Assembly: GCA_045837725.1 (NCBI GenBank)
Contig: JBEWZL010000300.1
Location: forward strand, 310,001-374,000
DNA length: 64,000 nucleotides
From: Vermamoeba vermiformis
Lineage: Eukaryota
Reading direction: 5' to 3'
In this document: piece by piece, positions 1-64,000 of the stretch
Position numbering within the stretch: position 1 is the stretch's first letter
How the letters are laid out: each line of letters starts with the position of its first letter
The notes under the pieces: model-generated
Told to the model about the DNA's origin: nothing
The model's input: only the letters and a program-made list of their open reading frames with translations
The model's database searches: none
Made by a program: the position numbers and the translations under genes

Positions 1-1341
1 GTAGCTCTGTTGCACTTCTTCGCGAATTCTTTTTGTCTGTGGGCACGTGTCATTAAGTTGAGTCAAGTTGAGCAATGACCAAATAAGGCAATACTCACCA
101 AGAACCAGTGTCGGTGCGTGAACAGCACGCGCTTGACAGTAGCCGCGTGTCGGAGTGGCAGCAGCGTGACTTGGCGCACAATCTCGAACATGAGCGGTGC
201 ATTGCGCTCGTCCCACAGTCGCGTGGTGAGTGGCACATTGCCCTTCCACTTGTCCAGCTGTTCGATCAGCGCGCACTGCAGCTGGGCGGGACACTTCTCG
301 CTGAACCCCGTGCCTAAAGTAGTGCGTGAGTGCGTGCCATCATCAGTGCGTACCAAGCACTACGTACGCTCGTCGAGGTCGTAGCCACTCTCCTGCATGG
401 CGCGCGGATAGAGCACGGTCAAGTAGCGCGCTTTGAACTGTTCGAACCAGAACTCCATGCTGCGACCTGTGCGCGCAGTCATGAACTCGAAGAACATGTG
501 GAACTGATCGACTGCTTCTTCGATGGACTCGCCGTTCGAGGGCACCAGAATCAGCGCTGGATCTGCTGCGGGAGGAGTGAGGAGTAGATTCGCTGTCGGG
601 TACTCTTGCAACAAGGGCTGAAAGTTGATAGCGCGCGAAAACAAATCGAGTGTCTCATCAATACCCTCTTTATTGTCTTCGGCTTGGAGCAGTGCTTCAG
701 CGAACAGGAGCAGCAGTTCGAATCCACTCGTGCGCACTGAAGACTTGTTTTGACGAGCCAACAACTTCTTAATCAGTCCCACTATGCATCCAAATACCAA
801 TTAGCGATTCGGCTTGCTCTGCAGACTGCTTAAGTCACTTACGCAACTCTTGAAATTTCCATCTGTTCTTGATCTGCACTACCAGCAGTACAACGCACTT
901 TTTCAGCACGTCAAATACTTGCATAACGTCGCTCTCTTGTCCTTTCTTTGTTTTATCTGCCACAATGTCACATCAGTACAATTAATTGTGCACAAATTGT
1001 GTGATCTGTTTGCCAAATCTGTTTCGGCCTTAACGTACCTTTGGCTAATTCGAGCGTACCAACAAATATGTTTATAGTTGTCATTATATTATCGCATTGT
1101 TCGATAAAAAATCGACGCAGATCTTCGCCGGTCTCCTTCTCTAAATTACGAATTTTTAACTTTTTTGCCGGATGCAGCAATAATTACAGACTTGCCACAA
1201 ACAGTTACCTGTAATTTTAACCAGAGTTTTCCATTTTTTGGTGAGATTTTTTTCGGTGATAAAGGTCTGCAGTCGCTTCTTGCTCTTCTTTTCTCTGTCG
1301 GCAGCAGTTGCCTTAGCGAGGCCTTTGATCACTTTCTCCAT
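1..1341 (-). CDS. Ral GTPase-activating protein alpha subunit-like, N-terminal part (multi-exon, runs off left end of window)
   Basis: Spliced exons give MEKVIKG...KITEKETGEDLRRFFIEQCDNI...DVMQVFDVLKKCVVLLVVQIKNRWKFQEL..VGLIKKLLARQNKSSVRTSGFELLLLFAEAL. This resembles the RalGAP-alpha N-terminus as I recall it (DLKQFFDQ...[42 protein letters not shown]). The GAP domain is not in the window. Confidence 0.65.
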
Positions 1342-1455
1342 ATCATAATCGCACTAGCTAGATAGGGTGGATGCACCTTGGTCTCCAAAATCTAGAAATA
1401 AATTGCCGTTGCTTTCGGAAGGCAGTTCAAGAAGGGGAAATTTCAGTTATTTAGA

Positions 1456-2856
1456 TTACGATCTCCAGTCGGAGATTGCTCCAAAATAAGTAGCCGCTAA
1501 TATATCCGCGCGTATCGTGTGCTCAGGCAGTCCGAATTGATGCACCTGTCCCTCATCGAAGATGAGCACGTGATTGCGACCCGCAGCAACTCTGAGGTTA
1601 TTTTTAGAGACGCGTGCACGTGATTCATAGATGCAGTACGGTGTCACGTGCACTACTTGTTCTTGAGGGGTCACGTGACACCAGCCAGCAACAAACACGC
1701 GATGACAGCCTGTAATTGACACGCGTCAAATGTTGGCACAGATTTTCAGTGCACGTGACTTACGTGTGACAAAAATAGAACTCCACAGCGCACCAATCAC
1801 GTGGTCTATCTCCACGGAGATTGTTGTGTCGTCATCGAGCTGAAAGTTCTCTACCAGGGCAGGCACGTGCTCAGACCCTGCTCGACCGAGCTGTTTGTAC
1901 CTAGCACCGATTAGTGCGCGCGCGCTGGTTCGTCACGTACCCATTCCAGCCCATGCTGTGCGCATTGCCTAATTCTGCAAATGACAGGTGTCAAACAGGC
2001 GCATAGAGTGACAGGCACGTGACTTACGATCCACCAGCAGCGAGTGATGTGCCCCTGCAGCCACACTGCGCATCGGAGGTATCTCCGCGAGCAGCTGCGG
2101 AGTGCGCACTACGTCACCGAGCACGTGATTGTCTAAATTAGGAAATGAACTGCCCAATTGACCGTACTGCGTGGCACCACAGCCGTACACCCTGCCCTCA
2201 CCTGCTGGTGTTAATTGACGCGTGTCACACAGAAGTCGACACTTACGATCCAAAAAGAGTGAGTGACAGTCCCCTGCAGCGCACTGAATGACACCTGTCA
2301 AACTGAGACGAGTCACGTGACTCGTGTCTACATTGCCAGTGCCGCATTGACCCGCGTGATTGCGTCCAGCAGTGTACACCTCGCCTGTATCTGCAAAGGA
2401 TTCAGTGAACGTGTGACACGTGTCAAACACGTACCCGTGAGAAAGATCACGTGACTCCAACCCGCGCTGACTTGTGTCACGTGCGGAGTGAATGGCACGC
2501 GACTGAGGACCCTCCACTCGTCAGTCACGTGCAGCGCTTTGCTGACTAAACAAGGAAATAATCAGCCTCTTCCGAACATCCACGTGATTCACGTACCGTA
2601 CGAATTGTTGCCTAAAAAGTACAGCTGATCTGATATCTCGTTAATATGAATTGGGACTAGTAGGCCAGTTTGACGCCACGAACCTCGTGTATTATGCTGC
2701 ATATGTATCTATCTATATATATAATTACCGCTACGTACTGTCGCTAGTCACTGCAAGTAAATAATTGAACCCGCACCGCACCACGCTGACTTGGAGACCA
2801 CTCAGATCCAGCTTCTGAAACACGTACTCGAGGCCTGTGTAGCCCCAATGCGTCAT
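1456..2856 (-). CDS. RCC1/BLIP-II repeat beta-propeller protein (multi-exon)
   Basis: Repeated RCC1 motifs: VRCGFNYLLAV..QLYFLGNNSYG, VSAGWSHVIFL, VYTAGRNHAGQCG, CAAGDCHSLFL, VYGCGATQYGQLG, VAAGAHHSLLV, VAAGRNHVLI. First exon ATG at 2856 (MTHWGYTG), stop at 1456. Confidence 0.85.
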
Positions 2857-3023
2857 AATTACTGCCCCTTCTATTGTCGCGCACTAATCACGCGTAATTG
2901 TAAAGTTGATGTTTGGTCAATGCGCAGTCCGATCTGAAAAAAAAAATCACGTGCTTGCGTGGCTGAGTCAGCGCTGGTGCTCGAGCAGTGCAATTACACT
3001 TACAACAGAGGTACACTACAACG

Positions 3024-3131
3024 ATGATCACTGATACGCAGCTCGCTACATTCGTCAATCTGGTCGGTGTCTCGATCTTTCTCCTGATTGTTGGCTATCA
3101 CTACGTTGTGGCTTACAAGCGCGAAAAATAA
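3024..3131 (+). CDS. OST4: Oligosaccharyltransferase subunit 4 (35 aa, below ORF-track cutoff)
   Basis: ATG 3024 to TAA 3131 encodes [35 protein letters not shown], matching the OST4 pattern MITDxQL...G...L.V.YHYV. Confidence 0.93.
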
Positions 3132-3600
3132 TCTCCTTAAATTAATATTTATCATTATTAATTTACCACTGCAGTAAGTACCCTTGATACGGATCATTGC
3201 GAAAATCAATGCGATATTTATTTTTCAAACTTTACAGGACAGTGGACGCTGATATCAATATTCAAAAGTGCTCTTAGCACAGCTCACTTATGTACAAATA
3301 TAATAATAGCATGTGTATTGCGTGTCTGAGTAGTGTATCAACATCTGCTGCCACAGTGGTAGTTTTGTCTCAAATAAACACCTCCATTACAATAGCTCAG
3401 TAGTCACGGATACTCTATAATGTGCATATATGCAAACAGGGCCTCTAGTGCAGCACTGACGCTGTCGAGGCCTTACAGCGGAGTTTTCAGCTTATTTTGC
3501 ATTTCTCCTCGCAGACACGAACACACCGCAGCGGTGCTACTATTGTTGTGTATATAATAGCGAGTTACTTACTCAACATTTGCATTACTCGTGTCCGTCT

Positions 3601-5025
3601 ATGAGCGCCATTGAAAGCGACACCAAGTTGAGCGAGAGCGGATCAGGTTTGAATTTGAATTTCAAGCTCAACGGACTATAATTAACATCTCCCTATTAGA
3701 TCAGTCACTCTCGCGAAGAGCTCGTCGTGGCAAGCGAAAGAGAGACAGTCGCTCTGCAAGGTAAGCCACATCCGCTGTCAGTCAAATGAGATGCGCCCTG
3801 CAACAATTGACAATCGTAGTATTCGTATTAATATGGCTTATTTACATAGCCCCAATGGCAGTGATGCAAAGCGATTTAAAGAAGATCCCGAACCAGTCAA
3901 GCGAGGTCAGTCAGTCCCTGATTGGTCCCTGTTCCGCGCTAATTTCCTAATTTGGTAATAGTTGGACCAATCATTTACGTGCCTGGCGAGGCATTGCCTA
4001 ATTTAGAGCCCTACATCGGCAGCACTCTCGAAGTACTCATCCCTGGCGAGCACGTGACACTCAACAACGAGCACGTGATGCAGCGCCACGTGTGGGGCAG
4101 TCACGTGACCGGCGAATTCACCGACGACAGCGATGTGGTGGCACTCTTGCAGCTCACTGGTCACGTGACACTCACCGCGACACCACTCGCTGGACACGTG
4201 ATTGCGGTGTTTGACATATCACCGGGTCTTGCCAATTATGGAAGTTCAGAGCGGAACAATCTCCGCTCCAAATCTTGGGGCAAACATCACGTGACACTCA
4301 AAGTGAAGTCCGTGACAGTTGATGGCACACCACTGGCACCCACTGAACAGCACGCTACCGAGCTCGCGGTCAAAGACAGTGCCCTAAATAGGAATAGTGC
4401 CACCACGCCACCCATCCAAGTTAGTGCTGGTCATCAATCGCGTCCAAAAAAGGTAATTTTATCGTACGATCGGGACGAGGCCAGTCACTTCGCGCTGGAT
4501 ATTCTCCCAGACACCGTGTTCCAGTACAACTTGTCCAACGAGCCCTGGTAAGCGATCAGCGGAATAATTGACCTAACACTCACGATGCGCTATAATTAGC
4601 TTCAAGTACCACATCAATCTCGTGTGTGATCGCGGTGTGGAGCCCAAGCAGTGGACCTCGTTCAAGCTGAACAAGTCCGTGCTCTATTTGGAGGACTACA
4701 CGCACCGCTACGAACTCGCGCGCACCACTGACGCTGCTGGACCGGCGCGCTATCGCTGGGCACAAGTACTGCTGCCACATCGCGTCACGTGTCAGGTAAC
4801 AACAAGAACTCCTCGTGTGGCCCAATGGTGCACTAATAATACTACTTGTGACAGCTGATGAAGACGGAGAATGTGCCCCTCGCTGCACATCGCATCACAG
4901 TGCTGCACGAGAGCATTGATTGGAGTGACATACAGTGGGCCAACACGACTGTCACTGTTGCTGGCACAGTGCACACAATTAAGAAGCTGTTTTGGGTGCC
5001 CATTGCACAACCTGTTAATTTGTAA
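3601..5025 (+). CDS. Rxt3-like histone deacetylase complex subunit (multi-exon)
   Basis: The segment LEVLIPGEHVTLNNEHVMQRHVWGSHVTGEFTDDSDVVALLQLTGH...YGSSERNNLRSKSW fits the Rxt3 domain (WG...TDDSD.VA.L.H.G; Y.S..RN..RSR.W). It is followed by FQYNLSNEPW, LYLED..HRYEL and IDWSDIQW segments. Confidence 0.8.
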
Positions 5026-5415
5026 TATAATTGTAAAGTCTGCATTTTTAGAGCTACTCTGCAAATCTGAAGGACCTGTGGATAAGCCATTTGGCTATTG
5101 CGTGCCCACCGTTGATTTCCACAACAAGCCAAAATCAGCCTGAATAGGAATCGTCATTGCTGGTGGTCATCCACACAGCTGCCAAATTTGACAGGAAGTC
5201 CATTCATTGTGTCTGGTTAGTAATGGAATTTTCCCTATTTATAGTACACATGTGATTTGCAAAGATTGTACGTACTTTGGAGATCCTTCTTGAACCGTTT
5301 CAAAAGAGGCTATTCGCAGCAACCACTTGCTACTTTGAAGGGGCTTGGAAGCATCAGGTTGATACAATTACACACCCTGTCGTTAGGCAGCCATACTGTC
5401 CCATGGTGACCATCT

Positions 5416-5958
5416 GGCAAAAATTGGACATCCGCCACGGACTACATGTCGAGGTGACCATACGTTGTATTGAGGATGCGCCCCAAAATAGACAGAGTGC
5501 TGTCCAGGACCTGGTGTCTGTCCGTAGAATAGAGTTTTATTGAAATTGTAAAAAGTGAATGCAAGGCGGATGTCCTGTCCGCCAAAATTTTTTCATCTGT
5601 CAGTGGACATTGCATCTGTCCGGTGTTGCTGCGTCCGCTGATGTTAGTAATTGCAACTTATGCCAAACTTTGCCATTAGTACGACGGACCCAAGAAGGAC
5701 TACCATTGGCATCAGGAGCTTTGGGCTAACCGCCAGAGGCTGAAAATGGCAATGTTCTGCAAAGAACTCAAGTACTAGAACTTTGGTCTTGCTGCAAAAC
5801 CATTTTCGTTAATTACTAACTTCAGTGGATGCCCCGTCCGGATCCGGACGCCTTGTCCCCAGACGGACACCCTGTCTATGGATGGACGTTCCGTCTAATT
5901 TGGGCAGGACGACCTCCTCGGCGGACATGCGGTCCATGGTGGATGTCCAATTTTTGTC
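5416..5958. mobile_element. Decayed inverted-repeat (MITE/foldback-like) element in a 1.4 kb intergenic region
   Basis: 5416-5450 is the reverse complement of 5924-5958 at 30/35 nt. A weaker inverted match continues at 5482-5523 vs 5861-5904. Internal GGAC/GTCC sub-repeats are present. No transposase or clear target-site duplication was found. Confidence 0.5.
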
Positions 5959-6417
5959 CACCACATGCAGTCTGTGGCAGTTGCCAATTTTTGCTGGACG
6001 TCCACGGAAACTCACAACAAACCAGCCAAAGTGGACCGTTGATGCTGAGTGCAGATTTGGCCAGCTTAAGTTCTTTGGGGGGATGGCCAGGCCAAATTGA
6101 CTGGTTTGGTCGGGTGGCTGTCTGCCAAGGGGACCTAACTATTTTGCCAGGGAGCATTCCTGCCGTCTGCCGTTTTTTTCTTTCTCTGAATGTCAGTTAC
6201 TAGTGGTTTGTATCAACCAATGCAGCAGTAATTATGTGTATTAATGCCTCATATGTACAGATGCAAGGGGCGTCATACATACATACCTGGCCAGCTGTGG
6301 CCAACTGGGCCTGGCCAACCCTGGACTCCAACAATAAAACTTTGCAGTTCAATGGGCTGCTAGTATTCTGGAGTGGACAAATTCAGTCAACCTCTGGCTT
6401 ATTTTTTACATTCGTAT

Positions 6418-9400
6418 TTACAATAGTTTCTTCAACTCGTCTGCAACACTGGATTTTGGTATTGTTTGTGTTGGTGTAAGAGTGGAGAGAAGTGAAAGAT
6501 CAAATGAAGTACTTAAGGGTGGTGCTTCAGGACTCGCCACTCGAGCAGGGTTTGCAGCTGGAGGTGAAGGAATTACGCTGGTTAGTGTTGGATCGAGTCG
6601 CGGATCCCGTTGTTGCGCCACAAAAGACATTACAGGCAATGTGCTCGTAGTCACTGCATTCATAGCGAGTGGTACTTGCGAGGGCAATGAAGTGACAGGT
6701 GTCACATTTGGCTCGTTTGTGCTGAAAGGACCTTGATACGACGCAACACTCGAATTGACAGGTGTCAAGTTGGCACTGACAGCTTCGACATGCTTGACAC
6801 GTGACTTGTGGCTGGGAGGTGTGACGAGACGCTGTGCTTCAACCACCGCCGCGTCGTGTGAAAATCGACAGCGATCCCCGTACAAACACGCTCCCTGCAC
6901 CATGTGTTTGCATGCCTCGCGCGAGAGATCTAAAGTGACACGTGTCAGTGCTGTCAAGCAGTCATTACGTGCACCACTTACCGTGCGAATAGATGCACTC
7001 GTCACCGCGTCTGCACACCCCTGAGCGATAGAAGCGACACACCTCCTCGAGCTTGTGGCCAGCAGGGTGCAGATACGGACACTCTTGGCCCTTGCTGCAG
7101 CTCTTCTTGCTCGCAAAGTACTTGCACACCTCGCGCTCGCTGCTCGCTTTCTTCTTGCTCTTCTTCTTGCGCTTGCGTTTCTTGCGCGCAGTGCCAGTGT
7201 CACGTGTCGCTGACTGCACGCCCTCGGAGTCTGGCCCCGGTGGGCCATTCACATCGCCTTCACTCGAAATTTCACCTTCCTCATCGTCAGAGTCCTCACT
7301 CTCACTCGATGACTTGACACCTGTCAACGGTAATTCTTCTTCGGAGTCACTCCCGAGTGCCACAACGTCAGACTCAATCTCGTGACCGACTGGATTGACA
7401 GGTGTCACGTGATTGACAGGTGCAGGGTGCGGTACCGTTGCATCGAGCTCAGTCGTGGTCTGTGCGGAGGTGTTACTAGACTGTTCAGTGAATGCGCGCT
7501 GTGCTGCACTACCTGACTCGGACTGGCCCGTGCGCGGTCCTGCCGGCCCATTCACTGAATTAGACCCTGGTCCTCCGTTCACTGAACCAAGTCCCGTGGG
7601 TGGCTGGGGTCCAGGATGACTAAATTTAGCACGTTTGGTGTCCGGGCCCTGGTAGAGATCATCACGTGCGCGCTTGTAGCCCTGGTCCTGTCCGCCGCGC
7701 CCCCCGCGATATCCCCCGCGCCCTCTGTGGTACGAGCCCCGCGCGGTGTTGTAGGGCTCGGGCGGGGGCGGATAGGCGGGCGGGGGATTCGGATAGGCGT
7801 TGAGTCTGGGATCACGTGCGGGGTTCGTGAGCGCACTCTGCTGCAGCGCATTGAGCACCGCGTGTTGTTGCAGCGACTGCAGCAGTGCGAGGGGCGTGGT
7901 GTTGAGCGCGGCCCCCTGATTCAGCTGCATCAACAGCGCGGGGTTGAGGGACAGCAGTTGCAGCAGTTGTTGCTGTTGCTGCACGGGCCCTGGTGGATTG
8001 AAGCCCACGAGAGGTGCGGGCATGACTGGCCCTGGTTGAGGCTGATATCCACCACTCGCGCCTGGATTGGTGGCCATTGGTGGATTCGTGGGATATCCTC
8101 CACGTGGATTCTGCGCAGGGAAAGCACGTGATTGTTGTTGCGGAGCAGCGAACTTCTGTTTCACTGAACTGAGCCACGTGGCATCATCTGCAGAGAGTTA
8201 ACGCGTCACCAACATGATAAGACTACGCACCGAGTACTTGCGGGAATCTGAGAATTGTAACGGCAGTCTCGCGCGCTAACAGATCCATCTGCGCGAGTTC
8301 TTTGTAGTGCAAGTGCAGGGCTGGATCTGGCGCGGCTTTGTTCTGCACCTTGTTCTGCAACACAGCGCGTCAGTTCACTGTACCAACACTACAACTGCAC
8401 TACGCACCTTGTAATCAATGATGAGCAGCTTGATGTGCTGCACGAGCTGTTGATCATCGAGCAGCGTCATGTCGCGCATCATGGCCACCAGTGACTCGAG
8501 CACTGGCGCTGAGAACTCGCTGCACACGCGCCACAGCTGTTGATCGTCGCGCGCGATAGGCCGCACCGTCTGATCGATCTGCCGCACATCGAGCTTGAAT
8601 GTTTTCTGCGGGAGTGTTCGTGAGTTCATTCATGACGGCTCAAACAACTAGTTACCTCCACCACGGGCTCAGGTTCACGCACTGAGCGACGCATGTCCTC
8701 ATCGATGTGCTCGGGGGCCTTGATGCTGATCTTGCTGCTGAATGCACTCACCGCCACGAGGCCAGTGCGCGCAGTGAGGGCGCGAAACAGCGGATTGACA
8801 GCGCGCGCAATCAACTTGCACCAGGGCCGCAAGTAGAGTGCCAAAGTGAGGCCAGAGGTGTGCTTGAACGAGGTGCCCAACTTGCCCTTGATCCAGTCGC
8901 GTGTCTCGCCGTACTGTGTCGGATGGGCGAGGGAGAGGTGCACCAGTCCATGCACGGCACTCTCCACCAGCATGGTGTGCTCGTGCTTCACTGCCTCGAG
9001 CAGCAGATGGCGCGTCAACTTGTAGTCCTGACACTCCGCTGCGAACAGTGCTGACAACTTGCCACTCATCCACACCACTCCGCACTTGCTCAGCCAGGGC
9101 TCGCGCGGATCTGCCAGCACGCGCTCAAACACTTGCGCTACAGGTGTCCACCAAGCACTGGGTGCAGCGCGTACCAACAGCGCGAGTGCTTTGACAGCGC
9201 AGAGGTGCACCAAGTGCCAATCTGACTCGTAGCGCGTGTGTTCTGGGGTGCGCGGTGCAGTGCGCAGGAGATTGGTGCAGATCTCGAAACAGCGCTGCTC
9301 GAGTCCTTCATCGCGCGGCACATCTAGCAGCAGTGAGTCAATATGATCGGTACACTGCTCTCGTACTCACTCTCTAAGGCCACCACTGCATGGCCCAGGG

Positions 9401-10348
9401 CAGCTATAGCCGCGCACTTGGTGTGTTCGTTCTTGTCGTGCGCGCACTGAGGGGCAAACAGCGATCAGTCAACGGCGCATTCAACAGCAGTGCGGACACT
9501 CACCTTGATGAACTCGGCAGCAAACTCAGTGCGCAGCGAGTGATTGCGCTGTGCCATGCGTGCAATGCCAATCAGTGCCTCAGCGCGCAGTGATTTCTTG
9601 GACGAGTTCTGCACCCCCTTTGTTAGTCACAGCACAACGAGCAGCGCGTAACTGGTACCTGATAGATTTGACGGATAGTCTGGATGACATTGGGCTGGTA
9701 CACGACGTGCATGCGCGCTGTACAACGATTAGCTGTGTCCTGTACCAAGTGAGACGAGACTCACCAATGCGACTCAGCGACACCACTGCTGCACGAGAGA
9801 TCTGTTGAGAATTGAAGTCGTCGCAGGGCAAGAGCTGAACAAGTATTATTAATCAGCTGCAGTGAGTGACAAAGTGCTTACAGATTGCAAGAATTGTATG
9901 GCAGGAGGAGCTAGTTGTTCGTCGTGGTATGTCAAATAGCTAATCTCTCGTACTGCACAGACGCGTGGATTTAACCTAGCAAAGTGTCAGAGTGGCACTG
10001 ATTATAGAAGGGGATGAAGCACCGAACCAACCTGTAGGTCTGAGCGTCTTTGACAACCTGCAACAGTTTAAAGTAAATTTTCGAAATTAAGTCCTTCCTG
10101 TCTATGGATAATAGGATTGCCCCTTGAATCGCATGTTTCACTATTCTATAGACATTCAATGTTACTTTCGTGCTAATAATTTTTTTGAATTATTAAAAAA
10201 AACTAGTTTATGAATAATTGTTTTAAAAATTTGATAGAATGAATATTGGTGGTAACAAAAATATTAACCTGTGCTCAGCTGGAGGATTATCAATAATATT
10301 TAGACATTGAGAAAAGGCTTCCTCAATTTCAGACTGATATTCGGACAT
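6418..10348 (-). CDS. Large protein: helical (HEAT/ARM-like) N-terminus + Q/P/RGG low-complexity region + three CCCH zinc fingers (ZC3H4/6-like C-terminal half); start uncertain
   Basis: Exons splice in frame across 8.2-8.4 kb (IIDYK|NKVQ...RFPQVL|DDATWLSSVKQKF). Fingers: CKYFASKKSCSKGQECPYLH, CRFYRSGVCRRGDECIYSH, CKHMVQGACLYGDRCRFSH. Two RDPRL motifs are present. Confidence 0.7.
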
Positions 10349-10977
10349 GCAAGCTACTAATAGGTGAAGAAACACCTTTATCAATTAGCAATAGCTTGAG
10401 TGTGTTTGTGTTGTGTTAGTTCGGTTGGTTGAGGGTGAACAAATTAGTTTTTTCCTGCGCGTCAAGAAATTCTTCCACAAAATTATGCAAGGACTGAATT
10501 AGGTTAAATAATTTTGATAGCAGTGGTAGTGGCTGTACCGGTGCTTGTGCTAAGATTTTTCACCGAACAAACTTAAGTTGGATCTCTTCTGATCTGCAGT
10601 GGTAGTACCCTGTTTTCAATAATACAACATGAACTACCTGCAACCAACAACCACGGAAAGATGAAATTAATAGTGCGAAAGACATGTCAGGTGAAATAAA
10701 CGCTCTTTATTGGATAAGAAACGTAGTGCGACTAATTTGCTACTACTGCTGGCTACGATAAATATATCGACTATGACAATGCCTTGTTTAGAGATACCCG
10801 CAAGTAAGATACTAGCAGTACAAAAAACATTTTTGGCCTAAATTTCAACGCAACACATTCTCCGAAGAAAAAGCTCGCAAAAAAATTGGGCCGAATTTTT
10901 CCCTTCTATTTTTTCCCTTCTTTTTTGATTATCCTTCCTGCTCTGCTCTTTTTTGTTTGCACCACGCCTCTTGTCGA

Positions 10978-11188
10978 GTGAGTTATAACTTATTTATTTT
11001 GATAAACGAGAAGGGCAATTACAGGCGTTAATAATCAAAATAACGGAGATATTTGTTGATCTGACGAAACAAAACATTTTGTCGACAATCGAAATAATTA
11101 ATAATACTCAATAATTAATTATTACATAAATACGCCTTGTAAACCAACAAATATGCATTATAATAATAATTATTAATAATTTTTTTAG
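10978..11188 (+). other. Probable 5' UTR intron of RPS7
   Basis: GTGAGT donor at 10978 follows a pyrimidine-rich leader. The AT-rich body ends in TTTTTTAG two nt before the ATG at 11191. Confidence 0.55.
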
Positions 11189-11190
11189 AG

Positions 11191-11888
11191 ATGTTTACCG
11201 CCAGAACCAAGATTCAAAAACCCCAAGGTGTTGAGGTTACCCCCTTCGAGGATACCATTGCTGGATATTTATTTGATCTCCAACAAAACTCTGAATTGAA
11301 GGCCAGTTTGGAACACCTTCACATCGTCGCTGCTAAGGAAGTCGAAATTGGCGCCGGAAAGAAGGCTGTCGTTGTCTTCGTTCCTTACCGTCTCCTCCGT
11401 GAGTTCCGCAAGATTCAAGACCGTCTTGTTGGTGAATTGGAGAAGAAACTCAGCGGTAAACACGTGATCGTTATTGCTCAACGACGAATCCTCCCCAAGG
11501 AGACCAGAAACAACCACGTCAAGAGACAAAAGAGACCTCAATCCAGAACTTTGGCCTCTGTTCACGAGAAGCTTTTGGACGACGTTGTCTACCCCGTTGA
11601 CATTGTTGGCAAGCGCATCAGATACAGCACTGGCGGCAAGAGACTCATTAAAGTGTAAGTTGCTGCGATTTTGGTTTTTCTATTATTATTACAACCATTA
11701 ATCTATTGATCTATTAATCTATCTAATATTCTCTACTTGCGTTCATCGAGCACTTATTAAACGTGATATTTTTGATCAGCCACTTGGACCCGAAGGAAGA
11801 GACTACTTACGAAGGCAAGGTCGACACTTGGAGCGCTGTTTACAAGAAACTCACTGGCAAGGACGTTAGCTTCTTGTTCCCTCACTAA
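11191..11888 (+). CDS. RPS7: 40S ribosomal protein S7 (eS7), two coding exons
   Basis: [10 protein letters not shown]...[25 protein letters not shown]...[33 protein letters not shown]; second exon HLDPKE...[16 protein letters not shown]. Confidence 0.98.
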
Positions 11889-12219
11889 AAACAGCAAATA
11901 AAATAATAATTAACCTCATCTGTAACTAAAGGGGCGTGTGAAAAAAAATAAAAAAAATTAAAAAATCCAACGTAGTTCTGTTCCTTATTCAACAATATCA
12001 TTTTCTTCCCACCCGCAGCGTGTTGGATCGGATCGTTGGCGAATTTTCCTTTCGTGTTATTTGTCAATTTTTTGGTTTACCTGCCATTACCGAACTTATG
12101 TTGATTTTGTAACAACAACACTTCCATATTATATACCCACATATTTGTATTTGTAGTCCCTCAAAATTGTGACTTTGGGCAGATTGGATGCAGTTGCTTT
12201 CGCGTTTTTCTTGATTGTC

Positions 12220-15009
12220 ATGAAAGCTCTGAAGAGTGTTGGTTCCTTCATAAGTTCTACAGCAACACTCGCACTGTCTCATTTTAGGGCGAGTAATGCT
12301 GCTGACAATACAAAAGCGCAAGCAGAAGTCGATCGAAATGACGAGGAAGATGAAAATTTCGATGCCACTAAATTGGAGGAAATGGCTACAGCATTTATGA
12401 ACAAAGAGGCGTATAGAATAAACGCAGTTCGATTTGGTCTTTCTGATAATAATGAAGAATTTTCGCAGGATGTGCCAATGGAGGTCAGTACTAAGCCCTT
12501 TTGTTTCATAGGCAATTTAATCTGTTGATAGTATTGTAATTTTTCTTACTTATTTATCGAAGAGGTACTACGTAAATACCGAAAATGATGAAATTTGAAT
12601 TATTAAATGAAAGTAAATTTGACTCAAGACTTGTCGTAGCTAAATTGCGCCGGGTATTAACATCTTGTAAATGCCGTTAACAGGACCATTCATTTGACGA
12701 CGAATACTATTCGTTGGGTGAGAAAGAACGCTTGGAAAAGCCCAAATTGCCAGTCGGTGACAGCACGCACAAAGTACTCGAAACAGGTCTCAAGTGGCAG
12801 CGCGGGGCTCTGCTGGGCAGTGGCTCGTTTGGCAAGGGTATGTGCATAGTGCGCGCGTAGTGGCATCGAATTGACACTTGACTGCAGTGTACCTCGGTCT
12901 GAATCTGGACAGTGGTGAGCTGATTGCTGTCAAACAAGTGGAGCTCGTTGGTGACGTCACCATGCACGTGCCCGAACTCGCTGCCCTGCAACACGAGATT
13001 TCAGTGATGCGCACCTTGAACAACGAGAACATTGTGCGGTACTTGGGCAGTTCGATTGAAGAGAATGTGTTCAATATCTTCCTCGAATATGTCCCTGGTG
13101 GCTCCATTGCCTCGCTGATTCGCAAGTTCTCCAAGCTGAACGAGAAGATTATACGGCTGTACACGAAACAGATACTGATGGGTCTCGAGTACCTGCACAG
13201 CCATCAGATCATTCACCGCGACATCAAGGGCGCCAATATCCTCGTGGACAACAAGGGCGTCATCAAGCTCGCGGACTTTGGGGCCTCGCGACGCCTGGAG
13301 GGTCTGTTCGCGCAGACAGGCGAGGGGTGTCGCTCACTGAAGGGCACGGTACGACAACTGATATATATATATAATACATATATATATAGAATGTACACTG
13401 TAGTGCTCAGCTTGCTAACAACCCACGCTGCAGATATTTTGGATGGCCCCTGAAGTGATCAAACAAGAGGGCTATGGTCGCCAAGCAGACATCTGGTCCC
13501 TCGGCTGCACGGTGCTCGAGATGGCTACTGGCACTCCACCTTGGTCCTCGCGCTTTGCAGATCAAGTGAGTGCCATGTTCAACATTGCCACCACTGAAGA
13601 TCCACCTCCCATGCCCGATGATCTCTCAGACGAGGCCAAGGACTTCTTGCTGCACTGCTTCAAGCGGTAAGTGCTGCGAATTCAGCTGCGCGCAGGTGCT
13701 AATGAGACGCACATTTGCAGAAATCCCAAAGAACGGCCCAATGCCACTCGTCTCTTGCAACACCCTTTTGTGGTGTACAGCGAGTAAGTGCTGTCAGTGC
13801 TAGTCCAACGTCATATTAACCACCATTGCTAGTCCAAAGCGCAAGATACCTCATCCCATGCGTCCCTCAGAAATACCCAGCGTGTCTGATGACGAATCGG
13901 ACGAATCAGATCCAGAGCTCGAGTACAGCTACGATGCACTGCAACGATCAGTCAACACGCGCTCACATCGGCACTACCCAGACACGCGTCCCAAGAACAT
14001 TTCCAAGAGTGCCAACTGGGTGTCCGACGAGAGTGACGATGAGTCCAGTGACGAGGACCTGTTGCAAGCGAGCGGTCACTTCAAAGACGCGCAGGACACG
14101 CACTCGTGGTACCAACAGTCGGGCACACCTGTCAAATATCTCGGCAACAAGCTCTCACGCTCCACAACGCGTCGCCGTCGATTCAAATCGGACACATATG
14201 CGCCACAAGAGCTGCACGAGTCACGGAACTATTCGCGCAATTTCAAGACTACACGCATGCACGAGATGGAGGACGACGAGAGCGACTATCACAGTTCATT
14301 TGAAGCCCCACCCGTGCACTACAATCACTCGAAGCAGTACCGCCCGAGTGCTGAGAACAGTCTGCACTCGAGTCAAGAGGACAACAGTGCACCGAGTCCT
14401 AGCGTCAGCTTGACCAAGAAGCCAGTGGCACCTATTCTCAGCACGAACACCACAGCCAAGCTGTTGCCGACCATTCACGAACTGCCCACGCCCAAGACAC
14501 CCAAAGAGACTGGCTCGCATCGACCGCGCAATGAAGGCATGGACATTCATCACCACGGCAGCTTGTTGGTGGACTCAGATGACAGTGACAGCGAGGAGTT
14601 TGAGAGCAGCAAGTTGCAGCAGCTCGTGCATCGCTTGAACTCAGATGAGGCCAGTGACGACGATGTTGATCCGCGCGTGTTGCGGCACAGCGCCATGCTC
14701 GACAGCAGCGACAGTGACAGCGAGAGTGACAGCGACAGCAGTGACAACACGAGTGCGCGCTCCTTCGGCATCACACCCTCGGAGAAACAGTTGCGCGCAT
14801 CGGGCTCGTCAATCACGCGCTCAGGGGCCAAGCGGCGCACGATTGTGATCCGCACCTCGCAGAACCTTGCAACTCCGCAGCCAGCCCCGCCAGTGCCTGA
14901 TCTGCTCGTTGCCCCTGTCTCTGAGCAGCTGCGTGGTCTGCGCGTGTCATCCTCGATTACGGACTCGGACGATGAGCATTGGGACCCGTACAAAGCAGAT
15001 CTGCGTTGA
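12220..15009 (+). CDS. STE11/NPK1-type MAP kinase kinase kinase with long disordered acidic C-terminal tail (multi-exon)
   Basis: [78 protein letters not shown]. Confidence 0.92.
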
Positions 15010-15193
15010 AATCCGTTCGCGAAATTTTGTAAAGAATCCAAGTATTTGGCTTGTATTATAGTGATGTAAATAGCGACCCGTCATAAAAGTATTGTACAGA
15101 GAGACCGTTTGATTTTTTGCATTTTATTCTCGTAAATTTAGCTAAACAATCAACAACAACAACCCTCTTAACAATAGACTAGTACATGCTTCG

Positions 15194-16076
15194 ATGAGCA
15201 GAAAGCGAGGTCCACAAACAACAGCTTCGAGTGACTCAATTCAAGCTCCCAATCCAGGCCCATCACGGTTGCAATTAAGCACAGGAAATGAACCCCCTCC
15301 ATTATTTCCTGTAAGTAGGGCACTATTTACATATGTATTGCATTATTTTTTATTATTCTGAATTTTGTTTCCATAATTCTGTTTACTGCACGGATCGGAT
15401 CCAGTTCGATTGAAATAGAAAAATGCACTATAAAATAAATATAAATATTATTCGCATGTTTAACGAATGCATTTAGCCAATGGAAAAACTTCCTCCCTTA
15501 CCCCAATTGAATCCACGAGAGCAGTACCTCGCTTCAAAGAGTGAAGAGATGAAGATGCGTTTTCGTTATTCTCCTTATTATGTAGAGCCACCCAAAGCGA
15601 AGAGAGAGGTAGAGAAATTCTCGGATCGGATCATTCAACAAACTGTCAAGCCAAAGGTGTACAACTTGCTCAAAGATTTTGGCGATTCATTCCCCTACGA
15701 ACTATTGAAAAGATCGCGAAAAAAAGTGGATAGAACCAGCATGCAAGGTACAGTATTGCCAAACAGTAACGCGGTGCAAATTTTGTGTTGACGCGCCTTA
15801 ATAGATCGCACGCTTCGAGGGTTCGACGAGCTGGAGAAGAGAGAAGCAGCCTACAAGGTACTTGCTTGGTCACAAATTGCCCATATAGTAGCATAATAAC
15901 AATCGATACAGGAGGGTGATCGTCGCGAGAAAGACAAAGAGGAAGACGAAGACGAAGTGATGGCCGAGGACGAAGAAGAAGACAACGACGAGTTCCAAGA
16001 CTACAACATCAACGAATTTGATGACGACGATGAGGGAGTGGGCAGTGAGCCTGAAGACAACGAACCTGTCATGTAG
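15194..16076 (+). CDS. POLR3G: RNA polymerase III subunit RPC7/C31 (multi-exon)
   Basis: PPPLFP, FRYSPYYV, VEKFSDR and FPYELL motifs followed by a long D/E-rich tail, the typical C31/RPC32 layout. Confidence 0.8.
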
Positions 16077-16239
16077 ACGCAGGTGCAATTCTAATATGTA
16101 CATAGTCGATGCATCCTTTAATAATATAAAGCAAAAAGGTGTCGTGTAAATGAGTGCACTGGTGCTAGTATGAACAAATGGTTTATTTGCCAGCAGAGTA
16201 CTAACAGAGGTTTTGAGAGATTACAAATTTTTACAAGTT

Positions 16240-16356
16240 TTAAATAAAAGTGTACAAGGCTGAAATAAAATCTAACTAGATTCTACATTTCAAAATGTCA
16301 CATAAATAAAGTCATAAATAAGTATGCATTAGATAGCATAATAAATAATTAAATAA
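16240..16356 (-). promoter_or_regulatory. Cluster of AU-rich elements in the 3' UTR of the TTP-family gene
   Basis: Plus-strand ATAAATAA at 16302, 16314 and 16341 and TAAATAA at about 16241 and 16350 read UUAUUUAU/UUAUUUA on the mRNA, just downstream of the stop at 16368. Confidence 0.6.
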
Positions 16357-16367
16357 GGTGCGACTCC

Positions 16368-17423
16368 TTAATTAGTAAAGCGCTGGAAGATGGGCAATCG
16401 ACCAACAGAAGCGCGCTTTGAGGGCGAGTCCTCGGGTGAAGTGGATGCAATGCTGAGGGCACCAAAAGCGGAGTCGAGGGGCACTTCAGAGGAGACAGGA
16501 CTCGGCACTAAGAGTGGTGCAGACCAGATAGAGTGCGTGGGCTGAGGAGTGGGGATCATCTGAGGAGGACTGATGACAGGGCTGGGCACTGAGTGTTCGA
16601 CAACAGCGCTGGACACTGGGATGTGCTCGGACTCCACGGGGTACTGCGCTTGAGGGGCTTGCGACTGTTGGGCCAAAGAGTTGGCGCGCAGAGAGGGGTT
16701 GTGAATGAAGCGACAACGAGTACCATAAGGACAAGTGCCTTGTGTGTGGAAGGTTTTGCAGATCTCAGTTTTGTACTTGGGATGACGCATGATAGTGCGA
16801 AGCTCGTCCTTGCCGTGCGCAAACTGACACTTGTTACCATATCTGCATGCACCAGTTTCGGTCCAAGAGCGGCAGAGTTCAGTTTTGTAAAGAGATTGCT
16901 GGGTAAGTTCATCTTCAATTTCATTCTTTTTCTTTGGGTCCAATTGATTAATTAAGACAGGCTCTTCAGGAGGAGTATTCTTTTTAGGGCTTTTGGTGCT
17001 GGGACCCCAAGGATTGGGTGCGGATTTGACGTTCACGAATTCAGGCTGGGATCCAGGTCGGGGTTGTTGCTGAGGGGTCGGGGCAATTGTGGGAACCTCG
17101 ATCTTCTTCATTGCTGTCATAGGAGCAGGTACCACATAGTCCCATGAAGATTGATTCGAGACCGGAACAAAATAGTATTGTTGCTGATTCGACATCCCCG
17201 AAGATTCTACAGAGCTCATCGGAGTCTTCTGCTGCACTATTTTAGGCTTGGATTGCATAGGGGCTTCTGTTACTGGTGTCCACGAATTTGAGTAGCCATT
17301 AGCATTGGCAGATGGTGCTGTTTGAGGCCAGCCGCTCTGTTTCGAGACTACATTCCATTGCCATTGCGAGTTCAATGGGGTGTTCCATTCATTATTGATT
17401 GGTTGGTGTGTTGTTGACCACAT
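16368..17423 (-). CDS. ZFP36: Tristetraprolin-family tandem CCCH zinc-finger mRNA decay factor (intronless)
   Basis: [27 protein letters not shown] and [26 protein letters not shown] with canonical spacing. The C-terminal RLPIFQRF matches the TTP CNOT1-binding motif. Confidence 0.93.
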
Positions 17424-17800
17424 CGGTTCCGAGATTTACAATATTAAACAATAGGGGGTAAATTATGAATACAGTAATTATGAAAATACACAGTAATAAA
17501 AAAAAATGTACACAAAGCTGGTAACACAATCTACCACGAGAACAAAGCAAGTAGTGGTCGTGTCTTTAAGAGAGTTATTAGAAAGATTGTATTTTTTTGC
17601 TTTCGGGTTTTGGGTCAAATTTTTTCTGCGGCCGCGCGAACAATCACAGAAATTCCATCAGAATCTGAGAGCCAGGCAAGTTTTGATTTACTTGTAAGGC
17701 CCTTGAGTTGAAGGTTACCTACCTAGCCCTTCTTTTGGTTGGGTGATTGCGTCGGATCTTTTTCTCGCGTTTCTATTTTTGCATTTGTTTTCTCGGCACA

Positions 17801-20477
<2,677 letters not shown>

Positions 20478-20567
20478 TTGCCATATTTGTACATAGCACT
20501 GTAAATAACACGCCCTTGGTAAATACATCGCAACTTTAAACTACATGGACTATATAACACAAATGAA

Positions 20568-21461
<894 letters not shown>

Positions 21462-21855
21462 TGTGCTAAAAATACAACAATTATTCACCAGTAATTATAA
21501 TTGTGACAATAATATTACTTGAAGTAATAACTGCCAGTATTAATGTGGCTAGTATTATTTAAAAATAGAGGGCTTTTTTGGCTTTTTCCAACACAATTCA
21601 TTATTCAGATCTGATCGTTCTCGAGAAATGCATTAATTAATAATATTACCTTGAGCTTTAATTTAATACTAATGTGTGCTACTAGTTCGACGACTTTTCT
21701 TTGTTCTGTGAAATATTGTTCATTCAATTTGGTTTGAAAGTTTTTTATTTGCGCAAAATACAGCACGAGGCATGTGTTCAGTCACGTGCTCTGTCACGTG
21801 ATCGATCAGTGCACTCGAACATTGCCCAGTGCCATAATGACAGAACTGCACCACG

Positions 21856-22197
21856 ATGAGCTCACCTGTTGCAAAAGATCCACGTCGTTGGATCAACTTG
21901 TTCAGCTTTGGCTTGGAGAAGTGTTCCGTGCAGGTACTTCAGCGACACGTACTAGCACATTCGAGTGCATAATATTGAATGATTATATCATAGGCCTTGA
22001 CGTACGGCAAGTGTTTGGTGACGAAAGCTGAAACGATCGGTAAAAACGCATGCGCTGCGGAGTGGCAAGAATTTCAAGCGTGCTACAAACAAGTGGTATG
22101 TGCTGCGACTACTAATATATACATCGTGCTATTATTGTCGCTGCGTAATTAATTTTTGTTGCAGATGCGTGACGGCAAGCGATACCGCCGAGTGTAA
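21856..22197 (+). CDS. NDUFAF8: Twin CX9C protein, complex I assembly factor NDUFAF8-like (3 exons; not in ORF track)
   Basis: Spliced product MSSPVAKDPRRWINLFSFGLEKCSVQ|ALTYGKCLVTKAETIGKNACAAEWQEFQACYKQV|MRDGKRYRRV* has two CX9C motifs with YGxC and CAxE, as in NDUFAF8. Confidence 0.8.
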
Positions 22198-22376
22198 ATA
22201 CAGGGACAGCAATTGTAGATTCATATGTATGTGTTATATAGCGAATAGGGCGAATAGAACAGAAGTAAATACAAGGTTTAATTGATAAATAAGACGAGCT
22301 ATAATAACATGGAGCAGATGTACCTCGCACTGAGAGGCACACTTGCAACTATATTCAAAGGACACTAGTGCTGCAC

Positions 22377-23618
22377 TTAAATGCTGAACACGACTATTGT
22401 GAGCACTATCAGCACGATGATCAGTGCGATGATGATGCACATCTGACCGTTGTCTGGTACAACAATTCGTTAGTCGCGTTCACTGAACGGCTAGTGCCAC
22501 CATGTCCATATATGGTGCACCAGACCATGTGTGTGGCACCAGGCCACTACGTACCCTTCGCGCGCTTGATGAGATCGTTGACCTGTTTAGTGGCCCCCTG
22601 CAGTCTGCCGTGCGTGTCCGTCACTTCGGTGTCGAACTGTTCCAACGCGTGCAACTGACCGCGCAGCTCGCTGTTGATCTCGCGACCTACCTCACCGAGC
22701 TGCACCACCGTGTCGCCCAGCTGACCGAGGTCTTGATCTTGCCGCGCGTAGATCTGATCCTGGTGCTGCGCCTCGTTGTCGATAAAGTCCTGGTTGTCGC
22801 GCCGCAGTTCGTCTTCGAGGCGTTTGTAGCGCGAGTTCTGACGCGTGGGATTGACCAGGGCCTGCAGATGACACGTGTCAAACAGAGGTCAGTAAAGAGT
22901 GACACGTACATTGCGCTGATCCATTTGAATGCGCATCTTGGTCTCCAAGCTCGTCAGGTCCTCTTTGAGTGCACTCACTGTGCGGCGTGTCGTGTCAATG
23001 TAGCGCTTGCGGCTCTCAATCTCACTGCGCTCCACGAGACCCTTGCGCTCTACAATACGTGTGAGGAGTTAAGGGACAGGGGTGTATATAATAGTGGCTG
23101 TATAATAGTGCGTGAAAGGATATCTAACGTCTCTTCCAGATCTGCGAGCTCTTCGTCCACCCTGCGGCGTCAGTCAGTAGCAGCACGTGTATATATGTGT
23201 ATATGTGTGAGTGCAGCAGAGTACGCACCCGTCAATGTTCTGCAGGATCTGGTCGTTGAGGTACTTGAACTCGGGATTGTTGGCGGTGTTGCCGCTGTTC
23301 AGAATGGTCTTCCACTTGTCGTACAGACTGTTGATGCCTGACAGCGAGGACTCGATGGAGCTGCGCAGTGATTGGTCAGTGATCATGACCGTGTGCGTGC
23401 AGTGCGCAGGTGTATGGTCGCGAATTATCCGATTTTTATTGTAATAAATAAATACGAAAAAAATAAAATAAGACTGCGCAGCTAGGAATATGCAATAATA
23501 GCGCACATATGAATGTTATTTATCATAAAAATATTAATTTAATATTGCGTGGGGTATTTATGTTGTAACCGACTTACTCTTTAATTACAAAGAACGGATC
23601 TCGTTTTTTATTGTCCAT
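22377..23618 (-). CDS. STX6: Syntaxin-6/Tlg1-type Qc SNARE (multi-exon)
   Basis: N-terminal DPFFVIKE and SLYDKWKTIL..EFKYL segments, a SNARE motif region (EQDQDLGQLG...) and a C-terminal TM segment CIIIALIIVLIVLTIVVFSI*. Confidence 0.85.
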
Positions 23619-23922
23619 ATTGGCTGTGTAATAGCTCTAGTAATATATGTGTAATTACTAGACGCCGTGTTGTGTTCAATAGTCACAATGTGTCAAATAG
23701 CAACATGAAAATGTCCATCCAGTTCAAATTCAAACACGTGCTTGTTCGTCAGATCTGGGGCTTGTTAAGCACTCAAGACTCGCGTGAGTAATTAGCACGA
23801 GTATTATAATACGATATTTATTGCAATTGAAGTTCAGACTCGCGATCTGTCGTTCAAAAAGTCATTTCAGTACACAGCACATGTAGCATTGAGACGAGTG
23901 ATCTGTCGAATATATTACTGTC

Positions 23923-24503
23923 TTATACAAATACACCGGTCCAGAGCAACAGGTAGAGTGAGCCGAGGCCTAAGAATGTAGCAGCCAAGCCTGCAATCGA
24001 GAGCTCTTTGAACAGATTTCGCTTAGGTGAACCAACACCAGTAGTGGAGGTAGTGACCTCATAGCTATATAGATGCATATGTTAGTACTGCTAGTAGCTG
24101 TATGATGCGGTAGATCCGCTGAGTCCACGTACGTGAAGAACCAAGTCAAGAACAAGAGTCCGAGCGTGAGGCACGAGACAGTCAAGAGCGGATGCGCAGT
24201 GAGCGGTACTGGCGGAGTATAGGGCAGTGTTTGACTAGGCAACTCGGCTAGAATATATAATGAGAGGTCAGTAAGAATTATTTTGAAAAAGATATTTTAT
24301 TATTATTATTTGAGCAGCAGTATTGATCTCAGCTCGCATATTCCTCGAATAATATTGACCACTAATTAATATTAATATTGAGCAACATGTCCTGCAGCTG
24401 AGGACGTGGATGGCATCAGAGTTGTTAAGTCAAACTTTTTCTTACCAGCGGCGACTACAGCCAACAAAGTGCTGAGAATAGCAAGTGAGACTAGTGCGCG
24501 CAT
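23923..24503 (-). CDS. TMEM258: OST subunit TMEM258/Ost5 with N-terminal signal-peptide-like extension (3 exons)
   Basis: YTPPVPLTAHPLLTVSCLTLGLLFLTWFFT|YEVT...LFKELSIAGLAATFLGLGSLYLLLWTGVFV* matches TMEM258. The first exon MRALVSLAILSTLLAVVAA splices in frame. Confidence 0.88.
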
Positions 24504-24659
24504 GATTGTACGACTATGAGTGTTGTTATTATGAATGTGCAGTGCGACTCTTGTTCGTGTCGGTGACAGAGCTGAAAAATAATGTGCAGCGTCAGTAGCT
24601 CATTGTTATCGATTGCTCGCTTACAGAGGCCACATAGTCGCATCTGTATATATACTCGA

Positions 24660-27600
24660 ATGGGCAAGACTCGCTTTTCATCGTTGGATGTGACCATCGC
24701 AGTGCGGGACCTGCGTGCAAAAGCGCTCGGACTGCGCGTGGCCAATGTGTACGACATTAATGCGCGCACTTACCTCATCAAGCTCGCGCGACCAGTACGT
24801 ATATATAGTGCTGCTGATGCTGTTTGGAATTTTAATTTCTTGGTTGGATCGCGAATTGGAAATTAAATTCAGAAATTCAAATTTGTGGCTAATACCACTC
24901 CCATAAATGCCTATAATTACAGAGGCACCATACGATGCTAACAGCACGGATCAGGATCAAAAAGTGTTTCTCATGCTGGAGAGTGGAGTGCGCTTTCACT
25001 CGACCAAGTTCTCGCGCGACAAGAACGACGTGCCCTCCGTGTTCTGCATGAAGGTACGTGCACCTCTATATATACACTAAGGACGCGTACTTAGCGTGCT
25101 GGCAGTTGCGCAAGCACATCCGCACGAAGCGACTGGAAGAGGTGCGTCAGCTGGGCATGGACCGCGTGGTGGTGTTCACATTCGGTGCGGGCAATGTGCA
25201 GTGCCACTTGATCATGGAGCTCTACGCTGCGGTGAGTACTGCGCCGTGCTGCTGTCACAGGGTGCTGACTGAGTACTGCAGGGCAATCTGATTCTCACCG
25301 ACGAGAACTACAAGATTCTGACCCTGCTGCGCACGTACAAGTCCGAGGACGACAACGTGAACATCTCGGTCGGGCAGATCTATCCCGTGCAGCAGAGCAA
25401 GGCCCTCGAAGCAGTGAGTGTGCAGCGCGTGCAAGAGATGTGTCGCAGCGGTGCGGACAAGAGCATCAAAGAGAACTTGAACAAGACCTTCTGTAAGTGT
25501 CACTCTCGTCTAGTGTTATTATTGACACCTGTCACACAGTGTTCGGCACGGAGATGATCGATCACTGTCTGTTGAGTGCGGGCATCAGTCCCAAGCAGCA
25601 CGTGACTGAGAACGGTAAGTGGCCATTCAGTGAACGCGCACAGTGACTGATCATGACACGTGTCAATGAGCAGACAGCGCGACGATTGAACGACTGGTGA
25701 GTGCGCTGAGTGCAGCACGTGACTTTGTGGTGAGTGGCACAGTGACACCAGGCTACATCACGTACAAAGATCTGAGTGCCAAGAAAGAGAAGAGCAGTGC
25801 CAGTGCGAACAAGAAGAAGGGCAAAAAGAACAAGAACAACAACAATAATAATAACAACAATAATAATAACAATAATAATAATAACAATGTGAATGAGGGC
25901 GAGGAGAAGGACACTGCTAATAATAGCAACACCAATGCTACCAACAACACTGCGAGTGACGCGACACAGCCCAGCGAGGGTGCCTCAGTGACAGGTGTCA
26001 ATGTAAACACTCCGAGCGAAGTCACTGCCCCGAGTGAGACCCTTGATCTGTAAGTCACTGTTTGACACGTGTCATCGCCTCACTTCTAACGCCGACAACT
26101 AGCTACGACATGTTCTTGCCATATTTGTACAAGCAGTGCGAGACAGCCAAGCGCAGTGAGTTCGCAGACTTTGACGCGGCAGTGGACGAATTCTTCTCCA
26201 AGATTGAGGCGCAGAAAGAGGCCGTGGAGCAGAAGGAGAAGGAGCACAATGTGACCAAGAAGTTGGACAAGGTCAAAGAGGACCAAGAGCGCCGCATCAA
26301 AGCCCTGGCCAATCAGGAGGAAGACAACACACTGAGCGCACAGCTGATTGAAGCCAATGCCCCGCTGGTGGACCACTTGATTCAGACCCTCAACAGCTTG
26401 ATTGCCGCGCAGATGAGCTGGCAGCAGATCAAAGATGTGGTCAAGCAAGAGAAGAAGAAGGGCGACCCTGTTGCCTCGGCCATTCACGAGCTCAAGCTGC
26501 AGACCAATCAAGTCACCGTGCTGCTCTATCAGAACCTCGAGACCGACGACGAGGACGAGCACTCGATGCCCGCCAAGAAGATTGACATTGATCTCTCGCT
26601 CGGTGCCCTGGCCAATGCCACCGAGTACTACAAGAAGAAGAAGAAAGCCACTGAAAAGAAGCAGAAGACGCTCAATGTCGCTGAGACGGTGATGAAAGCT
26701 GCCGAGAAGAAGGTGCGCAAACAGCTGCAAGAGGTGCGCACGCAGTCCACGATCAACAAGATACGCAAGCCCTACTGGTTTGAGAAGTTCAATTGGTGCA
26801 TCAGCTCTGACGGCTACATCATCGTCAGTGGTCGCGACATGCAGCAGAACGAGGTAACGCTGTCTATATTATATGCGCGCCTATGAGTGCCGCACTGACC
26901 AGTCGCAGATGTTGTACAAGCGCTACATGCAGCAGAATGACATCTACGTGCACGCAGATCTCAGCGGTGCCAGCACGTGCATCATCAAGAACCCGACTGC
27001 TGATCGTAAGTGCACTGTGCTGCGGTGTTGTGCAATCACGTGATCACTGACCAATCACATCACAGCGGTGCCCCCGCGCACACTGAACGAAGCAGGCAGC
27101 CTGTCAGTGTGTTACAGCAAGGCCTGGAACTCCAAGATTGTGACCTCTGCCTACTGGGTCAAGTCCAATCAGGTCTCCAAGACTGCACCCTCGGGCGAGT
27201 ACCTCACCACGGGCAGTTTCATGATCCGCGGCACCAAGAACTACTTGCCGCCCTCCAACTTGCAGATGGGTCTCGCACTCTTGTTCCGCGTGGCTGACGA
27301 GTCGATTGTGAATCACATCAACGAGCGCAAGCCCAAGCTGTTGAGTCAGGAGGAAGAGGACCGCGAGGCCATTGAGCGCGACAAGCTGCAGAAGCGCATG
27401 GAGGACAAGCACGAGTCACAGAACAGTGCTGCACCGAGCAGTGAGGGACAGAGCAGTGCAGTCACATCTGCTGACAGTGCCGCGCAAGAGAAAGAGGACG
27501 AGAGTGGCGAAGAGGTCGTGGACGACACGCTGTCGAATGACGATGGCACGGAGATACTGCATCAGAACGAAGACGCGAACAACACGAATGAGAGGGAGGA

Positions 27601-28701
27601 CGAGGAGAGTGATTCGCAGTCTGATCCGGCCAAAGAGGCCCTCATCGATCAGATCGAACAGCACCCGCCCAGCAAAGAGGACATTGACCGCGGCGATGAG
27701 AGTGACGACGAAGAGAGCTTTGACGAGTCAGATGAGGACGAGGGACGCGAGGACCTGATCAACTCCTCGAGCTCCAAGTACTCCATCTCACTCGTGCGCG
27801 ATGAGCCCGAAGAAGAGAGCGCGGACACCACGAACAACAGCGCGCAGGCCAGTGCTGAGAGCCGCAAGAAGAAGTTGTCAGCGCACGAGCGACGTCAGTT
27901 GAAGCGTCAACAGCAAGGCAAGCCAGTCACCGATCAGCCTCGTCCCCCCAAAGCACAGGCCAAGAAAGACAAACAAAAGCCCATGACGCGCGGTCAGAAG
28001 AACAAGATGAAGTTGATCAAAAAGAAGTACGGCAATCAAGACGCAGAAGAGCGCGAGGCCATGATGAAGTTGTTGCAGCCTGCTGGTCCTGCCAAGAGCG
28101 AGGAGCCTGAGAGTGTGAAGCCGAAAGAGACGAAGAAAGAAGTGGAGCAACAGAACGTGGAGGAGATCAAGAAGCGCACCGAAAAGCGACTGACCACCGC
28201 GCAGAAACGACTGGCCAAGGAGAAAGAGGAAGAAGAGATTCGCATGCTGCTCAAAGAGGAGAAGTTGGAGCTGTTGAGCGATGCAGACAAGAAGAAGTTG
28301 GAAGAGATTGAGGCCAAGGGTCTCGGTGTCAATCTCGCCGCACTCACGGGCATGGTACGTACCATTACGTGCTCGGTACAGCTAGATAGGTATACTAACA
28401 GCGCTTTGTTCAGCCCAAGAAAGAAGACATCTTGATGTACGCAGTGCCCGTCTGTGCCCCCTACGAGTCACTCAGCAGCTACAAGTACAAGGTCAAGCTC
28501 ACACCTGGCGCGCTCAAGAAGGGCAAGGCCTCCAAGCTGGCACTGGGCGTGTTCTTGAAGCACGGCGAGGCCACTGAGCGCGAGCGAGAATTGATCAAAG
28601 CCATTCCCGAAGTGGAGCTGATTCAAGCAATCATCAGCGACTGCAAGGTCACTGCGCCTGGTCTGCAAGCTGTGCAGCGTCAGAACAAGAAACGGAAATA
28701 G
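24660..28701 (+). CDS. NEMF: Ribosome quality control subunit NEMF/Rqc2 (multi-exon)
   Basis: [93 protein letters not shown] and the C-terminal [23 protein letters not shown]. Confidence 0.96.
25835..25888 (+). repeat. (AAC/AAT)18 trinucleotide tract encoding poly-Asn in NEMF
   Basis: 18 consecutive AAC/AAT codons in frame. Confidence 0.95.
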
Positions 28702-28787
28702 ATCTGTTGCGCACATGTAATAAATAATCCTCATTAACACTAGTCTCGCTCTAAGTGAATATTTAATTCAGTTTGAATGTCATCGGC

Positions 28788-30550
28788 TTATTTCGCGTGA
28801 CTGCTCAAAGGGTACTCATTGCCCCACTTGGCCAAGTGTTCTTCGAGCTGTTGTTTCTGTTCTTTGAGTGGCCAAGTCAGTTCGTCGTACACATCGGTCC
28901 ACAACTCGGACACGGCAGGCTTCACTTGACTTTCTGCCTTCTTCAAGGCCTCCAACACGGCTGTGCGGCTGCGAGCCCACGTCTCTTTCTCGCGAGTCTC
29001 GTCCCAGAGTCCCTTGCTCTCGAGGTACTTGCGCAGACGAGTCATGGGCGAGTTGGACTTCTTGACCTCATCGACCTCAGTGTTGGCACGATATCTCGAC
29101 GCGTCATCTGATGTCGAGTGGTGACCGACACGGTATGTCATGGCTTCAATTAACACGGGCTTGGACTGCAAATGACACGTGTCAAATCAAGTGTCAAACA
29201 CACACTCACACGTACCTCTTTCAACGCATATTCACGAGCGCGCTTAGTGGCGTTGTAGACAGCAAACAAGTCATTGCCATCGACGCGAATGGTTCTGATG
29301 CCGTAACTGATGCCGCGTGCTGCAATGCCGTCACCGCGGTACTGTTCGCGCACTGGTGTGCTGATTGCCCAGCGATTGTTGCGGCAGAAGAAGATGGTCG
29401 GGGTCTCCAATGTCGCGGCAAAGTTGAGTGCGGGGTGGAAGTCACCTGGGCGCGGTTAGTGCTGTGCAAATAGGCCGCTAAAGACGTACCTTCACTCGCA
29501 GCGCCGTCACCGAAGTAGACCACTGTGCAGTTCTTCAGGCCAGCGAGTTTCTGCGCATAAGCTGAGCCCGTCGCTTGCGGTATTTGCGTGCCGAGTGGCG
29601 AGGAAATGGTCTGAAAGTTGAGTGCGCGCGAACCATAGTGGACTGGCATCTGACGACCCTTGCCCAGATCGTGCTGGTTCGAGGTGCATTGGTTCATGAA
29701 ATCATCTAAAGTGAAGCCGCGGTACATGAGCACACCTGCTTCGCGATACTATAAATAGAAACCGAGAATTAGTCTTCGCAATTCTTTTTTGAGATCTGGC
29801 GTACTTGGCCGAAGATAATGTCGTCTTTGTGAATAGCAGCAGCACTGCCAAAGTGCGTGGCCTCTTCACCGTAGTTGGTCATGTAAAAACTAATGCGACC
29901 GTGGCGTTGTACGTCGTACAAGAACTGATCCATTTGGTTTAATTGGATCATCATTTCGTAAATCTTAACGAGCTCTTCATTTGACAACTAAATAATATAG
30001 TATTACTAATCTAGTATTACAAGGCTTAATGAGTCACAGATCCAATCAACACAATTTCAAACAGTTGAATAATGGCTGTAATAGCTGTAATATACGTACG
30101 TCTTGAGGCATCTCTTTCTGGTTCAATATTTTGCCATCATAGTCCATCACTTGATAGGTGGGGATAGGTGTCATTTTGTATGGATCTGCCCAGCACTTCT
30201 CAATTTCTGTGCGGTGCTCTGAATTTTCTTCAATAGTTCCATCGGATACGAATCGAACCAATTTTTTATTTGATGTCTATATTAATGTTAATACAAATAT
30301 TAAGGGCTATTTATTGCTTATTAATTATTTAATTTCGCATCAAACTCAATGCTATCTATTAACGCTTAAATCGCCAAGTACTTACGCCCAAAATATTGTT
30401 ATTAATTAACATGTTGGTACTTTTGTTATTCAAGCTTGTCTTCTTGCCGATCGTTGCTGTGTGAAGAGGCGCAGATGCGATCAGAGCGCGTTGAGGACCA
30501 CGAGCCCTCACTACACGACGAGCAACTGTTCGACACACGTTACTAAGCAT
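28788..30550 (-). CDS. BCKDHA: Branched-chain 2-oxo acid dehydrogenase E1 alpha subunit, mitochondrial (multi-exon)
   Basis: [67 protein letters not shown], and an Arg-rich presequence [12 protein letters not shown]. Confidence 0.96.
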
Positions 30551-30994
30551 GGTGTATTTATCGCGAATAAATAACAAAAACAACTCAGTCAAATTTCTCC
30601 AACAAGATATTCTGCGATTGGATTCGCCCGCAACTCAGCGTGGAGCAATCGTAAGAGGCACTTATGTAGCCGTCAATGTATGAGCGCATAAGAGACGTTA
30701 GGGATCTGAGATCTTTCGCAATGCAAAGGTGTCAATAAGCCGAAAGTTCCTTAGCAAAGTCCAACGAACTGTTTCAGACGGCAGCTCGACTGTTGCTGAA
30801 TGCAGTACAGGTTTTTCACAACACAGCCAAATGCAGGGAATGTTCCAGGTAGTGCTAGAATGTTCCAAAGAACGTTCTGCTGCCGTTCTGCCCTTGTGTA
30901 CGGAAAAATCACGTGCCCGTGAAAAATTTAACTATAAATATCTAAAAAGTAACTTTAATTTCATTCACCGAGGCTAACAACAAACACACTGAAT

Positions 30995-31480
30995 ATGCAC
31001 AGCACAGTTTTCTTCGCACTCATCTTCGCCGCAGTGGTGACAGCCCAGCCAGGCATCAGCGTGACCGTGTACAACGACGAGAACTGTCGCAGTGGCGGCA
31101 CAGCACAACTGACGTACTACTTGACCGATGACTGGCAGCAGTGTCAAGCACTCCCTGCTGCGAGTGGTCAGTTCTTGGTCGGTCATGCGCGCTGTGAGGA
31201 CAATCAGCTCATCGTCGAGTACTGCGGCAACAAGTCCTGCAGTGCCGCCACGTGCTTTGGTCCCAGCACGACTGTCGCAAGTTCAGGCTGCAGCTCCAAC
31301 TTGTTTTTGACCACCGGATCCGTTAAAGTCCAGTGCCCCGACAACACGCACCTAAAGTGGATTGATCAACGACCTTACATCGTCGCATGGGTCGGTGCTG
31401 GATTCTTCTTATTGACAACTATTATCTTCTTAGTGTTGTTCTGTAAGGCTCGAGACTCCAATCACCACGTCCGCGTTTAA
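30995..31480 (+). CDS. Small Cys-rich type I membrane protein, unknown family (intronless)
   Basis: Signal peptide MHSTVFFALIFAAVVTA, eight Cys in the ectodomain, TM segment YIVAWVGAGFFLLTTIIFLVLFC and a short tail. TATA-like TATAAATA lies about 60 nt upstream. Confidence 0.75.
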   Translation: MHSTVFFALIFAAVVTAQPGISVTVYNDENCRSGGTAQLTYYLTDDWQQCQALPAASGQFLVGHARCEDNQLIVEYCGNKSCSAATCFGPSTTVASSGCSSNLFLTTGSVKVQCPDNTHLKWIDQRPYIVAWVGAGFFLLTTIIFLVLFCKARDSNHHVRV

Positions 31481-31579
31481 TACAGTTAAACAACTCATTG
31501 TAAATAGCAAAATAAATCAATTATTTAAAATAGCAGCGGTTAAAGTTAATTTGAACATTTAATTCGCAGAGTTATCAAC

Positions 31580-33767
31580 TCACTCTTCCGAGCCATCGTC
31601 AATGTCAAATATAGACAACAGACCAATGGACGGCGTGCCAAGGTGTACTTGATGCAATATGCCGTTCTGCTTCGTCTTGATATAGTACAAAAATAAGACT
31701 AACGCGTGGAACAGATTGTTGCGACCCTGCAGATCCAAGTAATTAATGCTGCGAGACTAGAGCAGATATTATTAAGGAGACTTACTTTGAGTATGGGCCA
31801 CGTCTCCTTCTCCACAATTAAGTTGAAGTGCGGAGGGTGCAAATGAGGCTGATAAATAATCACGTGACTGTTCACCTTTGCAGGGTTTTGCGGCCAAATG
31901 ACGTAGTGTCGTGTGGTGAAGCTGTTTCTGGCGTGTTGTGGATCAGCGGGCAACAAAATGTCATCCATGCGCGTGCAGAACAAGTGAATCAAGATCTGCG
32001 TGTCCGTGGGCAGTTCTTGCGTCCACTTGGTGTTATTCTCGGCCTCGCCCGCGTCCCATTTGAACGCTGAAATGAAATTTCCCGCCGCGAGTTCTGCGCA
32101 GCGATTAGTACTCGAGTGATGTCACGTGACTGCACTTACTTTTGATGCGCTTGACGAGATATTCGCGCGAAGTTGAGCCCACGACATTCAAGTAGCGCTC
32201 GAGTTGCAGTCGCTCGCGTGACGCTTGTTCTTGTTGCGAGCCAGGCGCGTAGATCTGAATCGGCGTGGTGGTCCAGACACCTGTAGAACTCGAGGACTGC
32301 ACTTGAATGATTTGACCTGTGTTCGTCAACTGCTGCTCCCACAATGGTACGCTGAACGGGATAAATTAGCGCAAAGACCAGTTAGTGACACGTGTCATTG
32401 ACGCACCCAGTCTCGACTTCAATCTTGGTGATTTGAGCCACGAGAGGCTGCAATACTTTTTGTGACAACCACTGCGCAGTGTTAGTGCATTATATATATA
32501 AATTAACTGCATCATGCACGTACCAATCGCATGCGCTCGGTCCACACATTGATGAGCGGATCCACTTTGAGTTTGCCGTAGAGTTCACGTGCTGCAAGAG
32601 TTGTGAAATAATCAAAGTCACCGCCCTCGCGCTTGTTCGGGTTGAGTGGCGGAGGTCTGCAAATGACACGTGTCAACAATAGGACTTGAAACAGTCAAAC
32701 ACGTACCTGTAGCCAGTCTGATAAGTCTGCAGCGGAATGTTGCTCACATTGTCAGAGCCAGTGCCAGTGAGACTGCCGAACTGACTGCTCTGTTTGTTCG
32801 AGGACAGCACACTGCTCATTTGTTCGCGCTCTTCTTCGCGCTTCATGAATTCATCTAACTCGCTCGTGTCACGAATCAAATACTGGCGCAGCGCTGCAAC
32901 AGTCGCGAGTGTCAGTTCAAAGTGTCAAACAGCAATTGATCCGCACTTACGTGAATAGATTTTGCGACGTGTCACTGATGTCAGTTGCGGTGTTCGTTTG
33001 CGGTCATCCTAATTAGGAAAGTGTCAAAAATAAGTCCGTCAGTGCGTCACGTGACTTACAGAGGCCGAGAGAGGCAGCACAGGAGGGCGCAGCGTGATGG
33101 GTGTTGAGTGCGCGGGCTTGGCTTGTGGTGTGTGCACGACTGATGGCGCGTGACTGGCCCGCACTGGTGTCACTGCACACGTGTCAGACAGTGGGTATCA
33201 ACAACTACTACACGACTACGTACTCGTCTGTTCGATCTCCTCTGACACAGGGGCCATGCCGAGCAGTTCGCGCTGTTTGTTGGAGAGATTGACGGAGGGT
33301 GGCACGGAGAAGTAGCGATTGAACGAGACGAGTGCCATCACGAGCAGCGTGACTGCGGCGATGTTGCCTAGGCAGCAATTAGACTATGAAATGGTATTAA
33401 TACAGTGACAGTACGCACCTAAGATGTGAATGGCACTATCTACGCGTGGAGCACCGCCTAAAATATGAACGACCGTGGATCTGAGTACAAACATTAGTCT
33501 TTGAATTTTTAATTGTGACTAAAATTCAATTATGGCACTATTATAACTATTTATAGTAAAATCAAGCGTGTGTAAAATATTTGAAAGCAGCGGCATTAAT
33601 TAGTAAAATCAGATCTCGCTTCTTTACCTGTAACTGGCAGTATTGGCGAATCCAAATATTAAGAAAAAGAACCACAAGCTCATTATACCAAAAAATAACA
33701 TTTTAAGAGTGCCATATTCTTGTAGACCAGAAACTTTCCGTATTTCTGGATTCTCCCACCGTTGCAT
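31580..33767 (-). CDS. TMEM209: Nuclear pore membrane protein TMEM209-like (multi-exon; start approximate)
   Basis: N-terminal TM segments, ELDEFMKREEE, EYLVKRIK, PPHFNLIV and the C-terminal GRNNLFHALVLFLYYIKTKQNGILHQVHLGTPSIGLLSIFD, matching the TMEM209 C-terminus. Confidence 0.82.
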
Positions 33768-33940
33768 ATCTGTGGCTTGAAGCGATTATATTACAATTAA
33801 ATAAGTCTAATTAATTAAGAATCATTCGTGTTGCTTCGTACGGGAGTGACAGATAAACTATTTGAAAAAAAGGCGGCATTTAACTTGCACGGCCTGACGT
33901 AGCACCAGACGTTAATAACTGTCCTTAAATTAGCACTATA

Positions 33941-35566
33941 ATGATGAATATAGTAAAGCAAATTCCACGTATCACGACTCTCACGAGCAGGAGGGCAGTG
34001 GCAACGTCACGGAAGTCGATCTACTTTATTAACAAACAGTTTTATGTACGTTACAGCAATATCATTAATAATTTGTTGATGATATGTGGCTATAATTATC
34101 GAACACCGGAATGATATTTTAAATTAGACCACGACACGTACCGGTCCTCTCGCGCACATTAAAGTGCTCGATCTGTCGCGCGTACTGGCTGGGCCTTGGG
34201 CAGCACAATTACTCGCCGATTTGGGCGCTGAAGTCATCAAAGTCGAACAGCCAGAGCGCGGTGACGATACACGTGCGTGGGGTCCACCCTTCATGTCGGG
34301 CAGAGACGGCCCCACGCGCGAGAGTGCGTACTATTTGTGCGCCAATCGCGGCAAGCAGTCCATCACAGTGGACTACCGCACCACACAGGGCCAAGAGATT
34401 GTGCATGCACTGGCCAAGGAGTGTCACGTGCTCATTGAGAACTTCAAGGTCGGTGCACTTGCCAAATATAGACTAGATTACGAGAGCATTCACCGCATCA
34501 ATCCCGGTATGATTAGTGCCTCGTGTGACACGCGACTAATGTGCAGCAGATCTGGTGTACTGTTCAATCACGGGATATGGTCAGACAGGTCAGTACTGCT
34601 ATAGAACTGCGTGTGACACTCGAATTGACACGTTTGACAGGTCCTCGCAGTGAAGAGCCAGGCTATGACTTGCTCGTTCAAGGCATGGCTGGACTCATGT
34701 CATTCACTGGCGAGCCGCAAGGACCACCTGTCAAAGTGGGTGTCGCTGTCGTGGACTGTTTGACAGGTACGTGCTGCGCTGTGATTGGCTGCCTATTCAT
34801 GAATGACAGGGCTGTTCTCGACGATTGGAATTCTGTCTTCAATCATTGCCAAAAAAGGACAGCACGTTGATGTCGCGCTGTTTGATTCAGCGGTATGATC
34901 TCTAGTATAATACTACGCGGTCATAACTAAGTGCTATATTTAGATTGCTGCTCTGGTCAACCAGGGTGCTAATTATTTGATTGGCGGGAAAATTCCAGCG
35001 AGACTCGGCAACTCACACCCCAACATCGTGCCGTACGGTACATTCGACGCACAAGACGGTCACGTGATCATCGCTGTGGGCAATGACTTGCAGTTCGCAC
35101 AGCTGTGTCAGGTACGGGACTCAGTTTGACACGTGTCAGTTAACACGCGTGGCAGGTGTTGCAACGTCCTGATTTGGCCACAGACGAGAGATATTCGCGC
35201 AATCCAGCACGTGTCAAACACCGCGCAGAACTCGTAGCGCTGATCAATTCCATCACGTGCTCGCGACCGAAGCGCGAATGGATTGACAAGTTGACAGCTG
35301 TCGGTGTGCCCGCTGCACCTGTCAACAATTTGCAAGAAGTATTCAGTGAACCACAGGCACAAGCACGTGGCATGCAAATCAACATGGAACACCCGCTATC
35401 AGACGAAGGTGTTTCCTTAATAGGCAATCCCATTAAATTGTCGCAAACACCAGTCGATTATCAGCTGCCACCACCGCTGCTCGGCCAACACACCGAACAG
35501 ATTTTAAAACGACTCGGTTACAGCGCTGAAGACATTGCCAAAATGCGTCAAGATCACGTGATTTGA
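33941..35566 (+). CDS. Family III (CaiB/BaiF) CoA-transferase, SUGCT-like, with mitochondrial presequence (multi-exon)
   Basis: [86 protein letters not shown]. The first exon is rich in R/S/T. Confidence 0.92.
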
Positions 35567-35603
35567 TCTCGCTGTCGTTGTACATGTGCTTGTAAAGACT
35601 GGT

Positions 35604-36844
35604 TTATTTCTTGTCCTTGCTCTCGGTGCTCGTCAGTTTGTCCAGCACACTCTTCACCACGCCACTCAGGTCACTGCGCGCATAGAGCTGTTCGAGTTGA
35701 CGGCGCGCATTGGCTGCGAGGTCTGTGTGGGGCTTGGTCGGCGCGGACTTTTGCGCGAGTTCTTTGAGAGTCTGAGAGGTGTCAGCAATCTAATTTGACA
35801 CTTGACACGTGTCATTCACGTACCAGCAACAGGCCGTACAATGCGCGCACATTGTTGTCGTGCGACAGTTCGAGGGCGTAGCTGTAGTACTTCTTGGCCA
35901 GCTCTAAATTGTCCGCACCACCGATAGTGTACAAGAGCTGCAGCGACATTAATAAGCGACACTATCATATATTGGGGCAGTTGTATTTACCTCGGCGTAG
36001 CGCACATAAATGTGATAGTTGTTGGGACTGGCCAATATCAATTCTTCATAGCAATAGGCTGCATTTTCATAACTGGTAGCATTGAATTAATATACATCTA
36101 CTATATTACGTTGTGCGTACAGTTGCAGCGAGCAATACAGATCAGCTAGTTCTTGCCAGGCCTCTACATCCGCCATGTAAACATTCAAATACTTGTTCAG
36201 CAGTGTAATGGCGCGTTCTGGCTTGTCATTCGCTTTTTCAATGGCAATCAATCGCTTTAATGATATCTATAAAGATTGGCGAGTTAATTTACATTTTTCT
36301 TCATTATTATTAGAGGTGTACCTGATCTGTTGGGTCTTTCTCTAATATATCTTTGTAAGTGTCTTCAGCCTTCGCATATGATCCCTTAGCCTCTAATCTC
36401 ATGGCTGACAGGCGCTGTACTCGCACACTAGTCGGGAATTTTCTGTACAAAGCAGCAAAGCATTCCTGTGGGGTCAGATCGAGTCAACTTTTGTCATCCT
36501 CGCATTGAAAATCTAATATTATATACCTCTGCTGTAATATCATCGCCGTGCGCTAATGCAGCAATTAAAACTTGTTCGTACGTGTCCCAAACTGTGGTAA
36601 TTTGATTAATAATTATTTAAAATAATCAACCTATCAGTCATTGTAATAACTGAGGTCATGATTACTTACTATCATCTCCCAGTGTAGATTTGTATTTGAT
36701 AATTTTTTTGCCATATTTTAAGACAAGTTCAGATTCGCGCACTTGTTGATCGCGAACAAAGGAAAGAAACTCATTGATTAATGATATATTGGAAGGACTT
36801 TGTTCTAGTCTAGATTTGTATTGTGATAATTCTTGAACACTCAT
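35604..36844 (-). CDS. EMC2: ER membrane protein complex subunit 2 (TPR protein, multi-exon)
   Basis: WDTYEQVLIAAL, KFPTSVRVQRLSAMRLEA, KRLIAI, LNKYLNVYMADVEAWQELADLY, AAYCYEELIL..P, NVRALYGL. Confidence 0.92.
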
Positions 36845-37128
36845 GCTGGGTAACGTTGCAGAACTTCGGAAAAAAGAATTTTATTTTCAGCTGAACGCAA
36901 CAAGAGCGCTGTTGCTCGACTGTAGTTAGCACACAATGTAGTAATCAAATGAAGCAATTGGCATAGATAGACGAAGGCTACGTGGGCCAACCGAAGGGAA
37001 CCAGAAAATTTAATCTGCTTTTTGTCAATTCTTTCAGAAAGAATTCAAAAAAGTCAATTCTTGGTCAGCGGAGGAGGCATAAAATCGATGCAATTATTTT
37101 TTAAACCAATTATATCAATTTCCTGAGA

Positions 37129-40100
37129 ATGGACCCACAACTCGAGTCACTTCTCCCCACGGCATTCCGAGCGAGTTACCTAATCGGAAACCTTACAAAA
37201 CATGCACAAAGCATTGATGGCGAGGCCATATCAAAGGAGCTGACTACGAGGCAAGTCACCTTGACCAATCCGATCTGCTAACCTTTTTTCAGCTCTGAGC
37301 ACCACACTATAGCCAAAGTTATGTTCCCTAGACAACTTCCCGACTCTCATGCGTTCCATATGTATGCCTTGCTCCGTGACGGAACCCTTATGGTAGCCTG
37401 CAGAGAGACAGCCGGGTTTGGAGATTGGATGTCAAACCTAAAAATCAGCGCCGATATAAGCCTTGAGGGTCGAATTCACTCCGGTAAGCATCACTAACTC
37501 ACTGTAACATTATTAACGAAGAACGAAGGCTTTTGGAAGAAGGCAACATCTATCCCTCTGTACCCTCTGCTCGAACATTTGAGGACGGGAAAACGCGTAG
37601 TGTTCACCGGTTTTTCTCAAGGATCGGCTGTGGCAGAGCTAATTATGGTCCGTCTTATCAACCACATTGGGTTCGATATGAAGTGGGCCCTTCAGCGTCG
37701 CGTTCTCTTTATTGGCTTCGGTTCTCCTCTCATAGGTATGGGCCCAGAGTTCTTAGAGGCGGTCATTCAGCAGCTAATTATCGATCATTGCAGGTGATGA
37801 GGCCTTTTGTCAATCGATCCGCTCAGCCACAAGTCCTGACAACATTCCTTTGTACCGAAGCCTCTTTTATCATGTGGTCAACAAAGGTGACGTAGTACCG
37901 CGTCTTACTTCGGCACTGCGATTTGTCTCCGGACCTGTTGAGAGTTTGATGAATTCTTTGCTCGGTTTTGTTGTAAGTATCTACTATAAGCTAAGAACAA
38001 CACTTAATGTGCGTATTAGGCTGATTCAACAGCGCGCAAAGTTCTTGGCGAAGTATCTCAAGAAGCCTTCAAATTGTTGGTACCAGAATACAAGCCTCAC
38101 GGAGTTTGGCTGTTCTCTGAAACAGTTGACGACAAGACTTCCTGGACTATATTAGACACGGCCGTTAGTGCGCAGAGGACTCGAGCCATTGAACGCCTAA
38201 CCTATTCGCCGCGAACTGATGCCATCAAGTTGGAACATTTTCAACAACATAGACCCAGTGGCTATATGCAATCGTTGCATAGGTACGCACCAATCCGATA
38301 ATCACATCGTATCAGGTACTAACTATCACAGCCTGTGCAATAAAAGCACACTGCCAGCACAACAAGTGTCATGTGCGTTAGTCTTCAACGACAAACCAAA
38401 GACTACCGCACGCTGGATGAGCGGTTACTATTATGTGCTTGTCAGCGGTGCAGTAGCTCTACATGCTTCTCAATTGTACATTCAGGGCTACACGTCCGAT
38501 CAGACCACCGTCACAAAGAACCCTGACTTAGGCGAATTAGTTGTAAGTTCTGCACGATGTTTAGTAGTCATTATTGAGCGTTCTTCGACAGGTACTCAAA
38601 GTTGAATGTGCACATCCTACCAACAAGTTAGTTGTGGTGATCGAATTGCCGTACTTTCTACCCAACAACACAACCAAGCTGGAAATTCCTTGCGAGTGTG
38701 AAGTAAGTCGCAAGACGTTAGTACTGCAGTAGTTTGTTAACATGAACATGTTCAAGATCGCCCAAGATCTGGCCGACATCAATCGCATGCCACTCATTGC
38801 GATCTTGCGCTGCGCATTGTTCCATGCCTTGCTAGCCCCTCAATCCTCGGCAGGACGACTGGCAATCCAGTGTTTGACAAACTTGGAGGCTATTTATGAT
38901 CTATCGGGGAATGAGGATGCAGTAAACAGCCTCAACAAAGAAGACATGACTATTTCAGCCTGCCTCGTCGCTTGGTTACTTCAGACTGGCGAAAAGCTTG
39001 AAACTGATCGGGTTTGGGAAAATCCACAGGAACTTCTGCAACCCAAATCTCTAACCAAGGCCGCCAAGTACTTGTTTTCACTGTTGGGGGCGACTTCAAA
39101 TAACGAGACGGAAGATCACAACAGACTCAAGAGGTTCATCGACAATAGGCGCCAGGGTACATTGAACTTTGCACCCTTTTTTCGCAGATTAGACCAGCAG
39201 TTCCAAGAGGAGCTCAATTCAATCCAGCTCCCTCCTATGATCCCACATCAAATGCTCTTCTCACGATTCACTGCAAAGAACGTAGAATCCAATCCCAGTA
39301 TTACGGCATTTTTCAGCGCCGCCGCTCCAGTCCAGAATCTCATTATGATGAAATTAATTCATAGTCCAAAGCTCTCGTTGGTTAAGACAAACTATTACAC
39401 GTAAGTTAAACAAGACGAACGAGAAATCCGTGCTAACATTTTACAGTACTTTCAAAGAGAAAGTCAAAAGATTTTTCGCACTGCCATTACGCCTGTTTAA
39501 TGTAGATCTTTATCCCGATCGCAGCCTAGTCAAGGCAGACAAAAGTTATGTCAAACGGCTAGTCGCACTCTATACCGTACTGTTTCCAAATCATGCCGCA
39601 AATTTGAATTTGACAGGCGAAACATTAGACCTGTTTTCACTCGAACAAGCCATTGACAGTTTAACGCTTGGTAAAGTTCGAGAGAGACTTAACGTGGCCT
39701 TTGAAGAATTTGCTGAAAAGCACTTGGAAATTCGGGTAAGTTACACCGCGTCCTGATGAATGTTACTTATCTGACTGATAGAACTGTGCAAACTTCTACA
39801 AAGTTGTGAAGAACGTATTCCGGCTGCGATCCATTTGCAAAAGCGAGCGATTCATCGCAGTCGCAGGCATGCAGAATGCAGGAAAATCTCGAGTGCTTAA
39901 TGAACTCTGGGGAATGCAAACAGGCTCCACGATTACAAGGAATACACGCGAGCCCTCTGCATATCAATTTGAAGTCGAGAAGCAATTTGTTGCAAACATC
40001 AAAGCGATTGATCTTCCAGCAATTACCGACTCAAATGTTTTAAACTCCGCAATGCAGACCATGATACTTCCATGCACTCTAGGTACAATCAGTGATAAAG

Positions 40101-40736
40101 TGATCTAATAGCATACTTATTTGTTATTAGCGGCGTGCATCGTTCTCGACATCAAGAATGCCCAAGATGTTGTCTGTTTAGATTGGTTACGTGACATGGA
40201 ATGTCAAATGAAGTTTCCCTTCATAGTGCTGTTAAATCAAGCCGACGTCTTGTTGAAGAACATTTTGGAAGAACCTGTGTCGACTGCCAATGATCCCTGG
40301 GCCGCTGAAGAAGACACTGATGCAGATAAGAACGGTAATGTGTCCAACTCCTACACTGCCATTATTCTAATACTAGCTTCACTCAGAGAATCGTACCTCT
40401 GTTTTTAAAAGCCGTGTGAATCAAATCATTTTCGAGATTATCAGCAGAGTTCCGTCACTCGTTGGTCGTATCTACCCGACTTGCTTTTTCCCTCAAGGCC
40501 GAAGAGAACTAGCGCAACATGGATTCATGAGCAAGTTTGATAATGAAAATACTCCATTAGCGCAACCCCCACTTGAAAACGAACTAGTTGTGTATGGTCG
40601 ATGGGGAGTTCGCTATTTGCTGGACTATCATTTTAGAGGCCCTGCGATTAGACACCTGAACGAAGTCGAGTGGGCCAAGTTGATTGTTGGTCCAAAAGTG
40701 GAGCAATATTGTAAATACCACGCGCTGTACCAGTAA
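37129..40736 (+). CDS. Class 3 lipase domain + central helical region + C-terminal P-loop (TRAFAC-like) GTPase fusion protein (multi-exon)
   Basis: Lipase motifs: VACRET..DW..NL, IHSGF, VVFTGFSQGSAVA, HVVNKGDVVPRL, QHRPSGY. GTPase motifs: IAVAGMQNAGKSRVLNELWG (G1), NTREP (G2), IDLPA (G3-like), LLNQAD (G4-like). Exons join with GT-AG introns and one GC-AG intron. Confidence 0.75.
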
Positions 40737-40959
40737 TCTCCGCTAATAAAGGCCGCCGGTGATCAATTTCGAACTCGTATGAATAAGACGCCTTTATAAT
40801 TAGATTGGACAACTCAGAATCAGAATCTCGTGTCAACAAAAAGTAAAGACTGTCATTCAATTTCACTTGCGGAACTGAAACGTAACCAGTGCAATCTACT
40901 AGGACAACGGAACACCATTAACAGTTTGGCGGCATTGGCCTGCAAATTCAACACTCAGA

Positions 40960-42806
40960 ATGACTTTGCGGCACAAACCAAGCGTGAAAGCGCTGATCAC
41001 AAAGTTTGAAGAGCTGGACAAATCAGCCAAGGTAATTAGCGAGAAATTTAGAAAGACATTATATTAAATTATTGGAATATGTTGCAGAAAATTGCAAATT
41101 AAACTTTAAAATTTATATTTTTCATCCGATCCAAAAGAAAAAGATCCTCGCAAGATTTTGTCCGACTTATTGACAGGCAATAACTATCTATATAATAACA
41201 TTAATTCATCTGCGTTACTGTGCGCTATTTAATGGCATATAGTGCGGTTAATTAATTAAGCCGCGCACGAGCATTACGTAACGGTTAAATTTAGTTCATT
41301 AGCAATAGTCCGATTAGACACCACGCCTCAGGACTCAATCGGATATATTATATCATTTACATATTATTACATTGGTCAACACGAATGACGAAACAGAATT
41401 AATCACCAATCGTTTTTCCGTTACAGATGGTGGACAACTTTATAAACAAGTGGCTGAACAACTTCAATAAATATGAAGCCAAGGCACAAGGCAAAAATAT
41501 TACGCGGTCCAATGAAGACGAGGCATCGATCGGCACCAATATCGTTATTAGCATCAACAACAAATCCAATCCGAGCATGGAAGCACAGAAGAGTGTGCCG
41601 AACTTCAAAGTGAGCACTCAGGAGATCAATGGATCCTACAATAATGGCGACAAAAATTCAGAGAGCGTTGTACCGCAGATCGAGGTCCGTACCGTCATTT
41701 CGGTGCCGGCGCTAAATACTGCCGCAATGAAGAGAGACCTCGAATATGAAGACAAAAAATCACCCAGCGGCACTCCTCGCAGCAAACTGCCCTTCGGACC
41801 ACTAACCACCCGCGCGATTGTAGATTTGACGGGCGACGAAGAATCCAATTCCGTTTCACCGCGAACGGGCAAGTCCGACTATGGAAACGGAGATTTAGGA
41901 GATTTGATTGCCATGGTTGGCGATGACATTCATCTGCCGAGCCAGTACGGCGATCAGCTCTCGGAACCGGATGAGGACGATCAAGCCGACTTTGAAGAGG
42001 ACGAGCCAGAGCCAGCCCCGAGCGAAGACAACTCGAAGTTTATACAACTCGAACAACAGGTCCAAGAGTTGCAGAAGCGGATCAGTGAGCTCGAGCTGCA
42101 GCAACAAAACCGCAGTCGCGCTGAATCTGATCTGCGGCAGTTGAACTTGTCGCTCATTAAACAAGTGCAACGACTGAAGGACAACAACGGCGATCTCAAA
42201 GACGAGAACGAAGATCTGCAGCAACAACTCAACGAACTGCGCGAGTCACATCTGCTGATGATGACCGAGAAGTCCATTCAAGCGCTGAATCAGCACGAAG
42301 AGATCGATCGACTCAACGAAGTGATCACGAGTCAGCGCAACTCACACCTCGAACTCAGTCGCATGAACGATGAGCTGCACACGCAGTGCACCAGACTGCA
42401 GAATGCCAACAACAAGCTGCGCGATCAACTGCTCGACGTGTTGCAAGATGACGACAAGACGGACAAGGCCAAGCTCGCTATTCTCAAGCTCTACTTGCAA
42501 GGCGAGCACGGCACCAACACGCCGCCTGCCCAGAAGAAGATGATGGTCTCCTTCACGGGCTCAGACGAGACGCACAGCAATGCGCGCTCCACACCCAACA
42601 GTCCCGCACAGGTCCAAGCTGAACGCACGCGCAAACACCAGCGCCACTCCTCTGTGAACGAAGACAAGCCCAAGCGTACGAGCGCTGAGACCCCTCTCAG
42701 CACACCTGCCTCGCCGAACAAACGCAAGTCGAGCAAAGAAGACGGATCTACTTCACCGCGCAAGGCGAAGCGATCACTGAGCGTCAAGAAAGGAACCAAA
42801 ATGTAA
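40960..42806 (+). CDS. Disordered/coiled-coil protein of unknown function (short first exon + 459-codon exon)
   Basis: Exon 1 MTLRHKPSVKALITKFEELDKSAK with GT donor at 41032 and AG acceptor before 41427. Heptad-rich segment LEQQVQELQKRISELE...LRDQLL and a basic S/T-P-rich tail. Confidence 0.7.
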
Positions 42807-42904
42807 TATTGAACAGTCTTGATAGCTCTTATGTATATAGTACCCTCCCTTTGTAAAATAAAATGCTAATGTGAATTCAATCGAGCACTTTATAGTCAAC
42901 AGTT

Positions 42905-45895
42905 CTAGCGCATCGAGGCCTCAATATTGCCACCGTCCACTGTCAGTGTGGCTGCAGAGGTGGCAGGAGACAGAGCTAAGGCTAAGAATGCACGTGCCAC
43001 ATCCTATTAGATAACATTTAGTATATTTGTGTCAGGTGATTGTGCCCCATACCTCCGCAGTGACCTCGTGTTTGAGCAAATTGTTCGCAAAGTATTGTTC
43101 TGGCGTCAGACCGCGAGACTGGGCACGCTTCTCGACAACTTCCGCGCTGAAGAATGAAGTTCGGACGCGATCGGCATTGACAGCGTTGGATCGGATCTGA
43201 TGCACGCCATATTCAAGTGCGTACTGTTTCATCAGTGCTAGTGTCGCTGCTTTGGCTACAGCATAAGGACCAAAATTAGGACCAGGATTGACTGAGGCCT
43301 TGCTGGTGTTGAACAAGAGACAGCCGCCCATCAGAGGGACGCCAGGGCACGTGATCTGATTCTGTTTCATGAACACACGCACTGCACCCGCTGCCACGAA
43401 TTGATGCGCGAAGAAGTTGAGCTCAAAACTTTGTCTGAGCAGCGCTGTCGAATCACCGATTGGGCCTTGATACGGGGCACCAGCATTCGAGATGGCAATG
43501 TCGAGGCTAGTGATTGACACGTGTCAAATACCACTTGTTAAAAATCACCGCTACTTACCCGCCAAATTCAGTGGTGCAATCAATGAAGGACTGATTGACC
43601 TGCTCCTCTGAAGTGACGTCAATGACACGTGTCACGACTGAGACACCCAGCTTGAGACTGGCGATGGTGCCTGTCACCTCTTTCAAGTTGTCAGCGTTGA
43701 TGTCTGTCAAGAACAGATTGGAGCCTGACTTGGCGAATTCCTACGAAAGAGTAAGCCCCAAAGAGGTTAGAGAGTGAAGTACGCACAATAGCAATCGCGC
43801 GACCGATGCCTGAACCAGCGCCTGTCACGTAAGTCACACGTCCTTCGAGCACCTTTTCCGTCGACTTTCCTAATTTGGCTTGTTCTAAGCTCCCTAATTA
43901 AAGCTTAGTCCAACAGTCTCGTGCACTAATAATACTCACAATATTCCATGTCCCAAATGTCCTCTTCCGAGGCAGGCTCATATTTGCCAACTGTTTCAGC
44001 TTGTTGGAAGATTGTGATCGAGTGTTGATAAATGTCCTGAATACGTGTTAGTAATTACTAGTGTTAACATTAATAGCGCAAGGTACCTTAGCGATCTTGT
44101 TAGCTCCCATTTGTCTGGCTGCGTACACAATGCCGATGCCACGAAGAATCAACTGCAACATATGAGTGTTATTCAATCGCTGCCATTATAAAGTACTTAC
44201 AACGCGCGGCAATGGATCGAGTTCAGTTTTCTTGTCTTGAGATCTGGCACGAGTTAGATCAGCGATTCAATGTTTTTCGGTGCTTACTTGTCGTTGTAAC
44301 ACTTGAAGTAGTGATGATAGTGCTCAATGTAGCTGGTCAACTCCTTCTCTAAGTACTCCTTCAAGCCATGTTCAGGCCAATCGAGCAACAACATGGGCAG
44401 TCTCTAACATATTGTGTAAACACAAGTACGTTCAAAATCATCATTAAGGAACACTAACCTTCGTTCTGATCACGTGATCAGGGGTGCAAGGACCGCATTG
44501 AGACCAATGTGCAACTTGATGTGAGTTGGAGAATGCCTTGCTGACAGCGCTAGCGTCGAGATGGAACACCCAGCGCTTGTTGGATTGTTTGTAGAATAGG
44601 CCGCGCAATAGCTAGACGTGAATTAACGATATTGTTAATACAGTGCAGTGACTTACAGGAGCAATGTCGTGATAAGCAGGCACAAATGGAGGAGTGACAG
44701 GTGTCAAAGATGTCAGTGCTTGCTTGTTGATATAATCCACAGCACTGCAGCCAGTTAGTTATGGAGTTGTTGGTGTGACAATCACACTGCTACTTACTTT
44801 TGAACAGCTTCAATGTGCAGGTCGTAGCTTTCTTTTGCAGTTTCAGCGAATGTAAAAATGCCGTGTCGAAGGAGAATGAGACCTGTCAGCAAGGTCAGTG
44901 CTGTAACGACGAGCCATCGTGAGTGAAAGTACCGTGAATGTTCGGGTTCGCGAGATACACTTCATAAGCCTTCTTTGCCAATTTAAAGCCGGGCATAATC
45001 TGTTTTGTGGTTAGTATATGTACCAAGGGATATATGCTAAAGAAAGTGGTCCCTTACATAGGGCACAATGCCAAACTTGTCGCCGAACACTTTGCGACTC
45101 AACTCTTCACTAGGCTGATCTACCAGGGCTAGTACAGCATCAGCGTGCGAATGATCGATGAACTGTGTGTTGTCAGCAATGTTAACTTTACAGGCTGTAG
45201 TGTACCTTGTGAGGCAAAAACGCGTGCAGCAGTGTCTCGACAGATCTGCAGCACAATGTTAGTGTTCATCACTGAGCTGAGCTTCAGAATTACATACGGG
45301 TTAGGCGAGTTCGCATCCGTAATATGACTACGCAGTTCATTGACCATGTCCTCATCAGACAAACTGTCTAATTGTCTGTGCAACACGTTAGATCGCGTAT
45401 TGGATGCTATTCAGACGTACCTGAGCTTGCGACAATGTTCAAGGTCGACACAAGGGAATCCTTGGGGCTCTGTGGATAATAATTAGCGGTGTTTGACAAT
45501 AGTGTATCAGAGGCAACGAACCGATATTGGACAGATCCCATCCACTTCCTTTCACGGCAATAACTTCGACTTGTTCTTTGACTTTATTCGTCACTTTAAT
45601 TTTTACTGAAGTATTTCCACCTCCGTGCAGCACCAAGCTTTGATGAAGTAAAGATATTAATTTTTGAAATATTTTCAATTAAATGTCAAATACTTAGCGC
45701 CTTTAGAGGACGCCCATAAGGTTAACGTACACTCATTTGTACTATAAAAATGCTTTTGGCTTTATTTGGTCATACGTACCTTGGATCTTGACCAATAAGG
45801 CGTGAAGTGTATACACGAAGAGCCAAGTCCTCGCCCCAAACAGGAGCGTATTTGGTAATGTAAATTTGTGCTTCTGCGTCGCTCCACTTGTTCAT
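42905..45895 (-). CDS. Bifunctional class II aldolase / short-chain dehydrogenase (rhamnulose-1-phosphate aldolase/SDR, YuxG/RhaEW-type), intron-rich
   Basis: LRVYTSRLIGQDP.LVLHGGGNTSVK, VKGSGWDL, SVETLLH, DHTHADA, RHGIFTF, GPCTPDHVIRTK, DMEYW.LEQAKLG. SDR part: VTGAGSGIG, NAG, PGPNFGPYAVAKAA, NAVNAD, VDGGNIEASMR*. Confidence 0.9.
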
Positions 45896-45965
45896 TTTGG
45901 TTGAGATTTGTGGTCAGATCACGATCAGAACAGCAAAAATAATGTTTATTAATTACAAAAATAAT

Positions 45966-47121
45966 TTATGAGCTCATCGCACGAACAATGCACGTCCGAT
46001 GAAAGTCAACGAGTCGTAACAGAACTGTTTCATATGACTGCGGCAGATTGTGCTCGTCATTCTGCAACAGCACGACTTCTTTTGTCTTGGCTTTGACGGC
46101 CAGTGAATGCAGCTCTTGACTGCAACGATGTTTCACCACGGAGTCGTTGGTGCCGTGCATGAACAAGAGCGGCATCTGCAGCAGTTCCATGCCCTTGACA
46201 CCAGCTGATTGCGTGCCCAAGGTGACCACGCCCACGACCAAGTCTTGCAGCAGACTGGCGACATTCAACACGACCGCGCCACCGAGTCCCCAGCCCGTGA
46301 GTGTGAAGCGATTGACGAGACACGACTTGTGAATGAGTTCTACCGCTGTTTTGACGTCGTTGACGCACGCACTGATCATCTTGGGATTGCGATAGCGGAG
46401 CTGGAGCACTGCGATGTCTTGATACTGCAAAGTCTGCGCGAGTGCGTAGTAGAGGCCCGAGGGACCATTGATGCCGTTCGATGTGCCCGTGGCCAATATC
46501 ACACAGCCTTGGGGACGACCGTAAGGGGCGTAGAACAGACCTGTAGCATTTTCACCCTGGACTGGGATTTCGCAGTGATAGGCAGGCGTATAGTACTTGC
46601 CCCAAACATCACCCTAGATAAATAATGTGTTGTTAGCGCTTGTTAATGAGATAAATATCTGTCGGATATTTAAAAGATTCTTGTTTGGTTGGGTTAAAAT
46701 TAGTTCACCAAAGAAATGTGATATCAAGTCTCTGAGACTTAAAGACCCATCAATCACTGCCATACTTATTCCGATATTATTCAATAAATAAATAGTGTCC
46801 TGGACTTACCCTCCATGTGTCAAATAATTCAATTGTTTTGCCATTATCTTCTTCTGTAAATTTATAATAACGATTGTCACCTTTCTCCCAAAACACTGTG
46901 TTAAAATTCTCGTCGATAATAACAAATTTGTATTCCATCACTCGTGTGCTCGGATCCAAAGACACATCCGCTTCCCAATACGAGGCAAAACCAAACTTCA
47001 TTTGAACGCCTTCGTAAGGTTTCCAATTGCCGAGTGTCGAATTATTGCCCACTATAGCCAATCTTTGACCGAACGGAGTGCAAAAGTGAATTCGAAACTT
47101 GACACTGATGGGCGCTGACAT
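45966..47121 (-). CDS. CBM20 starch-binding domain + alpha/beta-hydrolase fold (dienelactone hydrolase-like), nucleophile replaced by Gly (2 exons)
   Basis: CBM20: VKFRIHFCTPFGQRLAIVGN..LGNW..MEYKFVI..WEKGDNR..DTW. Hydrolase: GPSGLY..LA, LRYR, GWGLGGAVV, LFMHGTNDSVV, DEHNL. Confidence 0.85.
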
Positions 47122-48169
47122 GTTATTGCGATCTGTGCATAAAATTTTGTATTTTAGTATGAGAGCCAAAGTCTAGCGAAGAAAAATTGATATTACTATG
47201 ATATTAATTAACTGATATTGTTGATTTTTATTTTTGGTCTTTCAGAAGTTCAGACATAAATAGGAAATAGATCTGATCGAAAAATTTCTTCGTTCAAATC
47301 TTTGCCTAAACTTAAAAACCGTTGCGACCACATTTAAATAAACGGAAATATGTAATTTTAAAGTAGAATTCAAAACTAACTCGGATGTCGCTTTTGAAGA
47401 GTTCATGAAGGTTTGGTACGAATTTTTACTGTGCTTATCGACTTACCAGGATGGTCTTCCAATTTAAACAATGACTTGTGGTCACCTATTGCAGGGCAGG
47501 AAAGATATTGGTCCTCGGAGTATTGCAAAAAATTGCTGGCCATTGATTGCACCTTCAATACAACTGGTTTTTTAATTTTCTTGCATAATCCTTTTTAGGA
47601 AAACGCGTAGCGCACGGTGGTTCTACCAAATATAGTGTTGGTGTATGTTAGCGAGTAATAAAAAATATTATATAACAATCTGTATTTATATCTTCTACTA
47701 CTTACTATATTTGGTTTTTGCCTACCGCAGCATTTCTACGGCGTGCAATGGTTCTGTTAAAACCAGGTTCTATTGTTGACAAATTCGGAAACACGTGCAA
47801 CAAATAAAAGAACCCAATAGGAACCACCGCTAAAGAGCTGTTACTTAATGATCACTATGCCTTTAGCACCGAACGCGAACTCGAGTGCCTCAACGCTACA
47901 ATCGTTAATGAACAATTTCGATCGCTATTAAGGCACTCCCAATAATCAAAAAGAGGAGCTCAATAATATATATTTCTTTAATAATTAAGGTACGCGTTGT
48001 GTTCCGTTCCAAAGTATTATCCTTTTTTAGATTTGGCTTCAAAATTTAGAACGGAAATTTAATCGCAGTCTGGGAGTGAACAAAAGAGGCGCAGGGTTGG
48101 AGGTAATAGTACATTTAATTTTTAGGTAATGTAACAATGCTGTACAAGTTCCTTGTCCCCATTATGTTC

Positions 48170-48829
48170 TTAAGGGCGAACACATTGAGAAGGTTGGCAA
48201 GGAGCGTCAGGGCAGGTGTGAGTAACACGACGAGCGCAACCAGAGCGGCCCGGAACATAAGTGGGCCAGGGCAAGAGAGGATCGACAGACTCGTCGTAGT
48301 TCAAGACACCTTGTTGTTGCAAGAAGCGAACAGAGTCGGACAACCATTCAGTGAACTCGTAGAATTGAGTGCCATCGAAGTTGGTCTTGCCGAACCAGAT
48401 ATCGTTGACGACAGATCTGACGCCAGCTTGAGTAGTTTGTCTGAATTGGACCTTGACGGCACCGTTGCGGGTAGCAGCGTCAATAGCAAAGCTATCGGCT
48501 TCAATGAAGACGGAGACGTTGTTGGGGCGAGAAGTGGGCACGCAATAGCCGTCGATATCAGCCAAAGCAGCAGTGAGGCCGTTGTAACGAGCAAAGAGGT
48601 AAGAGAAGAGCACATCCTCGTCGAAGACTTCAATCATCTTGTTTCTGTTGCAAGTAGTGTATGACTCAGCAAAGGAGAAGAAAGCACGTTGAACGCGACC
48701 ACGATAGCCGACGAAGAGAGGGCCGTTGTAGATGACACCCTCGGGCAATTGGTACCAGTTTTCAGAGAAACCTTGAGCGGCAATGAGGCCGACAAAGCCG
48801 AGAAGAGCGATCAAGACAAGCTTGTTCAT
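48170..48829 (-). CDS. Secreted protein of unknown family (219 aa, intronless, strongly biased codon usage)
   Basis: The real start is MNKLVLIALLGFVGLIAAQ at 48829, after an A/C-rich leader. The C-terminus is Cys-rich, and codon choice resembles that of RPS7 (GGT, GCT, TTC, AAC, CAA). Confidence 0.75.
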   Translation of the reverse strand: MNKLVLIALLGFVGLIAAQGFSENWYQLPEGVIYNGPLFVGYRGRVQRAFFSFAESYTTCNRNKMIEVFDEDVLFSYLFARYNGLTAALADIDGYCVPTSRPNNVSVFIEADSFAIDAATRNGAVKVQFRQTTQAGVRSVVNDIWFGKTNFDGTQFYEFTEWLSDSVRFLQQQGVLNYDESVDPLLPWPTYVPGRSGCARRVTHTCPDAPCQPSQCVRP

Positions 48830-48881
48830 CTTGTGTTGTTGTTGAGTTGTTTTTGATTGAATAAGACCGGTACAAATTTCG

Positions 48882-48904
48882 CTTTTATAACTGTCGATCA
48901 CGTG
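48882..48904 (-). promoter_or_regulatory. TATA box (TATAAAAG) preceded by CACGTG upstream of the secreted-protein gene
   Basis: The minus strand reads CACGTGATCGACAGTTATAAAAG about 55-75 nt upstream of the ATG at 48829. Confidence 0.45.
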
Positions 48905-49921
48905 CTCACGCTTTGCCGATAACTAAAAATATATTATCGGCAAGGAATAAAATTCTTATTCGCCTCGTCTAATTTTAGGTTTGCGACGATTCAGCTGTAG
49001 TTCCTTTAGATTCGCATGTCTATAATCCGCCTGAAAATGGCCAATCTAGACCAAACGAGGATCGAAGAGGATGAGATTAAGACACTGCACGTAGCCAAAA
49101 GACACTGCAGCTTTGCATGAAAAAGACGAATAAATTCCTAAATGGCACAACAAAATGTCCTTCGATAAAGGAAAAGCCTTAACGGATAAGAGCAATCTTT
49201 GCTAAAGTTCGGCTTCCGAGATTTTTGGAAGATTGTAACTAAAAAAATATCATTGGCACGGAGGGCTGATTCCGAGGTTAACTTTAATTAACCAGAGAAT
49301 TGTGGCTCGAATTCGATTTCTTTTGGTTATCTCCGCTCAGATTTTGATTAATGTTGTGTTTCAGTGCACGTCGGTACACTTTCTGAAGAGCAAGATCAGA
49401 CATTGGAGGACGTATATTACCCATCCAGTGTTGTGGACGTACTCGGCGTGAAATATGAGATCCTGAGCGTAGATAGGTCATTTCGTACCTTGTCGAACAA
49501 GTTGGGTATAGCAAACAGTTTGGGAACCACTCCATAACTGTTTTCGGCTAAAGTGGATAATACCACATTTCAAAGAGCAAACAACGAGTCTAAGCTTTTA
49601 GCATCGTCAGTAAGTTATTATATGGCCTTTACGTCAGAGAGTGCTGCGGGTAATCCAAACATTGCGAGTCTGCATTGGAGCTCGAATGGCGGAACATCAG
49701 AAAATCAGTACTTTCGTATTTTCTCGTACGCGAGATTGTGCTCGCTTTATTGTGCTACTACAAGCACAGCTTTGTATACGTGAGCTCGGTTGCGCAGTGT
49801 TCCGAAATGTATCTGCTCATCCAGCATCACCAATCTCGTCTAACTCCCAGAATGCTAGCCGTGCATGATCGATCACAATCACAATAGAGCATTGCGTAGC
49901 TATGAAAGATCAATGCAATGA

Positions 49922-51499
49922 CTAATCAGCTCGTCGGAGAACAAGACCGCGCTTTTGTTTGGGATCACATCCGCAGCACAAGAAATCAATGCACGTGCGC
50001 GAGGTGTCCTCGTCACCGTTAGTGCTGATCAGTCTCTTTTTCTCCGCGCTGGTGGCTTTAGTCTTATTTCCTTTGCCCGGCATCATCAGATCAAGCAGCA
50101 CAATCAACGCACCAGTCGGCAACACTTCGACGAGGGCATAGAAGACCTAATTATAGGCCAATGTGTATTAGTATAAGAGACATTAAGACGCGGAGTTACA
50201 TTCCGCACGATAGTCTTAGGTCTTGCGTACCAAATAGGAACTGTAATAATAGGCCGGCGAGTCGTTGAGCCAGTCAGACATGAGGTCTTGCAGCTCGTTG
50301 ACGTTGTAGTATTTGGTGATGTTCCACACTGCACGCGCGATGAATACCATGCAGTAGAACATGATCGTGATCATCAGACGACGGATCTGCAGCACTTGTC
50401 AGCTATGCAACACGATACCAATGAGTTATTACGTACCTTTCTGCGCTTCTTCTCGGACAGGGCGATGAGCACGAGTGTTCTGTGCGTGAGGTAACCATAT
50501 ATGGCAAGGGCTGGAGGAACGTAATGGAAGGTTAGATCTCATAGCTAATCTCGTCCAATCACATCAGACATACCAATAGCAGTGCCCCCAAACAGACCCG
50601 CGATAAATAGGCCCAGATCATCGTCGTAGTTATCAGTTTGCATATCTTTAGTGCTGATCCACACGCAGAACGGGATCAAAGCACCAGACACTATTAACAA
50701 CAACGCAGAGTATGCAGGATACAGGCCATACTTAATACGATGCTCTTGTCCAGTAATCATCAAGTGAGATTTAGCCAAGAATAGAATCAGCAATGAGAAC
50801 CTACGCAGATGCGACGTCAGTACAATCTCAATGGTACGGCTTCTAGCAGTAATATAGCATCTTCTCGACAATTAATATGCACTCGTATACTTACATGATG
50901 AATTGCAAGAAGACTGGCAAGGCAAGGCCCAAGTAGATGAGCCAAAACTTCTCCCACGGATTGAAGCAAACAAAATTGATTACAGCTCGGTACATCGTAG
51001 CTACAAATGCCAATATGAAGAATACACTCTATTAAATAGTATTGTCAGTTACTGGTAGTGCGCGTGTCTTTGTTCGATTTGTCCAGATCTGTAACGGTCC
51101 AGTCCTCTCGATCTGAACGCTCTCGGTTATGACTTACTCGAAATGAAGTGACCTTGAAATTTAGAAACAAAGTAGATCTAATAAACTTGTACAAGCTGAT
51201 TAAAGCACAGCTCATTGACAACGCACCTGGAAAAGATAATAATTAAAATAAAATCATTTTATAAATGAAGCATTGCTCATTGTTAACAATATAATACAAC
51301 AACTAATTTAGTGACGGCAATATTATTGAATAATTTACAATAAACACCGAAAATATCGAAAAATAAATAGAAAAGTTGGATTAGTTCTGCCAGCTCCCTT
51401 ACATAATAGATATAACTGCCAGACACCTATTTGCATTGCCGTCGGCAGCACTGCATTGGCTAAATCGTTTGGTACTATATTGACAACTTGTTGCGACAT
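49922..51499 (-). CDS. GPR137/TOM1 (DUF1084)-like multi-pass membrane protein (multi-exon)
   Basis: About seven hydrophobic segments. VFFILAFVATMYRAVI and LALPVFLQFIMFSLLILFLAK resemble the GPR137 F.FL....A..R and FPVCLQF.T..L..L..A segments. A later FIARAVW segment also fits. Confidence 0.6.
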
Positions 51500-51658
51500 C
51501 TAACGGTCTAAATAAATACAACGACCACTATTGATATATATTACAAATATTGTGCAACTAATTGTGTTGCACCATAGAATCTACAATAAAATAAGAGACA
51601 CCTCGCCAGCGATTGAATTGACGAGAAAATTAAACAGAAAAATCAACTCGACTCACAA

Positions 51659-52650
51659 CTAAGAACAGCTTGTAAAGGAGAATAGGACTAGTTTAATTAA
51701 TACCATTCCATTCATTCATAAACTCTTGCAAGAACTGTTCCATGAACTCGTGACGCTTCTCGGCCATAGCTTTGCCTGTCTTGGTACGCATCAGCGCCTT
51801 GAGCGACAAAAGCTGCGTAATACAGAATTAATATCCACTGTATGATATTTCTATATTAAATTAGGTACCTTCTCGTAAAAGTGATTGATTGTACTGGACT
51901 TTTCGTTCTTCGTGCGCATGTATTCTTCTTTAGTCATGTTCAAGCGAGGCTTAATGTCAGGATCGTACATTGGTGTAGTGGATCGACCGCCGTAGCAGAA
52001 TGTACGACCAATACCTAGTATTGTAAGGGTTAGAAATCGGATGCGATGTATTTGTGGTCGGTTTCGTTCGTACCAACTGCGCCAATTGCATCCAAACGAT
52101 CAGCGTCGCGCACTATATCGAGTTCAAGAGATTGAGGATGTTTAGCACCGCCGAGTTCATTTTTAAATGAAATTCCATCGACGATCGCGACGATCTTCTC
52201 AGTTTTGTCTTGAGGATAATTCTGTGAAGTTAACCACGCGCGCACTGCATCAGGACCGGCTGTTTCACTAATAAAAGTGATTGAGCATCAGATTAGGAAC
52301 AGAATAAAATCGCGCCAGATCCGGATCGGTCAAATTCAAAATGAATAATTGCAGAAAAATAAAATAACCAATTATTCTTACCTGCCGGAGTACTTATAGT
52401 CGCCTACGTCATGAAGAATCGCAGCCAGTTGAACTAATTCGAGATCTTCAACACCTCCCTCCTCTTGAGCGATTTTTGTTGCGTTATTCAAGACTCGTAG
52501 GATGTGAAACCAATCGTGGCTGCCATCATTGCTTGAAACTTCTTTTTTAACTGAGTTATAACAAAATTAGCCTTGATCCAAGGGATCTGGTCAATTAGAT
52601 TTACCAAACTCGATTGTTTTTTCGATAATAGGAGAGTAAGTGACCGACAT
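51659..52650 (-). CDS. HD-domain metal-dependent phosphohydrolase (YpgQ-like; multi-exon; 3' end approximate)
   Basis: [73 protein letters not shown]. Confidence 0.9.
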
Positions 52651-52860
52651 GTTGTTGTTAGTTAAGATTATTTAGATAATGACCAAAAATGGGATTATTT
52701 TGTTTTTTAAAGAGGCAACAAGCACGTGATAATGAGACCGCAGAAGAGTCGCGAAAGGATCGCGAAACATCGACGAAGAGTTGCAAAGTTTTCGAACAAT
52801 GGATCTCCATAAAAAACTCTTCAATTAATGAGTGCTTTATTGCACCACTTCGACAGCTAA

Positions 52861-55800
52861 TTACAAGTTCTCTTTCTTGAGCGTTGACAGATCTAAACTC
52901 GATCCATCCGTTTCAGAACTGGCGTTCTTTGGTGCACCGTAACCACCGCCACCAGGTGTCAAAATACGGACGCGATCACCTTTCTTAACACGCACTACGT
53001 TTTTGCCACCCAAAAACACGGTGCGTCCATCGCGTAACAACAGTTCGTTGCGACCTCTAGCCCCATCCAGACCTCCGTGCAGACCATGCGGCGCTGGAGA
53101 TAGCTTAGTTAACACATTGCAGCTAACGTTAGATGTATACTAACCAAGTGAGCGGCGTTCAGACAGAATGCCTACCGACATGTCGTCTTTCAAGAATTCC
53201 AGATCGCGCACCACACCGTCACCACCACGATATTGCCCAGCACCACCCGAGCCAGTGCGCACTGAGAACTCGTGCACCATCACTGGGTAGCGTCGTTCGA
53301 GAATCTCAGCGTCAGTGATGCGTGTGTTGGTCATGTGCGTCTGCACGGCGTCTTGACCGTGCCACGAGGGACCTGCGCCTGACCCTCCCGCAATCGTCTC
53401 GTCTGATCCGAGGTCAGTGATTATGAATCGAAAGGCAGTTACGTACAGTAGCCCATAGTCTCGTCACCGAAAGTAAAGTTGTTCATGCAGCCCTGACTGT
53501 TGGCCACAGCTTGAAAGCCGTGCAAGATGACATCTGTCACGCGCTGACTGGTCAACACGTTGCCGCCGACCACTGCTGCAGTGTCAGAGGGCGACAAGAA
53601 GGTACCATCCGGAATGATGATGGAGATCGGGTTCAAACAGCCCTGGTTGAGAGGCACCACACGCTTGACCAAACAACGCAAGCAGTAAATGATTGCAGAA
53701 GTGGTGACAGCGCGAGGAGCATTGATATTGCCGTAGATCTCTGGATCAGTGCCCGTGAAGTCAAACACTGCTGTGCCGTGCTCGCGATCGATGGTCAACT
53801 TGAGTCGAATGGTCGCACCGTCGTCCATCGAGTCTGAGGCGTACAACGAGTCCACTGGCTTCAAGTTGTGACGCAGCGACAAGTCCTTCAACATCTCACG
53901 CACTGCGAGCTCGGCATTCTCTTGCACTGCAGGACACTTGTGTTAGTGGTGCGCACATCAATCACTCGACAGCAGCTCTTACCGTATCGCATGTACGCGT
54001 GCACGACGTCCAGGCCGTACTTGTTGATCAAATCATTCACGAGTCCAATGCCCTTGTTGTTAGCTGCCACTTGAGCACGTAAGTCCGACAAGTTGTCCGA
54101 CAGATTGCGAGTGCCCGAGCAGGGTGCTTGCCATGACTCGCGGTGCATTTTAGCGGGCGACATCAACAGCTCGGTGATGCCTTCTTCTTGGAACTGACCG
54201 TCGCGCACCAGCTTGAATGCTTTAATGCACGCACCTTCTTCAACAAGCTCTTTGGAGAATGGTGGCATGGAGCCCGGTGAAATACCACCAATGTCTGCGT
54301 GGTGACCTCTGTTAGCCACGTAGAACACTGGCTGGCCGTCCTTGAATACCTGCAAATGTCACCGAGGTAAGATTAGACGTAAGCATAGATACGACTATTC
54401 ACTTACAGGGGTGATGACAGTGATGTCAGGCAAGTGACTGCCACCAGCTTCAGGATGATTCGACACAATCACTTCACCCTCGTGCCAATCGTGGCCCATA
54501 GTCTTGATTTGATATTTCACTGCCTCTTGCATGGCACCAAGATGCACGGGCAAGTGAGGTGCATTGGCCACGAGTCCACCATCGGGCTGCACAGCAATCA
54601 TGAGTCATTGTGTTATTTAACGCGTGCCTCCACTTACACCAAACAAAGCGCACGAGAAGTCCAAGCGTTCCTTGATGTTCGTTGAAATTGAAGTGCGTTG
54701 CAAGGTGCGGCCCATCTGTTCGGCAATGCTCATGAAACGATGCGCGAACACTGAGAGCAGAATGTTGTCCAACTCCGTGCTGTAATGCTTATTAGTCAAC
54801 GAATATTTTTAAGTATTATAACGTACCCAATTTTCTTGCGAGCACCAGATCCAATGGTGATTTTAACGTCACCGCTGTCAGTCACTTCAGCGCTACAATC
54901 AGGCTCCACAACAGTCGACGTAGTGTTGTCCAAGATGATTGCAGGGCCATCAATCACGTCACCAGCACCGAGTTCTGACAGCAAGTAGAGCGGTGTGTCC
55001 TTGCGTCCTCCCTAACCAGAGTTAATTACTAGTGCATATGTACTTTATTGTCATACCTCGAAGTAGCACTGAGCCGTCTTGATGGGCGTAGGCTTCTTAG
55101 CTGACTTGGCGATGTTGATTTGCGCAATTGAAGTTGATTGACCAATGGCACGAATGCGCACGTCATCGATTTCAATGTTGCGGATCTAACCGGCAATTAA
55201 TTAATTACGTCCAACACAACAGTCGTTAGTACTTACGGGCATCAAGAAGCCGTACTCTCGCTTGTATTGAGCTTCAAATGCCTCACGATAGTTGCCGTTC
55301 TCTGGCTTCTCAATCATGATGGCGTTGTCTGTACCTTGATAACGCAAGTTCAAGAATCTCTGTTGAATAGTGAGTCGTTATATATGTGATAGGATCACCT
55401 CAATGATAAAGCATTGCTTACCTTAATGACTACACGGTTGTCAGGGAATCCCTTTTCTTTCAAATTCTTTTCACCCTCGGCTGCTAAAGCATCGAGTTTC
55501 TTGTTGATTTCAACCATTGCCTCAGGGCTGTATTTAACACCACCGACTGGGTCCTAATAGGCGTTAGTTACTGCATACCAATAAATTGCTTGTCATACTT
55601 GTAACTCGAAGACAACGTCAGCGAGACCCAAGCCATAAGCACTCAAAATGGAACAGAACTTGTGCACAAAGACCGTGCTCATGCCTATGGCAATTAATTA
55701 GTCATATGACCTAATGTATCTCCAGAATGACGTACCTAAGTTACGAGCAATGGCGCACGCGTGTTGAGGACCAGCACCACCGAACACAGACAAAATGTGT

Positions 55801-57938
55801 TGCGACTACGAGGCTATTAATGATAATAAATAAGGTGTAGGACTTACGGCATCATGGCCCTTAGCCTCAGTCAAGTTGCGAATAGGACGGCACATGGTTT
55901 CATTGGCCACGCGAATGAATCCATAGGCCACTTCGTCTTCAGTCAACTGTTGCACTGGTTCGTCTGGCTTGCGAATACCCTGAAAGATACCATTGGTGTA
56001 AATAACTTTATGCTGTTAGAGGATTATGGTGAGTACCTTCTGAACCTCCTTGGCGTAGTGCTCCTTGAAGTACGTGTTGATAGTCTTCGTCAACTCAACA
56101 AATGCAGCACGAGAGGCCTCAACATCAAGGGCCTCGTTTTCATTGGGGCCAAAGATCTTGGGGAAGAATTCAGGGATGACACGACCCAAGAACACATTGG
56201 CGTCAGTGATGGCCAAGTAGCCGTTCTTGCGGTAGCAGATTGGTCCTGGATGCGCTGAAGCTGATTCAGGGCCCGCAATGAACAAGCCATCGCGGAAGAA
56301 CAATCGCGATCCACCTGGCACGAATATTAGAACTAACACTACGACAATAAGGATAATGTTGCATACCTCCAGCAGCCACTGTGTTGATGTCAAGTTGCGG
56401 TGCTTGAATGAACACACCGGCTGTCTCAGTCTCAAACACGTGCTCGTATTCACCGTCATAGCGCGACACATCAGTAGAAGTGCCTCCCTGTTGTCATTAG
56501 CAACACTGCCCATCCATCTTATATCTTACCATATCAATGCCGATGACAGGCTGCTTCGTGTTCTTGTCGTAAGTGGTCATGGCATAGCCGACAACACCAC
56601 CTGCAGGACCGGAAAGAATGGACCTGTAGCCGTTGAACAGATCCACGGGACACAGACCACCATCACTCATCATGAACGAGACGTCCACCTTGGAGAAGTT
56701 GTCGTCAAATCCGCTCGAAAATCCTTTGATGTATTGCTTGATGAGCGGTGTCAAGTACGCGTCAACAACTGCTGTGTGACCACGAGGCACAATCTTGACC
56801 ATGGACATGAGGCTACGTGCATAATTAATACTCGCACAACCATTTGTTAGAGCTAATATTACGTACCTAGACGAAATTGAGATCTGTTCGAAGCCCATTT
56901 GTTCGCAGAGTTGTCCGATCTGTTCTTCGTGCTTGCGGAATGTGTACGAGTGCATTAAAACAACGGCCACTGATTTGATTCCTGCATTACGAGCGTCCTG
57001 TAGAGGCTATTAGCATTTGTTGTACAGGACTTTTCCTTCCGCGACTCACTTGTAACTGCACTCGAATTTCATCGAGGTTTGGCTTCTTCAAGACCTCGAC
57101 CCATTCATCAGTAACGCCCTTGACGAGCTCGTTGTCTTTTTTCCAATAGTTAATTTATCTTGTTGTGCGTGTTCAAGCTTACCTTTCAGATCTTGTTCTG
57201 TAGGAGTCTTCTTAAATAGTCGAACACGTTCATCGACTTCAATTACGCGCTCATATAATAGCTCGGGCTTTTTGATCTCCAAATCGAAGATGAATGGACG
57301 CGTTTGATTGCCTACAAAAAACTTTCAGCAAGATCCATTGATGTTGCGTCATTGCAATAACGTACCAATCTTTAATAGGTCTCTAAATCCCTTTGTAGTA
57401 ACTAATACAACACGCTCTCCTTTTCGCTCTAATAAAGCGTTGGTCGCTACAGTAGTTCCCATACGAATAAACTCAATATCTTTAGTAGGAATTTTCTGTC
57501 CTCGAGGAATCGGTTGTCCGGTATACTAATAATATTATTGTTATATTATATAGCCAGTTGAGATGGAGAAAGCCGTGCAGTTGTAATGCGACATTTCATT
57601 TTCAAATTGCAAAATAAATTGAAGTGTCGTTACAATCCAATAGGCATATAAATAATTATAAAAATGCATGAAAATAGATCACAAGTAAATTGATTATTAC
57701 CTTTTCTAAAATACGACGGATCCCCTCACGTGGCGCGTCGTCATAATGACTTGGATCAACAGATAATAACTTGTGAACGACATAACCTTTTTCATTAGGG
57801 ACCTGTTGATAACAAATTATTAGATCCACACGTGCAGAAGGTCAATCTGGCCAATGTCAGGATCTCGCTTACCTCGGCGTAGATGTCGGTGAAAGTACCG
57901 CCACGGTCGATAGAAAATCTAAACTTTTTAGCAGCCAT
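52861..57938 (-). CDS. OPLAH: 5-oxoprolinase (ATP-hydrolysing), multi-exon
   Basis: [120 protein letters not shown]. Confidence 0.98.
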
Positions 57939-58052
57939 CTCAAATTATATTATTAGATTTGTGCTATCGGCGGCGCTAAGGATCAGTAAGTGCGTGGAAA
58001 ATATCAAAACATTTTTTTATTGCACAGCCAAGCGCGAACACAAATAAGCACT

Positions 58053-58453
58053 ATGGACCCTGAAAATTCCGGCTCAGTATCTGAGAACAGCAAGGTCGCT
58101 AGATCATTGAAGACTGCCCCCTTCACCGGCAGATTCCCCAATCAAAGACAAGAGAAGTACTGCTGGGCTGCTTACGTGCAATTCAACAAATGCTCTGCTG
58201 CCAAGAGCGAAGATGACGAAGAATGTGTTAGATACAAACATTATTTCCGCAGCTTGTGCCCTAATGAATGGGTAAATAACATTATTTTTTGTTTTATGAA
58301 TCTACAATATTTTTTTTTATATTCGCTAATGGGTCTAAAATTGCGTATTAATCATAATTGCATTCACAGATCGAATCATGGGATGCTCAAAAAGAAGGCA
58401 ATATTTTCCCTGGTCAGGTTCAATGGAAACACACCCAATCTAACCACCACTAA
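58053..58453 (+). CDS. COX6B: Cytochrome c oxidase subunit 6B/Cox12 (2 exons)
   Basis: KTAPFTGRFPNQRQEKYCWAAYVQFNKC...EC..YK..FRSLCPNEW|IESWDAQKEGNIFPG. Confidence 0.93.
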
Positions 58454-58802
58454 ATATCCACGGTCATGTAGTTAAATATTAAGCATTCATAATTGGCAGA
58501 TAAAATTAATTTTGAAATATATGGAATCGATGTAAATGAATAATAATTTGATATGCATCTACAACCCAAATCCCCTTTTCGAACCAGCCAAATTTTTGTT
58601 TCTATCAAAATAAATCAATATTTTAAATAAGCTATAATAACATCGCCATTATAAATCAAGCCGTTATGCCAGGATCGATATTGGAATTTCTACTCGTCAT
58701 TCACGAACCAATCAAAATTGCATTTAACGTCATTAGGGAGCTTAGTCTATATACAAATGGAGTCTATTTACTGTAAAAACACAAATATAACAACAAAGAG
58801 GC

Positions 58803-60644
<1,842 letters not shown>

Positions 60645-60835
60645 TGTGTTGTTGTGTTGAATAAAGAATTATTAATTTGTTGGTTTTTTGTTGAATTTAT
60701 TCTGCGAGGCTCAAGAAGGCACGTGTTCGGATAAAAATAGGAACGTGGATCATATGACGAAGAGTTACACTATATGAGCGAGTGATGGTGAGGTGATGAG
60801 AACCCTTTATATGGCGTTCAAAGACAGATCAGTCT

Positions 60836-63800
60836 TTAGTCTTCAGCAACAACGGGAGTCTGATCCAAACCAGTGTACAACAACGGGAATAACGGCTGTG
60901 ATCTCTTGAAGGCGCGGGTATTAGCGTCGGTGACAACGATCGTGTCAGGCAAGGCAGTGGGCACTTCGGTCGCGTTGTTGTACACGCGAGTGCTCAACTT
61001 TCTTCTGTTCTTGGACAGCGGTGAGACGTAGTGCTCGTAGAAGGCCATGATATCGTCCTTCTTAAGGGCTTCGATAAGAGTAGCTTCCTTAGCATCTAGT
61101 GACAAAGTTGTAGTCAGCACGCGGATAATTTGAACTTCAGATTTTCGGATCTTACCTCGATCGAACCAGTAAGTGTGAGGATTGGCAACTTCCTTCCAGA
61201 ATCTTTCGGATTCTTGTTTCAATGACTTGTCTTTCTCTAACTTGCGAGCAATCAATGATTGGCAGTGGTTGGTCCATTCCTCCTCGGACAAGGTGCTCAA
61301 ATTGTCTTTTACACTTGCGAGGAAGGTCTCAATGCGCTCATCGAGGTAAGCAGGATCCCTTTGAAGCGAGTTAGGTTAATTTTCAGAAAAGGTGACTAAT
61401 ATTGACGTACTTGACCGAGGACTGAATGATGACTCTGAAGGCCAAGACACCGCAATCAACTTTAATGCCGCTGAACACAATGTAGCCCAATTGTTCCACG
61501 GTGCGCAGTTGATTGAAGCAATCAGATTGAATGATTTGATTGAACAGTTCTAAGAGGGCCATATCCTTCATATTATCGACACCGACCTACTCAGCAGATG
61601 AGTGCACAGTTCTTATTTAACCTTTCAGTAGTACTACTTACCGTGTAGATGTTCTCAATGGCGTGGTTGATTTGCTTGGGATCAAGGACCTTCATTTGAT
61701 ACACCACAGGAGTGTTGACGGGCAACATGACCACACGACGCTCGGGCAATTGACCGGTCCAGACTCCGTTGAACGAGAGGGCCGACTCAATCTCAGTGAG
61801 CACTGACAGCGCTTCTTTGTGCGTGATGTTGCCAAGGAACAACATCTCGACGAAGAGTTGCTTCAACAAGCGTGGGATGAACTCGCGCAGTTGTTCGGGT
61901 GTGATTTCTATGAATTATTATTAGCTCTCGCGAGTTATTACTAGTTCCGTGACTTACTGTCAACAACTTGGATGTACTCGTCAAATGTCCATCGAACACT
62001 TTCGAGCGTCACACTAGTCTTGTAGGTAGCCAGTGAGTACGGGTGGCTGCGCAAGAAGTTCTTGTATTCGCGTGAAGCAGCCTCGCGGAGCACGAAGAAT
62101 CGAGCATCTTCGAACTGCAAATTGGCCAGTCTCTCGAACGCCTTCTTCACGAGAATGTGTTGCTTGCAATTGTAGCCTTTGACTTCAAGCTAGAATAACA
62201 GTTAGATTACCTGCTTATCTACGTGCAGTACTTACAGCTAGACCTTCAACGGTGTTACTGAGGGCGTAGCTGAGGCCTGCGATATCGGCGTCATAAGCGA
62301 ATCTAAGCTATTAGTTAATACACGTAGTATTATGATTGCTGTACGTACTCATTCAATGAGTCAGTCAACAGCTTGCAGAACAGCTTGGACATGACGACAG
62401 CTGAGGGACTTTCATAAGCGACAGGACTGTTGATCTCAAAGTTCAAAATGGCACGAGGCAATTTGAATGTGGTATCTTGTTTGAACCACAGCTTCATCTT
62501 GTTGTCACTGCGCAATAAAATGGGCACGGGCGATGAGAACTTCTCGGTGGCTTGTTTAATAGTGAAGTCATCAGGAATGAACGGGTTAGGTGCGGGTAAG
62601 TGCAAGTCCTTCTCAAGCGGTGCGTTCAACCATTGCTACAAAGATGTTAGGAAACAATGCTTCAACGATGCTACCAATATTTACCTTGATTTCTTCGTCG
62701 GTGATAGCCTCCTCGCTGTAATTGACCTTGTACCATCGCTCTTCTTTATCAGTCTTGCCTTCAAACTTGGTCGAGATGATGGACACACGCAAGTTCTCGG
62801 GGGTGAAGTAACCGAGAGTTTGGTGGATCAACTCGGGGTCATAGTCCTCGTTCAAATGATCGCCAGCCAAGATGTATTTCTCGGGATAAACTTGCATGTT
62901 TTGAGCAACAGTAGGCAAGTATCTAAAGGGCTCTTCCTTGTCCTTGAATCTGAAACCCATTTCAGCTAATTGACGGATCTGCACGGAAGTTAGTTTCAGC
63001 GTTAAACAGCCATATTAATATCACGTACTTCTCCGAACAATTGCTCAGTGACACCTTCTTTTTTGATCAAAGAAATGTATTGGAACACAATAGCGATAAT
63101 GTCGTTCACGTGCTCTTCACCTTCAGGAGTGAGGGCAACGTTGATTTTGAACAGCGCAAAGTCGCTTTCACTGGTGGTAGGGCCGGCAACGAGAGCTGTG
63201 GCCCAGCCTTTGTTCTTCAAAATCGACAAAATTGAACCTGGACCCTCGTGACCAGTCAAGTGCGACAAGTAGTGCGCTGGCTTCTTGGTGTACAAAGAGT
63301 GTTGTCCGGGGATTGGCCAGCACAAGTCGAGACTGCGCAAGTCTTGCACGGGCACAACACTGAATCTCTTTCTCAACTCGGTTTGAGTGAAGGGCTTGCC
63401 ATTGAACTTGGGCAGTGTCACGTGCTTGTTCTTGACACCGCTGAACATGTCACGTGCCCATTTTTCCAATTGGTCTAAAGGCTCTCGGCCCAAAATGCAC
63501 AACTTCATAATGTTGCTCGAGTAATAGGTCTCGTGGAACTTCAACAATTGTTCGCGAATATCACTACGAGACTTTAAGGTCTCCAAACTGCCCGTGCCAA
63601 ACTTGGAGTACGGGTGTTCTTTGCTGGCAGTCGAGTGCATCAATTGATCCTCGCGCCACAAGTCACTTTGAAGGTTCTTGCTGTGCTCTGTAGAGACGAA
63701 TTAGCCGCATCTTATTAATTTTCCGTGACGTACCGCTGTCAACAGCATTCATCTCGCGCTCAGTAGCAGATTCAGTGAATAAGGGCGCTACGAAGAACTG

Positions 63801-64000
63801 GGCAAATCTTGACAGATCTGCGATTAGTATGCGGTCAGACACGGTAAAGATTTTACAGTACCTGTCAAGAGCTCCTTCTAATTGATTGGCATTAATTTCA
63901 AAATAGTAGTTCGTGTCTTCTGCAGCAGTAAAAGCGTTGGATTGACCACCGTGCTAAGCAGTAAAGTTCAGTTTGTGGAGTTAATTAATGAAATACCACG
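60836..64000 (-). CDS. IDE: Insulin-degrading enzyme / M16A metalloendopeptidase (multi-exon; 5' part outside window)
   Basis: [26 protein letters not shown]...[59 protein letters not shown]. Confidence 0.93.

Follow-up and report, generated by a model that had tools for sequence, protein, structure and literature searches.

Genes and palindrome copies in the window

The stretch analysed here (64 kb, hereafter the window) holds genes for which Pfam gives the labels Rxt3, CCCH, CytochromB561_N (TMEM209-like), CoA-transferase III and NBR1 as well as a TTP-like CCCH gene, in agreement with the names that an initial annotation had assigned to them from the sequence (Rxt3, CCCH, TMEM209, CoA-transferase, NBR1 and TTP). 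The same annotation had described more than 20 patchily distributed copies of TGACA(C/G)GTGTCA along with dozens of CACGTG-core variants, and both descriptions were borne out. We found 37 strand-wise matches to this 12-mer, corresponding to 23 distinct sites between 1982 and 44706 (Table 1) or about one per 2.8 kb, of which 14 read TGACACGTGTCA and nine TGACAGGTGTCA/TGACACCTGTCA. Our sample is this one window, with gene models and exons taken from our own parse.

Nearly all copies lie inside genes: 15 of the 23 fall into GT..AG introns of 44-61 nt and seven into exons, while the site at 2289 has no convincing reading as either. This amounts to 1.96 copies per kb of intron and 0.18 per kb of exon, an approximately 11-fold difference, and evident intergenic DNA (around 8 kb, a rough estimate from our own parse) contains none. 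The word is found in 15 of the 97 introns examined. Our intron catalogue, with 13 of these 15, includes just 7 of the 14 GT..AG introns verified by RNA; RNA contigs support at least 4 of the 12 sites in the stretch compared with RNA. Patchiness is strong at the regional scale, since 11 of the 32 catalogued introns at 19-36 kb carry the motif but none of the 31 at 45-64 kb (Fisher p = 0.00035), a region without any copy at all. The dense region at 19-36 kb covers some nine genes on both strands.

Table 1. The 23 copies of the 12-mer in the window, placed according to our own gene models
Feature	Position	Strand	Context
12-mer, sense form TGACACCTGTCA	1982..1993	-	intron-like stretch 1975-2027(-), GTAAGT..TTTGCAG, coding flanks unclear, outside the catalogue; 7 nt before 3' end, putative TTGAC branch A 16 nt from end, no other YTRAY
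12-mer, GG/CC form	2289..2300	.	no convincing intron or exon reading
12-mer	2414..2425	-	intron-like stretch 2391-2434(-), start at +10
12-mer, GTG-ACA-CCT-GTC-ACT	6693..6704	-	predicted last exon (or 3' region) of CCCH gene, own parse only
12-mer, TTG-ACA-CCT-GTC-AAT	6756..6767	-	same predicted CCCH-gene exon as 6693
12-mer	6936..6947	-	CCCH-gene intron 6930-6981(-); 6 nt before 3' end, putative CTGAC branch A at 15 nt
Exonic 12-mer, TTG-ACA-GGT-GTC-AAG = LTGVK	7315..7326	-	410-aa open frame with CCCH fingers
Exonic 12-mer, GTG-ACA-CCT-GTC-AAT = VTPVN	7396..7407	-	410-aa open frame with CCCH fingers; may alternatively be read as a 46-nt GTACCG..CAG intron
12-mer	19717..19728	+	intron 19684-19735(+); 7 nt before 3' end, sole YTRAY
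12-mer	20716..20727	-	intron 20708-20768(-), stretch skipped in RNA contigs of runs X4 and X9; 8 nt before 3' end, sole YTRAY
12-mer	22869..22880	-	intron 22862-22909(-), stretch skipped in X4 and X9 RNA contigs; intron 5' end GTACGTGTCA complementary to motif
12-mer, sense CC form	25523..25534	+	NFACT/RQC-gene intron 25493-25539(+); 5 nt before 3' end, sole YTRAY
12-mer	25654..25665	+	intron 25615-25673(+); A precedes motif, CTGAT just upstream
Exonic 12-mer, GTG-ACA-GGT-GTC-AAT = VTGVN	25989..26000	+	disordered part of NFACT/RQC protein
12-mer	26063..26074	+	+14 of intron 26050-26102(+), exon edge 26103 present in RNA contig; separate putative CTAAC branch site downstream
12-mer	29173..29184	-	intron 29166-29215(-), E1 dehydrogenase gene; RNA contig piece ends at 29165
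12-mer	32386..32397	-	+10 of intron 32352-32406(-), then directly CTAAC; gene with CytochromB561_N domain
12-mer	32664..32675	-	intron 32657-32706(-)
12-mer	35127..35138	+	+16 of 44-nt intron 35112-35155(+), CoA-transferase III gene
12-mer	35803..35814	-	+10 of intron 35772-35823(-); extra half-sites alongside
12-mer	43515..43526	-	intron 43507-43558(-)
Exonic 12-mer, GTG-ACA-CGT-GTC-ATT = VTRVI	43623..43634	-	beta strand, short-chain dehydrogenase domain
Exonic 12-mer, TTG-ACA-CCT-GTC-ACT = LTPVT	44695..44706	-	predicted exon 44657-44744(-)

Enrichment and structure of the word

The enrichment of the 12-mer is real and sharply defined. A chance expectation far below one per 64 kb, as initially stated, agrees with dinucleotide shuffles (0.04 copies against 23 observed sites), and the excess persisted under the Markov models that had been proposed as a check, with means of 0.04, 0.12, 0.48 and 1.81 and maxima of 1, 2, 3 and 6 sites at orders 3, 4, 5 and 6, respectively. 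It equally survived the proposed codon-preserving control, in which 300 synonymous-codon shuffles of our own predicted exons gave 0.11-0.13 copies (maximum 2) against eight counted exonic copies, that is seven real sites because 43623 was counted on both strands. The related TCACGTGA is present at 15 sites, with 1.48 expected, and CACGTG has 178 occurrences on both strands against 79 under the order-3 model, while palindromes in general show no excess in the window. Base composition, codon usage or repeated protein motifs might produce all this as a side effect, given that favoured codons include CAC and GTG and that a repeated H-V-T-L coding pattern yields some CACGTG copies in the Rxt3 exon, but neither the Markov models nor the synonymous-codon shuffles reach the observed counts. 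We regard the probability of this explanation as negligible; it is ruled out for the 12-mer, and for bare CACGTG only in part (44 in predicted exons against 13.5 in codon shuffles).

The word is built from two inverted TGACA half-sites with two bases between them. The two central bases are CG in 14 copies, GG/CC in nine and GC in none. Such counts would follow if two TGACA(C>G) half-sites varied independently and carried G about 20% of the time, for which we calculate 14.7, 7.4 and 0.9. Deviations from the CG form are concentrated at the centre, where the variants have 6 and 3 copies, whereas only 3 of the 30 non-central single-mismatch variants are present, with one copy each; the variant count revealed no CpG-to-TpG forms in the window. 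Other half-site spacings (N0, N1, N3-N6) and the everted orientation have 0-1 copies each, and direct repeats of the half-site 0-5 per spacing, the five being at N4. On the sense strand the asymmetric form reads CC six times and GG twice (site 2289 being without assignment), which is no clear bias. Within 30 nt of the sites there are 12 additional TGACA/TGTCA half-sites against 4.2 expected (p = 0.0015).

Copies in introns

Of the 15 intronic copies, 10 stop 5-8 nt short of the 3' splice site (binomial p = 2e-5), and in nine of these ten YTGAC fits a branch site whose A would lie 14-17 nt from the 3' end; four of the nine introns offer no alternative YTRAY. The other five intronic copies sit at +10 to +16 behind the 5' splice site, four of them with a separate YTRAY nearer the 3' end. 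More broadly, 22 of 52 TGAC occurrences at branch distance extend to TGACAC. The concentration of the word in introns and its fixed distance to the 3' splice site point to a role at the RNA level, and judging from sequence the intronic 12-mer probably serves as a splicing branch site in many of these cases. A reading confined to introns and to the sense strand does not accommodate the seven exonic copies or the identity of the word on both strands.

Copies in exons

That the word sits in coding DNA, as originally suggested, holds for these seven copies, all of which are in the frame xTG-ACA-SST-GTC-Axx. This frame is the only one free of stops and rare codons and dictates the peptide (L/V)-T-(R/G/P)-V-x; seven peptide 5-mers could be encoded with the word, and every one of them is, one entry being site 43623 on the opposite strand. 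The exon of site 25989 is probably part of the transcript, as an RNA contig piece starts at 26103 at record position 216.

The copy at 43623 lies in a gap-free alignment to solved short-chain dehydrogenases (SDRs) and therefore arose in situ by substitution, not insertion. Homologues carry F, T, Y or A at the beta-strand position that this copy turns into R. In protein-level comparisons, its peptide VTRVI is kept in relative P0009 (88% identical) and VTGVN of site 25989 in relative P0010, in an exon only 44% identical, so that the peptide is kept at both of the two exonic copies tested. A few eukaryote-like metagenome contigs also carry the word in GT..AG introns.

Weighing the explanations

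A miniature transposon or introner family might have given rise to these introns and left the copies behind as relics: introners with inverted repeats exist in other organisms, a few introns (22862, 1975, 25493, 29166 and 32657) have GTGTCACTCT close to their 5' end and CTGTTTGACAC..TCATTTGCAG at their 3' end in common, and extra half-sites accumulate around the motif. The 30-nt flanks on each side are nevertheless as unlike one another as those of random sites (identity 0.401 against 0.388, with 0 of 253 pairs above 0.6), and exonic copies exist, of which the SDR copy is demonstrably not an insertion; inspection, which was not statistical, of the 13 catalogued motif introns with exon flanks showed no target-site duplications. 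The flank comparison, which answers the initial proposal to look for fragments of one transposon family, largely refutes this origin, and we consider it very improbable. A functionless word could alternatively spread by molecular drive, with a repair or gene-conversion bias turning near-matches exact and branch sites (TGACAC) supplying most of the seeds, analogous to the methylation-linked mismatch-repair model proposed for the cyanobacterial palindrome HIP1 (Elhai 2015, PMC4390886, in the excerpted text). The near-absence of non-central neighbours, the absence of CpG decay, the regional clustering and the SDR copy that arose in situ and bent the protein would all suit such a process. It should, however, also fill unconstrained intergenic DNA, where no copy is evident; no methyltransferase or nuclease is known for it, copy number does not track intron G+C (p = 0.39), and selection fits the persistence of exonic peptides in relatives at least as well. 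Drive strikes us as distinctly improbable.

The main rival is an RNA-level splicing element, in which the left half (Y)UGACAC would be an extended branch site pairing with the conserved branch-recognition sequence of U2 snRNA and the right half, as its exact complement, would pair with sequence around the 5' splice site (GUACGUGU) or with a second copy of the word, thereby joining the intron ends or hiding the branch. Under this reading, copies in exons would act as enhancers of splicing or as decoys. It draws on the intronic concentration of the word, its position and branch-like YTGAC near the 3' splice site, the frequent extension of TGAC to TGACAC and the lack of copies in DNA that is evidently intergenic. 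In addition, 6 of 15 minimum-energy folds pair the GUACGUG 5' end with the motif. Yet a single-stranded signal should show neither exact dyad symmetry nor independently varying half-sites, and the 12-nt palindrome folds on itself with at most 4 bp. Introns with the word show no significant gain in structure (mean z -0.39 against 0.06, p = 0.075), 82 of the 97 introns examined splice without the word, a third of the intronic copies (5/15) are off the branch position, mostly with a YTRAY of their own, and both the exonic copies and the clustering over genes of both strands are hard to explain at the level of RNA. We judge an RNA-level splicing element unlikely, but worth taking seriously.

A DNA-level reader or a repair bias is the best single idea remaining. 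We tentatively favor, at somewhat less than even confidence, the view that a symmetric protein reads the 12-mer on double-stranded DNA and that selection retains the word at the places of lowest cost. This view draws on the enrichment and sharpness of the word, its two-fold build, the MEIS3 match of its GG form, the excess in exons, the SDR copy's origin by substitution, the two peptides kept in relatives, the unrelated flanks, the spread over genes of both strands, the lack of a clear strand bias and the metagenome contigs that carry the word. The two abutting inverted half-sites TGACA(C>G) would form one discrete word recognized by a hypothetical two-fold symmetric (dimeric) protein with a specificity resembling that of TALE-homeodomain dimers, and selection would keep this word inside transcription units. 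As it must not damage genes, it would persist where its cost is lowest: in some introns of 44-61 nt it may double as a putative branch site (YTGAC, its A lying 14-17 nt from the 3' end), in others of this size it would occupy the sole stretch left free directly downstream of the 5' splice site, and in exons it would be tolerated only in the one frame described above and dictate the peptide there. The hypothetical reader could label DNA as self, take part in chromatin organization, or regulate transcription or recombination. Several observations count against reading at the DNA level: no copy is evident in intergenic DNA, where a DNA site would be least constrained, the word is concentrated in introns and mostly sits at a set distance from the 3' splice site, its main form has C where MEIS-type sites have G, and the bases flanking the 12-mer track the T-richness of the sense strand instead of the dyad symmetry.

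Relation to known systems

Several known systems share features with the word. Trichomonas and Giardia have the intron motif ACTAACACACAG. Extended, position-fixed branch-site and 3' intron motifs reportedly occur in some protists (attributed to Irimia and Roy, 2008). Such motifs resemble the 12-mer in presenting a branch-like YTRAC(AC) a short and almost constant way from the 3' splice site, but the 12-mer is a perfect palindrome, is present in a minority of the introns examined (15/97) and also occurs in exons; to our knowledge, its right half has no known role in splicing. Introners likewise involve a recurrent sequence common to many short introns, whereas the introns studied here share only 12 bp amid unrelated flanks and the exonic copies are substitutions. 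The DNA uptake sequences of Neisseria and Haemophilus, which are non-palindromic and act via DNA uptake by competent bacteria, are similar in being 10-12-nt words imposed on coding DNA in tolerated frames and conserved across related genomes; we know of no DNA-uptake route for the 12-mer.

The initial comparison to a TALE dimer site holds for one of the two forms, as the MEIS3 dimer consensus from HT-SELEX, in the excerpt of PMC5449588 used here, is TGACAGGTGTCA, the GG form letter for letter. This MEIS3-type site likewise consists of two inverted TGACA half-sites two bases apart and is identical to nine of the 23 sites, but the other 14 have C at position 6 (TGACACGTGTCA) where the excerpted MEIS-type consensus has G, and the copies occupy gene bodies and not promoters. 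Also close in kind are HIP1 (GCGATCGC) and alternate highly iterated palindromes of cyanobacteria, which according to the excerpted text of PMC4390886 are likewise short exact palindromes far above composition models and inside coding DNA beyond codon usage, with one-letter deviations that are non-random as in the 12-mer. The 12-mer differs from HIP1 by its location in a eukaryotic nucleus, its length (12 bp instead of 8), deviations at the centre (those of HIP1, in the same excerpt, are at the ends) and its approximately 11-fold concentration in spliceosomal introns, often at the branch site, with no copies evident in intergenic DNA.

We found no report of the 12-mer in the literature, supplementary files being outside the search: the exact word returned only Ebola virus papers that are not about the motif, its 10-mer core combined with "intron" only unrelated papers, and HIP1 or highly iterated palindromes combined with eukaryotes only papers that are cyanobacterial by their titles and abstract openings. 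The 12-mer thus looks like an undescribed eukaryotic counterpart of bacterial iterated palindromes. The fullest version of this idea, to which we give slightly less credence than to DNA-level reading as such, is a HIP-like genomic word in a little-sampled eukaryotic lineage: a letter-perfect 12-bp dyad read by a dimeric DNA-binding protein as part of an undescribed system that marks or organizes gene bodies. Such a word would rewrite amino acids in conserved domains, would have come to serve many minimal introns as their branch site and would be conserved between species.

HIP1-like iterated palindromes are a long-standing puzzle known from bacteria, and a nuclear eukaryotic case, if true, would mean that such palindromes can arise independently of prokaryotic restriction-modification and of DNA uptake. 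The 12-mer brings two built-in read-outs to this puzzle, splicing and protein sequence, and if our reading is true, exons can have a DNA word forced on them despite what the protein prefers, and such a word can be recruited as a splice signal.

Abundance and form of the word

A search of the window with the pattern TGACASGTGTCA returned 37 strand-wise matches, which reduce to 23 separate sites spread over 1982-44706, 14 of them in the form TGACACGTGTCA and 9 in the asymmetric form TGACAGGTGTCA/TGACACCTGTCA. Shuffling that preserves dinucleotides yields 0.04 copies, and Markov simulations of orders 3, 4, 5 and 6 (100 runs each) have means of 0.04, 0.12, 0.48 and 1.81 and never exceed 1, 2, 3 and 6 copies, respectively, so that the excess noticed in the initial annotation survives the fourth- and fifth-order null models; a composition artefact can be regarded as effectively excluded. 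TCACGTGA occurs 15 times in the window versus 1.48 expected, and CACGTG is the top over-represented hexamer. Palindromes as a class show no excess in the window (6-mers, p = 0.29; 8-mers under an order-4 model, p = 0.54), and Rfam has no match anywhere in it.

Pieces of a single transposon family had been named as another possible source of the copies. Over 30 nt, the sequences flanking the 23 sites resemble random ones (mean identity 0.401 versus 0.388, maximum 0.536 versus 0.554, no pair among the 253 exceeding 0.6), and because they are no more similar than at random sites, the copies are not fragments of one such family; a transposon origin is effectively excluded as well, if a shade less firmly than compositional bias. 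A different palindrome, CAGATCTG, is present at 12 sites in the window, with 7 copies in predicted exons versus 0.47 under codon shuffles and some copies straddling a 3' splice site (CAG/ATCTG).

TGACA-N2-TGTCA occurs 24 times, with the centres CG (14), GG (6), CC (3) and TC (1), while the spacings N0, N1 and N3-N6 and the everted orientation have 0-1 copies each and directly repeated half-sites range from 0 to 5 copies per spacing, with 5 at N4. Single changes of the CG form outside its two central positions are represented by 3 of the 30 possible variants, each found once, and the window holds no CpG-decay forms of the word. CG, GG/CC and GC centres stand at 14:9:0, and two independent TGACA(C>G) half-sites with about 20% G predict 14.7, 7.4 and 0.9; this ratio is the signature of a putative reader with dyad symmetry, which would act on double-stranded DNA and make its weakest contacts at the centre. 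A table in PMC5449588 gives for MEIS3, a TALE homeodomain protein, an HT-SELEX consensus identical in every letter to the GG form, in agreement with the TALE-site match named in the initial annotation, whereas the commoner CG form differs from the MEIS3 site at position 6.

Gene models and location of the copies

RNA was mapped over 17001-37000 with two raw RNA runs and two transcript-contig sets (15 joints listed, with 39 further ones beyond these). Among the joints listed, at least 4 of the 12 motif sites in this interval have RNA support, either as introns skipped by RNA contigs or as predicted 3' intron ends at which contig pieces start or end. RNA runs with the species label of the likely source are 95-99% alike to the window and sparse over 17001-37000, where their reads directly support only a single, motif-free intron. 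Water metagenomes and runs labelled as several other organisms contain transcript contigs with 99% or more identity to this interval. Four reads of one RNA run, X23, from a 95-99% alike strain, share a joint with six other letters between its two sides and with its right edge at the base preceding a motif copy, which may reflect either strain variation or a chimera.

The introns seen in RNA served to train splice-site weights and codon usage for a simple dynamic-programming parse of each strand, which in its final form (intron penalty 17) recovers 10 of 14 RNA-verified GT..AG introns. The first two ab initio parses were dropped for over-prediction (170 to 573 introns), and a brute-force search for the best intron at each site was too noisy for use alone. 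Requiring flanking exons to score higher on their own than on the opposite strand left an incomplete, home-made catalogue of 101 introns that includes 7 of the 14 RNA-verified ones. By this catalogue, introns total 6,642 nt and contain 13 sites (1.96 copies per kb), exons total 32,537 nt and contain 6 (0.18 per kb), and the other 24,821 nt, here called "elsewhere", contain 4 (0.16 per kb), a finding that rests on a 64-kb sample and our own gene models. None of the 23 copies lies in evident intergenic DNA, which spans about 8 kb by a very rough estimate from the gene spans of the parse. In one composite gene model, Pfam confirms the hydrolase and dehydrogenase parts only, and the parse may merge neighbouring genes there. 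A protein atlas search with an unexplained ORF gave scores of 0.84 or less and no lead.

Table. Positions of word copies and associated features in the window.
Feature	Position	Strand	Remark
Exonic copies (n = 7, our parse)	6693, 6756, 7315, 7396		
	25989	+	NFACT/RQC copy
	43623	-	short-chain dehydrogenase copy
	44695		"elsewhere" in the catalogue; inside exon of the parse
Other "elsewhere" copies	1982, 2414		within clear GTAAGT/GTACGT..TTTGCAG stretches
	2289		no intron or exon assignment
GT..AG introns with motif, skipped by RNA contigs	20708-20768, 22862-22909	-	
Edges of contig pieces	26103 (start), 29165 (end)		precise predicted 3' ends of two more motif introns
Motif-free intron with direct read support	28355-28413		
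Segment missing from RNA contigs of two runs	23059-23123	-	65 nt; starts ATATCCTTT, TCCCTTAAC near end, terminates AC
Joint in run X23	20192-20715		
Asparagine run	25676-26047	+	about 18 asparagines in NFACT/RQC; missing from 44%-identical relative P0010
CAGATCTG, examples	20821, 20974, 23137, 34547		
Composite gene model	43053-47121	-	unknown-family N-terminal stretch, alpha/beta hydrolase, aldolase-like middle and short-chain dehydrogenase fused

Copies in introns

Motif introns number 15 and measure 44-61 nt, and the motif of 10 stops 5-8 nt short of the final intron base, a clustering with p = 2e-5 if about 24 placements of a 12-mer are possible per intron. In 9 of these 10, a preceding pyrimidine completes YTGAC and thereby places a candidate branch adenosine at a distance of 14-17 nt to the 3' end; 4 of the 9 contain no alternative YTRAY at 9-40 nt. 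The motif of the remaining 5 introns starts at +10 to +16, just behind the 5' splice-site region, and 4 of them have a separate YTRAY closer to the 3' end. The word thus fills either the branch position or the only spare room of a minimal intron. Among 97 examined introns, 82 are without the word and have branch-like sequences such as CTAAC, CTAAT, CTGAC and similar. TGAC stands at branch distance 52 times, extended to TGACAC in 22 cases and to the entire word in 14, which leaves the right half unexplained by the needs of a branch site. Beyond the 12-mer, the sequences of motif introns are unrelated to each other.

One further RNA-skipped stretch (23059-23123) has features matching the consensus of U12-type AT-AC introns of the minor spliceosome; if it is such an intron, the organism would have a minor spliceosome.

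Copies in exons

All 7 exonic copies are read in the frame xTG-ACA-SST-GTC-Axx; of the other two frames, the one starting with TGA contains a stop and the third requires the avoided codon TGT. The predicted in-frame exons total 33,150 nt, in which 8 copies were counted, equal to 7 real sites since 43623 was scored on both strands, versus a mean of 0.11-0.13 and a maximum of 2 in 300 synonymous-codon shuffles. Every peptide 5-mer of the type [LMV]T[RGP]V[IMTNKSR] in predicted exons is encoded by the exact word (7 of 7, one of them being the opposite-strand reading of site 43623), and the DNA word therefore accounts for the peptide rather than vice versa.

The copy at 43623 encodes VTRVI in a beta strand of the short-chain dehydrogenase domain and aligns without gaps to solved structures bearing VHTFV, VLTTV or AHAYV, so that it arose by substitution; the insertion of a 12-bp unit is rejected as its origin. 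Relatives retain the peptide at both exonic sites tested by comparison of proteins: VTRVI is kept in the exon of an 88%-identical relative, and the 44%-identical P0010 keeps VTGVN in a disordered NFACT/RQC stretch as the sole such 5-mer in 1,139 residues.

Regional distribution and relatives

The word is present in 11 of the 32 introns catalogued for 19-36 kb versus 0 of 31 for 45-64 kb (p = 0.00035). The patchiness described in the initial annotation is borne out, but the patches follow a scale of about 10 kb and not the genes to which they had been assigned: the hot zone at 19-36 kb comprises about nine genes on both strands. Intron G+C is 0.36 at 45-64 kb versus 0.46, and G+C does not significantly predict the word intron by intron (p = 0.39).

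A metagenome scan for two copies of the word 50-80 nt apart found 119 loci, none of which matches the window by blastn; the sole tblastx match, L099, proved to be an unrelated kinase whose 3' region contains a satellite. Most of these loci are tandem satellites or belong to a family of bacterial promoters that have a pair of such operators. The word also sits within GT..AG introns of a few eukaryote-like contigs (L017, L027, L063, L080 and L097 = L005 = L032), which have solo TGACAC half-sites at branch positions as well. Homologues of NBR1 in the protein collection drop from 76% identity for the best to 35% for the next, which argues that the lineage is poorly sampled.

Unrelated metagenome organisms are the source of the tandem satellites, whose period is about 17-47 nt and whose repeat unit includes the word (L045, L081, L059, L088, L065/L085/L006, L102/L067 and L099, the last in the 3' region of an AKT-like kinase gene). 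In each contig of a G+C-rich family, 75-100% alike (L018, L048, L077, L093, L022, L047, L046, L026, L060, L016, L001, L007, L109, L041 and L078), two copies about 52 nt apart flank a TTGACA..TAGACT-like promoter; they look like conserved paired operators of a bacterial repressor, unrelated to the window.

Interpretation

Iterated palindromes are already known from cyanobacteria. For the word described here, we tentatively place first a reading at the level of DNA, by which a symmetric protein would read it on double-stranded DNA, selection would keep it, and it would survive where harm is least. In its favour we count the dyad symmetry with independent half-sites and the sharpness of the word, the bent protein sequence, the in-situ origin, the conserved peptides, and the regional spread over both strands with an asymmetric form that has no clear strand bias. 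Its intergenic absence, 11-fold intron excess and fixed distance to the 3' splice site count against this reading and favour the main rival, an RNA element whose left half would be an extended branch site and whose right half would pair with the GUACGUG 5' end. A helix with the GUACGUG end forms in 6 of 15 minimum-energy folds, but the extra structure of motif introns over others falls short of significance (p = 0.075), and both the exonic copies and the symmetry are left unaccounted for; we consider such an RNA element unlikely. Less probable still is a functionless, HIP1-like repair or conversion drive to which branch sites would supply the seeds, a drive of the kind proposed for HIP1 in PMC4390886.

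Literature searches covering the main texts of articles returned Ebola virus papers not about the motif for the exact 12-mer, unrelated papers only for the 10-mer core with "intron", and only the MEIS3 table of PMC5449588 for the GG form; HIP1 and highly iterated palindromes combined with eukaryotes gave cyanobacterial papers only, as judged by titles and abstract openings. Whereas HIP1 is cyanobacterial, the word described here is eukaryotic nuclear and tied to introns, and what appears to be new is a HIP-like word in a eukaryotic nucleus that is coupled to intron architecture.
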